Assembly: GCA_965261545.1 (NCBI GenBank)
Contig: CBDHDF010000006.1
Coordinates: 64,001-128,000, forward strand
DNA length: 64,000 nt
Source: Bdellovibrionales bacterium
Lineage (GTDB): Bacteria > Bdellovibrionota > Bdellovibrionia > Bdellovibrionales > UBA1609
Direction of reading: 5' to 3'
A model generated the notes under the pieces. The model ran no database searches and had not been told where the DNA came from. It saw only the letters and a list, made by a program, of their open reading frames with translations. The position numbers and the translations under genes are program-made. This document shows, piece after piece, positions 1 to 64,000 of this stretch. Numbering within the stretch: the first letter of the stretch is position 1; each line of letters starts with the position of its first letter.

Positions 1-2
1 CC

Positions 3-854
3 ACCTTATCTGATCTTATTCATCGAATCATCCACAGGGAACGAGATGGTCACAAAATTCGTGGTTTGGAGGTCATTGGAGTCGATGAAATTTCTTATGC
101 TAAGGGAAGGAAGTTTATTACCTTGATTTACGACATGAAGAAAGGCTGTGTCGTTTGGATTGGAAAAGGTAAGGGTAAGGAGACAATAGACTCCTTTTTT
201 ACAAAGGAACTCAGCCAATATCAGCGAGACAAAATTAGAGTGGCTTGTTGTGATATGGCTCAAGGCTACATCTCCTCTATCAAGGAGCATTGTAAGAATG
301 CTACTCTCGTTTTGGACAAATTTCACATTATTCAATCCCTCAACAGGGCTGTGGATGAGGTGAGAAAAGAAATTTGGAGAGATGCCTGCAAGAAGGACAG
401 AAAGGCTATTAAGGGAACTCGCTGGTTGATAGCCTACAGTTCATCCTCTCGTAGTAAGGCCCAAACTCGTAAAATTAACCTCATGGAGAAATCTAACAAT
501 AAAATATTCAGAGCATGGCTGCTTAAAGATAATTTTGAGCATTTCTGGGATTATGTGAGTCCAGGTCATGCTGCGAATTTTCTGAATGCCTGGATCACTC
601 GTGCCTTAAGATCACGCATTGATTCTATGAAAAAGTTTGCCTTGATGCTCAGGAAGCACCAAGAAAATATTCTTTCCTTCATTAAAGATCCTGTCACAAA
701 TGCCAAGGCTGAGGGAATCAATCGCCTTCTAAAGATCATAAAAAATCGGGCTTCAGGATTTAAGAACCTACAGGGTTTTGAGAATATGATTTACTTGTGT
801 GCTGGGGATTTGGATATTGTTGGAAGTTTCCCCAAGCGTTTTTGTACATTATAG
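3..854 (+). CDS. ISL3-family transposase, 5' end outside window
   Basis: Frame open from window edge; motifs IGVDEIS, ACCDMAQGY, VLDKFHIIQ, TNAKAEGINRLLKIIKNRASGF typical of ISL3 DDE transposases. Confidence 0.93.
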   Translation, partial: TLSDLIHRIIHRERDGHKIRGLEVIGVDEISYAKGRKFITLIYDMKKGCVVWIGKGKGKETIDSFFTKELSQYQRDKIRVACCDMAQGYISSIKEHCKNATLVLDKFHIIQSLNRAVDEVRKEIWRDACKKDRKAIKGTRWLIAYSSSSRSKAQTRKINLMEKSNNKIFRAWLLKDNFEHFWDYVSPGHAANFLNAWITRALRSRIDSMKKFALMLRKHQENILSFIKDPVTNAKAEGINRLLKIIKNRASGFKNLQGFENMIYLCAGDLDIVGSFPKRFCTL

Positions 855-918
855 TTTTTATTGTCGATCAACATTTCTTTTTCCAATTCACCTCCCCATA
901 CTAACTCCGCCAAGATGA

Positions 919-1017
919 GTCAGTTATCCACAGACTCATCCATGGCGACGCTGCGGCTATGGCCCTCGGAGCCACAATAAAGCAGCGCTGCTGTGGGTGA
1001 GTCTTGTGGATAACGGC
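919..1017. repeat. DnaA-box-bounded hairpin cassette, copy in ISL3
   Basis: AGTTATCCACAG...TTGTGGATAAC imperfect palindrome homologous to 6213-6311, 29247-29344 and 31828-31925. Confidence 0.9.
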
Positions 1018-1532
1018 GGCTCTCCACACAAGTGATTTGGTAGCCCTGTCCTCCGTGTTTTTATGTACAAATCTTAGGAATAACCTGTACATCCAGTTTT
1101 TAGCTATTTCCCTAGGGAATTTGGACTTTAGGCTCCGAGAAACTCGGATATAGCCGAATATTGCAAGAGCTGTATTCTTATTTTTGGCTCTTCAATTATA
1201 CAAAGATTCAAATGAGCATAAATGAGGATGAAGACAGTGTGAATCAGTTGGTGAAAAATGACTACAAAAAACCTAACTTTAAACTGATTCTTGATTTCAT
1301 AATGGATAGCATCCCTCTTTTTGTTGCGGGGCTCTATCAGAAATTTAGGAAGCAGATAAAGTTGCTGATGAAGATTTCAATGGAGAAGAGGAGGCACTTC
1401 AAAAGAAGCTATGAAAGGTCTATCAAAAGGGCTGGGAGTTCTTTTAAAAGAAATAGCTTAACGCATGTTAGCTGACAATTAAAATGCCCCACCGTCGCCA
1501 ATGAAAAGTGGCCACTTTTCAGAGGAGGACCT

Positions 1533-1907
1533 ATGGTGATTTTTGGCATTGTCAACCGAGACGCATATAATCAATTGATATTACTCATAAAAAGGCTCCG
1601 AGCTGATAAGAACTCCTTTTGGGTTCTTGTCGACCTGGAAAGGGGCTCCGTGTTGGAGAGTCCTTCCATGACAGCCTATTCAGGTTCCATATTTCTCATT
1701 TGTAGACTGTTTCTGGATTTCAATGAGGTTAAATATATAGTCAAGAAAAGCCTGTTTAGGCTGTGCCCATTTTCTAAAGTATTTAAATTCCACAAGATTC
1801 CAACATTTGCCTCAATTTTCATGGAATTTCTTTTTGAAGACAGGCTTCCCTTAAAGCCGTCGCCAATTAAAATGTCCCACTTTCAATATGGAGGTTGTCG
1901 CCAATGA
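1533..1907 (+). CDS. Hypothetical 124-aa ORF in left end of IS21-A
   Basis: GAGGAGG RBS just upstream of ATG; open in both copies; no family recognised. Confidence 0.3.
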   Translation: MVIFGIVNRDAYNQLILLIKRLRADKNSFWVLVDLERGSVLESPSMTAYSGSIFLICRLFLDFNEVKYIVKKSLFRLCPFSKVFKFHKIPTFASIFMEFLFEDRLPLKPSPIKMSHFQYGGCRQ

Positions 1908-2281
1908 AAAGTGACCAATCTTCAGGGAGTGTTCAAATACTAGACAATGAAGTCTCTTCTTCTGATATAGATACTAAGCTCACAGAGTCCCTCCCTTTTG
2001 CAACTCAAAAGGTTAGCAATGAGGAGGATCTTATGATTAGTCAATACACTTTCGGCCGCATTCGTGACCTGAGTCACAGTGGTAAAAATAAGACAGAAAT
2101 ATCTCGTGAATTAGGGATCAATCGTAAGACGGTGCGCAAGTACTGTAAGTCCAACACCCCACCGAAGTACAAGGCGAGGTCCAAAAGAACTCGCCCAGAT
2201 CCCCTTAATGGATATATGGATCGGGTGAAGTACTTTTTGAAGTTGAACCCAAGTAACACCGCCCGTGAAATATATGAGCTA

Positions 2282-4180
2282 CCTGAAATCCCTAAAAGTT
2301 GTAACTAGGTGTAGGACTTAAGTCCTGATTATTGTCTGAGAAGGCCTTCACTTTGATTAAGAGATTGTCATCTCTTCAAAAGCATAGTTACAATATTAAC
2401 GATGTCATACACTTTTGAGCAAAAAAATAAGGGAAAAACCTATGTCTATAAAGTTGAAAGCTTTTGGGACAAGGAAAAAAAGCAGGCCAGGCAAAAACGC
2501 ATCTACCTTGGAAGAAAGGATGAGTTTACAGGTCAAATTAAGACCAAAAGAAAAAAGATTCCCATAGGCTCCTATAATGTGGGAGCCTTATTTTTCTTAG
2601 AGAAAATATGCGAACAACTAAATCTTCTAAAAACATTGTCTAAAATTTATCCAGATAATTACGAACATTATTTGCATTTAGCTTTTTTTAAAATAATCAA
2701 AAGAGAGCCCTTTTATCTTTACGATATGTGGTGTCAAGAAGCTTATGTTTCAAAGAAAAATTTTATGTCGTCACAAAAAATAAGCAATCTCTTATGTGAT
2801 CTTGGGAGAGATCAAAAAAAGATAGAATCTTTCTTTAGCGAATGGATAAATCAAGTGAAGGGTTCTGGTACGGTAATGTTTGACATCACATCCTTTTCTT
2901 CCTACTCTATGAATAATGAATTTTTAGAGAAAGGTTACAACAGAGATGGAGAGAATCTCGAACAAATAAACTTAGGTCTGATAAGTAGGAAATCTGAAGA
3001 CAATAAAACTCATACGCCTATAGCGTACAGAATCTATCCTGGAAGTATACCGGATGTCAAAACTTTATCGAATATTATTGAGATCATAACAAGTTATAAA
3101 TTAGATTTAGATTGTTTAGTTATGGATAAGGGTTTTTCTAGTGTAGAAAATATTAAGGGACTGCATCGTAAGGAATTGAAGTATTTGATACCCATGAGTT
3201 TTAGAACAAAACTCTCAAGAGAGCTTGCTGTGGCTTTAAATGAGAAAATAAAATCTCCATCATGCTCTTTTACTTTTAATGAGGAAATTTATTCGCATTG
3301 CAAAGAATCAATAAAAATCGGAGGATTTGATTGTACGGCTCATATTTTCTTAGACAAAGAAAGAAGGGTTTATGAGGAATCTGTGTTAATGAAAGAGTTG
3401 CTTGATTTTATGAAACTCTTTCTTGAGAAAGATTTGAAATCAGAAGAACAAGCTAGTTCCTATATGAAAGAAACTTTAGGAAATAAAAAAAGGTTTCTCA
3501 ATATCTCTGATTGCACTCCATTTAAGATTTCTTTAAATGAAGAAAATATTAATGAAGAATCTTCTACGCTGGGTATTATGATATTAATTACAAATAGTCA
3601 TGATTTAAAGAAAACAAATATATTGAGTTTATATCGAAACAAAGATATCATTGAGAAAGTATTTTTCTCATTCAAGCATGATATTAATGGAAGGAGAAGT
3701 CGAGTTCATTCTCTCATGAATATGAGGGGAAGCATCTTTATTAATTTTCTCTCTTTAATTTTAATTTCACATATTGATACTGTTATGAAAGATAAGAAGT
3801 TATATAAAAAAATGTCTAAAATAGAAATTTACAAAATGATGGACCGATTAAAATTTTATGAATTAGCTACAGGTGATCTGATGCTTGGAGAGCTGTCTAA
3901 AAAACAAAAGGATATTTTTTCAGCCTTCCAAATAGATGGGCTTCCCAAGACAAAATGATGTTTTTTATCTGTTTCAAATGTGACGGTGGCTGTGGCTACC
4001 ACTATGCCTCATCTATCCAATGGGGACGAAGAGGACCTTTCGCAGCAAATTCTTATGAATCATATTAAATATATTAATACTATTAAACCTCTCAAACCGT
4101 TGACAGCAGCCAATTCCATAGGAAGAGAGGAAAGTTAACGCAATACATTAAACCTAGTTACAACTTTTAGGGATTTCAGG
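2282..4180 (+). mobile_element. IS1634-family element A
   Basis: 29-bp perfect IR CCTGAAATCCCTAAAAGTTGTAACTAGGT; 6-bp TSD GAGCTA (2276-2281, 4181-4186); empty site seen in IS21-A copy 2. Confidence 0.95.
2402..3958 (+). CDS. IS1634-family transposase (518 aa)
   Basis: FDITSFSSYS, GYNRD, YPGSIPD, MDKGF, YRNKDIIEKVF motifs. Confidence 0.9.
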   Translation: MSYTFEQKNKGKTYVYKVESFWDKEKKQARQKRIYLGRKDEFTGQIKTKRKKIPIGSYNVGALFFLEKICEQLNLLKTLSKIYPDNYEHYLHLAFFKIIKREPFYLYDMWCQEAYVSKKNFMSSQKISNLLCDLGRDQKKIESFFSEWINQVKGSGTVMFDITSFSSYSMNNEFLEKGYNRDGENLEQINLGLISRKSEDNKTHTPIAYRIYPGSIPDVKTLSNIIEIITSYKLDLDCLVMDKGFSSVENIKGLHRKELKYLIPMSFRTKLSRELAVALNEKIKSPSCSFTFNEEIYSHCKESIKIGGFDCTAHIFLDKERRVYEESVLMKELLDFMKLFLEKDLKSEEQASSYMKETLGNKKRFLNISDCTPFKISLNEENINEESSTLGIMILITNSHDLKKTNILSLYRNKDIIEKVFFSFKHDINGRRSRVHSLMNMRGSIFINFLSLILISHIDTVMKDKKLYKKMSKIEIYKMMDRLKFYELATGDLMLGELSKKQKDIFSAFQIDGLPKTK

Positions 4181-5402
4181 GAGCTATTAGTTGAGGAGGG
4201 TTATCGTGGGAGTGAGAGAACGGTTCAGAGAAGAGTTTGTGAGATTCTTGGTTCTCGCCCCAAGGAGCGTTTTTTCAGCCAAAGATATGATCCTGGAGAA
4301 CAGGCTCAGTTTGATTTTAAGGAGAAGGTTGCTTTACCATTTGCCGATGGTGTTCAGATCGTTCATCTCCATTTTGGAACATTGCCTTGTAGTGGCACCT
4401 GTTGGGTTCGTGCCTACCCCTTTCTTGTCTATGAGTGTTTCATCGATGGGGTGCATGCTTTTTTGAAAAGATAGGTGGGATGAGTGCGAACATCCGTATT
4501 GATAATTTATCTCCCTGTGTGAAGAAAGTTCTTAAAGGAAATCAGCGAATTTACACCCAATCTTTTGATCGAGCCATCCAATACTATGGATTTAAGGTTC
4601 TTCCCTGCCGCGCAGGGAAGGGCTCTGACAAGGGAGATGTGGAGCGTGATATTCGAACCTTCAGTTCTCGGATAAAAAATATTGTTAGAAACAAAGGAAT
4701 TGTTTTTAAAGACTGGGATCATTTGAATCAGTTTTTAGAGTCTTATATGGATCAGCATCAGAGTGACTCCACCAAATCTCGCTTTGAGGAGGAGGCCAAA
4801 GTTCTTAAGCCTTTGCCTCCACGAGATGAAGATATTCTCTGTAAGGTGAATATTTGTCAAAGTAATGGTTATGGGACTTTGAGAATAGGTAAAACCACAT
4901 ATTCCATACCTGATGAGGTGATCCAATCTCCCTGTAAAACCGTACAGGGTCCCTATCATGTCACGATCTATCGTGCAGGAGGGAAGCAAGAAATTGTCGC
5001 TCGCCATCAAAGAAAACCTGATGGGGAGCATAGTCTTCTTCTTGAACATATCCTTCCCTCTTTAGTTCGTAAGCCGCAAGCCATGGTAAGATGGGCTCAC
5101 CGATCCATTCTTTTTCCAACAAATGTGTTTGAAAATTTTTATCAATACCTCAAGCAACAAGATTCAAGCCGTGCCGAGCATGAATATTTAAGAGTTATCA
5201 ACTTGATTCAGCATGTGAGTTGGCAGGACTTATCTACAGCCATGGAGCTTCAATTAGAAAGTCGTGAGATTTTCGACTTTAAATCCATAAAAGATTTGCT
5301 CTTAGGCAATCCCACCAAAATTAATTTGAATGACCAACAAAAACCACTTCAACCTAGATTGTCTCAATATGACAGTCTTGTTCCAAACATAGGAGGTTCT
5401 TA

Positions 5403-6185
5403 ATGAATCACGAAGAACTTATAGGTTCTCTTAAAAAACTCCGACTTCCAGCGATGGCGGATGAATATGTTGCAACGGCTAGAGTTGCCGAAAAAACAAA
5501 AAAGACGTATGAACAGTATTTAGGTATACTCGTTCAAAATGAGCTTGCTGACAAGCATTCCCAGAGAGTGAAAAGATTGCTTAAGGGGGCCAAGCTTCCT
5601 CAACTTAAATCACTCCAAACTTATAACTTCCAGAAAAGAACGGGAGTGACAGCTCAGCAAATTAATTGGATGGCAGAGGGAGAGTGGGTCAGAAAAGCCT
5701 GTAATGTTGTGTTTTACGGAAGCTTTGGAATGGGGAAAAGTCATTTGGCCATGTCCCTAGTTCGTTCACTCTGTGAACAAGGCTATCGATGTTTATGGGT
5801 CACCACTCATGAACTTATTGAAACAATGCGTGAAAGCAAGAAAGAACTCTCATTGAATGCTCTTTTTAAGAAATTAGACCGTTTTGATCTTATTGCTTGT
5901 GATGAACTTGGCTATACAGCTTCCTGCACAGAGGGGGCAGATCTTTTCTTTCAATTCATATCTCAGCGATATGAAAGGAAAAGTCTCATGATCACTACAA
6001 ACTTAACATACTCTGAATGGGATAAGGTGTTTCTTAACCCTATTACCACCGCTGCTGCTGTTGATCGAATCATTCACAACTGTGAAACCCTCAACATTGA
6101 AGGAAAAGAAAGTTGGAGAACCGAATCGGCAAAAGCCAAGTCTAAACAGAGCAAAGAGGAAAGTTCAACCAAAGAAGTTCATTAG
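5403..6185 (+). CDS. istB: IS21 helper AAA+ ATPase IstB
   Basis: Walker A GSFGMGKS, Walker B LIACDELGY, ITTNL, DRIIH; overlaps istA stop (TAATG). Confidence 0.96.
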   Translation: MNHEELIGSLKKLRLPAMADEYVATARVAEKTKKTYEQYLGILVQNELADKHSQRVKRLLKGAKLPQLKSLQTYNFQKRTGVTAQQINWMAEGEWVRKACNVVFYGSFGMGKSHLAMSLVRSLCEQGYRCLWVTTHELIETMRESKKELSLNALFKKLDRFDLIACDELGYTASCTEGADLFFQFISQRYERKSLMITTNLTYSEWDKVFLNPITTAAAVDRIIHNCETLNIEGKESWRTESAKAKSKQSKEESSTKEVH

Positions 6186-6212
6186 AGATCCCCACTTTTG
6201 GGGAAGGAACTC

Positions 6213-6311
6213 GCCAGTTATCCACAAAAATTTATCCACAGCAGCACTGCGTTGCTAGACATCGGGGTCACAGCCGCAGTGTCGCCATGGATAAATTTAT
6301 GGATAACTGGC
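6213..6311. repeat. DnaA-box-bounded hairpin cassette, copy in IS21-A copy 1
   Basis: Two TTATCCACA boxes then two inverted near-boxes in one long palindrome downstream of istB. Confidence 0.9.
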
Positions 6312-6471
6312 TTTTACCGTACTATTTGCTCGTCACTCTCGCGGAGCTTTAGACATTAGCTGCGCCAAGGAATCCTGAAAAATACTCCATTTACCTCTGC
6401 CATAGGGCTGAAGGATGCATTTGGGGTCATGCCAAAAGTGGTGGGCAGAAAATCATTCCTCAGAATCTTGT

Positions 6472-8382
6472 CCCGAGTTTGACAGCAGCATCTGCGTTAA
6501 AATGCGAAATTTCCAGAAATTGGGGTTGTACTGAAATATAATGGTAGCTGCTGGAAAAATTAAAATTGACGTAAAAAAAGTGTAGAAAACAAAATAGGAT
6601 TTTATCGTTTTAAATATTGATATATCATAGAAATATGTAGAAAATATCCTCATGTACATCCAAACGACTAAAACTCAAAAGGTCAGTGCTACTACCACCT
6701 TGTGGAGTCCTACAGAGAAAAAGGCAAATCCAAAAAACGCATGCTCATGTCCTTAGGTAAGGCTGGAGAAGGAGGAGAGGATAAGATTAATAGTTTGGCG
6801 CAGGCCGTATCCCGCCACCGAGAGCTTCTCACTGTGAGTCAATTGGCTAAGGAGCTTTACATCGAAGAGACTTTCATTTTGGGTCCCTTGCTGATTTTAC
6901 AAAAGTTGTTTGATCAACTGGGTATCAATAAGACCCTCAAAGACATAAAAGATTCTCATGAGAAAGTTCAATTTGATTTATGTAAGGTGATTTTTACCTT
7001 AGTTGCCAGCCGATTTATTGCTCCTAGTTCCAAGTTAAAGGTTTTTGAGTATTGGCAAAAATCTTTTTACCCAGACATGATTAAGGGTGATTTGAGTCTC
7101 CAGCATATTTATCGGTCTATGGACTTACTTGCCTCCCATAAGGATGAAATAGAGAACTCGCTTTATTGGGTGGGGCGAGATTTATTTAATTTCCAAGTAG
7201 ACATTGTGTTGTATGATTTAACAACCTTACGCTTCGAGAGTACAAGAACAGACTTAGGGAAACTTCGTCAATTTGGCTATAGTAAAGAGAGACGATCAGA
7301 CTGCACCCAAGTTGTCTTTGGTTTGTTGGTGAATCGGGATGGCATCCCTTTAGGTTTTGAGGTTTTCCCTGGTAATACTTTTGAAGGCAAGACGCTTTCA
7401 GATATTGTTGATAAAATGAGAAAAAAGTTTAATGTACGCCGTTTCATTTTTGTGGCTGATAGGGGGCTTTTATCAAAGGCTAATACTGACAAACTCAGTG
7501 AGGATCAAAGCGAGTTTATTGTTGGTATGAAGCTTGGATCTTTAAAAAAAGAAAAGAAACAAGAGGTCTATGATTTAAATCGTTTTAGCTGGGTATATGA
7601 GAATGAGCTTGCTGTTTACGAAACAGACCATGGGGGGCATAGATGTATTGTGACTTGGTCTAGGAAAAGAGCAGAGAGAGATAAAAAATCTAGAGAATCC
7701 CTTCTTGAAAAGATCGAAGGAAAACTATCTTCTAAAGGTGTTCAGTCTAGTACTTTTGTTTCCAATAAAGGTTATAAGAAATATGTAAAGATGGCTGACG
7801 ACAAAAATAAAAAACCTGAATTAAATGCAGAACAAATAGAATTAGATGAAAAAATTGATGGTTTTTTGCCGTCCTTACAAATGTCAAAGACTTGACGGCA
7901 GATGAGATTATTATCAACTACAAAGAATTGTGGAAAATTGAAGATGCTTTTGGTGAGTTAAAAGGGACTTTGAAAACACGTCCTGTTTTCCATTGGACAG
8001 ACCAGAGGATTATTGGACATTTAACTCTATGCTTTTTAACTTATCTTTGTGAGGCCCACCTTACAAAATGTTTAAGAGATAAGAAGATGAACCTAAAAAG
8101 CCCAGCCATAGGCATTGGTCATGTTAAAGAGCGACCTTTAACTGTTGTAGAGGCCATGAGGGAACTCAAGGAAGTTAGGGCTATCCCTGTTAAAATTCGT
8201 GATCAAGTCATTTGGACCCGCACAGATATCACTGGCAATGCCAACTCCTTATTTAAAGCCGCAGGCGTCCCCATCCCTCCCAGAATCCTTAATGCCCACA
8301 AGTGTGGATAAACAAAATACAACTGTATGCGTTAATCCTTTAATATCATTCGTTTGACGCAGATGCTGCTGTCAAACTCGGG
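6472..8382 (+). mobile_element. IS1634-family element B, copy 1
   Basis: IR CCCGAGTTTGACAGCAGCATCTGCGT; flanked by 53-bp direct repeat 6419-6471 / 8383-8435. Confidence 0.95.
6652..8311 (+). pseudogene. IS1634-B transposase with two 1-bp homopolymer deletions (about 6670 and 7862), possibly sequencing errors
   Basis: Translated fragments match the intact 9618-11279 copy; A4 vs A5 and T6 vs T7. Confidence 0.85.
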
Positions 8383-9546
8383 ATTTGGGGTCATGCCAAA
8401 AGTGGTGGGCAGAAAATCATTCCTCAGAATCTTGTGGCATAGTCCGAGTTAAATGATGAGCAAAATAAAGACACTTGACTAAACTCTGAACGAAGAATAA
8501 CTAAATCAGTACATCATCAACTGGCCGTTTTTCATTGGCGACGGCTTCTAAAAATGGCCAATTTTAATTGGCGCCTAACAACGCAGAGGCAGAGGGGTGT
8601 GGTGGCTTAAGGAAACGGCATTGCCCAAGGGGTGGTTGACCATCCAGAGTTTAACTGAGTGAGGTCACTTGCTGAGTTGACATTGGGAGGAGGGACTCCG
8701 CCTCTTCCCAATGTATTCCCACTGATAATACGACCAAAACCATAACTTAATGTGACCGTCCCGCGGCTCTCCCCTAGAAGGGCACCACTATAGGAAGAAG
8801 GGCGAGAAGAGGTGGTGGCGGTGGCAGAAACACTTCCTGTTGCGTAACTTGAAGTGATAGTTCCATTCCCACTCGATCCTGCATTGCTTCCCACCAAGCC
8901 ACCAGCCCAGGAGGAGGAACGAACACCGCTGTCTAAGGATAAGGCAAAAACATTTCCTGTTGCATAGCTTGAGGTGATTGTACCACCATTAGATCCCACC
9001 AAGCCACCACTGCTGGAGTTAGAAGTCAAAATAGAGGCGGACGCAGAGGATGCAGAGGAGGAAACATCTCCTGTTGCATAACTTGAAATGATGGCTCCTC
9101 TATTGTTATGTCCTACCAAACCGCCACTATTGGAGGAGATAGATAAGAGGGAAACAGAGGAAGCAGAGGAGGCAGAGGAGGAAGAAGAAAAAACAGCTCC
9201 TGTTGCGTAACTCGAAATGATAGTTCCACTATTATAGCCCACCAAACCACCACTGTAAGATGTGGACAAGATGGAGGAAGAGTTGATGGAGGCAGAAACG
9301 GTTCCTGTTGCATAACTTGAGGTGATGGTGCCACCATTATATCCCACCAAACCACCGCTGTAGGATGTAGACGAGTTGGAGGAAGGGTTAGGGGTGGAGG
9401 AAAGAAAGGAGGAAAAAACAGATCCTGTTGCGTAGCAATCCTTGATCCTACCAAAATTTATCGCAACTAAAGAACCCACATAATCTCTACCTTCCACATC
9501 GGCCATTTCAATACCAAGATTTTTAACAGTCCCACCAACTCTTAAT

Positions 9547-11459
9547 CCCGAGTTTGACAGCAGCATCTGCGTCAAACGAATGATATTAAAGGATTAACGC
9601 ATATAGTTGTATTTTGTTTATCCACACTTGTGGGCATTAAGGATTCTGGGAGGGATGGGGACGCCTGCGGCTTTAAATAAGGAGTTGGCATTGCCAGTGA
9701 TATCTGTGCGGGTCCAAATGACTTGATCACGAATTTTAACAGGGATAGCCCTAACTTCCTTGAGTTCCCTCATGGCCTCTACAACAGTTAAAGGTCGCTC
9801 TTTAACATGACCAATGCCTATGGCTGGGCTTTTTAGGTTCATCTTCTTATCTCTTAAACATTTTGTAAGGTGGGCCTCACAAAGATAAGTTAAAAAGCAT
9901 AGAGTTAAATGTCCAATAATCCTCTGGTCTGTCCAATGGAAAACAGGACGTGTTTTCAAAGTCCCTTTTAACTCACCAAAAGCATCTTCAATTTTCCACA
10001 ATTCTTTGTAGTTGATAATAATCTCATCTGCCGTCAAGTCTTTGACATTTGTAAGGACGGCAAAAAAACCATCAATTTTTTCATCTAATTCTATTTGTTC
10101 TGCATTTAATTCAGGTTTTTTATTTTTGTCGTCAGCCATCTTTACATATTTCTTATAACCTTTATTGGAAACAAAAGTACTAGACTGAACACCTTTAGAA
10201 GATAGTTTTCCTTCGATCTTTTCAAGAAGGGATTCTCTAGATTTTTTATCTCTCTCTGCTCTTTTCCTAGACCAAGTCACAATACATCTATGCCCCCCAT
10301 GGTCTGTTTCGTAAACAGCAAGCTCATTCTCATATACCCAGCTAAAACGATTTAAATCATAGACCTCTTGTTTCTTTTCTTTTTTTAAAGATCCAAGCTT
10401 CATACCAACAATAAACTCGCTTTGATCCTCACTGAGTTTGTCAGTATTAGCCTTTGATAAAAGCCCCCTATCAGCCACAAAAATGAAACGGCGTACATTA
10501 AACTTTTTTCTCATTTTATCAACAATATCTGAAAGCGTCTTGCCTTCAAAAGTATTACCAGGGAAAACCTCAAAACCTAAAGGGATGCCATCCCGATTCA
10601 CCAACAAACCAAAGACAACTTGGGTGCAGTCTGATCGTCTCTCTTTACTATAGCCAAATTGACGAAGTTTCCCTAAGTCTGTTCTTGTACTCTCGAAGCG
10701 TAAGGTTGTTAAATCATACAACACAATGTCTACTTGGAAATTAAATAAATCTCGCCCCACCCAATAAAGCGAGTTCTCTATTTCATCCTTATGGGAGGCA
10801 AGTAAGTCCATAGACCGATAAATATGCTGGAGACTCAAATCACCCTTAATCATGTCTGGGTAAAAAGATTTTTGCCAATACTCAAAAACCTTTAACTTGG
10901 AACTAGGAGCAATAAATCGGCTGGCAACTAAGGTAAAAATCACCTTACATAAATCAAATTGAACTTTCTCATGAGAATCTTTTATGTCTTTGAGGGTCTT
11001 ATTGATACCCAGTTGATCAAACAACTTTTGTAAAATCAGCAAGGGACCCAAAATGAAAGTCTCTTCGATGTAAAGCTCCTTAGCCAATTGACTCACAGTG
11101 AGAAGCTCTCGGTGGCGGGATACGGCCTGCGCCAAACTATTAATCTTATCCTCTCCTCCTTCTCCAGCCTTACCTAAGGACATGAGCATGCGTTTTTTGG
11201 ATTTGCCTTTTTCTCTGTAGGACTCCACAAGGTGGTAGTAGCACTGACCTTTTGAGTTTTTAGTCGTTTGGATGTACATGAGGATATTTTCTACATATTT
11301 CTATGATATATCAATATTTAAAACGATAAAATCCTATTTTGTTTTCTACACTTTTTTTACGTCAATTTTAATTTTTCCAGCAGCTACCATTATATTTCAG
11401 TACAACCCCAATTTCTGGAAATTTCGCATTTTAACGCAGATGCTGCTGTCAAACTCGGG
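9547..11459 (-). mobile_element. IS1634-family element B, copy 2
   Basis: Same IRs as copy 1; 125-bp direct repeat 9422-9546 / 11460-11584. Confidence 0.96.
9618..11279 (-). CDS. IS1634-family transposase (553 aa, intact)
   Basis: LYDLTTLRFE, GYSKERRSD, FPGNTFE, VADRG, YKELWKIEDAF, RPVFHW motifs. Confidence 0.94.
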   Translation of the reverse strand: MYIQTTKNSKGQCYYHLVESYREKGKSKKRMLMSLGKAGEGGEDKINSLAQAVSRHRELLTVSQLAKELYIEETFILGPLLILQKLFDQLGINKTLKDIKDSHEKVQFDLCKVIFTLVASRFIAPSSKLKVFEYWQKSFYPDMIKGDLSLQHIYRSMDLLASHKDEIENSLYWVGRDLFNFQVDIVLYDLTTLRFESTRTDLGKLRQFGYSKERRSDCTQVVFGLLVNRDGIPLGFEVFPGNTFEGKTLSDIVDKMRKKFNVRRFIFVADRGLLSKANTDKLSEDQSEFIVGMKLGSLKKEKKQEVYDLNRFSWVYENELAVYETDHGGHRCIVTWSRKRAERDKKSRESLLEKIEGKLSSKGVQSSTFVSNKGYKKYVKMADDKNKKPELNAEQIELDEKIDGFFAVLTNVKDLTADEIIINYKELWKIEDAFGELKGTLKTRPVFHWTDQRIIGHLTLCFLTYLCEAHLTKCLRDKKMNLKSPAIGIGHVKERPLTVVEAMRELKEVRAIPVKIRDQVIWTRTDITGNANSLFKAAGVPIPPRILNAHKCG

Positions 11460-12278
11460 ATCCTGTTGCGTAGCAATCCTTGATCCTACCAAAATTTATC
11501 GCAACTAAAGAACCCACATAATCTCTACCTTCCACATCGGCCATTTCAATACCAAGATTTTTAACAGTCCCACCAACTCTTAATGTAAGAAATAAAGCCG
11601 CATTACCAGTGGTCACATGGATTGTGGGATTCATAATTTTTTTGCCGCGTCCATTCAATATTCCTGAAAAGTTGGCAATGGGAGAAGCGTCTTGATTCTT
11701 TAAGTCAATATTTTGACCCATTACATAGTTAAAAGATGATGAAGAATACATAAAATGACCTAGCAATGCTAAGTGAGCAGGCGAACATAAAACAAAGGGA
11801 TCATTCGCAGTGCCCAAGCCAGGTAATTCACTATCCATTGTGTTGGGGTCATTGCAAATCTCTAGGTCAGGCTCCTCGCCGGGAATCTCTGGCGTGGGTG
11901 GAGCGGGCTCCTCGCCGGGAATCTCTGGCACTGAAGTTGGACTCTTTAACCTGTAACTACGATAGGAACTTTCTTCATGACATGCAGACAGCAGTAAGCA
12001 ACACAAAAGTAGTAAGAAACATAAGAACACATGGCCAAGAAATAAATTGCAACGCATGGTCGATAAATTGTAACGATATTCCTTCATTTTGATCTCCAGC
12101 ACCTCGGCCGGGTGAATGAACTCATTGGGTTAATGGGACTGATTTGGCAGAAGGGTTTTTTCGCATAAAATATTTATCAATGTGTAATTATTATACAGTG
12201 CCATCAATTGACGCACAAGTTATCATGCAGAATACTGCGTTAGGGCTCAAACGGCTTTAAGGAATGGAATGGAGGTCT

Positions 12279-13079
12279 ATGAAAATCATATCTTGGAATG
12301 TCAATGGAATTCGAGCTTGTGCAAAAAAGGGCCTCTTGGAGTTTGCATCCAAGGAAGATCCCGATATTCTCTGCCTCCAGGAAACCAAGGCCCACCCCGA
12401 CCAACTCGTATCTCAACTTTTACACCCCATGGGACGCAAAAGTTATTGGTCATCTGCTGTGAAAAAGGGGTACTCAGGTACTGTTACCTATTTGAAAGAA
12501 AAACCAGACAGCGTCATACGAGGTATTGGCCTCAGAAAATTTGATGCAGAGGGTCGATTTGTTGTGACGGAGCAAAAGGGCTTTGCTTTATACAATGTAT
12601 ACTTCCCCAACGGTTCAGCCCGAGAAGAGAGGCATTTATACAAGCAAGATTTTCTGAAAAAATTTACAACTCATCTCAAAAAGAGGGTGGATCGTAGCGA
12701 GGAGGTGATGGTGGTGGGTGATTACAATGTGGCCTATCAAGATATAGATGTCCATGACCCCCAAGGCCTCTCCAAAGTCAGTGGCTTTCTCCCAGAAGAA
12801 CGGGAGTGGTTTCAAGGGTTTCTCAATGTAGGCTTTACAGACATCTTTCGCCACTTTCATCCCAATGAGGAGAATCGCTATTCTTGGTGGTCGTATAGAG
12901 AAAATGCTAGAATTGCCAATAAGGGCTGGAGAATTGACCACATATGTTGTACAAGTGGACTAGCTCAAAAAGTAATATCTATTGACATTCTTGATGAGCA
13001 AATGGGCTCCGATCATTGTCCCATTGTCGTCGAGATGGAAGACTCATTTGACTTGGCCACCCCTGCTTCAAGAGCCTAA
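12279..13079 (+). CDS. xth: Exodeoxyribonuclease III / AP endonuclease
   Basis: SWNVNGIRA, LQETK, YFPNG, GDYN, GWRIDH, SDHCP. Confidence 0.96.
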   Translation: MKIISWNVNGIRACAKKGLLEFASKEDPDILCLQETKAHPDQLVSQLLHPMGRKSYWSSAVKKGYSGTVTYLKEKPDSVIRGIGLRKFDAEGRFVVTEQKGFALYNVYFPNGSAREERHLYKQDFLKKFTTHLKKRVDRSEEVMVVGDYNVAYQDIDVHDPQGLSKVSGFLPEEREWFQGFLNVGFTDIFRHFHPNEENRYSWWSYRENARIANKGWRIDHICCTSGLAQKVISIDILDEQMGSDHCPIVVEMEDSFDLATPASRA

Positions 13080-13209
13080 AATAAATAAGAGTCATTTGCG
13101 AATTTTACAAACCCAATAGGCAAGCGAGGCACTCGTGGGCAGGCAAAGCAAAAAGCAACCTACAGTGGGCAAGTAAAGACCCAAAGACCCATAAATAAAT
13201 AAGGCACAT

Positions 13210-13749
13210 ATGCTATTGATTTTAATACTACTTTTGACAACAATTCCCATCATAGAGATTTTCTTGCTCCTTCAAGTAGGGGAAGCCATTGGAACATGGA
13301 ACACTGTGGGAATTGTCATTTTTACGGGTTTACTGGGGGCATACGCCCTACGAACCCAGGGTCGGGCCATATTTCGACGCCTAGAGCTTAAGTTGTATCG
13401 AGGGGAACTCCCCACAAATCCCATTGTCCATAGCTTATTTATCCTTATCGGTGGGATTTTAATGATAACACCTGGTCTTCTTACAGACCTTGTGGGCTTT
13501 GGTATGGTCTTACCTTTTACTCGCCCTTTATTCGTCGGTATCTTTAAAAGTTTCTTTCGCAAATTTGGTCAAGTACATGTGCGTACCTATAGAGCCACGG
13601 AAAACCCCTTCCATGGCCAATGGAAAGAGGTCCCCTCGGCGACAGAAGAAATAAAAAAATCCAAGACCTCCCTGTGTAAGGCCGACATCATTGATCTCAA
13701 TGCCTTTAAAGAGAAAAATAATCAAAACCACCCTCATTCCACAGATTGA
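13210..13749 (+). CDS. fxsA: FxsA family membrane protein
   Basis: IPIIEIFLL, LRTQG, GGILMITPGLLTD. Confidence 0.9.
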   Translation: MLLILILLLTTIPIIEIFLLLQVGEAIGTWNTVGIVIFTGLLGAYALRTQGRAIFRRLELKLYRGELPTNPIVHSLFILIGGILMITPGLLTDLVGFGMVLPFTRPLFVGIFKSFFRKFGQVHVRTYRATENPFHGQWKEVPSATEEIKKSKTSLCKADIIDLNAFKEKNNQNHPHSTD

Positions 13750-13786
13750 TCCCCACCAGAATGGACGGCATGGAAATAGCAGCGTG

Positions 13787-14248
13787 CTAATTGCTAGAAA
13801 TATTTATGAGATCATAACCGTTTAAGAGTCTAGAAATAATTCTTAACTTTACGATATAAATGGCACAAGGAGGTATAGTGGATAAAAAATCTCTTTGATA
13901 CTCACTCAATTCACGGGGCCCCTTTGTATAATTCAACAAATCAATAAGGGTGTCCAACTCAATTTGAGCTTCGGCAATATCCAACTCACCCGTAGGTGTA
14001 TCACTTTGGCATAGCCTAGGGTTCCAGCTCTGTTCGCCCCCAGGAAGCCCACGCTTCACGCCCTCAAATTGCACCTCTTCTTTGCTGTTGTAGGTGTGAA
14101 TCTCTCCTTTGGAATCCTTCATAGTAATAATAGTTTTTTCTTTCCCTCTCCCCTCTAGCTTATGAAGAGTCTTTGATAAAAGGTGGGTCATAAATAAATT
14201 GTAAGTCACTATAAAAAGAAACCATAAAATAAAATTTCTCTTGTTCAT
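13787..14248 (-). CDS. Hypothetical protein with N-terminal membrane anchor or signal
   Basis: 153-aa ORF, GGAG RBS, hydrophobic N-terminus. Confidence 0.65.
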   Translation of the reverse strand: MNKRNFILWFLFIVTYNLFMTHLLSKTLHKLEGRGKEKTIITMKDSKGEIHTYNSKEEVQFEGVKRGLPGGEQSWNPRLCQSDTPTGELDIAEAQIELDTLIDLLNYTKGPRELSEYQRDFLSTIPPCAIYIVKLRIISRLLNGYDLINISSN

Positions 14249-14326
14249 GATAACTCCATTAAATAATGAAATAACAACTAGGCTCCTTATTTGGTGCCTT
14301 GAGATGTATTGATTCGTAAAGTTGTG

Positions 14327-14406
14327 AAAAAGACCCCCCCCCCTATGATCCTCTTAGAACCATGAGGAGGGGGAGAGCAATTATTAGCAAGGAGACTAAT
14401 AAGCTT
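14327..14406 (-). ncRNA. Candidate small RNA (anti-SD loop hairpin plus terminator)
   Basis: TCCGATAA sigma28-like -10 at 14414-14421, 7-bp stem with UCUCCUUG loop, GC-rich hairpin followed by T-run. Confidence 0.35.
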
Positions 14407-14490
14407 AGTAAACTTATCGGAGACCAAAAAAAATCCTAAACATTATTTATAAATTTATAATCTTAGGGCTTGTCGCGGCGCAATGCGTCT

Positions 14491-15474
14491 CTATTTTTTT
14501 TCAGGAAGATACTCTAGTAATTCTGTAATCTTGACAACTTCTTCCCCTGCACAAGAGTGATCACTGCAACGAAACGATACATTGCAATTGCGCCTTTCAT
14601 CAAGTTTATAATCCACCTCTCCTCTTACAAGAACCCCCTCTACCAGACCCGATTGGCTGTTAAAAACAGCTGAGCCTGAATTGCCCCCATAAGTGTCTAA
14701 ATTTGATATAAAATAAAAATCTCCCATAGACCTTACAGCAGCGCCACTAGAAACCTTCTTTGGCAACCCTGATGGGTGGCCTATAACCAGCAAAGGACTA
14801 CCTATGGACACAATACCAGAACGCCTTATTTGAAGAGGTTTCCGCCCTAAAACATTTCTATCTAGTTGAATAATGGCATAATCAATTTCTCCCGCCCCCC
14901 CATACTCAACCTGAATGATATCACGACAAGTGTAGACATCCTCCAAGGGAATCGTAGACGGATCATGATTTGGAGACTGAAGCTCATATCCAAAAATAAA
15001 TTTTGTTCTTTGACAAATATATAGTGAGGGCACACAATGTCCTGCTGTTACAACAATGTCTGAGTCTACCAAAAAAGCCGAACAAAAAGCGCCAATCCTT
15101 TGGTGATAAAATAATTCATCAGAGCATAAATTATAGCTCTTCCCAAATGGGTATGTATAAATTTCTACACCGAGACTTGAACTAGAAATATGGCTTTCAT
15201 CCACAAGAGCCAGAGTTGACTGTGACATTTCAATATACTTAGAGTTGCATACATTATACATATCCACCCTATTGTCATTGCCATATATAACCTTAGTTGA
15301 AAAAGAATTCAGAGTATTTAGAGTATTCAAAGAATTTAAAGAATTCTTATCTTCACATAAATAGTTGGACTCTGCTGACTCCGAATTGAAAGGCGACTGA
15401 ACGCCGGACCGACTTCCACCACAACTTAAAACCACAGAAAGACTCATAAAAAATCCGAAGTATTTCATCATCAC
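14491..15474 (-). CDS. Trypsin-like serine protease lipoprotein
   Basis: Lipobox VLSC, TAGHC, DYAII, GGNSGS catalytic motifs. Confidence 0.93.
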   Translation of the reverse strand: MMMKYFGFFMSLSVVLSCGGSRSGVQSPFNSESAESNYLCEDKNSLNSLNTLNTLNSFSTKVIYGNDNRVDMYNVCNSKYIEMSQSTLALVDESHISSSSLGVEIYTYPFGKSYNLCSDELFYHQRIGAFCSAFLVDSDIVVTAGHCVPSLYICQRTKFIFGYELQSPNHDPSTIPLEDVYTCRDIIQVEYGGAGEIDYAIIQLDRNVLGRKPLQIRRSGIVSIGSPLLVIGHPSGLPKKVSSGAAVRSMGDFYFISNLDTYGGNSGSAVFNSQSGLVEGVLVRGEVDYKLDERRNCNVSFRCSDHSCAGEEVVKITELLEYLPEKK

Positions 15475-15498
15475 AATCCTCTAATTTTAGATGATAAT

Positions 15499-15525
15499 AG
15501 TTCGGTAATTTATTTTATCTTTTTA
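15499..15525 (-). promoter_or_regulatory. Putative sigma28/FliA promoter of the protease gene
   Basis: TAAA-N15-ACCGAACT versus consensus TAAA-N15-GCCGATAA. Confidence 0.4.
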
Positions 15526-15629
15526 ATGGCTACATAGATAAACTAGATGGAGATATAAATAAACTAGAGTGAGGTGATATAAATTGTCCATAAAGTCCTC
15601 ATACTTATAGCTGGATCCTACATTCCCCA

Positions 15630-16247
15630 TTAGAGTTGAGAACAATCATTGGAGAGGATGGTAAGTTGCCAGACCTGTTCCCGCAACAATTTCTGAGACC
15701 CTGGCAACTCTTTCATCATTCTTTCTCGAAAGTCCACCCATTGCTTTTCAGAATACAACTTCTGGTTGATTCTTTTGATATTACAAAAAAGACTCATATC
15801 TGAAGCGTCCATCCAGCCATATTTCTCGCCAATTCCTCTCGGCGGCTTATCTCCCCAAGCAATCCTTACCATAAGTTCAATGGTTTCCCAAAAAGCGTCT
15901 TTGAGTTCCTTGACCTGGCCGATGCCCCTCTTACACTCATTGGATACAAGACGAAAGCTTCTTAAAATATCTCTAAAATTGAAAAAAAACTCATAACACC
16001 CCCCTGTGCTATTAGAGTTTCGACAATACTGGATATCTTTTTGAAATCCTGACCTTGGCATTCCCCCCAACTTTTGCCCCTTTGCTTTATCAACAAAGAG
16101 GTATTGACCTATGTCTTCCCTAAAGACTTCCATCTGGCTAGTACATATGTTGTGGGGCGGATCCATGAGAACAATAAGGAGCACTCCTCCGACAAGGCAA
16201 AGAGTGACAAGAACGGGTTGAGATAACTTAGAGAAAAAATTATTCAT
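15630..16247 (-). CDS. Hypothetical Cys-containing membrane-anchored protein
   Basis: 205-aa ORF with one N-terminal TM helix. Confidence 0.7.
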   Translation of the reverse strand: MNNFFSKLSQPVLVTLCLVGGVLLIVLMDPPHNICTSQMEVFREDIGQYLFVDKAKGQKLGGMPRSGFQKDIQYCRNSNSTGGCYEFFFNFRDILRSFRLVSNECKRGIGQVKELKDAFWETIELMVRIAWGDKPPRGIGEKYGWMDASDMSLFCNIKRINQKLYSEKQWVDFRERMMKELPGSQKLLREQVWQLTILSNDCSQL

Positions 16248-16277
16248 TCATGAAAACAACCTGGCCTTTATTTTATC

Positions 16278-17831
16278 TTAAAAGTTCAAAGAGCCTTCAA
16301 GCATCAACTTAGAGTAGGTATCATAAGCACTACCATCACTCATGGCAAAGTAATCTCCCGGTGTGAGCTGACTGTAAGTCAAAGAGAGGTTAAGAGTATC
16401 ACTAAATCTCTTTCCCACCCATAAATCAATTTCTGAGCCTAAATTATCATTATTATTGCTGTTCGACTTCATCCAAGCTTTAGAGGCTCCCACAGAGCCT
16501 CCCCCCATGGCGTGAAAACTGTCAGCCCCATGGGTCGCTGAAAACATAAAATAAGAAGCACCTAATTGAATCTCACTTGCGGGCTCCAGCATAACACCCA
16601 TACCCATATAAGTGAGATTTCCCCATTGAAAAACATCTAACTCTCCACCATTGGCGTGAATGTCATAGTAGAAGGAGTCGTATCTCTCACTTCCATTGTC
16701 ATCAACACCATCCTCTCCTGAGTCTGTATGGAAGACACCATAGACTCTTAAGTTGGCCGCATTTGAAAAAGAATAACCTACCTTGAGGTCCACCATTGTT
16801 CCCGACCAATCCATTTCACTGCTAGCTAATGTTCCACTGTGAGAAGCCAAGGAAAGATTGTAATTTAAGTTCATAACACTTCCCATCGTGCTCATTCCAT
16901 ATCGAAGAGAAGAGCGTTCAGTAAAAGAACCTATAGTATCGGATTGATTTTGCATCAAATGAAAGCTAAGCGAACCCAACCAACTTGGAAGGTATTTGAT
17001 GTCAAAACTCCCTCCCACAGATGAAGCCTCTTTATCATCATAATCATCATACATGTTGTTTTGAGATACCCCGTCAGCAAAATTAATGTACCAAAAGATA
17101 GATCGCACAGGCTCCAAGTCATAAGTGACAACAAGCCCATCCATAGCCGTGGGAACCTGTTCAAAATCATTTTTCGCAAGAACAGAGCCATCTGCAAGCT
17201 CCAAAGATGTGCGTCCAAAGTGAATGGTCAATTCATCTGAAGCCATCCAAATTCCATAGGCCTGATTCACAGTGAGTCCATTGTCTGCCACAAACCGGTC
17301 AGGCGTTGCCATATGGGGGTAACCTTGACTTTCTCCCATGGTGACACCACTTTCATCAACGATCACCTGGTGCCCCCACCGATGGGTGTGAAGCAAAGTG
17401 ACATGTCCCAAAAATTTTTCTTGGGCACGAAAATCAGTGCTCAATCTGAATCTTTGCTCCCAGTAATCTTCAGTTCCCGGCGCAATTTTATCGTTACCAT
17501 CAGCACCAATATCTATCACATGTCGCAAACGCATATCCCCCCCTAGAGACATAGGCCGGTAGCCTTGATTCTGGTGACCGCCGCCTTCATGGCGGGGACC
17601 CGGGTGAGTCTGGTGGCCGCCGCCTTCATGGCCCTGGGGCCCCGGGTGAGTCTGCGGCCGATGGCCTCCTTGGTGATTCTGATGGCGGCCCTGTTGATCT
17701 TGCTCCTGACCCCATGACGCCCATGACATGGAAGCCACAAAAAATAAGATAAGCGATATAAACAAACTTATAATTTCTTGGTGGATGCTCTTTTGAATGA
17801 TTAGACTTTCAGTAATTCCTCGAGTTTTCAT
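16278..17831 (-). CDS. Outer-membrane beta-barrel, alginate-export-like, with His/Gly-rich N-terminal repeats
   Basis: QRFRL, VNQAY, GR..L..G, LGSEIDL, PGDYF motifs and C-terminal Phe. Confidence 0.75.
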   Translation of the reverse strand: MKTRGITESLIIQKSIHQEIISLFISLILFFVASMSWASWGQEQDQQGRHQNHQGGHRPQTHPGPQGHEGGGHQTHPGPRHEGGGHQNQGYRPMSLGGDMRLRHVIDIGADGNDKIAPGTEDYWEQRFRLSTDFRAQEKFLGHVTLLHTHRWGHQVIVDESGVTMGESQGYPHMATPDRFVADNGLTVNQAYGIWMASDELTIHFGRTSLELADGSVLAKNDFEQVPTAMDGLVVTYDLEPVRSIFWYINFADGVSQNNMYDDYDDKEASSVGGSFDIKYLPSWLGSLSFHLMQNQSDTIGSFTERSSLRYGMSTMGSVMNLNYNLSLASHSGTLASSEMDWSGTMVDLKVGYSFSNAANLRVYGVFHTDSGEDGVDDNGSERYDSFYYDIHANGGELDVFQWGNLTYMGMGVMLEPASEIQLGASYFMFSATHGADSFHAMGGGSVGASKAWMKSNSNNNDNLGSEIDLWVGKRFSDTLNLSLTYSQLTPGDYFAMSDGSAYDTYSKLMLEGSLNF

Positions 17832-18001
17832 TTACGTCCCCTCCCTCTCTTCATCTTCATACATACACATATTACATTTTTTAGAGTATAAAGTTGTTAG
17901 TTAAAGCATATAATAATTATGGGGATAGTATATGGAGCAAGCTATTTTAGAGTCAATACATGGCCATGCGGGAGGCCATGATTATTCATAAAAACCAAAG
18001 A

Positions 18002-19225
18002 TTATAAAATCTTATACTTTAAAAACCGACACTCAAGGGGGCCATTGTAGATAGGGTGTTTTGCCGAGGCTTTGAGTTGAAGAGCACGAGTGAGTTCCGC
18101 ATTCCCAGAAATGATCCAACAGGTCCAACCTTTAAAGCGTCTTTTCAAAGTAAAAGCTAAATCCTTATAAGTGTCCATAACTTCATCCAATGAACCCATC
18201 CTTTCCCCATAGGGCGGATTGACAACCAAGATTCCCTTCTTTTCTTCCACCGTCAAGAGGTTGTCTGCCAAAGGGGCGGCTGCTAAACGAGTGTCCTTCA
18301 AAATATTTTTTGCCAAATGATTTCCAACCTCATGAGCGACACATGGATTCTTTAAGAGACTCACGAATTCTTTTTTAAATACAATGTCATTCTCCACTCC
18401 CGCCTCCTTGGCATTGACCAAGCTATCTTGAATGGCCTTGGGGTGACAATCAAAACCATAGATATCAGCAACAGGGCCCTCCTTTTCTCGGTCCACGGCC
18501 TCCTTAACCACTCGATCCCAAACATCTTTTTGGAACTCCTTGAACCCTTGAAAAGCAAAGCCTTGACGCCAAATCCCCGGAGCCATAGCCCTTGCCATCA
18601 TGGCGGCCTCAATGAGAATCGTTCCCGATCCACACATGGGATCAATAAGAGGGACTCCTGGCTTCCACCCACTTATTTTAATCAATGCCGCAGCTAGGTG
18701 TTCTCGCAATGGAGCCGGTCCTGCATTTTTACGATATCCCCTAAAAGCCAAGCTTTCCCCGGAAGTATCAAGACTGAGAGAAACCTGATTCTTCACAATA
18801 CGCACCACAACCTTTAAATGGGGAGCCTTTTTGTTAACATCCGGTCGAGTTCCCAATTTTTCACGAAACTGATCCACAATAGCATCTTTGACTTTCAAAG
18901 CGACAAAACGATGATCCCTAAAGGAACTGTCTCTCACATGAGCCTCTACAGCAATGGACTCCGATGGCTCAATATACTTGGTAAAATCATGTTTTCTCAC
19001 ATTGCAATAGAGTTCATCATTTTGGTAGGCCGGAAATTGAAGGAGAGGCTTTACAATACGAGTGGCTGAGTGAAGATAGAGATTGGCCTTGTAACACCCC
19101 TCCCAAGAGCTGTCAAACCATACTCCCGCAGGCTCTTTTTCAAGAACTTTAAGCCCAAGGGCCGTAAGCTCATCATGAAGGACACCGTGAAGACCTCTTG
19201 AGGTCATGGCAAGAAACTTTGCCAT
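18002..19225 (-). CDS. THUMP-domain 23S rRNA methyltransferase (RlmL-like)
   Basis: DTSGESL..RGYR, APLRE.LAA, DPMCGSGT, NPPYGER. Confidence 0.93.
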   Translation of the reverse strand: MAKFLAMTSRGLHGVLHDELTALGLKVLEKEPAGVWFDSSWEGCYKANLYLHSATRIVKPLLQFPAYQNDELYCNVRKHDFTKYIEPSESIAVEAHVRDSSFRDHRFVALKVKDAIVDQFREKLGTRPDVNKKAPHLKVVVRIVKNQVSLSLDTSGESLAFRGYRKNAGPAPLREHLAAALIKISGWKPGVPLIDPMCGSGTILIEAAMMARAMAPGIWRQGFAFQGFKEFQKDVWDRVVKEAVDREKEGPVADIYGFDCHPKAIQDSLVNAKEAGVENDIVFKKEFVSLLKNPCVAHEVGNHLAKNILKDTRLAAAPLADNLLTVEEKKGILVVNPPYGERMGSLDEVMDTYKDLAFTLKRRFKGWTCWIISGNAELTRALQLKASAKHPIYNGPLECRFLKYKIL

Positions 19226-19226
19226 A

Positions 19227-19598
19227 CTATGGCTTTTTTGGCTTTTTTGAAAGGCCCTTTGCGGGCGCCTCTTTGCTTTCTTTTTTAATTTCTTTGCGAA
19301 GTTGGTTTTGAACTTTGCTTACGCTAAAGAGGCTGCGAGGCTCAGCCACCAGTTCCTGAACTTGAAGGTCTTCTTCGTCCGCTCCCCCCGGATAGCTCCT
19401 CTCTTGAGACCTTCGAGCCACTTCCCTCTCAGAAACTTCCTCAGAAACTTCCTCAGAAATCTCAGTTTGAGAAGCGACCCCTCTCTCCTGGGCCATGAGA
19501 CAAGGGGAAACCACCACGAGAAAAAAACTGAGAAATAAGGCCATCGGTGCCATAAGTGCCGCAGATATCATAGGTGCCGTAGGTGCCGTGGATGTCAT
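19227..19598 (-). CDS. Hypothetical secreted protein
   Basis: Signal-like N-terminus, YPGGADEEDLQVQ core, abuts the methyltransferase start. Confidence 0.6.
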   Translation of the reverse strand: MTSTAPTAPMISAALMAPMALFLSFFLVVVSPCLMAQERGVASQTEISEEVSEEVSEREVARRSQERSYPGGADEEDLQVQELVAEPRSLFSVSKVQNQLRKEIKKESKEAPAKGLSKKPKKP

Positions 19599-19831
19599 AA
19601 ATGCCGCAAATGTCCAAGTGCCACAGTAATAGATTCCATAAGAAAACGAAACAATAATTTCATAAACAGCACCTCATACCAACTAAATAACCCTATAAGG
19701 ACAAAAAAACAAGATGAACTTGGAAACAATATCATAGTGCTATGCGTTGATATTTGAAAGTGCATCTCTAGAGGGTGTAGAATGAAGAATGACTGTTCTA
19801 CAAGCTTAAGCTTACCCAAGGGACCATTTCA

Positions 19832-20890
19832 TTGGCAACAGATGTCGAAGTTGAAATTTCATCTCTGCTTCTCATGGAGCCAGACCCTTCCTGTATCGCA
19901 CACAACTTATGTCAGAAGATCCAAGCCTCAGAATATGATTTCAATGAAAAAATCACGTTTTTAAATGCACTCATCCATATAGGCTTTTATAAGGAGGCTC
20001 TCTCCAGCATTCTTGACCTTTGGAGGGAATATCCCAAGAACTTTGCTTGGAAGCCACTTTTATTTCTCCTTCTAAAGCTTGAAATTTACCCATCTCAGGA
20101 TTTGTTGGACACTGTTTTTGAAGGAGCCTATCAGCAAAATAGCATAGATGAACTCGGAGCTATAAAAAAGTGGGAAGTTTGGGATGGGCGCTTTAAAGAA
20201 GCCCATTTGACTGCACAAAAGAAAAAACAAAAAGAACTACAAGAGAAGGGCGCAGAACTACAAGACCGGGCTCAATTTCTTAGAACACAAAGAATATACG
20301 ATGAAGAGATCGCACTGCTCCAAAGACTCTCCGCTCTTTTCCCTAAAAACCAAAATATCAAAACGCAGCTTAAAGAGGCCGAGAGTCTATGGTCTAAGGC
20401 TGTCATATCGAAGGCATCCTATAATAAGGATAGCTGGTTACACTCACCAAAGAGATCTTCGAAAAGTACCGACCCATGGGAAAAGCAATGCGACCATTGG
20501 CTCCAATTTATTCTAGATACGGTTCAAGAAAAAAGAAATATGAAAAAAAAACAGATCTACCACTTAGGTTTATTCTTTAAATTTATTGAAGCTCCCCACC
20601 ACGCACTCAAAGTCTTAAAAAACCTTGAAGGCTTTGCTGTGGACTGGTTAAGGATTGACATTTATATTGACTCGGAGCAATATATTCTGGCCCTAGAAGA
20701 AATTTCCAAGGTAGAAAAAAAGTATGCCGAACACCCAGAAACAAGTTTTGCAGCAAATTACTCCAGGGGAATTGCATTAAAGCACCTCGGACAGGAGCCT
20801 GCAGCTATTGAATTTATGAAAAAAATTGTTCAAGTCAAGAGAGACTACAGGTCTGCCCTTCAGTACATTAAAGACTGGGAGTCGCCATGA
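19832..20890 (+). CDS. TPR-like protein
   Basis: 352-aa helical ORF with C-terminal TPR-like pattern. Confidence 0.7.
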   Translation: MATDVEVEISSLLLMEPDPSCIAHNLCQKIQASEYDFNEKITFLNALIHIGFYKEALSSILDLWREYPKNFAWKPLLFLLLKLEIYPSQDLLDTVFEGAYQQNSIDELGAIKKWEVWDGRFKEAHLTAQKKKQKELQEKGAELQDRAQFLRTQRIYDEEIALLQRLSALFPKNQNIKTQLKEAESLWSKAVISKASYNKDSWLHSPKRSSKSTDPWEKQCDHWLQFILDTVQEKRNMKKKQIYHLGLFFKFIEAPHHALKVLKNLEGFAVDWLRIDIYIDSEQYILALEEISKVEKKYAEHPETSFAANYSRGIALKHLGQEPAAIEFMKKIVQVKRDYRSALQYIKDWESP

Positions 20891-20915
20891 GTACAAACAA
20901 TCGCCCGTGGAAGCA

Positions 20916-23900
20916 ATGATGAGTCAACGAACTGTTATTAGAATGAGCGGACTCCTTTCTCTAACATGCCTTCTTATAGGCTTCTTATATAGCTACTACT
21001 CCCCAAGGCTGAAGTCGTGGCTTCTCTTGGAAATAGCGACTCAAAGCCAAAAACACCTCCATATAAAACTTCTTCCAGAGTCCTTGGAACTTACATTCTT
21101 GCCTCTAGGTCTCAGTATTCACAATATTCACATGACCCCACAGCCCCCTCTCAAAGATAACTTGGCTCCCACAAATATTGATCGTGTGGATATCTATTTT
21201 CAACTCTCACCACTGTTTCGTAAAAACCTTAAGCTCAAACACATTCATGTTACCGGAGGCACATTTAAATACACACAGCAACTATCTAAAAAATCAGCCC
21301 AAGAACCATCCCAAAAACCATCTGAAAAATCACCCCAAAAGAAAGATATAAATTTAGATTTATTATTAAATCTACCCATTGACCAGATCAGTACTGAAAA
21401 TGTGAATATCTATGTGAAAATGGAGAAAAAAGAAGAACACAATCTTAGAGAAGACACACTCATTCAAGCCATTGACTTAAAATCAAATTTAAGAATTGTC
21501 TCCGGACACATATATTTTGATGTACTTTCAAATAAGGTCATCTTTAAAAAAACAAATCCTCATGCTTCCATAAATATGGGCCTGTTTGCTCAGATACAAG
21601 TGAGCAAAGACCGAATTCAAATTGACTCAATAAAATTCACAAAGAATCGGTCATTTTTTAATATATCTGGTAAGATCAGTGGTCATCTTAATCAAAACCA
21701 ATACAACACCATCAATATCAAGACAGAGGGGGACATTAAGCTTGAAGACCTCACTCACATTATCAGCGGAGTCTTTCCTCAAAAGACAATTCCTCAAATG
21801 GAGGGAGATATTGACTTCAAGGTGCGAATCAACCATAAGAGAAAACAATCTCTTCTTTTAGATATTGATATTAAATCACAAAATACATATCTAAATAAAA
21901 TCGAAGTCGGGAATTTCCAAATCAAAGGAAAGAATAAGGGACGAAAATTTTTAACCTCTTTCTTTAGAATTGAAAATTCTGGAGCAAAAACGCAGATTCA
22001 TAATTTTAACATCCTCCTTAGAGATGAATATTATTTTTCTGGCGACATTGATCTTTCTTATTTTGAACTTAAAAATTTTTTAAATACTCTAAAAATAGAA
22101 AATACCCTTGTACATATGGATGCCAATGGAAATATTCCATGTGAAGGAAGGTTAAAGCCAGAGTTTGAATTAAACTGTCATTACGATCTAAAGATTCCAC
22201 TTCTTGAAGTTCAAAAAGATAATTATTCCCTCTCTCATACAACAAAATTGCCTAAATTATCTAAATTATCTAAATCGTCTAATAAAATGAAATTGGTTGG
22301 TAAATTAAAATTACCTCATAATAAAATAAAATCACCTCATAATAAAGTAAAATTAAAGAACATTTATGCCAAAGGAGAGGTATCCATTTCTTCTAAGAAG
22401 TTAACATACAAATCTGACATAGGCTTTCCCAGTGCCAAAGCCCAAACTCATGGGTCCGTAAGCTTTAATAAAGATTTTCTTTATATTAGCCACTATAAAG
22501 GAACAATAGAAAAGCTCTCAAATATTGATAACTTATTTGACCTAAACCTTTCTGGGTCAGTTCACATCAAAGGGACCGCACAAGGCAACATCACCGGGAA
22601 GCCAAAACATACTCTCATAGATATGAATCTCCAAGGAAGACATGGCTATCTCAAAGATTGGTTTCTGGGCCACCCCTCTTTTCATATGAAGTACCATCAA
22701 GGAATTTTAAAGTTTAGCGACCTTGAGGGAAGGTTCCATCAAACGAAATACCATGGCAATATCACCTTAGACTTTTTAAAAAATAATATCTCTTTAAACA
22801 TAGAAGCCCCTCTTCTTCGACTGAATATCTTTAATAATTCTTTTAAGAAGAAATTTAATATTAATCCTCGTCTTCATGGATCTGGAAAAGCTCACATGAA
22901 TCTATGGGGTCCTTTTTCAAAACTCAACTATAAACTCAAATCGAAATTTCATCGAGGAAGCCTTTATGGAGAAGGGTTTGATGTCCTAGAATGTCATATC
23001 TCATCAAAGAGTGGCGAGAGTTCTTTAGATAATGTTCTTATAAAAAGACGACAAAGCTCTTTGAAGCTGAGTGGCTTTGTAGAACACAACGGAAATATCG
23101 ATGCTCACCTATCAGGTCATCGCATTACCATCGAACAAATAGATAACTTAGAAAGTCTCGGCTTAGACCTCACCGGACAATTCGACTTTGAATCAAAAAT
23201 TCAAGGCCCTCATCAAAAACTCACGGCACAAATTGAAGGAACGATATCAAACACAATGGTGAGAGACGCTGCTATTAAAGATTCAACATTTAAAATACAC
23301 ACAACCGAAGACAAAATGTCTGGTCACTTTAATCTTCTTGGAGGTGAAATTGATTCAAAGTTTCACCTCCCTCTTAAAAAAGGAAACCCCTTTTCTTTGT
23401 CTATTTACACCAAAAATTGGGACTTTACAAAATTCTTCTCTATGTTCTCAGAATCTGTAGAAAAAAAGAGTTTCCAATCCAAGATGACCTCAGAAATTAA
23501 TTTAAGTAACGAAAATGGAAATTTATGGAAATCTAGTGGATATGGTCAAATATCTCGATTTGAGATATCTAGAGGACCTATCTTCATGTACGCACCTCAA
23601 ACTATGAAGATATTCTTTTCAAACGGAATTATGAAAACACAAAATTTTAAAATAATAGGAGAAAATACTTTTCTTGAAGTGATATCAGAAGGATCTTCAT
23701 ACGAAAAAATAAATATTGCACTCAATGGCATTTTAAACATGGGCTTGGGAATACTTATAACTCCATTTCTAAATGAACTCAATGGACGCCTTACATTTTC
23801 AAATCAAATATCCGGCCACCTCTTCGACCCATACATAAAAGGATCCATAGATATAAAAGATGCCTTTATTCAAATTAAAAAATTTCCTCATCCACTGGAA

Positions 23901-25082
23901 AATGTCTCTGCAGATCTTTTGTTTAGCAAAAAAAATCTTCTCATCAACACCTTTAAGGCTAATTTTGCTAGAGGAAGCATACAGTCCTGGGGCAAAGTTC
24001 ACTTTCTTGAAATAAATAAAGTGCCCATAGATATTAAAGCTAAATTTAAAGGTATTTCTTTGGATGTCCCCGAAGGAGTCCACACAAAGGGGGATGGAGA
24101 TATACATATTTCAGGAAATTATTTTCCCTATAAAGTTAGAGGACAATATAACATTTTAAGTGGTGGAGTGAAGAAGAACTTTTCGATACCAATATCAAGT
24201 TTTAAGAAAAGAGTCACACCCAGTATTATTCTTCCTGATTTTTTAAACAAAGCCAGAGAAACACCTATTGATCTCAAATTTGCATTGCATATTAATAATC
24301 CAATTAAAATACAAACACGAGTTAGCACTGTAGATATTAATACCCAAGTCCATGGACATGTCAAAGTAATGGGACCATATAATCAAATCATATTGAGAGG
24401 AACCCTTGAAACAATGGATGGCGGAGAAGTTAACTTCAGATCTAATATTTTTAATATAAAGACAGGTCGAATTGTCTATAGAGATTCTTCTCCCTTTGAC
24501 CCTGAAATACTTATTTCTGCCAACACGAGGGTCGGAGGATCAGACATTAACCTTGTCGCTCAAGGAAGACCAAGTTCACCTGAGATACATTTAACAAGTC
24601 GCCCCCCTATGCCAGAGCATGAAATTATATCTTTATTAGTTTTTGGACTCACATTAAAAAAATCATATACTCTTTCGCCGTCATCGATATTTGATGAAAA
24701 TAATCAAAGACAATCTACCTTTCAAGCAGCCTCTGCAATTTTTAATGAACAAATCGGTCTTACAAAAGAAATTAACAATCAACTTGGTATTCAAGTGGAT
24801 ATTTCTTCGTCCTATGACGAGACAACGGGAGCAATTATTCCATCTGTTGTCGCTCGAAAACAGTGGACACCTCAATTTGGAGCCTCCATTGCAAGAACTA
24901 TAGGTAACAAAGAACCTACCAATCTTCTGAGAACGGAGTATCGTATTAATAATAATGTTTCATTCGTAGGATCATTTAAACAAAAAGAAAATAGCTCAAC
25001 AGAGACTGATATAAAAAATTCTAATATTTTTGGACTCGATTTGGAATATAAATTTGAATTCAATCTAGATGATGACAAATGA
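20916..25082 (+). CDS. Translocation/assembly module TamB-like protein
   Basis: N-terminal anchor, long beta-rich body, C-terminal DUF490-like region (FDPEI..., LTSRPPMPEHEIISLLVFG); upstream of an Omp85 gene. Confidence 0.85.
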   Translation: MMSQRTVIRMSGLLSLTCLLIGFLYSYYSPRLKSWLLLEIATQSQKHLHIKLLPESLELTFLPLGLSIHNIHMTPQPPLKDNLAPTNIDRVDIYFQLSPLFRKNLKLKHIHVTGGTFKYTQQLSKKSAQEPSQKPSEKSPQKKDINLDLLLNLPIDQISTENVNIYVKMEKKEEHNLREDTLIQAIDLKSNLRIVSGHIYFDVLSNKVIFKKTNPHASINMGLFAQIQVSKDRIQIDSIKFTKNRSFFNISGKISGHLNQNQYNTINIKTEGDIKLEDLTHIISGVFPQKTIPQMEGDIDFKVRINHKRKQSLLLDIDIKSQNTYLNKIEVGNFQIKGKNKGRKFLTSFFRIENSGAKTQIHNFNILLRDEYYFSGDIDLSYFELKNFLNTLKIENTLVHMDANGNIPCEGRLKPEFELNCHYDLKIPLLEVQKDNYSLSHTTKLPKLSKLSKSSNKMKLVGKLKLPHNKIKSPHNKVKLKNIYAKGEVSISSKKLTYKSDIGFPSAKAQTHGSVSFNKDFLYISHYKGTIEKLSNIDNLFDLNLSGSVHIKGTAQGNITGKPKHTLIDMNLQGRHGYLKDWFLGHPSFHMKYHQGILKFSDLEGRFHQTKYHGNITLDFLKNNISLNIEAPLLRLNIFNNSFKKKFNINPRLHGSGKAHMNLWGPFSKLNYKLKSKFHRGSLYGEGFDVLECHISSKSGESSLDNVLIKRRQSSLKLSGFVEHNGNIDAHLSGHRITIEQIDNLESLGLDLTGQFDFESKIQGPHQKLTAQIEGTISNTMVRDAAIKDSTFKIHTTEDKMSGHFNLLGGEIDSKFHLPLKKGNPFSLSIYTKNWDFTKFFSMFSESVEKKSFQSKMTSEINLSNENGNLWKSSGYGQISRFEISRGPIFMYAPQTMKIFFSNGIMKTQNFKIIGENTFLEVISEGSSYEKINIALNGILNMGLGILITPFLNELNGRLTFSNQISGHLFDPYIKGSIDIKDAFIQIKKFPHPLENVSADLLFSKKNLLINTFKANFARGSIQSWGKVHFLEINKVPIDIKAKFKGISLDVPEGVHTKGDGDIHISGNYFPYKVRGQYNILSGGVKKNFSIPISSFKKRVTPSIILPDFLNKARETPIDLKFALHINNPIKIQTRVSTVDINTQVHGHVKVMGPYNQIILRGTLETMDGGEVNFRSNIFNIKTGRIVYRDSSPFDPEILISANTRVGGSDINLVAQGRPSSPEIHLTSRPPMPEHEIISLLVFGLTLKKSYTLSPSSIFDENNQRQSTFQAASAIFNEQIGLTKEINNQLGIQVDISSSYDETTGAIIPSVVARKQWTPQFGASIARTIGNKEPTNLLRTEYRINNNVSFVGSFKQKENSSTETDIKNSNIFGLDLEYKFEFNLDDDK

Positions 25083-28045
25083 ATATAGATATGACTATGA
25101 CTATAAAAAAAATCATTATATTTTTCGCATTCATCCTTTCTTTTAGCCAAACCACGATGGCTAGGGAACAATTTTTGTTCGAATCTATATCAGAATCAGA
25201 TATCAAGTCTATCAAAAAAAAATTTCTTAATCACCAAAAATCTTCACCCAATAATCAAATCATCCTCCCTCCCAAGGCCAACACACCCCTTCAACTCAAT
25301 ATTTCTCTCGGAGACAAGATTATTAAATACTTAATGATGACGGAACGATATAAATCTGTCTCCCTCATAAAAAGCCAAAAAGGTCTTATTATTAAGGGAG
25401 AAAAATCTCGTATTATTAGAAAAATTTCTATTAAAGGAAATAAAATTATAAGCAATAAAAAGATTGCTTCTTTCACCTCCTTATCTGAAGGTCAAGGCAT
25501 GAATCGCTCTTCTTTGATTCAAGGGGTAAGCGCAATCAAAAAATATTATAGCGAGAGAGGTTATATCAACGTCAACGTTCAAGTAAAAATAGTCTCTACT
25601 GGCAAGGATGGCATTCACCTCAAGTATGTCATTGAAGAAAATGAGCCTTGCTTAGCTGACAACATTGTTATTACAACGACTAATAATAAAATAAAGAAGA
25701 AAATTCTATCAAAAATAAAAAAATATAAGAACAAAGTATTTTCTAACAAACTTATTTTTAAAATAGACGAATCTATCAAAAATACCCTCCAAGAAAATAG
25801 ATATATAACTTCCCAATTGGAACAGGTCCAAGCCATTTATAACGAAAAAAAGACACGTGTAAAAATAGAGTATAAAATAAGAAATCCCTATAAATATGAA
25901 ATATATATTTTTGGCAACAAGGAGTACTCAAGATCATCAATTTTGCGCACCTTCGGCATTAAAAAAGTTCAATCACACAATATTGATCCTGTTAATGAGA
26001 TGCGAATTCAACTTAAAGATCGCTATAAGAGGGATGGATTCATTCATGTTAAAGTTGACTACACAATAGAGTCTCACCTATCCTCATTCATCAAAAAAGT
26101 AGTATTTAAAATAACCGAGGGACCAAAAGTAAAAATAAATAAAATCAAAGTTTCTGGAATTTTGAAGAAAAAATCTAAACGATATGAAGAATTTATCAGT
26201 CAAAATAGTTCAGATTTAGTAGCTTCAGGATACTACAATTTAGAAGATATTAAAATAGGAAGGGATAATCTTATCGCTCACCTAAGAAACCAAGGTTACC
26301 TTCAGGCGATTCATATTTCAACATCTATAAAATATCTGAATCGAGATAAATCATTGGGGGATATATCCATTCTTATTGATGAAGGTTTGCCAACAAAAAT
26401 TCATCATATTAAATTTACAGGTGCTAATTTTTTTACAAACCAACAACTCATAAAACAAGTAGGCATAAAGGTCGGATCCCCTTTGAAAAATCAACATGTA
26501 AAGGACGGTGTACAAAAATTAAAAGATTTTTATGCAAACCAAGGATTCTTGGATTTTTATGTGAGAAATGAGGAATCAAAAAATATCATAACCCCCAAAA
26601 AACCAATCATTCAGTTCAATAATCTTAATAATCAAGAAGACTTAAACTTTAATCATCAAGTAGATTTAGCTTTTATGATTTATGAAGGTCCTCAAATCAA
26701 AGTGGCCTCTATTCTTATAGAAGGCCACTCTATCACCAAAGATTATGTCATCCTCAAAGAACTTAACTTTAATGTCGGCGATGTTCTCACACGAAAGAAC
26801 ATACTCCTCTCACAGAAGGCTCTGAATCGCCTCGGTATTTTTTCTCAGGTTGACATTCAAGTTCTTGGGCAAGGAACAACGAATTCCTGGCGCACCGTGC
26901 TTATTCGCATTCGTGAAGCCAACCCAGGATCCTTTAAAACGGGCCTGGGGCTTACCAATGAAAGGCAGCTAACAGGCCGCTCTTATGTAGGAGCTGCCTA
27001 CAACAATATCAGAGGTACTTCACGGTCCTTAAGCGGGCGCCTTGACTACCAAGTAAGCCTTGTTGAAAAAAGAGCCTCCAATGAGTTGCAAGCCACTATG
27101 GGCTACTTAGAACCTTATCTTTTCGATTCCATGTGGCGTGGGCGTATCAACTCCATTGCCGCCAAAGAACTACGGGATCAAGATGAACAGGTAGAGAGGT
27201 ATGCAATAAGCCAAACACTCGACCTCATCCTTGAGAAGAATTTTAGCCAAGAAATCACGTTCAATTGGACTCTTTTAAGCTGGACCCAAAGACGCCTTGA
27301 TATTGAACCCAAACCAAATTCAAGTTTAAGCCGAAAAACCTTAAACGAACTCAAAATTGCTCAAATAGGGCCTAGCCTAGACTTTGAGTATAGGGACAGC
27401 CCCTTTCTCCCCACAAAGGGCTACTATGGTAAACTGAGTGCATTTTATGCCTCTCCATTACTGGGCAGTTCAGACCCCGTGCACTTTTTTAAGATGGAAG
27501 GAAATTTTCGACATTATTTACCCATCGGAGAAACTCGATGGATTTGGGCCAACTCTTACAGTGCAGGCTATATAAAAGATATTCTAGGAAATAATGGACA
27601 AAGCGGCATTCCATTTCTCTCCTTTTTCTTTCTCGGTGGGCAAAGATCCATTCGTGGATTTGGCGGCAGTGATGAGCTGGAAAGAATTCCCAGTAGTGAT
27701 ACACTCAGCCTTAGCGATCCCAGTAGTTCCACACAATTAAGACAGGCCGAACTTATCCAAACAGAAAAAGCTTTTTATGGCCTTTTCCGCTCTGAAATCC
27801 GATTTCCCATTAAAGGAGTGTTTGGTGGTGTTCTTTTCTATGATGTGGGCGGGGTTCATATGTCAGATATATCTCAGAGAAAAACTTGGAGGCAAAGCTT
27901 TGGAGTCGGCCTGAGATTAAATTCACCCTTCGGACCTATTGTCCTCGATTATGCACGAAAAATCAATCCTTTGTCTGGCATTGGACGCTATGGCCAACAA
28001 AATGAGCGAGAGAGTAAAATTCATGTTTCTATTGGTACTTTTTAA
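25079..28045 (+). CDS. BamA/TamA (Omp85) family outer-membrane protein with multiple POTRA domains
   Basis: POTRA repeats (I.I.GN, Y...GY), GGQRSIRGF, GVGLRLNSPFGPIVLDYA, terminal F. Confidence 0.92.
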   Translation: MNIDMTMTIKKIIIFFAFILSFSQTTMAREQFLFESISESDIKSIKKKFLNHQKSSPNNQIILPPKANTPLQLNISLGDKIIKYLMMTERYKSVSLIKSQKGLIIKGEKSRIIRKISIKGNKIISNKKIASFTSLSEGQGMNRSSLIQGVSAIKKYYSERGYINVNVQVKIVSTGKDGIHLKYVIEENEPCLADNIVITTTNNKIKKKILSKIKKYKNKVFSNKLIFKIDESIKNTLQENRYITSQLEQVQAIYNEKKTRVKIEYKIRNPYKYEIYIFGNKEYSRSSILRTFGIKKVQSHNIDPVNEMRIQLKDRYKRDGFIHVKVDYTIESHLSSFIKKVVFKITEGPKVKINKIKVSGILKKKSKRYEEFISQNSSDLVASGYYNLEDIKIGRDNLIAHLRNQGYLQAIHISTSIKYLNRDKSLGDISILIDEGLPTKIHHIKFTGANFFTNQQLIKQVGIKVGSPLKNQHVKDGVQKLKDFYANQGFLDFYVRNEESKNIITPKKPIIQFNNLNNQEDLNFNHQVDLAFMIYEGPQIKVASILIEGHSITKDYVILKELNFNVGDVLTRKNILLSQKALNRLGIFSQVDIQVLGQGTTNSWRTVLIRIREANPGSFKTGLGLTNERQLTGRSYVGAAYNNIRGTSRSLSGRLDYQVSLVEKRASNELQATMGYLEPYLFDSMWRGRINSIAAKELRDQDEQVERYAISQTLDLILEKNFSQEITFNWTLLSWTQRRLDIEPKPNSSLSRKTLNELKIAQIGPSLDFEYRDSPFLPTKGYYGKLSAFYASPLLGSSDPVHFFKMEGNFRHYLPIGETRWIWANSYSAGYIKDILGNNGQSGIPFLSFFFLGGQRSIRGFGGSDELERIPSSDTLSLSDPSSSTQLRQAELIQTEKAFYGLFRSEIRFPIKGVFGGVLFYDVGGVHMSDISQRKTWRQSFGVGLRLNSPFGPIVLDYARKINPLSGIGRYGQQNERESKIHVSIGTF

Positions 28046-28115
28046 AAAAATCCGTGCCAATCAATTGACAAAACAAGCAATTGACAAAACAAGAAAAATT
28101 TGGAACAATTATATA

Positions 28116-28894
28116 ATGACTCTTGTATCTTCTTCAAATCAAGGAGGTTTCACGATCACCGCAGCACTGATGTCTGTGGCTATCGTGGGCGTAGGTATGT
28201 CTGCCATGATAAGCATGCTTTCGTTTCAACATAGAGAACTTCAGTCCATCAAAGAGCAGCTTATTAGTTCCAATATAAAACAATTTATCCTACAAACCAT
28301 GAAAGATTTGAGAAAATGCGATTGTCACTTCAATTCATCTTTGAACTCCGGCCCCTTCAACGGTGAAGCTGTAGGGCCTTTCACCATCGACATGACAACA
28401 CCACCCATTGGAGACATTAACCTAGGCAGCCTCCGCACAGGTTGTGATTTCACAGGAACGAACAATATCATCGTCGCGGCAGGAGCAACCATTAAAAATA
28501 TGGGACGGCTAAAGACAAAATCGGTCCGAGCAAAAAAGATTCAGCCCACAACAACCCTCGGAGAGTATCAAGCTGAACTTACGGTGGATTTTGAAACACC
28601 AAATCGCCCCCTCAGGCCCGTCGTCGTAGATATTCTTCTTTCTGTTGACACCACGGTAGCTGGTGCCCAAAGCCCATAACTCACTGTGGCCCGACACTGG
28701 TTGCAGCAGCCAGCAACACAGATTCTGCCGTGTACAAATATAAAACTCAGTTCGATAACTTCATTGAAAATACAGAGTTTAGTATCCTAACCCCCGGCAG
28801 CACCATTGTTCAATGCTTTAAAAAAACATTTCGATGTTCTGGAGAGCATAACCTATCCACATCCACCTGCGATTACTCTTCAAGAGGTATTTAT
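28116..28894 (+). pseudogene. Type IV pilin/pseudopilin-like protein, frameshifted near 28670 and truncated by IS21-B
   Basis: NQGG|FTI prepilin-like cleavage site plus hydrophobic helix; adding one A gives an open frame up to the IS end. Confidence 0.7.
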
Positions 28895-29246
28895 TGCTGA
28901 ATTTCACGAGTTTGACCCACTGAATTTCACGAGTTTGACCCACTGAATTTCACGAAGTTTGACCCACCCCTCAGTCAGTCAATTTGAGGTCCAATTTTGA
29001 ATTTCACGGTGGCTCAAACTTTGTCAATTTAAACCTTCTTTTTTCTGCTGACTCAGTAACTTTTACACCCTCAATGTCACGATGTCCCAACGGTGGGTTA
29101 AGGCTTATTTGCCAGAATGTTAGATGCCAACTAAAATTGGCCACTTTGTCATTGAGAATCTCGGCCCTTCCCATTTTTGAGGTTTCAATGGAGGGTTTTT
29201 CGATGGGGATGTTGAACCCATGGCTCAAAATGGCAGAGAATAGCGA

Positions 29247-29344
29247 GCCAGTTATCCACAAATTTATCCATGGTGACGCTGCGTCTGTGACCCCGATGTC
29301 TATCAACGCAGCGCTGCCGTGGGTAAATTTTGTGGATAACTGGC
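29247..29344. repeat. DnaA-box-bounded hairpin cassette, copy in IS21-B
   Basis: 8 differences in 98 bp from the IS21-A copy by manual alignment. Confidence 0.9.
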
Positions 29345-29433
29345 GGGTACATGATTCAATAGTTCCGATGGAGTGTCTCCCGATGGTGTCTTCTGATGGT
29401 GTCTTCTAAGGTCTGCTTTTGCATGGATTCTCC

Positions 29434-30162
29434 TTAAATCGTCTTTCTCTGCCTAAATGAGCTTCCAGACATGGCTATTTTGATAGCTTGAGAGGTTATG
29501 CGATCCATAATAGCTTCACAAACGATGGGATCCCCAATGACTTCACTCCAATTTTTTATTGGAAGTTGGGTTGTAAGAATGAGGCTCAGGTCAGGGCCTC
29601 GTTCATCAATCACATCGTAAAGGTCTTGATATTGGCTGGAGGTAAGGGGTTTGATACCAAAGTCATCCAACACAAGTATAGAGATTGATTTTAGCCTTTT
29701 AAGGAAGTTTAGATATGTCCCCTGGGCTCTTTCTAAGTTGAATTTTTCAACAAGAGTATTCATTCTGAAGAACTGAGTGGAAAAACCCTGGCGACAGGCG
29801 TGATTGCCTATGGCACAAGCCAAATATGACTTTCCAACACCTGTTGGGCCAGAGATAATTATATTTTGACCTCTTTGAGCAAATCTCATAAGGGCTAGAT
29901 CACTCAAAACTCTTCGATCGACTCCTCGGCTGGGCTTGGTTTCAAAGGCCTCAAGGCTTGCTTTTTGCTTCAAAGCTGCTCTTTTGATAAGTCTTAAGAC
30001 CTTCTGATTGTCACGATGGATTTTTTCGTCCTCAAAGATGACATTTAGAAAGTCCTCGTAACCAAGATCCTGCTCCTCAGCTTCTTTGAGCCTCTGGCTC
30101 AAGGTTGCTAAAACTCCCCTCATTTTTAATATCTCTAATAAATTTTCTGTTTGTTTAATCAT
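29434..30162 (-). CDS. istB: IS21-B IstB ATPase
   Basis: GPTGVGKS, VLDDFG, TTQLP, AIMDRI. Confidence 0.96.
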   Translation of the reverse strand: MIKQTENLLEILKMRGVLATLSQRLKEAEEQDLGYEDFLNVIFEDEKIHRDNQKVLRLIKRAALKQKASLEAFETKPSRGVDRRVLSDLALMRFAQRGQNIIISGPTGVGKSYLACAIGNHACRQGFSTQFFRMNTLVEKFNLERAQGTYLNFLKRLKSISILVLDDFGIKPLTSSQYQDLYDVIDERGPDLSLILTTQLPIKNWSEVIGDPIVCEAIMDRITSQAIKIAMSGSSFRQRKTI

Positions 30163-31827
30163 TTTCTTCTCCTATACGACCTCTCTTATGGAGGTCAAAA
30201 TGACCCGTTAGGTGGTTGAGAACCACCCACCGGGGCTATGTGATTAGTGGCGGCAAGCATTCTCCCAGTGCTCTGAACCTCTTAAATTTTCATTAGGTTG
30301 ACGGCAGACTCTTGGCTCCTCTTTTCGATGACTTTTTGCTGAAATGACTTTCTCAACTCCACGAACCCTAATGTCACTTAAAGCTGCATCTACAAAAAAT
30401 GAGCAAGCCTGCTCCAAAGAAGCTGTTGAATACCGTTTTCTTAGATTGAGTATCCCCTGAACACGACGAAGATACATAAGCGGATGGCGAGGCTCTTTGA
30501 TAAGCCGCTCGGCAACTTTGTGAATGCTTTCTCCAAGGCTTGATGCCTCTTTAAGTACATTTTGTGGCGTTTGCTCTAAAATGGGCCGGTGGGACTCAGG
30601 GAGATGAGATTTTGTCGTAAAGTAGCGCCCTCGACTGCCCTGGGGGATGTGATGTATCGCCACCCGCTCTAATTCTGAATAAACCTCCAAGCATTGTTGG
30701 CTAATACGAATATCTAATTTCTTGCCGCGATGCTTATAAGGAACAGAGTAAAAATTGTAGTTATATTGAATGTGACAATCCGGATGAACCTTGGCATGCT
30801 TCCAGAATCCACTCTCATAGCGTCTTTCAGGAAGAGGATTCAATTTTGACTTCTCAAAAGATTCAAACTTCTGTCGACGACTCAACCCATACTTTTTTTG
30901 AATACGATCATTGAAAATAGCTGCCAAATGCTTCAACTCAGCGTTGATGTCTGCTAGAGAATACATTTGTCGCTCTCTTATCTGGGGCCAAGACCAGCGC
31001 CAAAAGACTCCAAGGGTATTTTCGATAAGACTCTTGTCTTTGGGATGAGATGGCCTCATCGCCAAAGGAGCCACATTGTAGTGATCACACAAGAGGTGAA
31101 ACTCAGAGTTAATATCGGGATCATAAGTATCAGCTCTTGTCACTTGAACCTTTGCGTTATCAAAAGCAATGGTTTCGGTCACACCACCAAAAAACTCAAA
31201 ACCAGAAGCTATGGAGGAAAAAACATCTTCCCGCTGCTCTGTTAATGTGGCGCAGGGAAAGAAAAACTGACTCGATGGAAGTATCATCCCAAATAATCGA
31301 CATTGGATGAACTCCCCAGTCTTGGTATCTGTATAGCCAAAACAAGAGTCTTTTCCCTTATAGTCAAATTCACTCCGCTCACCAGGGGTGAATGTCTGGT
31401 GCATATCAAGCTTTATACTTGGGTGCCTCCGACGAAACTCTCTCCAAAAAGAAAGATAACTCACACCGTCAATCTCGGACTGAATATGTCGCTCCCAGTA
31501 ATGAGCTAATTGAGTCCCTAGGTGTTAGGCGCCAATTAAAATTGGCCATTTTTAGAAGCCGTCGCCAATGAAAAACGGCCAGTTGATGATGTACTGATTT
31601 AGTTATTCTTCGTTCAGAGTTTAGTCAAGTGTCTTTATTTTGCTCATCATTTAACTCGGACTATGCCACAAGATTCTGAGGAATGATTTTCTGCCCACCA
31701 CTTTTGGCATGACCCCAAATGCATCCTTCAGCCCTATGGCAGAGGTAAATGGAGTATTTTTCAGGATTCCTTGGCGCAGCTAATGTCTAAAGCTCCGCGA
31801 GAGTGACGAGCAAATAGTACGGTAAAA

Positions 31828-31925
31828 GCCAGTTATCCATAAATTTATCCATGGCGACACTGCGGCTGTGACCCCGATGTCTAGCAACGCAGTGCTGCTG
31901 TGGATAAATTTTGTGGATAACTGGC
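31828..31925. repeat. DnaA-box-bounded hairpin cassette, copy in IS21-A copy 2
   Basis: Reverse complement of 6213-6311 apart from one A-run base. Confidence 0.9.
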
Positions 31926-31952
31926 GAGTTCCTTCCCCAAAAGTGGGGATCT

Positions 31953-32735
31953 CTAATGAACTTCTTTGGTTGAACTTTCCTCTTTGCTCTGTTTAGACTT
32001 GGCTTTTGCCGATTCGGTTCTCCAACTTTCTTTTCCTTCAATGTTGAGGGTTTCACAGTTGTGAATAATTCGATCAACAGCAGCAGCGGTGGTAATAGGG
32101 TTAAGAAACACCTTATCCCATTCAGAGTAAGTTAAGTTTGTAGTGATCATGAGACTTTTCCTTTCATATCGCTGAGATATGAATTGAAAGAAAAGATCAG
32201 CACCCTCTGTGCAGGAAGCTGTATAGCCAAGTTCATCACAAGCAATAAGATCAAAACGGTCTAATTTCTTAAAAAGAGCATTCAATGAGAGTTCTTTCTT
32301 GCTTTCACGCATTGTTTCAATAAGTTCATGAGTGGTGACCCATAAACATCGATAGCCTTGTTCACAGAGTGAACGAACTAGGGACATGGCCAAATGACTT
32401 TTCCCCATTCCAAAGCTTCCGTAAAACACAACATTACAGGCTTTTCTGACCCACTCTCCCTCTGCCATCCAATTAATTTGCTGAGCTGTCACTCCCGTTC
32501 TTTTCTGGAAGTTATAAGTTTGGAGTGATTTAAGTTGAGGAAGCTTGGCCCCCTTAAGCAATCTTTTCACTCTCTGGGAATGCTTGTCAGCAAGCTCATT
32601 TTGAACGAGTATACCTAAATACTGTTCATACGTCTTTTTTGTTTTTTCGGCAACTCTAGCCGTTGCAACATATTCATCCGCCATCGCTGGAAGTCGGAGT
32701 TTTTTAAGAGAACCTATAAGTTCTTCGTGATTCAT
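31953..32735 (-). CDS. istB: IS21-A IstB ATPase
   Basis: Same protein as 5403-6185. Confidence 0.96.
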   Translation of the reverse strand: MNHEELIGSLKKLRLPAMADEYVATARVAEKTKKTYEQYLGILVQNELADKHSQRVKRLLKGAKLPQLKSLQTYNFQKRTGVTAQQINWMAEGEWVRKACNVVFYGSFGMGKSHLAMSLVRSLCEQGYRCLWVTTHELIETMRESKKELSLNALFKKLDRFDLIACDELGYTASCTEGADLFFQFISQRYERKSLMITTNLTYSEWDKVFLNPITTAAAVDRIIHNCETLNIEGKESWRTESAKAKSKQSKEESSTKEVH

Positions 32736-34201
32736 TAAGAACCTCCTATGTTTGGAACAAGACTGTCATATTGAGACAATCTAGGTTGAAGTGGTTTTTG
32801 TTGGTCATTCAAATTAATTTTGGTGGGATTGCCTAAGAGCAAATCTTTTATGGATTTAAAGTCGAAAATCTCACGACTTTCTAATTGAAGCTCCATGGCT
32901 GTAGATAAGTCCTGCCAACTCACATGCTGAATCAAGTTGATAACTCTTAAATATTCATGCTCGGCACGGCTTGAATCTTGTTGCTTGAGGTATTGATAAA
33001 AATTTTCAAACACATTTGTTGGAAAAAGAATGGATCGGTGAGCCCATCTTACCATGGCTTGCGGCTTACGAACTAAAGAGGGAAGGATATGTTCAAGAAG
33101 AAGACTATGCTCCCCATCAGGTTTTCTTTGATGGCGAGCGACAATTTCTTGCTTCCCTCCTGCACGATAGATCGTGACATGATAGGGACCCTGTACGGTT
33201 TTACAGGGAGATTGGATCACCTCATCAGGTATGGAATATGTGGTTTTACCTATTCTCAAAGTCCCATAACCATTACTTTGACAAATATTCACCTTACAGA
33301 GAATATCTTCATCTCGTGGAGGCAAAGGCTTAAGAACTTTGGCCTCCTCCTCAAAGCGAGATTTGGTGGAGTCACTCTGATGCTGATCCATATAAGACTC
33401 TAAAAACTGATTCAAATGATCCCAGTCTTTAAAAACAATTCCTTTGTTTCTAACAATATTTTTTATCCGAGAACTGAAGGTTCGAATATCACGCTCCACA
33501 TCTCCCTTGTCAGAGCCCTTCCCTGCGCGGCAGGGAAGAACCTTAAATCCATAGTATTGGATGGCTCGATCAAAAGATTGGGTGTAAATTCGCTGATTTC
33601 CTTTAAGAACTTTCTTCACACAGGGAGATAAATTATCAATACGGATGTTCGCACTCATCCCACCTATCTTTTCAAAAAAAGCATGCACCCCATCGATGAA
33701 ACACTCATAGACAAGAAAGGGGTAGGCACGAACCCAACAGGTGCCACTACAAGGCAATGTTCCAAAATGGAGATGAACGATCTGAACACCATCGGCAAAT
33801 GGTAAAGCAACCTTCTCCTTAAAATCAAACTGAGCCTGTTCTCCAGGATCATATCTTTGGCTGAAAAAACGCTCCTTGGGGCGAGAACCAAGAATCTCAC
33901 AAACTCTTCTCTGAACCGTTCTCTCACTCCCACGATAACCCTCCTCAACTAATAGCTCATATATTTCACGGGCGGTGTTACTTGGGTTCAACTTCAAAAA
34001 GTACTTCACCCGATCCATATATCCATTAAGGGGATCTGGGCGAGTTCTTTTGGACCTCGCCTTGTACTTCGGTGGGGTGTTGGACTCACAGTACTTGCGC
34101 ACCGTCTTACGATTGATCCCTAATTCACGAGATATTTCTGTCTTATTTTTACCACTGTGACTCAGGTCACGAATGCGGCCGAAAGTGTATTGACTAATCA
34201 T
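32735..34201 (-). CDS. istA: IS21-A IstA transposase (intact)
   Basis: GAGGAGG RBS, HTH, DDE-region motifs. Confidence 0.95.
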   Translation of the reverse strand: MISQYTFGRIRDLSHSGKNKTEISRELGINRKTVRKYCESNTPPKYKARSKRTRPDPLNGYMDRVKYFLKLNPSNTAREIYELLVEEGYRGSERTVQRRVCEILGSRPKERFFSQRYDPGEQAQFDFKEKVALPFADGVQIVHLHFGTLPCSGTCWVRAYPFLVYECFIDGVHAFFEKIGGMSANIRIDNLSPCVKKVLKGNQRIYTQSFDRAIQYYGFKVLPCRAGKGSDKGDVERDIRTFSSRIKNIVRNKGIVFKDWDHLNQFLESYMDQHQSDSTKSRFEEEAKVLKPLPPRDEDILCKVNICQSNGYGTLRIGKTTYSIPDEVIQSPCKTVQGPYHVTIYRAGGKQEIVARHQRKPDGEHSLLLEHILPSLVRKPQAMVRWAHRSILFPTNVFENFYQYLKQQDSSRAEHEYLRVINLIQHVSWQDLSTAMELQLESREIFDFKSIKDLLLGNPTKINLNDQQKPLQPRLSQYDSLVPNIGGS

Positions 34202-34326
34202 AAGATCCTCCTCATTGCTAACCTTTTGAGTTGCAAAAGGGAGGGACTCTGTGAGCTTAGTATCTATATCAGAAGAAGAGACTTCATTGTCTAGTATTTG
34301 AACACTCCCTGAAGATTGGTCACTTT

Positions 34327-34701
34327 TCATTGGCGACAACCTCCATATTGAAAGTGGGACATTTTAATTGGCGACGGCTTTAAGGGAAGCCTGTCTTCAG
34401 AAAGAAATTCCATGAAAATTGAGGCAAATGTTGGAATCTTGTGGAATTTAAATACTTTAGAAAATGGGCACAGCCTAAACAGGCTTTTCTTGACTATATA
34501 TTTAACCTCATTGAAATCCAGAAACAGTCTACAAAGGAGAAATATGGAACCTGAATAGGCTGTCATGGAAGGACTCTCCAACACGGAGCCCCTTTCCAGG
34601 TCGACAAGAACCCAAAAGGAGTTCTTATCAGCTCGGAGCCTTTTTATGAGTAATATCAATTGATTATATGCGTCTCGGTTGACAATGCCAAAAATCACCA
34701 T
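34327..34701 (-). CDS. Hypothetical 124-aa ORF in left end of IS21-A, copy 2
   Basis: Two amino-acid differences from 1533-1907. Confidence 0.3.
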   Translation of the reverse strand: MVIFGIVNRDAYNQLILLIKRLRADKNSFWVLVDLERGSVLESPSMTAYSGSIFLLCRLFLDFNEVKYIVKKSLFRLCPFSKVFKFHKIPTFASIFMEFLSEDRLPLKPSPIKMSHFQYGGCRQ

Positions 34702-35164
34702 AGGTCCTCCTCTGAAAAGTGGCCACTTTTCATTGGCGACGGTGGGGCATTTTAATTGTCAGCTAACACTAGGCTTTGTTTGAGGCGAACATCTGTCCAA
34801 TTCACCTTGGATGACCATGGGGCTTGGTAGGGCCCATGCGACCCCTTTGAGCGGCTGTTAGGGCCTCCGGGACTATCCTTCACATACTTCTTCACAGTGT
34901 TCCGACTAACACCCATAGCTCGAGCTATTTGTCTCGAACTGAGTCCAAGCTCTATGTATTTCTTAATATTGTTGATCATTCTTGCTCCTTTTTTCTTACC
35001 TTGTTTGCCCATAGACACCTCCTCGTTAATGCGTAGCGCAGAAAGAATATCTATGAAGATCTAAGTGGGTCAATGTTTGGTGAAATTCAGTGGGTCAAAC
35101 TTCGTGAAATTGGGTGGGTCAAACCAGGTGAAATTGGGTGGGTCAAACTAGGTGAAATTTTGCA

Positions 35165-35217
35165 AAATAGCTTAACGCAGAGGCAGAGGGGTGTGGTGGC
35201 TTAAGGAAACGGCATTG
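35165..35217 (+). mobile_element. 53-bp right-end remnant of the IS4-family element
   Basis: Identical to the reconstructed empty site 1451-1465 plus 8586-8623. Confidence 0.9.
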
Positions 35218-35314
35218 ATTCAGGGGGGCATGAGTTTACAGAGAGAGATTTATATTTTCTCTGGTAAGAAGGAGCAATTTACCTCTTGAACTCTGCTACC
35301 CCCTGAACAGTTAC
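35218..35314. repeat. MITE-like palindrome, left tip apparently cut by the IS4 end
   Basis: TTCAGGGGG.GCA.GAGTT ... AACTCTGCTACCCCCTGAACAGTTAC inverted arms with an internal hairpin. Confidence 0.6.
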
Positions 35315-35714
35315 GTGATATTATCACTTTGGATGAGCTAACTGCACAATCAGACGTTAAGTGTTGATTTTTAGGTAATTGGTCAAAAGAAAGTAATAAA
35401 GTCACATGAAACTCTGTTTAAATGGCTTTGATGTGAGATTCGCTTGTTATTATTACTTTTCTTTAACCAGTTCACAATATGCAGGCTACAAGTGGTTCTG
35501 AGAACCAATTATGATTGGTTAATAAAACAGCATAATCAAAAATATGGTCAGAATAAAAACAGAAATGACGCGGTTTTTTTTGGTCTAAATAAAGTATCGT
35601 ATAACACCAGCCCTTTTGAGAGACCTTTCATAGCTTCTTCTGATCCGCCCATCGGGGCTCTCCTCGCATCAACGAAAAAAGGGGCCGTCGTTACCATCTT
35701 TTACCCTAATTTTA

Positions 35715-35912
35715 CCATAAAATGCTTTGGGGGAAAATTCTTTCTTGTTGGTGATAGTGGTATTATTGCGGTGGTTCGGATCACAAAAAGACCTTGTTTT
35801 TCAGCCTTGCTGTGAGAGCCCTCTGGCCTTTAAATAGCTATGGCACCGTAAATCGTCTTGTCTTTGCGCTCTGGAAACATATTTCTAAACATTTTGAGCT
35901 TGTCTATAAAGA
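35715..35912 (-). pseudogene. Frameshifted C-terminal fragment of a DUF3782-like / PD-(D/E)xK-like protein
   Basis: Stitched translation FRNMFPERKDKTIYGAIA/YLKA/AEKQGLFVIRTT/NNTTITNKKEFSPKAF; family recalled from memory. Confidence 0.55.
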
Positions 35913-35927
35913 CGAGGTACAAATACA

Positions 35928-35978
35928 GTAACCTTCATGGGGGCGCCTTGCTTCCCCACCCACGCCCATGAATGTTAC
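35928..35978. mobile_element. 51-bp miniature inverted-repeat element with 8-bp TSD
   Basis: GTAAC.TTCATGGG...CCCATGAA.GTTAC flanked by CAAATACA at 35920-35927 and 35979-35986. Confidence 0.75.
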
Positions 35979-36003
35979 CAAATACAAAGCTCCTTTATCC
36001 TTC

Positions 36004-37200
36004 CTATTCCCTCCTAGCGAAGATAGTTAGCTTGAGTTCTTCACCGACCATGGTGTAAATGGGGCATTGGCCACTTAGCTCCTTGCTTTCATCAAGAATA
36101 ATACCCACACCCTCCCCCCGGCGCTCTAAAAAGTATTTCCTACTTACGGTTTGCCCCATAGAGTGATTTAAGGAGATTTCAGATAGTAAGCGAGACAAGA
36201 GTTCATTGCGAGTGACCTGATTATAAGGCAAGGTCTCGATAGTTAAAGTATTGGCCAATGAGCCAGGCGAATGGATTTCTAGCCTGTCAGAAAAGATAAA
36301 TAAACGTATCTTTGATCCATATTTAGAGTAATCTCTATGTACAACAGCATTAACAATAGCCTCAAAAACAGCTCTCATACTATATTGTGGTCTCTCACTT
36401 CTTCCGATTTCTTTGTGTGCTGATATTTGATTGTATTTCTCTACAAACTTAAAAGCATCCATAATTTGAATGTCCAAGGGTCCATTGAAGTCTTTGGCAT
36501 CTAACTGATAATTGGCATCCTTGGTTATTCCATTATAGTAAACAGCCTGAATAAAACTGTTATTAAGATACCTTTCGGGACTCTGACAACTCATCAAAAT
36601 GCCAGCAACAGAGGCTCGATACTCTCCATTCTGATGGACGAGGAGTCGACGTTTACGAAGAGATAATAGGGGATCAGAGTCTCCATCATATCGTATAAAC
36701 CGTCTGTAATAATCTAGGTAAAGTGTACGAATATCTGTTTGAGGAACGGCCTGTTCATCAAAGGCGATCACTCTTGCTTGGGAACGGCTTTGCATCAATC
36801 GCGCCAATTGTTCCGTTGGCATCTCCCTCTTACTACTTCCTTGGCGTATAAAGTAACCATTTGGTGATTTATGGACAAAAAGACTTTGTGGAACCTCAAT
36901 TTTTAGTAAATGTTTATTGTTAATAGTTAGTTTTTCTGTTTGAATACTCACGGTGGGTTCTAAACTATCTTGACAGACTTCAATGACAGTTTTTTCGTCT
37001 GTATTTAATTTTCTACGATCCATGCCAATGATTTCGCCACTATCATCCACACCTACAAGTATCACTCCACCTTTGGCATTTGCAAAAGCTGCAATTTCAT
37101 TGGCTAAGGATTCTCTTCTTGGTAAATCGACTTTAAACTCCACAGTGGAGTCTTCACCAAGACCTATTTTTTCTATGATTTCAGATAGACTATCCAGCAT
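36004..37200 (-). CDS. Schlafen/AlbA_2 plus HATPase_c_4-type domain protein
   Basis: EDSTVEFK, AAFANAKGGVILVGVDD, EAIVNAVVHRDY, RLEIHSPG; ATG overlaps the upstream gene end. Confidence 0.9.
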   Translation of the reverse strand: MLDSLSEIIEKIGLGEDSTVEFKVDLPRRESLANEIAAFANAKGGVILVGVDDSGEIIGMDRRKLNTDEKTVIEVCQDSLEPTVSIQTEKLTINNKHLLKIEVPQSLFVHKSPNGYFIRQGSSKREMPTEQLARLMQSRSQARVIAFDEQAVPQTDIRTLYLDYYRRFIRYDGDSDPLLSLRKRRLLVHQNGEYRASVAGILMSCQSPERYLNNSFIQAVYYNGITKDANYQLDAKDFNGPLDIQIMDAFKFVEKYNQISAHKEIGRSERPQYSMRAVFEAIVNAVVHRDYSKYGSKIRLFIFSDRLEIHSPGSLANTLTIETLPYNQVTRNELLSRLLSEISLNHSMGQTVSRKYFLERRGEGVGIILDESKELSGQCPIYTMVGEELKLTIFARRE

Positions 37201-39985
37201 CGTTTGTTCCCAAGTGAATACGCTTGTATCTTTGTTCAAAAGCGATTGCTCCCCCTTCGAGAACATTACATATTTTTTTTCTAATGGACTTATCTTGAAT
37301 ACTTTCGGGATTGTCTAGGTGAGATTCACCCTCTCTGACTGTAAGAGGCAATACTAACTCGGCATTGCCGTTAACTACAATATTAGCATTGTGGGTCACC
37401 ACAATAATTTGCCTCTGAGATTTTGTCTCGCACAACTGTTTAACAATTAAATCGTAAATCAGTTCATTGTCAAGGTCGTCTTCGGGTTGATCCAAAAGCA
37501 AAGGCTCCCTTCCATAGGATAAAATAAAAGCTAAAAGTGCCGCTGTCTTTTGACCTGGAGACCCCTGTTGGATATTTTGTGGGCGATGATCCTTGTTTCG
37601 ATGATCCTTGTGTCTATCCTTTTCCTTTGTGGTATGAAAGGTGATACTTAAGGAGTCTTCTGGGAACCAACATTCTAAGTCACTAATGGATTCTTGGGGA
37701 AGATTTTTTATACGGTTCTGAAAGCGGTTACTAAAATGATTATTAGAATAATTATGGAAACATTTTTGAGATTTGTTAGAACGCTTATCTATCGACTCTT
37801 CACCTTCTTGAAAAAGATTGGACAAGACCTTTTTGATTTCTTCAAAGAAGACCTCACATTCTGAATCAGAGTATATTTTCTTTAGCAATTCAAAATCTCC
37901 ATCAAAAGTATTTTGGCACTGAATTAATTCTCTCAATTCTATTGCAATATCTGACCAAATTTGACCAAATGGTTTGATTTCGATATTCACAGATGAGTGA
38001 CCTTTTGAAATCGACTTGAGAAATAATTTCCGGTTTTCTGTTAAATTCTTTCTATTCTTAAATATATCTTGCAACACTTGCTTACTCTCTTGACTCATTT
38101 TTTGTAAAGACTGAGAAAGTTCAGAGATTTGACCCAGCTCTTTCTGATAAACTCCATATTGTTCCAACAGTTGGGGGTATTTAGACAAGTCGATGCCCTG
38201 TTGGCTCAAACTATGTTCTAAATTTTTGTACTCTTCTATGTCTTCTTTTAATTTTTGCATCCATGGTGATTTTATTTCTTTTTCTTTCCATTTACTCAGA
38301 AAATCTTGAGCCTCTCGGATGAGATTTTCTAATTGATTAGAAACTTTTTCGAATGGATAGTGGTCTTGAATTTCCTTTAAAATATTGTCATGATCCTTAA
38401 ATAATTTCTTATCAAATGGCACAGGGTTGATGTCTTTCTTTGTCTTTTCCAAGGAGGAAACGGTCTGTTTCCAAGAGTCTTTCAAACCCTCAATAACAGA
38501 CAACTGTCTTTGACGTAGACGGTATCTCTCCAATATTTCTTTATGGCCAGATTTTTCAATCTCTTCTATTTTTCTTTGAGTATGGATAAGCTGCCCACTC
38601 CATTCATCCTTTTTCAATATCTTGTCATTGATTTCTTTAGACTTTTGTTTCAACTGTTTGTAGCGATTCATAAGTTCAGTATGTTTTTGCTCCCATTCTT
38701 TATATTTTACTTGAGGGTCTTTATCAATGATACTCAGTAAAGCATCTGGCTTTTGTGCCAAAGAAAATATTTGCTTTTGGCTATAAATATAAACAGGGAA
38801 GAGAGTCTTGATTTCACCATCTTCAACTTTCCACTGCCCTTCTTCTGTCTCAACTTCCAAGGAGCCCATCTCTCCCTTCACTGACCAGTTTAGGCGATAG
38901 CGTGTTTCCCCTTTGCGATAAATAAGTGACAAATGACTATCTTCACATAGCAAATGTTCTTTCTCTATGCCAAAATATTTTTGATTTTCTTCTTTCAAAG
39001 AGTCTGGGATTTCTGACTGCCTTCTTAAGACGAGGCGCATAAACTCCAACAATGTAGATTTACCACTTCCCCGCCCTCCAATAATTGTATTGAGATATGG
39101 ACTCAAAGAAACACAAAAGTCTTGAGCGCGCCCCATATACTTAGCTTCTTTAACTTCCATTTTTTCAATAATAAATTCGGAATGATCACGAAGATCTGCT
39201 TTGATATGGTTGGGGTGTGCGACAGAACCTAAGTGTATTAAAGAGCCACCATCTGTCAGTGCCAGTTTTAAACCTTCAATGGAGGCTTGACTCATTTTGA
39301 TCCAAGTAAATAAGTGCTCTCGGTCTTTTAAATACTTTTTATCCTTTTGTTCCAAGCTATGAATATCAGACCCGCGAATCTCCGCCCATCGTATTTTTTC
39401 TTCTTTATAAATTTGTGGTTTAGAGAAATTGAGATCGCACAATTCCATGGCGTCAATTGCAGAGTTCCTCAGAGCTTCTTTAAGTGCTATGCCCTTCAAA
39501 GCTTTCAATAGACCTTTCTCTTTATCAGCATGGGCGGGAATCGGAAGACCACCATGCTCAACAATGATTTTGCTCACATCAGATATAGTTTTTGTTGTTT
39601 CTCCATCTCCTCCCTTTATTTTTTTGTAACCAACAGCTCCCAATAGGAGATCTATGTCACTTGTCCCTTTTGTGGGGTCAAAAATACCCAACATATGAAT
39701 CCCTGAATGAACAGAAATTTCAACTCCTGGAAATAAAACAAGGGGGTGGAAGTAGGGAGGTTTTTTTTCACATTCTTTCAATTCTTCCAAGGCTTCTTTG
39801 AGTTTATCTATCCACTCCCCGCTGTTGTGGTCTGTAATCGCTACGCAATCGATTCGCTTTTCCATGAAATACTGTAGCCAGTGGTGAGGTGTTACCCTTT
39901 TATCTTTAAAATCTTGGGATGCAGGAGTATGAGTATGAAAATCAAAACTCCACCAGCGAGCCCCTGGATACACTCGACCATTCAT
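37190..39985 (-). CDS. PHP phosphoesterase fused to SMC-like ABC ATPase (TrlF/Ppl-like defence protein)
   Basis: FHTHTPAS, ITDHN, PAH, GSDIH; GGRGSGKST, coiled coil, SPGQ, LLDQPEDDLD, VTHN. Confidence 0.9.
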   Translation of the reverse strand: MNGRVYPGARWWSFDFHTHTPASQDFKDKRVTPHHWLQYFMEKRIDCVAITDHNSGEWIDKLKEALEELKECEKKPPYFHPLVLFPGVEISVHSGIHMLGIFDPTKGTSDIDLLLGAVGYKKIKGGDGETTKTISDVSKIIVEHGGLPIPAHADKEKGLLKALKGIALKEALRNSAIDAMELCDLNFSKPQIYKEEKIRWAEIRGSDIHSLEQKDKKYLKDREHLFTWIKMSQASIEGLKLALTDGGSLIHLGSVAHPNHIKADLRDHSEFIIEKMEVKEAKYMGRAQDFCVSLSPYLNTIIGGRGSGKSTLLEFMRLVLRRQSEIPDSLKEENQKYFGIEKEHLLCEDSHLSLIYRKGETRYRLNWSVKGEMGSLEVETEEGQWKVEDGEIKTLFPVYIYSQKQIFSLAQKPDALLSIIDKDPQVKYKEWEQKHTELMNRYKQLKQKSKEINDKILKKDEWSGQLIHTQRKIEEIEKSGHKEILERYRLRQRQLSVIEGLKDSWKQTVSSLEKTKKDINPVPFDKKLFKDHDNILKEIQDHYPFEKVSNQLENLIREAQDFLSKWKEKEIKSPWMQKLKEDIEEYKNLEHSLSQQGIDLSKYPQLLEQYGVYQKELGQISELSQSLQKMSQESKQVLQDIFKNRKNLTENRKLFLKSISKGHSSVNIEIKPFGQIWSDIAIELRELIQCQNTFDGDFELLKKIYSDSECEVFFEEIKKVLSNLFQEGEESIDKRSNKSQKCFHNYSNNHFSNRFQNRIKNLPQESISDLECWFPEDSLSITFHTTKEKDRHKDHRNKDHRPQNIQQGSPGQKTAALLAFILSYGREPLLLDQPEDDLDNELIYDLIVKQLCETKSQRQIIVVTHNANIVVNGNAELVLPLTVREGESHLDNPESIQDKSIRKKICNVLEGGAIAFEQRYKRIHLGTNDAG

Positions 39986-40050
39986 TGTGATCTCATTTTT
40001 TTATCATTATGTATATGTATCATCATATTTTTTCCCATGACTTCCTTTCG

Positions 40051-40776
40051 TTAAAAACTAAAATTGTCCCCAAAGTATCGTTCTCTGGCAATGGGGCTAT
40101 TGGCCACCTCTTGGGCCGTCCCCTGAACTTCCACTCGACCCTCTCCCAATATACATACCCTGTCGCAAATTCTAAGTATTTCCCTGACATTGTGATCCGT
40201 GATTAAAATACCTATGCCACGACTCTGAATAAGATTTTTAAGAAGGTTTTTAAGAACATCAACGGCAATGGGGTCAATTCCAGCAAAAGGCTCATCAAGG
40301 AGAAGAAATTTGGGCTGCCCTGCCAAGGATCGAGCGATTTCAACGCGACGCCTTTCTCCCCCAGAAAGGGAATAGCCATAATTATTTGAAATAGGAGTGA
40401 TTTTAAAATCTTCCAACAAACCTTCGAGTTTCTGTTTTCTCTCCGCTCGACTGTAACCGTGGGCTTCAAGGGCCACTAAAATATTTTGACTCACAGTGAG
40501 GCCACGAAACACACTGGCTTCTTGGGGAAGGTAGCCCAAACCCAAGCGTGCTCTTTTGAAAATAGGCATTTGCCCGATATCCACGCCGTCCAAATTCACC
40601 TGCCCTTGGTCGGGTGTAAGCAAGCCAACAACCATATAAAAGCTCGTGGTTTTACCAGCTCCGTTGGGCCCCAATAAACCCACAATCTCACCACTCCTCA
40701 CAGAAAAAGAAACGGAGTGGACAACCTCACGAAGTTTAAATTTTTTTGAAATACCTTGAACTTCTAAAAGGCTCAA
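40051..40776 (-). CDS. lptB: LPS export ABC transporter ATPase
   Basis: GPNGAGKTT, GYLPQEASVFR, LSGGERRRVE, ITDHNVRE. Confidence 0.95.
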   Translation of the reverse strand: MSLLEVQGISKKFKLREVVHSVSFSVRSGEIVGLLGPNGAGKTTSFYMVVGLLTPDQGQVNLDGVDIGQMPIFKRARLGLGYLPQEASVFRGLTVSQNILVALEAHGYSRAERKQKLEGLLEDFKITPISNNYGYSLSGGERRRVEIARSLAGQPKFLLLDEPFAGIDPIAVDVLKNLLKNLIQSRGIGILITDHNVREILRICDRVCILGEGRVEVQGTAQEVANSPIARERYFGDNFSF

Positions 40777-40796
40777 TCAAAGACCTCCTTAACTTC

Positions 40797-43433
40797 TTAT
40801 GGCTTTGGAGCTACAAGACGGCTTCTACGACTTCTTTGGAGAAAAGCAAGAGCGACCAAAAGCAAAAGAGCTGGTACAAACATCAACTGCTTGGGCCAAC
40901 GCTTCGAAAGCACCTCAATGCCTTGAATCTCCCAATCAAAATCCAGACCAATTTTTTGGGCGAAGCTATCAAAAACCACAGTGTCCAGCAATACTTTATT
41001 ATCAACTGTTTTCACTTCAATACCTGCCGCTAATAAACGATCGGCTCCTTCTCCCCTGGTTCCTAAGGGTAATTCTACTGTTTTTTCCACCAGTTTACCA
41101 TCCATGGTTTCACCCCCCACAAGCAAACGCAGTTTTCCATTTTCAGGGGCTTGCTTTGCTATGGATTCAATACGAGTGGGATTTATATTTTCATATTTAG
41201 GAAACATCATATCCCAAAAAAAGCCTGGACGAAAGAGGACAAAGGCCACAAGACATAAAGCTAAAGATTCCCATATCTTACTTTTTACCAACCAATAGCC
41301 TTGGGTCGCTGCGGAAAAAGCCAACATGGCCACAATGGCACAAAACACAACAGACAATAGGGACCAAATACTTTCAACGCCGATGAGAAGCAGTTGAGTG
41401 TTAAAAATAAACATAAAAGGCAAAATGGCCGTTCGGATATCGTAGGCAAAACCTTGAAGACCCGTTTTGATGGGATCACTACGGGCAATAGCTGCGGCGG
41501 CAAAGGCGGCCAAACCCACAGGCGGCGTGTCGTCAGCCAATATTCCAAAGTAAAAAACAAATAAATGAACGGCAATAAGAGGAACAATCAACCCATTTTC
41601 AGCACCTAGGGTGACAATCACAGGAGCCATCAAAGTGGAAACCACAATATAGTTGGCTGTGGTGGGCAAGCCCATGCCAAGAATAAGACTCATAATGGCC
41701 GTAAAAATCAGCATCAATAAAACGTTACCTCCAGACACAAATTCCACCAACTCTGTCATCACAAGCCCAATGCCCGTGAGGGTGACGGTCCCCACCACAA
41801 TGCCCGCAGTGGCAGTGGCAACACCAATTCCAATCATATTTCTTGCTCCGGTAGCAAGCCCTTCTATGAGGTCACGCCCCCCCCATCGAAACTGGCTCAA
41901 CAAATGGACTTTCTGATTCAAAAAATTGTCTTTCTGGCGAAACCAAGACTGCAAGGGCCTTTGAGTGACAATCATAAAGATCATAAATAGGGAGGCCCAA
42001 AAAGCAGAAAGACCGGGAGAAAACTTCTCCACAATGAGACACCAAATGAGAACGACAAGGGGAAGTAAGAAATGAAGCCCCGCCTTGACAGTGGGTCCAA
42101 ACTCTGGAATTTCCACGATATCTTCTTCCATGTGGCTTGTGGATAAAGCGGGAAACTTAGTCCCATACCAAATCATTAAAATATAGATCCCCAACAAAAA
42201 TGCACTCACTAAGGCAAAAGCTCCGTGGCCAAATATATTTTTGAGCCATCCCATGCCGTAGTAAACCAAGCCACTGAGAAGAATCAGCCCAAGGAAAGCT
42301 CCAACACAAGAAAGGCAGCTTTGGGCAAAGGAAGATTTGTGGCGTCGAGGAAGTTTTTCCATTTGAGCCTTGCAAGCTTCTAAATGTACAATGTAAATAA
42401 GAGCCATGTAGGAGAGCAAGGCGGGGAGAATGGCATGGGTAATAACTTCAATATAGGAAATTCCCACATATTCGACCATCAAAAAAGCCGCTGCTCCCAT
42501 GATGGGGGGAGTCAGTTGTCCATTGGTGGAGGCGGCCACCTCCACAGCCCCCGCCTTGTGAGCGGGAAACCCCACACGCTTCATCAGTGGGATGGTAAAA
42601 GTTCCTGTTGTCACCACGTTGGCAATGGAAGAGCCTGAAATCAAGCCACTGAGACCTGAAGATACAACAGCCGCTTTGGCAGGGCCTCCCCGGTAGTGTC
42701 CCATGAGAGAAAAAGCCACTTTGATAAAGTAATTTCCCGCTCCTGCTTTTTCTAAGAGCGAGCCAAACAAAACGAAAAGAAAAACAAAACTTGTAGAAAC
42801 CCCTAGGGCGACACCAAAAACACCCTGTGTCCCCAGCCATTGATGGGACATAGTTTTTCCAAAACTTGCCCCCTTGTGGGCAATCACATCTGGCATGTAG
42901 GGACCCAAAAATGTGTAACTCAAGAAGACGAAGGCGACAATAAGCAAAGGAAAACCCAGGGCCCGGCGAGTGGCTTCAAGGAGCAAGACAATGCCAATTC
43001 CGGCCACTCCTAAGTCAAAGAGGATAGGGGCCCCTGCCCTCTCAGATAACTGAATGTAAAACAAATAGATATACCCGGCGCAAAAGGCCCCGACAAGAGC
43101 CATAAACACATCACATAGGGGAATAAAATTTCGTGGAGATTTTTTAGATGCAGGAAAAGCGAGAAAAGTCAAAAATATGGCAAAGGCAAGGTGAATGGAT
43201 CGAGCCTCTGTGTCATTGAAAACACCCACCCGCCAGAGAAATGGCAGGGGAGAGGCATACCAAATCTGAAATAAGGCCCACAGAAGAGCCATTGTAAATA
43301 GAATCTTTCCAGAAAAGCCAGTTAAAACTCTGGCTCCACGATCGGATTCCGCCGCTATGGATTCTGCTGCTATGGACTCTTCTGCCACGATGGAATGTGA
43401 ACCTTCTTGAGCAGAATCAGATTCCGTCACCAT
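40797..43433 (-). CDS. TRAP transporter fused permease (TAXI-associated)
   Basis: GGPAKAAV, SGSSIANVVTTG, GMGLPTTANY, DDTPPV. Confidence 0.95.
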   Translation of the reverse strand: MVTESDSAQEGSHSIVAEESIAAESIAAESDRGARVLTGFSGKILFTMALLWALFQIWYASPLPFLWRVGVFNDTEARSIHLAFAIFLTFLAFPASKKSPRNFIPLCDVFMALVGAFCAGYIYLFYIQLSERAGAPILFDLGVAGIGIVLLLEATRRALGFPLLIVAFVFLSYTFLGPYMPDVIAHKGASFGKTMSHQWLGTQGVFGVALGVSTSFVFLFVLFGSLLEKAGAGNYFIKVAFSLMGHYRGGPAKAAVVSSGLSGLISGSSIANVVTTGTFTIPLMKRVGFPAHKAGAVEVAASTNGQLTPPIMGAAAFLMVEYVGISYIEVITHAILPALLSYMALIYIVHLEACKAQMEKLPRRHKSSFAQSCLSCVGAFLGLILLSGLVYYGMGWLKNIFGHGAFALVSAFLLGIYILMIWYGTKFPALSTSHMEEDIVEIPEFGPTVKAGLHFLLPLVVLIWCLIVEKFSPGLSAFWASLFMIFMIVTQRPLQSWFRQKDNFLNQKVHLLSQFRWGGRDLIEGLATGARNMIGIGVATATAGIVVGTVTLTGIGLVMTELVEFVSGGNVLLMLIFTAIMSLILGMGLPTTANYIVVSTLMAPVIVTLGAENGLIVPLIAVHLFVFYFGILADDTPPVGLAAFAAAAIARSDPIKTGLQGFAYDIRTAILPFMFIFNTQLLLIGVESIWSLLSVVFCAIVAMLAFSAATQGYWLVKSKIWESLALCLVAFVLFRPGFFWDMMFPKYENINPTRIESIAKQAPENGKLRLLVGGETMDGKLVEKTVELPLGTRGEGADRLLAAGIEVKTVDNKVLLDTVVFDSFAQKIGLDFDWEIQGIEVLSKRWPKQLMFVPALLLLVALAFLQRSRRSRLVAPKP

Positions 43434-43490
43434 GGATTATAAGCCTTCTTGAGAAGAATCAGATATGGAACCCAGTTGTATCATTAGAAC

Positions 43491-44654
43491 TCACAGGAGT
43501 TTAGCTTCTTTAAAGTATTTGATGGCCCCAGAATGGAGTGGAATCGCCAGCCCTTCTTTCGCCATGTCTTTTTTCTTGAGTCCACTGAAGGCTGGGTGCA
43601 GTTTCTTAAAATCATTGAAGTTTTCAAAAACAGATTTCACAACTTCATAAACCACCTCTGTAGGCGTGTCTGTGGAACTAACAAAAGAAGCTCCCACACC
43701 AAAAGTCATGGTGTCCTTGGGGTTGCCTCGATACATGCCTCCAGGAATGACGGCTTTACGGTAATAACGATGTTGCTTTAATAGTTTGTCGATTTGAGGC
43801 CCTGTCACAGAAATGAGGCTGTTCTCACAAAGTGTTGTGGCCTCTTTCATGGAACCTGAGGGGTGCCCCACAACAAACACGCTGGCATCAATTTTGTTAT
43901 CACAAAGAGCTTTGGGTCGTTCCGCAAATTTTAACTCAGAAGCCAGAAGAAAGTCCGATCTTTTCCAACCCATGGCAGACATCACCACCTCCATGGTGCC
44001 CCTCTCACCCGAACCGGGATCCCCAATATTCACCTTCTTACCTTTTAAATCTGCAAAGGTTTTGATTTTAGAGTCCTTGCGTGCAACCACAGTGAAGGGC
44101 TCTGGGTGAACGGAGAACATCGCACGTAGTTTTTTATTGGCTCCCTGTTTTTTAAACTTACTGGAGCCACGGTAGGCATGAAATTGCCAATCTGATTGGG
44201 CCACAGCCATATCGAGTTCGCCAGAGCGAAGAGTGTTGAGGTTATAAATAGAACCTCCTGTGCTTTCCACAGAACAGCGCAGGCCATGTCGTTTGCGACC
44301 TTTATTCACAAGGCGACACATAGCTCCTCCCGCAGCATAATAAACACCTGTCACACCTCCCGTACCAATGGTGATAAACTTTTCAGTTGCCGGAGTCGCC
44401 TTCTTAGCTTTTTTATTTTTGCTGGCAACTCTGGCCGCTGCTTCGGCAGTGGAAAAAACCATGTCAATGGCCGTGTCCAACTTGTCAACAGCTTTGTTAA
44501 CAACCTGATACTCGTTTGCGTGCTTATCCTTACTGGCTGCCATGGAAATATTCATAGAAAAAATAGAAAAAACAATAGTAGAAACAATAGCAACGGCTAT
44601 GTTTGTTCTGTTTACTTTATTTGTTTTGTTTTGTTTGTTTGCTTTGTTCTCCAT
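43491..44654 (-). CDS. TAXI-family TRAP solute-binding protein
   Basis: [28 protein letters not shown]. Confidence 0.95.
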
Positions 44655-45033
44655 AATTTTCTCCTAAGCATCTTTGTAAATGTTAAGTCATCTTGCATCT
44701 TAAAGTTACGAATACCCTAAGACTCTAACATGACTATGCTCTCTAAGTGACTCTCCGATAGGACCCATTCATGATGATATGTTAAAATGAACAGAGTGAG
44801 GTGAACCCGATCAACCTACAATACGTAACATTACTTAGCGCAGTTATACAACCACTAAGTTACAAAAAATGTAGAAATGTAGCGTAGGGAGGGAGACGGA
44901 AGGGGCCGCTCATTTAAAAATATTGAGGAGTAAAATGAGTGGTTGATACACTAGCACTTGGGCTCACCCTCGAATACGCGCACCACAATTGGTTTTGGCT
45001 TCGCCAAGTTAGTATGTATGATATAAAATTTTC

Positions 45034-45888
45034 TTATAAATCGTAACTGTAAAATCCTCGTCCAGATTTTCGCCCTAACCACTGGGCTTCAACGTATTTC
45101 ACAAGCAAGGGGCAAGGTCTGTACTTGTCGTCGCCAAGTCCTTCATGGAGAACATTCATAATGGCCAAACAGGTATCTAAACCAATAAAATCGGCCAAGG
45201 CCAGAGGGCCCATGGGTTGATTGGTTCCAAGTTTCATTGCGCGGTCGATATCTTCAGCTTTGGCAATGCCTTCGTAGAGGGTGTAAATGGCTTCATTAAT
45301 CATGGGCATCAAAATTCTATTCACCGCAAAGCCGGGAATATCTTTGACTTCCACAAATATTTTTCCCAATTGCTCGGCAAATTGTCCCACCTTCTGAAAG
45401 GTTTCATCGGAGGTTTGTAGGCCGCGAATACCCTCGACAAGGGTCATAATAGGGACAGGGTTCATAAAGTGCATTCCTGCTACTTTTGTAGGGCGTTCAG
45501 TGACACTTGCCATTTGGGTGATGGAGATGGAGGAAGTATTGCTACATAAAATGGATTGAGGCTCACAAACTTCATCTAGTTGCTTAAATATCTTTAACTT
45601 AAGCCCTTGATCTTCTGTGGCTGCTTCAATCACCAGATCACAACCTTTGAAAGAAGATACTTGATCGGAGAGTTCAATACGATTTATCAGGTTGTTTTTT
45701 TCCTCCACTGTCATTTTTTCTTTCTTAATGAGACGATCACAACTTTTCTCAATGGATGCCATGCCTTTTTTTAAGGCATCATCTTTCACATCCACCATGA
45801 CCACAGGCACTTTATGGTGGGCCACCACTTGGGCAATGCCATGACCCATTTGGCCAGCGCCCACGATTCCAACTTTGACAAAGCTCAT
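45034..45888 (-). CDS. hbd: 3-hydroxybutyryl-CoA dehydrogenase
   Basis: GAGQMG, SNTSS, GMHFMNP, PMGPL, LGRKSG. Confidence 0.95.
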   Translation of the reverse strand: MSFVKVGIVGAGQMGHGIAQVVAHHKVPVVMVDVKDDALKKGMASIEKSCDRLIKKEKMTVEEKNNLINRIELSDQVSSFKGCDLVIEAATEDQGLKLKIFKQLDEVCEPQSILCSNTSSISITQMASVTERPTKVAGMHFMNPVPIMTLVEGIRGLQTSDETFQKVGQFAEQLGKIFVEVKDIPGFAVNRILMPMINEAIYTLYEGIAKAEDIDRAMKLGTNQPMGPLALADFIGLDTCLAIMNVLHEGLGDDKYRPCPLLVKYVEAQWLGRKSGRGFYSYDL

Positions 45889-45968
45889 AGGGGCCTCCTC
45901 ATCATAGCCTTGGCTTTCTCTCTGACATAAAAGGGGGAGAGTTATACAAAAACTCTATACTATAAAAT

Positions 45969-46232
45969 CTATGAAATATTGTGAACTTTTTTAGAGAATC
46001 GAGAGATTTTACGGGCTGCCTTCTTGACATGGTAAATTCCCTTTTGGGCGACTTTGTCAGTGAGGCGAGTCCAAGTCAATAAAAGCTCTGTGGCCTTGAT
46101 TTTATCTCCAGCTCCAATGGCCGTGAGTAGCTTCTTTTCAAAGGTGCGAACGGTGCTCTTTGTGTGTTTGTTGCGGTGGCAGCGCTTGATATCTTGTCGG
46201 GCCCTTTTTCTGGCTGATTTATGATTTGCCAA
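45969..46232 (-). CDS. rpsT: 30S ribosomal protein S20
   Basis: MANHKSARKR...KGIYH.KKAARKISR; AGGAGG RBS, TTG start. Confidence 0.96.
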   Translation of the reverse strand: MANHKSARKRARQDIKRCHRNKHTKSTVRTFEKKLLTAIGAGDKIKATELLLTWTRLTDKVAQKGIYHVKKAARKISRFSKKVHNIS

Positions 46233-46416
46233 TGAATACCTCCTGTGGTTGATTGAATTTCTACAACCTCATTATGCTATCTACAGCGTACTATTATCTG
46301 ATACTATTAGTAGTACTATTATCTGTATTATCTTAACCTTACCTGTATTACCTGGTTATTACTTGCATGACGCTATCTACTACCTACCGCTAACATGAAT
46401 TTGGAGGAAAGACAAG

Positions 46417-48012
46417 GTGGTGAGCCGCAGCAATAAAAGTTCTGTGCTATCATCGGCAGGGGCGATGTCCATGGGGACCATGGGCAGTCGCATTTTGGGC
46501 TACCTTCGAGATGTGCTTCTCTATGCCTTCTTTCCCCACCTTGCCCGTGATGCCTTTATTGTGGCCTTTCAACTCCCCAACCTTTTTCGTAGGGTTCTTG
46601 GTGAGGGCTCTTTGGCTGTGAGTTTTATTCCCGTCTATGTGGAAAAAAATGAGGAAGAAGCTCAAAAGCTTGCGAATGCTCTCATGAGCTTTCTTTGGGT
46701 CATCGCCTCTTTGGTTTGCACCCTTGGTATTGTTTTTATGGATCAACTTCTCCCCCTTGCTGTCAGCGGTGAGGGTTATGCGAGGGTGGCAGGGAAGGTG
46801 GATCTCACCGTTTCCCTAGCGCAAATTATGTTTGCTTATCTTTTTTTCGTCACCACCTATGCTTACTACATGGCCATTCTCAATGCTCTTGGTGAGTTTT
46901 TTATTCCTGCTTTGGCTCCTGCTGCCTTTAACATCACTCTCATTGCTGCCACCCTATGGGCGGGACTCGCCCAAAGTCCTAAGGTTCTTGCTTGGGGGGT
47001 GGTTGTGGGTGGTTTTTTCCAGGTGAGCCTTGTGTTTTGGTCTCTTTATAAAAAGTCTAAACTTCCTCGATGGACCTTAAGATGGAGAACCCCTGGCTTT
47101 GTTCTTGTGCTGCAAAATATGGCGCCAGGCATTATAGGTGTGGGAGTGTCCCAGTTGATGACATTAGCCAATCTCTACTTTGCCAGTCAACTGGGACAGG
47201 GAACTCACTCCTATTTATATTTAGGCCAGCGAATTTTAGAGCTTCCCCACTCTCTTATTTCCATTAGCTTGGGATCTGCCCTCCTGCCTACCTTGGCCAA
47301 GCTCTGGAGGGAAAAAAATTCCACAAAGGTGTTGGATACGGTGAGTTATCACCTTCAGTTCCTTTTGTTCTTGGTGATTCCAAGTGCTGTGGGCATGTAC
47401 ATACTTGCCTTGCCCATGATCGAAGTTTTGTTTTTACGCGGTGAATTTGGAGTCTCTGATGTGTTGGTAACAGCCTCTGTTATTCAGGTACTTAGCTTTC
47501 TTTTGGTGGCAAGTAGTTTAAACAAAGTCATGGTCTCGGCTCTTTATGCGATTAAAAACACTTGGTATCCTGCTGTGGTGTCCCTTTTTTGCCTCATTCT
47601 TCATATGGTTTTGGCCCACTTTTGGACTCCCCAGTTTGGGATTCAGGGTCTTGTGGCTTCCATGACCTTCTCGGGTTTTTGCAATGTTGCAGGAGTTTTC
47701 TTGGGCCTTTGGTACTTTGTAGGCCCCCTTTCATGGGGGAGCATTTTGAGGAACCAATGGAAAACTTTTGTTTCCGCAGGGTGCATGGGCCTCAGTCTCG
47801 TCTGGGTCCAAGATATCTTTTCTTTCCTATCCCCCTCCTCTCCTGTCTTAGGTTCTGTTGAATTGAGCCTTCCCCTGTTGGTCTTGGTGGGGGGTGGGGT
47901 CTACTTCCTCACGGCCCATGTTTTGAAAAGCCGAGAATGTGCTGAAATAACTGTGTTTTTCGGGCACCTTCTGAACAAAGTGAAGTGTAAAAAGAAAAAA
48001 AAGTCTCCTTAG
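46417..48012 (+). CDS. murJ: Lipid II flippase MurJ
   Basis: SRILGYLRD, AFQLPNLFRRVLGEG, LFLRGEF. Confidence 0.95.
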   Translation: MVSRSNKSSVLSSAGAMSMGTMGSRILGYLRDVLLYAFFPHLARDAFIVAFQLPNLFRRVLGEGSLAVSFIPVYVEKNEEEAQKLANALMSFLWVIASLVCTLGIVFMDQLLPLAVSGEGYARVAGKVDLTVSLAQIMFAYLFFVTTYAYYMAILNALGEFFIPALAPAAFNITLIAATLWAGLAQSPKVLAWGVVVGGFFQVSLVFWSLYKKSKLPRWTLRWRTPGFVLVLQNMAPGIIGVGVSQLMTLANLYFASQLGQGTHSYLYLGQRILELPHSLISISLGSALLPTLAKLWREKNSTKVLDTVSYHLQFLLFLVIPSAVGMYILALPMIEVLFLRGEFGVSDVLVTASVIQVLSFLLVASSLNKVMVSALYAIKNTWYPAVVSLFCLILHMVLAHFWTPQFGIQGLVASMTFSGFCNVAGVFLGLWYFVGPLSWGSILRNQWKTFVSAGCMGLSLVWVQDIFSFLSPSSPVLGSVELSLPLLVLVGGGVYFLTAHVLKSRECAEITVFFGHLLNKVKCKKKKKSP

Positions 48013-48131
48013 ATATATGGCCATATAAATATGGTAGTGTGGCAATATGGGAGATATGGCAGTATGGTAATGTGGCAGAGATACCGATAAGCCTATAGGC
48101 ACAGGGGGTCGATAAGCCTAGGTTGAGGAAT

Positions 48132-50692
48132 ATGAAAGACAACAAAAAAAACATTCACTTTCGAAAAAAATATATAGACCCTTCAAGAAAGTTCTTGGAG
48201 TGGGTTGACAATTTTCGTTTTGAGCAAACTTTGATGGGTCACTACCTCCACCGTCTTGATCGGAGATTTGGCCTTAGGGACATTTTCTTGCTGTGGCTTT
48301 TTTGTTTTATACTCTCCATGGTTCTATTTTACCATATTGAATTTAAGGAGAGTTTAAAGGCGGGAAGTATTGCTCAGAATGACGTGAAATCTCCCATAGA
48401 TTTTCAAGTCGTCGATGCAGAGGCCACAAAGGTAAAAAGGGAGGAAGCGCAAAAGAGTCTTCCACCTATTTTTGATTATGATTCCAAGGCTTACGAGGAA
48501 ATTCTCCCTAAAATTGACAATGCTTTTAATAGCATGCGCTTGGAGCTTGGCGCTGAAGGCTGGAGTCCAAAAAAGCCTTATAGAGCCACAAAATTTTACA
48601 AAGAGTCTAAGTACAAAAAAAAGTTTGAACAAGACTTGGGAATCGATATCACAAATTCCGCGTACCACTGGCTCTTGAATAAGGGTTTTGGTGATACGCT
48701 CCAGAAGCTTATCACCAAAACTTTAAACACTTGGTCTCAACAAATGATTTTTGATGGAGGAGGTCATTCTATTGAAAAAGAAGATCAAGTGATTATTCGG
48801 AATATCCAAGAAAGTCTTCAGCAAGAAAGTCTTCAGAAAGATGGAACTCCCTCTGAATTGACGGTTAGCAATAGTAAAATTTTTGATTTGCGACGAAAAA
48901 GTCACTTCACATCTCCCTTTATTGAAAGTGTTGAAGATTTAAATGAGGGGGATCGATCTCAATTGATTCAACTGGCTCACCAACTTATTGTGCCCAACAC
49001 TTTTTTAAATCGTAAAGGAACAGCCTTGCGGCAAACTGAAATCAGTAAATCGGTTTTGCCCATACAAATTTCAGTGCAAAAGAATCAAATTATCGTCAAA
49101 GAAGGTGCTGTGGTTCAGCCTATTCATGTGCAAATTATTAATGAAATTAAAAGGATGGAATCTCGTCAAAGAACGGGCTGGCTCTATGGAGCTTCTTCTT
49201 TGTTGTTTGTTGTTTGTGTTCTCGTTTTCTTTTCCTATTTACGAAGATTTACTTTGAATAAAGTTCGCGTGGAGCTTAAGGACATAGTTGCCATGGGAAC
49301 AGTCACCCTGATGATGGTGGTGTTTATCAAGATTTTTCTTTTTCTCACAGACAGTGCCTTTAGGAGTCAACTAGGAAGTGTGCTTCCCTCTTCAGTGTTT
49401 TTGTACATGGCCCCCTTGGCAGCAGGTCCCATGATGATTGGTTTATTGATCTCTACTGGTGAGGTAGTTTGGCTCTTTACTGTCTTTATAGCCACGGTGA
49501 TTGCTGTCATGGTGGATATGAATTTTGCGATTTTCGTTTTGAGCATGATTGGTGGTATGGCAGGAGCCAGAGGCGTTTATGGTTGCAAAAGGAGAAATGA
49601 TATTTATTGGGCTGGGGTTCGAACAGGCATGGTGAGTGCTCTCACTATGCTTACGATTTTGGTTCTCATGGATCACTTGGGGGACCTACAAAACTTGAAA
49701 GATTTTATGTGGATTGTTCCCGCGGCCTTTGTGGGAGGTGTGGCCTCTTCTATGCTCGCCATGGTTTGTGTTCCCCTTTTGGAGTCTCTATTTAACTATA
49801 CCACAGACATTAAGCTACTCGAACTGAGTAATCTCGATCACGTTTTGATGAAGGAGATGATGGTCAAAGCCCCGGGGACCTACCACCACGCTCTTGCTGT
49901 GGGAACTATGGTGGATGAAGCCGCTCAAAAAATTGAAGCCAACCCTCTCCTTGCTAAAGTTATGGCTTATTATCATGATATTGGTAAGGTTGAGCATGCC
50001 CAGTATTTTGTGGAAAACCAAAGACCTGGTTACAACCCCCACGATTATATTTCTCCTTATATGAGCAAAACAATTCTTATTGCTCACGTCAAGGATGGAG
50101 CTGAAATAGGTCTTCGTCATAAATTGGGACGCCCTATTATTGATGGAATTCTCCAGCATCATGGCACCACTTTGGCCTCTTATTTTTACAACAAGGCTTT
50201 GGGAGACCAAGGTAAAGACTCTCGACACATCAAAGAAAATGACTTTCGCTATCCAGGACCCAAGCCTCAGTTCAAGGAGGCGGGTCTTGTGATGCTTGCA
50301 GATAGTGTTGAAGCTGCGGCAAGATCCATTGATGAACCCACAGCTCATCGTCTTACCACCTTGGTGACAAATATTATTCAATCTAAGTTTATTGATGGTC
50401 AATTGGAAGAATGCAATCTCACTTTTAAAGATTTATCTATTATTGAAGAAACTTTAAAAAGACCCTCTTAAGTATTTACCACCATCGTATTGATTATCCC
50501 CATATGCGAGAGGGCAAGCTTCTGAAGCGCCCAGATTCTAAGGCCGCACTTTCTGCACCTCCCACGACTTCCACACCTCCCACTCATGGTTCGAATGGTT
50601 CTACGGATGAGTCTGGATCGAATGGCTCCACGGGGTCCTCTGGTTCCAAGGGCTCAGCGAGTTCAACGGGTGCGAAGAAAGGTTTGGCGTGA
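48132..50692 (+). CDS. 7TM-HD (HDIG) phosphohydrolase, PgpH-like; apparent 1-bp frameshift at 50456-50460
   Basis: APGTYHH, YYHDIGK, QHHGT, LADSVEAA; the family motif IYHHRIDYP follows in a shifted frame that runs to 50692. Confidence 0.88.
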
Positions 50693-50695
50693 ACC

Positions 50696-51169
50696 TTGGA
50701 CCTTCAGTTTGTCAACCACTCCCACGCTCCCATGCCCACAAAATATATTACAGTTTGGATGGACTATGTGGAAAAAGAGCTTCTTCGTCGGCGAGTTGTC
50801 AAAGCGAAGGCTATGAAGGGAAAAAATTTAAGCCTTGTCTTTTTAAACACTCAAGAGGCGAAAAGGCTTCATAAAAAGTATCGAAGAAAGAATAAGGCTA
50901 CAGATGTTTTAAGTTTTAGTTCCATTTTTGAAGAAAACCTTGGAGAGCTTATTTTTTGCTCTCAAGTCATTCAAAGGCAAGCCCGAAAAAATCGGCATAG
51001 TTATCGGGATGAACTGGCTTATCTCACCCTCCATGGCCTTCTCCACCTCTTGGGCTTTGAGCATGAAAAGGGGGGGCTTGAAGCCGAAAGGATGTATGCA
51101 CTCCAAGATGACATTTATGAAAACTACTATGAAAACTACATGGAAGGGCGAAAGCTAATAAAGAATTGA
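50696..51169 (+). CDS. ybeY: rRNA maturation RNase YbeY
   Basis: ATDVLSF, HGLLHLLGFEH. Confidence 0.95.
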   Translation: MDLQFVNHSHAPMPTKYITVWMDYVEKELLRRRVVKAKAMKGKNLSLVFLNTQEAKRLHKKYRRKNKATDVLSFSSIFEENLGELIFCSQVIQRQARKNRHSYRDELAYLTLHGLLHLLGFEHEKGGLEAERMYALQDDIYENYYENYMEGRKLIKN

Positions 51170-51275
51170 AAGCTGGTAAGAATCGAAACCTTAGAAGAGA
51201 GTACGAGAGTCGAAACCTTAAAAGAGATGTCGAATCTTAGAAGAGGGTTAAAGGCTTAGGGCAGGAGTTAAGAAC

Positions 51276-51863
51276 ATGAGAGTCAAATTTATAAAAAGTG
51301 CCACAGATTCGAGGGGCTACCCTCCCCCCCAGTGTTGGGAAGTGGCTTTTGTGGGGCGCTCCAATGCTGGAAAGTCTTCTCTGATTAACAGTCTTCTCAA
51401 ATATAAAGTGGCCAAGGTGAGTGGAAGCCCAGGAAAAACCCGGCTCATTAACTTTTTTGATGTGAATGGAGCCTATCGTCTTGTGGATCTTCCGGGTTAC
51501 GGTTTTGCCAAAGTTAGTCAACGTGAACGGGAGAAATGGAAGCCTATGGTGGAAGACTATATAAGCCTGCGCCAGGTTCTTGTGGGTTTGGTATTGGTCA
51601 TGGACATTCGAAGATCTTGGTCCGAAGATGAAGCGGCTCTTGTCCAATGGGTGGCCCATGTTGGCAAAAAGGGACTTGTTGTTCTGAATAAGGCGGATAA
51701 AGTGGGGACATCCCAGCAGGTGCGTTCCCAAAGGACCGTGGGGGCATCTGTGGATTGGCCTCTTTTTGTGTGCTCTTCCTCGAAGAGGTCGGGGGTGGAC
51801 GCCATAGGGAAGCAAATTTGGCAATGGGTTGAAGGCGGTCATCCAAAAAGAGGTTGCCCATGA
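51276..51863 (+). CDS. engB: Ribosome biogenesis GTPase YihA/YsxC
   Basis: GRSNAGKSS, PGKT, DLPGYG, NKAD. Confidence 0.95.
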   Translation: MRVKFIKSATDSRGYPPPQCWEVAFVGRSNAGKSSLINSLLKYKVAKVSGSPGKTRLINFFDVNGAYRLVDLPGYGFAKVSQREREKWKPMVEDYISLRQVLVGLVLVMDIRRSWSEDEAALVQWVAHVGKKGLVVLNKADKVGTSQQVRSQRTVGASVDWPLFVCSSSKRSGVDAIGKQIWQWVEGGHPKRGCP

Positions 51864-52711
51864 GAACCATTGGAGTGATACCTGCCAGGTATGCTTCCAC
51901 TCGCTTTCCAGGTAAACCCTTGGTCCCCATTGGGGGAAAGCCTCTTTTACAGTGGGTTTTTGAAGCCACTCAAAAGAGTCAAAAGTTGGATGAAATTCTC
52001 GTTGCCACCGATGACGAAAGAATTGCTAGTCTTTGTGAAAAAATGGGGGCGCCTTATGTTCTCACAGACCCTCAACTGCCATCGGGGAGTGATCGTGTAT
52101 GGGCAGCTATTCATGATAAAGATGTTGATATTGTTTTAAACATCCAAGGGGATGAGCCTCTTATTGATCCTCAACTTCTCGATTTATTGGTGGAGGCTTT
52201 TCCTTCCAGTTTGCCCAGCATGGAGGTGGCAACTCCTAGGTCTTCCATGGGCCTCACTTCCCCCCCCATGGGGCAGGCTTTGTCCCCGCCCCCTAAGAGG
52301 GGATCCTCTTCCATTGAAATGGCTACTCTGGCTTCGCCCCTAGATTCTGTGGATTTAGATTCTCGGAGTGTCGTGAAAGTGATATGCAACCATGCCAAGG
52401 AAGCGATTTACTTTAGTCGATTTCCCATACCCTATTCGAGACAGAATGGTGGATTCCATGGGGAGCAAATTCCTTCTCTCGCTGAGACTTGCTTTAAACA
52501 CATAGGGGTTTATGCTTATCGAAAGGACTTCTTGGGTGCTTTCTGTCAACAAGAGCCCGTGGCCATTGAAAGAGCTGAGGGGCTTGAACAACTTCGAGCC
52601 CTTTACATGGGAGCTCGCATTCATGTCATGCCTGTGAAAGCTCACCACTGTGGCGTGGATACCATGGAAGATATTAAAAAGGTGGAATCCAAGCTAAAAG
52701 CTTTAGAGTGA
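51860..52711 (+). CDS. kdsB: 3-deoxy-manno-octulosonate cytidylyltransferase with about 30-aa insertion
   Basis: IPARYASTRFPGKPL, QGDEP, YFSR, LEQLRAL. Confidence 0.95.
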   Translation: MRTIGVIPARYASTRFPGKPLVPIGGKPLLQWVFEATQKSQKLDEILVATDDERIASLCEKMGAPYVLTDPQLPSGSDRVWAAIHDKDVDIVLNIQGDEPLIDPQLLDLLVEAFPSSLPSMEVATPRSSMGLTSPPMGQALSPPPKRGSSSIEMATLASPLDSVDLDSRSVVKVICNHAKEAIYFSRFPIPYSRQNGGFHGEQIPSLAETCFKHIGVYAYRKDFLGAFCQQEPVAIERAEGLEQLRALYMGARIHVMPVKAHHCGVDTMEDIKKVESKLKALE

Positions 52712-52790
52712 GTGATAAACTAAAGCTTTGAAGTCGTAAACCAAAACTTTGAAGTATAGCTTTTGGAACAGCCCTTGGAGTCATAGTCCC

Positions 52791-53567
52791 ATGATATTGG
52801 ATATATGGTATCTCATTTTTATCGGTGGACTTGGGGGAGTGGTCTCTGTCTTTTTGGGCTTGGGGGGAGGCATCTTATTTGTCACTTTACTTCCCATGTT
52901 TGCTGAAATCAGTCATCGAGAGACTGTGGCCACATCTTTGCTGACAACGTTTTTGATTGTTTCTCTCAATAGTTATTTTTTTGCTCGGCAGTCTTTGGTG
53001 AAGTGGAAGGTTGTTTTCACCATCGTTCCCAGTGCGGCCATAGGAAGTTACACAGCGGCGACCTTAAGTCATTTCATTGGAGAAAGGCATTTACAATTCA
53101 TTTTTGTGGGGGTGATCTTTTTATTGGCTTTGAGAACTTTTTTAAATGTGCCTGGGGCAAAAAAGAACATTCGTTGGCCCCTTGCTTCTTTGGTGGGTGT
53201 TTCCGTGGGGGGAGCTTCTGGGTTGGCAGGGATTGGGGCCGGTGTGATCTTAAGTCCTGTATTGCTCAACTGGGGGGGGGTGAAAGGCTATGAAGTTTCA
53301 CCCACATCCAATGCTGTGATGGTCTTTACGACTCTTTTTGCCACATTGGTATTTTTTGAACTTCCCCATGACAATATGGCTAGGTTTGGTCTTATTCACA
53401 TGGACAAGGTGCTTGTTCTCTTTGTGGCCGCCTCTGTATGTGCTCACTTTGGGCGAAGCTACCAAGTCAAAGTGCGAGATCAATGGAGAAAATGGGCACT
53501 TAGTTTGGTTCTTTTTCTGGTGGCCGCAAGAATACTCATTCCGCTCATGAGTAGAGTATGCTCATAG
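52791..53567 (+). CDS. TauE/SafE (sulfite exporter-like) membrane protein
   Basis: GLGGG and GIGAG repeats, multiple TM helices. Confidence 0.85.
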   Translation: MILDIWYLIFIGGLGGVVSVFLGLGGGILFVTLLPMFAEISHRETVATSLLTTFLIVSLNSYFFARQSLVKWKVVFTIVPSAAIGSYTAATLSHFIGERHLQFIFVGVIFLLALRTFLNVPGAKKNIRWPLASLVGVSVGGASGLAGIGAGVILSPVLLNWGGVKGYEVSPTSNAVMVFTTLFATLVFFELPHDNMARFGLIHMDKVLVLFVAASVCAHFGRSYQVKVRDQWRKWALSLVLFLVAARILIPLMSRVCS

Positions 53568-53741
53568 GTTGGCATCTCATTCATCTGAATGGATGATGTA
53601 TTGTATCAAAATATCTACTTGTAAAAGAAAAATATCTACTTGTAAAAGAAATGACATTACATTGAAAAGGCCAAGCGTGATATTCGTAGTTTTGTCATTG
53701 GCGACGAAAAGAAGGTTTATAAAGAAGGCTCATAAAGTTCA

Positions 53742-55319
53742 ATGAAAGTTCATAAAAATATCAAAGTAGAACTCCATGAAGAGTTGGAAGAAAAGCTCAA
53801 GATATTGGAACCCCAATACCTTCACTGCCGTATTCTCAAAAAATCTGTGGATGCTCGGAGGCGCCACGCCCCTCATTTTAACTATACGGTGGAAACCTAT
53901 GGAGTTGGGGAGAAGCCTCCTTGTTCCAACTACCCTCTTGAAGCCTTGGCGAGAAGTAAAGGTCAAAATAGAGGTGGAGTTTTTGAAGAAACACCCATTG
54001 TTGTGGGAGCAGGACCTGGAGGGCTATTTGCAGCTTTAAGGCTTGCTGAAAGGGGAATTCCCTGTCGTGTCTTTGAACAGGGGTCTGAAACAAAAGAGAG
54101 AATCAAGGATATTGCCCAATATTGGCGCTATGGTCGCTTGAACTCTCGAAACAATGTTTGCTACGGTGAGGGAGGGGCTGGGCTATTTTCCGATGGCAAA
54201 CTCATCACTCGAATCAAGTCACCCCATATTCCATATGTGCTCAATAGGTTGGTTCGTTACGGAGCCCCTCAGGAAATTGAATATCTCGCCAACCCCCATG
54301 TGGGTTCCGATCGCATTCGGCGAGTCATTCCTAGGCTTCGAGAGGGACTTAAAGAATGGGGCACTTTATTTCACTACAACACCAAAGTGATAGACTTTCT
54401 TTGCGACACTTCCCAGCAGATTCTAGGTGTGCGTACTGAGGGAGGTGAGGAGTTTTATTCTCACCGAGTCATCTTAGCCACGGGGCACTCGGCTGAAGAT
54501 ATGTTTCATCACCTCCGTGAGATGAATGTTCGCCTTGAGTCTAAGCCCTTTGCCATGGGGCTTCGAATTGAACATCCGCAAAAACACATGAACGAAATTC
54601 AATACCGGGACTTTGCAAACCACTCCAAGCTTGAAGCCGCCAATTATCGACTGTCTCACTATGACCCTAAAACCCATGTGGGAGTGTACAGTTTTTGTAT
54701 GTGCCCAGGAGGCTATGTTTTATCCAGCGCCACCGACAGTGGCAGTGTCGTTTGCAACGGTATGAGCAACTATAAAAGAAATTCTCTCTTTGCCAATGCG
54801 GCCATTGTGGTGACTGTGGATAACAAAGGCTTTTCCCACACTTTTGAGGGCCTAGAGTACAGAAAAAGGTGGGAGCGTGAAGCCTTTAAGTGGGTGGAGG
54901 CCGAAGGTGGGAGCAAAGAAATTCCAGTTCAGAGTGTGATGGGTTTTCTTAAAGGCAGGGGAGGAAAAGCTCTTCCCTCTTCTTCTCTCTCAGGAGTGGT
55001 GGCATGCCGATTGGACCAACTTGTGGAAGCTCCTGTGCGAAAAAATCTGACAGAGGCCCTTGAAAAATTTGACCGCTCCATGGGGGGATTTATTCACGAA
55101 GAGGCCCAGTTTCATGGTGTGGAATCGAGAACCTCTTGTCCCATTCGCATTTCTAGGGACAAAGATAGTTTGGAGTCCGTCTCTCACCCAGGGCTTTACC
55201 CCGTGGGAGAGGGGGCTGGCTATGCGGGAGGAATTACAAGCGCCGCCTGTGATGGCATTCGCACAGCTGAAAAAATTGCCACACTTCTTGGGCAGAGAGG
55301 TTTTGAAGAGAGTTATTAG
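53742..55319 (+). CDS. NAD(P)/FAD-dependent oxidoreductase
   Basis: GAGPGG, GEGGAGLFSDGKL, FCMCPGG, GEGAGYAGGI. Confidence 0.9.
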   Translation: MKVHKNIKVELHEELEEKLKILEPQYLHCRILKKSVDARRRHAPHFNYTVETYGVGEKPPCSNYPLEALARSKGQNRGGVFEETPIVVGAGPGGLFAALRLAERGIPCRVFEQGSETKERIKDIAQYWRYGRLNSRNNVCYGEGGAGLFSDGKLITRIKSPHIPYVLNRLVRYGAPQEIEYLANPHVGSDRIRRVIPRLREGLKEWGTLFHYNTKVIDFLCDTSQQILGVRTEGGEEFYSHRVILATGHSAEDMFHHLREMNVRLESKPFAMGLRIEHPQKHMNEIQYRDFANHSKLEAANYRLSHYDPKTHVGVYSFCMCPGGYVLSSATDSGSVVCNGMSNYKRNSLFANAAIVVTVDNKGFSHTFEGLEYRKRWEREAFKWVEAEGGSKEIPVQSVMGFLKGRGGKALPSSSLSGVVACRLDQLVEAPVRKNLTEALEKFDRSMGGFIHEEAQFHGVESRTSCPIRISRDKDSLESVSHPGLYPVGEGAGYAGGITSAACDGIRTAEKIATLLGQRGFEESY

Positions 55320-55324
55320 CTTCT

Positions 55325-56878
55325 TTAGGCATCACCAACATAAGTATCCTCACACATATTAACTCCTCCACCTCTGCCAACATCTTTGTAGGCATCATCA
55401 TCTTCGCAACTATTGAGGCCACCATCATTAATGCTCCAACCTCGATGTATGAGGGCGGCTCTTGGCTCAATGGCGCGACTGTGGTAGATTGAATTTCCTC
55501 CATGAAAAGAAACATTGTCTTGTGTGGATGTGGCATGAATTTGTCGGAGAAGAAAGCTGTAAAGTAGCGTGGGAAGAGTCACACCTTCAAACATGTTTTC
55601 CATATCTGTGACGCTCTTGAAATTCCATCGAATTATCTCAAGGGGTTGAGCAATTTGAGCTTGGCTAAACATGTGGCTCATATTTGTGACGTTGGAGACA
55701 TTCCAATGGGTGATGTTGAGGCGTTTGGCTGTGATACCATAAAACATACGCTGCATATCTGTAACATTGGAGACATTTCCTCCACTGACAAACTCAAGGT
55801 TGTTGCAGGAACTAAAGGCTCCACTTAAACTTTTCCACCCCGTATCACCAAGGTCTATGACAGCGATGAGTTGAGACCTATGTGTGGTGGCATTTTCATT
55901 GAAATTCCAAGCTTCCATGACCCCTGAAATTGTGAGGGTGTAGTCTCCAGCCTGAGCGTAGGTATGTGTGATGTCGCTGTCATCATAGGCCGTGATTTCA
56001 TCGGAAGAACCATCACCCCAATTCACTGTGAAATTATAAATGTACCCTAAGGGCAAGGGGAGGGTGATGGCTTCTTGGGCGCTAGAGGTCCTCCATATAG
56101 ATTTGAAAATAGAAAATCCTCCATCCCTGATCTTCCACCCTCGTTCCTCTAACACTCTTCGAATATCCTTGGTGCGGCTGTCATAGGTCGATTCCCCCAT
56201 ATCTAAGTTTATATCTTTTTTAGTGGAGGTTTCACTGAGCCTATGAAGCATGCCATTGTATACTTCTGTGGGCAGGCTGACCTCACTAAACATCTCACTC
56301 ATATCTGTGACATGGGCAAAATCCCATTCGTCGAGTTTAACATCCTGTATGGAGACGGCCCCTTTAAACATACGGCTCATATTTGTGACATTGGAGACAT
56401 TGCCTGCTCCTACTGCACTGAGATTACTACAGCCTTCAAAGGCCCCCTCTAGACTTTTCCACCCCACATCTCCCATATCTTCGACCGAGGTGATTTTGTC
56501 TTTGCTGCCATTGTTATTGAAGCTCCAAGCTTCAACTTTTCCTGAAATGGTAAGGGTGTAATCTCCAGCTTCTAGATAGGTATGGGTGATATCGCTATCA
56601 TCATGGGCGGTGACTTCACTGGAGGAGCCATCGCCCCAATCTACTTTGAAGTTGTAGTCGTAGTCGGGTGGCAAGGGAAGAGTGATGGCCTCATTGTTAT
56701 TAGTCGTCTTCCATGTGGAAATAAAAGGGGAGGAAGTATCCGTATCCGTAGATGGTTCCTCTTTATTTCTATTCTTAACTCCACACCCCAAGAGGCTAAC
56801 TATGACGAAACCGATGGTGAGTAAAGAGAGAGTCCGTTTTATAAATCTTATAAAGATTTTTATTTGTAATTGAGTCAA
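55325..56878 (-). CDS. DUF285/BspA-like surface lipoprotein, two PKD-like plus repeat modules
   Basis: Lipobox LLGC; VDWGDG..ITHTY..AGDY; SNVTNMS.MF repeats. Confidence 0.88.
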   Translation of the reverse strand: MTQLQIKIFIRFIKRTLSLLTIGFVIVSLLGCGVKNRNKEEPSTDTDTSSPFISTWKTTNNNEAITLPLPPDYDYNFKVDWGDGSSSEVTAHDDSDITHTYLEAGDYTLTISGKVEAWSFNNNGSKDKITSVEDMGDVGWKSLEGAFEGCSNLSAVGAGNVSNVTNMSRMFKGAVSIQDVKLDEWDFAHVTDMSEMFSEVSLPTEVYNGMLHRLSETSTKKDINLDMGESTYDSRTKDIRRVLEERGWKIRDGGFSIFKSIWRTSSAQEAITLPLPLGYIYNFTVNWGDGSSDEITAYDDSDITHTYAQAGDYTLTISGVMEAWNFNENATTHRSQLIAVIDLGDTGWKSLSGAFSSCNNLEFVSGGNVSNVTDMQRMFYGITAKRLNITHWNVSNVTNMSHMFSQAQIAQPLEIIRWNFKSVTDMENMFEGVTLPTLLYSFLLRQIHATSTQDNVSFHGGNSIYHSRAIEPRAALIHRGWSINDGGLNSCEDDDAYKDVGRGGGVNMCEDTYVGDA

Positions 56879-56972
56879 AGCTTTATCCTCCTGATAGTGA
56901 TGAATAATTATTTAATAATCTTTAAATATAACCTTTAAATAATCTTTAAATGATCTTAGTGAGAAGCAGTGG

Positions 56973-58697
56973 TCAATTGTGCTCACTTTTTTTACACTCC
57001 CCACCGTCACTAATAGTCCACCCACGCTTTGTGAGAGCCGCTCGTGCATCAATGGCACTAGTTTTGTATTTTGAATTTCCTCCATGAAACGAAACATCCC
57101 TTTGCGTGGATGTCGCATTGATTTGTTCGAGTATTTGGCTATACATCCTAGAGAGGAGAGTGACATCTTGAAGTATATTCTCCATATTGGTGATGCTACC
57201 GAAGTCCCAATCGCTTAGACGGGGGAGAGCCAATTGAGCCTTGGAAAACATGTCACTCATATTTGTGACTTTGGAGACATTCCAACCGCCGACATCAGGA
57301 TTGGCTACTTTTGTATTTGCAAACATAGAACTCATATTGGTGACTGAGAATGTATTCCAGCGAAGGACATCAGGATTGGCTACTTTTGTATTTGCAAACA
57401 TAGAGCTCATATTGGTGACTTTGGATGTATCCCAACGACGGACAGCAGGGTTGGCCATCTCTGTATTTGCAAACATAGAGCTCATATTGGTGACGTTGGT
57501 TGTTATCCAGAAAGTGGTGTCGGGGCGAACTATGGTGGCACTATCAAACATGTAGCTCATATTTGTCACATTAGAGACATTCCCCCCACGGAGATATTCA
57601 AGTTTATCACATTGACTAAAAGCTCCCTCTAAGCTGATCCATCCCATATCACCAAGGTCTTTGACAGAGATAAGTTTAGATCTATGATCACTGGCATTGT
57701 CTTTGAAGTTCCAAGCTTCCATGGTCCCTGAAATTTTGAGAGTGTAGTCTCCAGCTGTTGCATAGGTATGTGTGATATCGCCATCATTATGGGCTGTGAT
57801 ATCACTGGAGGAATTATCACCCCAATCCACTGTGAAGTTATAATTGTATCCTGAGGGCAAGGGGAGGGCGATAGACTCATTGTCACTTGAAATTTTCCAT
57901 ACAGAGACGAAAACAGAAAAGCCTCCATCGTTGATCGTCCAGCCTTTTGTTATCAAAGCATTTCGGAATTCTTCAGTGCGTCTATCATAGGTGGAATTTC
58001 CTCCATCTAAGGTGATATCTTCTTGGGTGGAAGTGTTGTTGATTTGATAAAGGAAGGAGCCATAGATTTCTGTGGGAAGGGTGACTTCACTCAATATCTC
58101 ACTCATATTTGTCACTCGACCGAAGTTCCATCTACTAAAATCAGCAAACTTTAACGATGTGGCACCCTTAAACATGCGGCTCATGTTTGTGGTATTAGAG
58201 ACGTCGCCCCCCAAGACCTCAACGAGGTTGCTACAGCCCTCAAAGGCTCCTTCTAAGTTCAGCCATCCGGTCTCCCCTAAGCTCATCACCTGAGTGATTT
58301 TGTTTTTACTTCCACTGTTGTTGAAATACCAAGCGCCCAATTCTCCTGAAATGATGAGGGTGTAGTCTCCAGCCTTTGCGTAGGTGTGTGTGATATCGCT
58401 ATCATCGTGGGCTGTGATATCACTGGAGGAATCATCCCCCCAGTCCACGGTGAAGTTATAGGTATAGCCTGAACGCAAGGGGAGGGTGATGGATTCATTG
58501 TCGCTGGTAAGTCGCCATATAGAGATAAAAGGATCAGCTGTATAGCGAGTGGGTGCTTCTTGATTTTTTTCATCACCTCCACAGCCTAAAAGATTTATTG
58601 TTATGAGACAAAGGGTCAAGAAAAAGAAAGTCCGCTTTGTGAAAGAGTGCAATTGCTTGAAAATGTGTAATTGCTTGGAAACGAGTGATTGAGTCAC
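56973..58697 (-). CDS. DUF285/BspA-like surface lipoprotein, paralogue
   Basis: Same architecture with extra 25-aa tandem repeats. Confidence 0.88.
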   Translation of the reverse strand: MTQSLVSKQLHIFKQLHSFTKRTFFFLTLCLITINLLGCGGDEKNQEAPTRYTADPFISIWRLTSDNESITLPLRSGYTYNFTVDWGDDSSSDITAHDDSDITHTYAKAGDYTLIISGELGAWYFNNSGSKNKITQVMSLGETGWLNLEGAFEGCSNLVEVLGGDVSNTTNMSRMFKGATSLKFADFSRWNFGRVTNMSEILSEVTLPTEIYGSFLYQINNTSTQEDITLDGGNSTYDRRTEEFRNALITKGWTINDGGFSVFVSVWKISSDNESIALPLPSGYNYNFTVDWGDNSSSDITAHNDGDITHTYATAGDYTLKISGTMEAWNFKDNASDHRSKLISVKDLGDMGWISLEGAFSQCDKLEYLRGGNVSNVTNMSYMFDSATIVRPDTTFWITTNVTNMSSMFANTEMANPAVRRWDTSKVTNMSSMFANTKVANPDVLRWNTFSVTNMSSMFANTKVANPDVGGWNVSKVTNMSDMFSKAQLALPRLSDWDFGSITNMENILQDVTLLSRMYSQILEQINATSTQRDVSFHGGNSKYKTSAIDARAALTKRGWTISDGGECKKSEHN

Positions 58698-58844
58698 GGG
58701 TGATTCCTCCTTAATGGCGAATTGATAATGGTCGATCGATATAATAATAAATAATGTGATTAATAAGTAAAATAATAGTGGTTGAAATTTGTTTGGTAAA
58801 GGTATGGGCTTTTTTTTTGGCCTTTGGGTGGGGGTATGGAGTCC

Positions 58845-60854
58845 CTACTTTGGTGTATCCTGTTTTAAGCCGAGGCTTTGAGCTGCCATTTCAAAATTTT
58901 TTTGATGGGAACTGTGAGGGCGAAGAATAAAGTAGATTCTCTTTTCGATTTTAACAACGAGACTGGGTTCACTGGACCGACTGTTGCCAACGCTGCCAGC
59001 GTTGCCACGACCACGGTCATTGTTATCACAGTTACCGCTATTATCACTGCTGTCATTGTTGCTGTAGATCATCACATCGTGGGGAAGCCAGTGCAGGTCT
59101 GAGACCTTCGTCGCAGGTGACTTTCCACTGGGATTTGCGCTTGTTGTCACTAGGGGAGAGGGGCATTGGCGGACGAGGTGTTGAACCCCTGGATGGTCAC
59201 TGCAACGAAGTCCTATGAATTGGGAGTGACCCAGTTTTTTGGCCAAACCTTTGTCTTTTGCCGGAAGTACAAAGGTGATGGGGCCTGGCCAAAAGATCTC
59301 GAGTAATTTTTGGACTTCTTTTGTGATGTCAACGAGGGGGGCGGCGGCACAAGGATTTGGCACGAAGATGCTCATGGGTTGGTCTTCTTGGCGTCCCTTT
59401 ATAGCTCGTAGTCGTTGAAGAGATTGAGGGTTGTGGGCAAGCACTCCCAGCCCCCAGACGCTCTCTGTGGGGTAAGCCAGAACCTTGCCTTGGTTTAAAT
59501 GCATGATGGGGTCACTTTCCCAAAAATCTTGGCCAATATCCCCAAAGCCTTGGCCGATATCCATTCTTTTTTGAAGCCCTTTCCATGTGACTTGGCTTGC
59601 TTGGTGATAGGCCCGTTTAAGGGCCTGCTCCCTTGTAGAACCGATGGCCACAGCGTTGAGAACTCGTCCCCCATGGGTCAGCCATTTTCCTTCCTTATTT
59701 CTCTGGGTGCCACCGTGGAGAAAGTAGGATGAGGGAGATTCAAAAAAAACATCTCCCTCAATGGTGGACCCTTTGAGGGGGTGGGTGGGATAGTTTTCTG
59801 CGGCGAGGACGACACAAGCTGAATGGAGAGAGTGCCAATCCATAGAGGGAAGTTGTCCACAGGCGACTTCTCTAAAAGCTTCGCCCCAATCGCCCTTAAA
59901 AAGAGGGAGAATGACTTGGGCTTCGGGGTCTCCAAAGCGTACATTGTACTCAATGACCTTGGGGCCTTCTTCAGGGGTGACCATGATTCCCACATAGAGG
60001 AGTCCTTTGTAATCCAGTTGAGATTTCTTTATTCCTTCCACTGAAGGCTGAAGTATTTTTTCATGAAGTTGCTTCATCAATGGAGCTTCTATACCTAGTG
60101 GGGCCACCGCTCCCATGCCCCCCGTGTTGGGTCCCTTGTGTCCGTCCTTGAGTTTTTTGTAGTCTTGGGCTAGGGGGAGGGGTTTATAGTCTTCCCCATT
60201 GGTGAGAATAAAAAAACTCAACTCCCAACCCTCTTGGAAAGCCTCTAGGAGAGCCCGGCTTGAAGCCTTTCCAAAGGCTTGTTCTTCAAAATATTTTTGA
60301 GAGATTTCTAAAAGATCTTTTTTTGTTTGGCATATGGTCACTCCTTTCCCAGCAGCGAGTCCATCGGCTTTGAGAACATAGGGAGGAGTGAAGCGAACCA
60401 AAGCTTTTTGCACGTCGGAAACAGATCGGACCTCTTCGCCATGGGCTGTGGGAATCCCATGGCGAATCATAAATTCCTTGGCGTAGATTTTACTTCCCTC
60501 CAGTTGGGCTGCGGCTTGGCTAGGGCCAAAAACATAAATTCCCTCCGAGCGTATATGATTGGCCCAACCCTCCACAAGGGGGGCCTCAGGGCCTATGATA
60601 ACAAGGTCAGTGTCTCTTTTTTTCATCTCATCCATGAGGAGCTGGAGGGAGGGGTCCAAAGATGAAGCGTTGAGTTGAGGGTTGGGTTGGGGGTTGAAGC
60701 GAGAGTTGAGTTGAGGATTGACGTGGATGCGTATTTCTTGTGGTATTCCCTCATTGCCCGGCCAAATATAAAGATTCTTGACTGAGTTGGAGCCAGAGAG
60801 GGCTCTGACGAGGGCATGCTCCCGACCACCACTGCCAATGATAAAGACGTTCAT
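58845..60854 (-). CDS. purD: Phosphoribosylamine-glycine ligase fused to threonylcarbamoyl-AMP synthase (TsaC/Sua5 domain)
   Basis: GSGGREHAL, KADGLAAGKGV, GPNTGGMG, RFGDPE; then YPTESVWGL, KGR, FWPGPIT, TTSANPSG. Confidence 0.9.
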   Translation of the reverse strand: MNVFIIGSGGREHALVRALSGSNSVKNLYIWPGNEGIPQEIRIHVNPQLNSRFNPQPNPQLNASSLDPSLQLLMDEMKKRDTDLVIIGPEAPLVEGWANHIRSEGIYVFGPSQAAAQLEGSKIYAKEFMIRHGIPTAHGEEVRSVSDVQKALVRFTPPYVLKADGLAAGKGVTICQTKKDLLEISQKYFEEQAFGKASSRALLEAFQEGWELSFFILTNGEDYKPLPLAQDYKKLKDGHKGPNTGGMGAVAPLGIEAPLMKQLHEKILQPSVEGIKKSQLDYKGLLYVGIMVTPEEGPKVIEYNVRFGDPEAQVILPLFKGDWGEAFREVACGQLPSMDWHSLHSACVVLAAENYPTHPLKGSTIEGDVFFESPSSYFLHGGTQRNKEGKWLTHGGRVLNAVAIGSTREQALKRAYHQASQVTWKGLQKRMDIGQGFGDIGQDFWESDPIMHLNQGKVLAYPTESVWGLGVLAHNPQSLQRLRAIKGRQEDQPMSIFVPNPCAAAPLVDITKEVQKLLEIFWPGPITFVLPAKDKGLAKKLGHSQFIGLRCSDHPGVQHLVRQCPSPLVTTSANPSGKSPATKVSDLHWLPHDVMIYSNNDSSDNSGNCDNNDRGRGNAGSVGNSRSSEPSLVVKIEKRIYFILRPHSSHQKNFEMAAQSLGLKQDTPK

Positions 60855-62047
60855 AGGTGCATTCCATTCATAGGTATTATTTGTCTTTTGATTTCATAGA
60901 CAAGGGAGTCTATGGCGACAGGCTTCACCTCTACATGACCAGGGGAACGAATAAAAACGAAGCGAATATGGGATGAAGAGAGCCTTTTTTTATCGTGGAA
61001 AAGGTGGTCACGCCATTGAGACTCTGTAAGTTTATACATTTTTTGGGGGCCAATAGAGTGAAGAAGAACCTGATAAAGCTCCTTCCAATCTTGGCTGTGA
61101 ACACTCTCCTGGGGATGGGGCTTCTGGCTCTGGCCAATACCCCCTCTTTGACTGTGAACCTTTCGATCTTGAATACGAGGCCCTTCATATTGTGAGTAGA
61201 GTCGCTCACTCCAACGCAAAGAAAACCAAAGCCCTTGGGCCACAGCCTCACCGTGGGGAATCTTGCAGACAGATTCTAAAACATGGCCCAAAGTATGTCC
61301 AAGGTTGAGTTTTTCACGAATGCCCTTTTCTTCTCTTAGGTCTTGCTCAACAATATCGTACTTAAGCTGAACCGCTTGGGGAAGGAACTCCCAAAGGCTC
61401 TCAAAATGACCATTCTTTATCTCTTTCAACCTTTGGTAAAAAGCTCCCCCTCCGATAAGTGCCATTTTGCACAACTCACCCATGGCCGACTTGGTTTGAG
61501 TTTGAGGGAGAGAACGAAGCAATGACTTGCAAATGATGACATTTTGGGCTTGATAAAAGCTCCCCAACTGATTCTTATAAGGTCCCACATTTAAAGCTGT
61601 TTTTCCCCCATGGGCAGAGTCCATGGCCGCAAGCCATGTGGAGGGAAGGTGAGTGAGGCGAACTCCACGTTTAAGAATGCTTGCCACAAATCCAGAAAAA
61701 TCACCCACAGATCCACCTCCCACAGAGATCACCCTGAGTTGTTGGCGTGAAATATTTCGAGTTTTTTCTAAAATGGATTTTATATGGTTTGGAAAATGAT
61801 CTATGGATTTTAACTCTTCTCCCCCATCAACAGGATAAGCCGCTCCACCCATCCCATGAACCCAAGACTGAAAACCAACAGACGAGGCTTTCACGCACCT
61901 ATCATAAATCACGAGGGGAACTTCTTGAGACCCCTCCATGATTTCATCTTTTAATGGTAAGTCTTCCCCGTAACTAACCTTATAGCTCCGCGGATGAAGC
62001 GATAGCTCAGTATGACCTATGAGTGAGTTGTTGTTTTTTGTTGTCAC
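60851..62047 (-). CDS. aroB: 3-dehydroquinate synthase
   Basis: GGGSVGD, DSAHGGKT, KNQLG, LNLGHT.GH, HGEAVA. Confidence 0.92.
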   Translation of the reverse strand: MTTKNNNSLIGHTELSLHPRSYKVSYGEDLPLKDEIMEGSQEVPLVIYDRCVKASSVGFQSWVHGMGGAAYPVDGGEELKSIDHFPNHIKSILEKTRNISRQQLRVISVGGGSVGDFSGFVASILKRGVRLTHLPSTWLAAMDSAHGGKTALNVGPYKNQLGSFYQAQNVIICKSLLRSLPQTQTKSAMGELCKMALIGGGAFYQRLKEIKNGHFESLWEFLPQAVQLKYDIVEQDLREEKGIREKLNLGHTLGHVLESVCKIPHGEAVAQGLWFSLRWSERLYSQYEGPRIQDRKVHSQRGGIGQSQKPHPQESVHSQDWKELYQVLLHSIGPQKMYKLTESQWRDHLFHDKKRLSSSHIRFVFIRSPGHVEVKPVAIDSLVYEIKRQIIPMNGMHL

Positions 62048-62058
62048 TCTTAGACTGC

Positions 62059-62622
62059 TTAGGGAGTACCTACTTCTTCTCTGTCACCTTCGTCTTCTTC
62101 ACCATTTTCCTCGATGGTCATTTTGTTAAAGCGAATATGAAATCCACCAAGGCCAGAGATTTTTTGACCCATGATGGTGAGATCAATTCCAAACCCTGAG
62201 TTACTTCCATGAACGGCCGTAAATGGAGTGACCTCAACTCCTCCTACGAGGAAGCTGGCGCCGGCGCTGGCTGAAATACTATAGGTTCCCATCATATCAT
62301 TAAGATTTTCAATGCCAATGCTAGATGAGAATATGGTAGCTTTATCAACGTCATTCCAGTCCAAGCCAAGACCTAGGCTTTTTATAGAAATAACTACGCT
62401 CTTTTTTACAACTTCACCGCGGAGTGCGGAGAGTGGGGAGTGACAGGTAATATCTGCGGATCCCTCTAAAACTCCATAACTTACAACAAGACCACGATTG
62501 TAGCCTTGGAGTTCACCTTTTATCTTACAGAGCCATGTGAAATCTGTGGTAGCAGAGGCTAAGTGAAGCCCCCCTAGGAAAAAGGCTGCGGCTGTGATGA
62601 GACGAAATGAAAATTTTTTCAT
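62059..62622 (-). CDS. Hypothetical secreted Gly-rich protein (loosely DUF992-like)
   Basis: Signal peptide, AAGGAGG RBS; family assignment tentative. Confidence 0.6.
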   Translation of the reverse strand: MKKFSFRLITAAAFFLGGLHLASATTDFTWLCKIKGELQGYNRGLVVSYGVLEGSADITCHSPLSALRGEVVKKSVVISIKSLGLGLDWNDVDKATIFSSSIGIENLNDMMGTYSISASAGASFLVGGVEVTPFTAVHGSNSGFGIDLTIMGQKISGLGGFHIRFNKMTIEENGEEDEGDREEVGTP

Positions 62623-62742
62623 GATAATTCCTCCTTATTGAGTTAACCTAATCTAATTTAACTCATCTTATTACAAAATGTTTGTGGATTGAGTGAGCCC
62701 CATTGCCACCCCCTCCATTGGGAATAAATGCTTATGATGTAC

Positions 62743-62867
62743 TACTATATAGTTCCTGTCCGAGAATGACCTTTTTTTGAATATTTTATCTCTCAAATCC
62801 CGTTAGGTTTGAGTAGGAGAAGCAAATTGGCGAAAAAGAGCCATTCCTGGACAGGAACTATATAGTA
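62743..62867. repeat. MITE-like element with 19-bp perfect terminal inverted repeats
   Basis: TACTATATAGTTCCTGTCC ... GGACAGGAACTATATAGTA. Confidence 0.75.
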
Positions 62868-63041
62868 ATAGGATGTATGATTATTCCCTCTTCCTTGATA
62901 GCGACCTTGTATGAAATTCTATGGGTGATGTCAATGCATTTTAAGCAATTTTTTTAAGTATTTTTTTAAGAAATATTGCATCAAATTGCATCAAATTTTC
63001 ATTCTTGAAAGTTTTCCCTAGGTGAGTTTATAATCCTACTG

Positions 63042-64000
63042 ATGTCAGACTCAAAAATCTTAGAAAACTTAAAAAAGAAAATGGAAGATATTCAGACTCG
63101 TGCTCTTCGAGGCTTTGAGTTCGCAAAGAATTCACAGGATCTTTACGAAATCAAAGTCCAATACATGGGCAAGCAGGGTGAGATGTCACTTCTTATGGGA
63201 GAGATGAGTAAGCTTCCCCGTGAGAGGCGGCCTGCCTTTGGTAAATTCGTCAATAAAAGCAAGCAATCCTTAGCGAAGCAGTATTTATTTCGAGAGGAAG
63301 AACTGAAAAAAAAAGAACTTGCCGAAAAGCTTGCGAGGGAAAGGTTAGACCTCACCCTTCCTGGTCCCCAGAGGGATGTGGGAACTCAGCACCCCGTGAC
63401 GGTGGTCATGGACGAGGTGGTCGATATTTTGGCTCGCATTGGTTATAGTGTGCGTATGGGGCCACTTATTGAAAGAAATCATTACAACTTTGAAGCGCTC
63501 AATATACCCAAAGACCACCCCGCTCGGGATGAGCAAGACACCTTTTACATAGACGATCGCCATGTTTTAAGAACCCATACTTCACCCGTTCAGGTGAGAA
63601 CTATGGAAGCAGAAAATCCCCCCATTCGTATTCTCGCTCCGGGGCCAGTTTTTCGTTGTGATAGCGACATCTCCCATTCCCCTAATTTTTATCAAATAGA
63701 GGGCCTTTTGGTGGATAAAAAAGTCTCCATGGCAGACTTAAAGGGGACGATTTCTTTTTTTGTTCATGGATTTTTAGGAAAAGATATAAAAACAAGGTTT
63801 CGACCTAGCTTCTTTCCCTTCACAGAGCCCTCTGCGGAAGTGGATTGTTCCTGTCCCATTTGTAAGGGAAGGGGTTGCCGTATGTGTAAAAACTCTGGCT
63901 GGGTGGAACTTGGAGGCTGTGGCTTGGTCAACCCCAAAGTCTTTGAGATGAGTGGTATTGATCCTCAAGTTTGGCAAGGTTTTGCCTTTGGATTTGGCGT
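63042..64000 (+). CDS. pheS: Phenylalanine-tRNA ligase alpha subunit, 3' end outside window
   Basis: Absent from the ORF track; manual translation gives [36 protein letters not shown]. Confidence 0.96.

Follow-up and report, generated by a model that had tools for sequence, protein, structure and literature searches.

The A site of the ABC primosome (Masai et al. 1990, as summarized in PMC6127211) carries the sequence of DnaA box R1 in the stem of a single-stranded DNA hairpin, and from such a hairpin box DnaA is described as loading DnaB, whereupon priming starts (PMC6127211). The outside end of IS50/Tn5 also has a DnaA box within an insertion sequence (IS), a single one that, in the account of PMC3347997, overlaps the transposase-binding end. 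The ssr9 module of ISPpu9, an IS110-family element, is presented in PMC12288879 as a dispensable module 3' of the transposase that rides with its IS, is transcribed as an RNA, and within one IS family also occurs as solo copies and as circles of its own. REP/REPIN-RAYT systems consist of multi-copy palindromes, dispersed and associated with a RAYT gene, and in the DnaA-box arrays of viral contigs the tandem boxes are spaced by 2-3 nt and organized as inverted blocks.

Here we describe a ~100-bp imperfect palindrome, the cassette, found in a window of 64,000 nucleotides (the whole stretch of DNA analysed) and throughout the genome to which it belongs. The cassette is real, well bounded, accessory, and common to three IS families in one genome. 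By its anatomy it is most like the A site, and A-site activity here is a prediction; the A site is described as having one box, and its assay used E. coli DnaB/DnaC, whereas the cassette has two inverted tandem pairs of boxes, lies within IS, and resides in a host with DciA. In contrast to the IS50/Tn5 end, the cassette has four boxes in an internal hairpin and occurs in several IS families, and an IS50-type DnaA end site was rejected, the cassette boxes not overlapping the terminal repeat. Unlike REP/REPIN sequences it is always inside an IS with no Y1 gene near, and unlike ssr9 it has no solo copy and spans three families. The viral arrays share no homology with it beyond the boxes, and they lack its GC-rich inner stem.

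Four copies of the palindrome lie in the window at the coordinates given in a preliminary description of this DNA. The ISL3 version (919..1017, forward strand; perfect boxes at 924-932 on the forward and 1005-1013 on the reverse strand) follows the 3' part of a transposase gene (66..854, forward strand; 421 aa for the full gene) in an element with its right end at 1155, and its G·T-rich strand has the same sense as the transposase gene; the ISL3 segment that includes it (897..1074, forward strand) has a counterpart in an IS110 element outside the window. IS21-A copy 1, at 1466-8580 with two nested IS1634 insertions inside, carries its cassette at 6213..6311 (reverse strand) and istB at 5403..6185 (forward strand). 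The IS21-B element (28920..35164, reverse strand; istB 29434-30162) is split by IS21-A copy 2; its cassette (29247..29344, forward strand) lies 89 bp 3' of the istB stop with the G·T-rich strand antisense to istAB, and it further contains a relic IS21-A-type terminal repeat (29118..29147, forward strand) that is 26/30 identical to the IS21-A end. IS21-A copy 2 (31523..34768, reverse strand; istA 32735-34339, istB 31953-32735), with a 5-bp target duplication on either side, has its cassette at 31828..31925 (forward strand), 27 bp past the istB stop and 305 bp from the right end, with tandem perfect boxes in the 3' arm at 31899-31907 and 31912-31920.

Matches to Pfam and NCBIfam profiles support the ISL3 and IS21 assignments of the window elements, the istA piece of IS21-B falling just below the profile cut-off because the gene is interrupted. 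Since the two IS21-A copies differ at one position and represent one element, the window holds three cassette variants. As the preliminary description had reported, 8 of 98 positions separate the IS21-A version from that of IS21-B, while the proteins of the two elements are strongly divergent (25% identity for IstB and 24% over 193 aa for IstA); the ISL3 version differs from either at 22-23 positions. Its wording of three unrelated IS needs correction: both IS21 elements are members of the same family, and the relic end connects them.

Each strand of the cassette folds into one long hairpin, each arm of which carries two tandem motifs, an outer box followed by an inner near-box, then a GC-rich inner stem leading to a variable loop; the tandem boxes are 3 nt apart on one arm and separated by 3-4 nt on the opposite one. 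Relative to shuffled sequences, all eight strands of the four window copies fold with z of -8.2 to -11.2 as RNA and -5.4 to -10.6 as DNA, and in each copy the stabler strand is the G·T-rich one. Across five variants, 164/165 paired cells are retained, four of 33 pairs are altered on both sides, and all four one-sided changes yield G·T, always on the same strand, a covariation record that comes from only five mutually related variants, and related sequences can beat the shuffles of the method. Thus, the compensatory pairs noted in the preliminary description are present, numbering four rather than three, and its observation that several of the remaining mismatches are G·T on a single strand, the sense one for the ISL3 transposase but the antisense one for istAB, agrees with ours; G·T outnumbers A·C by 7:1 when fixed mismatches are included, a modest bias (p=0.035) at sites that are not independent. 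The stem is more conserved than its surroundings both between ISL3a and ISL3c (65/72 against 126/171 in the flanks, p=0.003) and between ISL3a and IS110 (65/72 against 65/83, p=0.05). Three variable sites recur on ISL3-type and IS21-type backgrounds alike, pointing to repeated change or conversion. Quasi-palindromes undergo arm-to-arm repair, and through such repair, together with gene conversion (of which a chimeric element described below is a trace), compensation and high identity are possible without selection.

These folding z values and the G·U-type bias could reflect a structured RNA, that is, a long hairpin of irregular pairing, carried by an antisense or 3' transcript, which halts read-through or is cut by RNase III, the boxes being incidental or secondary; a precedent is the small RNA that hitchhikes 3' of the transposase in an IS110 element, as presented in PMC12288879. 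Relative to the transposase, the G·T-rich strand has the sense orientation only in ISL3, being antisense in the other three hosts, IS21-A, IS21-B and IS110, and because of this inconsistency a role as DNA fits better than an mRNA element. We found neither a sigma-70-like promoter at the cassette nor a terminator call using the long stem, and an intrinsic terminator was rejected, there being no fit to a GC stem with U-tract and the orientation to the gene varying between hosts. Rfam gave no match at gathering score in the window, with only sub-threshold, miRNA-like chance matches at E <= 10, so that a known Rfam family, a possibility the preliminary description had left standing, does not account for the cassette. 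An RNA element would also leave perfect boxes with DnaA-like spacing unexplained; we regard this explanation as unlikely. A peptide role was likewise rejected, the short ORFs across the cassette differing by eye from host to host.

An HMM built from the window copies and run on the genome returned 111 loci at E <= 10, of which 110 have IS flanks; the remaining one (E 0.76) is a chance match. The 106 strong matches are distributed over IS21-A (61), ISL3 (24), IS21-B (18) and IS110 (3). The hosts named in the preliminary description are thereby upheld, and a fourth, outside the window, had been missed: an IS110 element identified by NF033542 (E 6e-74), in which the cassette lies ~75 bp past the transposase stop, within sub-terminal repeats. 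The host probably belongs to Bdellovibrionales, judging from a named locus that matches a genome of that order. In this genome, of which repeats make up 38%, we saw no solo cassette outside IS (0/110 loci), no empty site for the cassette, and no cassette-less copy of IS21-A, IS21-B or ISL3, the measured spans all being normal or longer; none of the three sequencing runs assembled (3/3) had joints that skip the cassette alone. Cassette-host elements also occur in sequencing runs of two studies, one of them perhaps the sample of origin, and contigs from three of five runs contained neither new cassette variants nor IS circle junctions. A scan of the 3' tails of 31 repeated-ORF families showed DnaA-like boxes in the three cassette hosts on that list and in no others; other apparently circle-forming elements in that scan, their family names read from sequence, are without the cassette. 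The orientation of the cassettes showed no bias relative to local GC skew (42/86, 48/83), the skew itself being scrambled, and no replichore bias was found. A group II intron sits in five cassettes and in two IS1634 ends, with 100 and 83 sites available, respectively, which indicates sequence targeting rather than hairpin targeting.

The palindromic, multi-copy nature of the cassette would also suit an independent REP/REPIN or MITE that targets IS and is moved by a RAYT-type or IS enzyme. Among the true loci, 0/110 lie outside IS, empty sites are missing, and the Y1_Tnp profile gave four fragment matches only, 14.8-35 kb from the nearest cassette. We therefore rejected REP/REPIN-RAYT, there being no repeat-flanked RAYT/Y1 gene, and a MITE or non-autonomous IS, for which solo copies and filled/empty sites are all missing; an independent element of this kind is largely refuted and very improbable. 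The structured, IS-internal module common to several IS families that the preliminary description proposed is consistent with the folding z values and with the location of all 110 loci in IS, and a scattered REP family is ruled out by the same count. Its further suggestion of independent mobility was not upheld, given that neither a solo copy nor an empty site exists and that the traces of movement are those of nested insertion and recombination. The cassette is not a free element.

Comparison with related elements shows that the hosts' families do without it. The cassette is absent in 12/12 of the closest relatives examined, drawn from three hosts (IS21-A, IS21-B and IS110), a comparison that rests on relatives more distant than the nearest proteins (IstB at 73-81% and ISL3 at 67-85% identity). 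Among nine relatives of IS21-A (51-63% IstB identity), seven stop straight after istB and two have a different hairpin; at 51-52% identity, the cassette was found in 0/2 relatives of IS21-B and in 0/1 of IS110. For ISL3, the relatives with DNA compared reach only <=33% identity and are uninformative, leaving this host with no empty-slot control. More distant IS21 elements have other hairpins in the 3' slot, 27 of 57 distinct tails reaching z <= -4 as judged by a crude 12-shuffle test, in which terminal repeats caused one or more false positives. Based on these comparisons, the cassette is very probably an optional part that occupies a 3' slot whose contents can be swapped. One of 83 loci, L241, contains an inverted pair of DnaA boxes in opposite polarity; with this polarity and no further matches, its box hairpin was rejected as a relative of the cassette.

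The elements themselves bear traces that point to how the cassette came to be shared. All 18 IS21-B copies (18/18) have the relic IS21-A-type end, 129 bp from the cassette and inside IS21-B's own end; IS110 is 84% identical over 182 bp to the right region of ISL3, in inverted orientation and with the cassette included; one diverged IS21-A copy is a chimera with the IS21-B version of the cassette; and the homology between the ISL3 and IS21 cassettes begins and stops at the hairpin boundaries. Nested insertion followed by trimming and conversion would account for the relic end, the IS110/ISL3 piece and the chimera, and the cassette is likely an accessory part passed between IS by nested insertion and recombination. 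On this account, the close identity of cassettes in different hosts does not prove selection.

The same traces could be read as those of a neutral passenger, a phage- or plasmid-type scrap of a box array that was caught once, spread by nesting, and tidied by self-repair and gene conversion. No function would be needed to explain its spread, given the relic end, the 180-bp piece common to ISL3 and IS110, and the chimera; the closest relatives transpose without it, and viral contigs are rich in inverted DnaA-box arrays of similar tandem spacing. A passenger does not explain why the part shared by ISL3 and IS21 is trimmed to the hairpin, why one-strand wobble pairs persist although repair should give perfect palindromes, or why other IS21 elements have other hairpins in the same slot (27/57 by the crude test above), and we hold this origin to be doubtful, though not far-fetched.

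Searches outside the genome did not reveal a source: no homolog was found by blastn in 40 relatives, by a strict two-arm pattern in 400 genomes of the phylum, a genome contig collection and viral contigs, by a one-arm pattern in viral contigs, or by a covariance model in 150 genomes of the order, and blastn against plasmids and phages gave short chance matches only, results that mean "not found" rather than "absent", since fragmented assemblies are often without IS. The covariance model separates well, unrelated palindromes scoring <=50 bits and the 25 true copies that were scored reaching 112-118. Seven metagenome pattern matches were rejected as perfect palindromes unrelated to the cassette, and matches to a generic box pattern proved to be viral DnaA arrays, not cassette homologs. 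A full-text literature search, with most subscription papers outside its scope, returned no description of the cassette.

Perfect TTATCCACA boxes occur 12 times in the window against 0.71 expected, and eight of the 12 are inside cassettes. Genome-wide, cassettes hold 202 of 298 perfect boxes (68%), and the other 96 reduce to 55 contexts, near the 48 expected, an IS1634 with 37 copies counting as one of these contexts. Each of the five variants has exactly two perfect boxes in duplex form, and the chance of a perfect box in such a palindrome by composition is p ~5e-4. The host genome encodes one dnaA, with the DHTTV motif aligned to E. coli domain IV, and outside cassettes no box cluster is denser than that of the dnaA-dnaN interval, which has one perfect box plus near-boxes and ties with one other cluster. 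A survey of 107 distinct viral DnaA-box arrays gave 2 nt (93 pairs) and 3 nt (46 pairs) as the commonest gaps between tandem boxes, with 4 nt seen once, so that the 3-nt spacer of the cassette is one of these two. The preliminary reading of these motifs as DnaA boxes gains support, judged from sequence, in the same box at the host oriC region, the retained DHTTV and the array-like spacing, and host DnaA is predicted, with fair likelihood, to bind the cassette.

Such binding could be to ordinary double-stranded DNA, making the cassette a duplex operator with four bound boxes that acts as a roadblock to read-through or as a tie to the cell cycle, its ~110 copies forming a DnaA sink. DnaA can terminate transcription as a roadblock, and datA-type loci titrate DnaA. 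The two perfect duplex boxes in every variant and the 202/298 perfect genome boxes held by cassettes are consistent with this, and as a precedent DnaA is reported to bind the Tn5-end box and to be able to out-compete transposase there (PMC3347997). In the predicted fold, a perfect box is duplex in the outer stem of four of the five variants while IS21-A has one T·G pair there, and this pair, with two perfect duplex boxes kept, favours double-strand binding. An operator leaves the pairing of the non-box stem, the compensatory pairs and the one-strand G·T bias unexplained, and the cassette boxes, at about 129-330 bp from the nearest IS end or relic end, lie outside the transposase-binding ends. 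We entertain it as a tentative possibility.

The reading that we favor, at a probability of roughly one in three, is by analogy to the A site: a DnaA hairpin that would help to load helicase during copy-out of IS circles. Circle formation is known for IS21, ISL3 and IS110/IS1111 (10.1101/2023.06.07.543989), and the figure-eight is described as being converted to a circle by host replication (PMC7780238). The IS strand exposed during circle formation would fold into the hairpin, DnaA would bind the box within the stem and, in the manner of the ABC-primosome A site, assist the loading of the replicative helicase and primase, and the outcome would be a higher yield of double-stranded IS circles; a symmetrical hairpin would serve whichever strand is exposed. 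Against this A-site-like reading, IS21-A, the commonest host, has the T·G pair inside its folded outer box, relatives of the hosts as well as other IS manage without a cassette, and the cassettes show no orientation bias relative to GC skew. Because the host has PriA, a booster of helicase loading is not needed, and the host has DciA, whereas the ABC assay used DnaC. IS110 circles may arise by excision, not replication.

More broadly, circle-forming IS may have a plug-in slot behind the last gene for host-factor hairpins, swapped across families by nested insertion, in which case the cassette would be a DnaA-recruiting plug-in, a private priming site for IS copy-out, and its ~110 copies, with two thirds of the host's perfect boxes, would as a side effect retune chromosome replication; we offer this as a rather doubtful extension. 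Present in some IS and missing from close relatives, the cassette provides a natural plus/minus pair for testing. Should it be neutral, it is still a clear case of nested IS insertion making chimeric elements. Lastly, the cassette illustrates that non-coding parts can cross IS family lines, and in this genome IS expansion supplies 68% of the perfect DnaA boxes.

Repeats present in at least three copies make up 38% of the bases of this genome; its mobile ORFs include dozens of repeated families, and its GC skew is scrambled. Among the repeats is a non-coding sequence of ~353 bp, with 136 BLAST matches in the genome, 57 of them full-length (1-353), that resembles a MITE. It is found in the window at 1156-1465 plus 8581-8623, and again from 35165, and the first IS21-A copy (1466-8580) is inserted inside it. 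Both IS21-A copies in the window harbor an ORF of 124 aa upstream of istA (1533-1907 and 34327-34701), for which no Pfam or NCBIfam match was found.

The cassette, the ~100-bp DnaA-box hairpin, is itself a site of insertion. Rfam matches place a group II intron at one and the same cassette position in five IS21-A copies (C10:508798, C11:1056592, C2:47908, C2:463512 and C11:695142; loci L294-L298), and the intron is also present in two IS1634 ends. The intron occurs in two forms, one of 645 nt without an ORF and a longer one with an insert. Additionally, the ISL3 cassette at C10:111604 is broken by a second intron-like 5' end.

DnaA boxes are also found away from the cassette. IS1634 (37 copies) has one perfect box, located at the transposase stop (window 8303-8311 and 9618-9626), and IS110 has one perfect box upstream of its transposase (C7:469659). 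Just beyond one IS110 copy, a CRISPR-DR16-like match scoring at threshold was observed (L176:121-157). On contig C6, at 164058-164140 and away from dnaA, three DnaA-like boxes are followed by AT-rich repeats, an arrangement that resembles an origin and is interrupted by an IS1634 insertion. Dense inverted DnaA-box arrays with a spacing of 2-3 nt were found in many viral contigs (L016-L161, among the matches listed).

A different GC-rich hairpin was observed in the 3' tail of a repeated element of the same genome (C11:319859 family, 10 matches). In an IS21 element from an Anaerolineae MAG, a short hairpin with DnaA-box arms and opposite polarity immediately follows istB (L241:2607-2647). Several recurring hairpin types lie directly 3' of istB in unrelated IS21 elements (L215, L216, L227, L243, L258, L259, L213, L193; L186, L283; L244, L252, L206, L212), with no Rfam match at these hairpins among the scanned loci; they possibly constitute an undescribed class of 3' modules.
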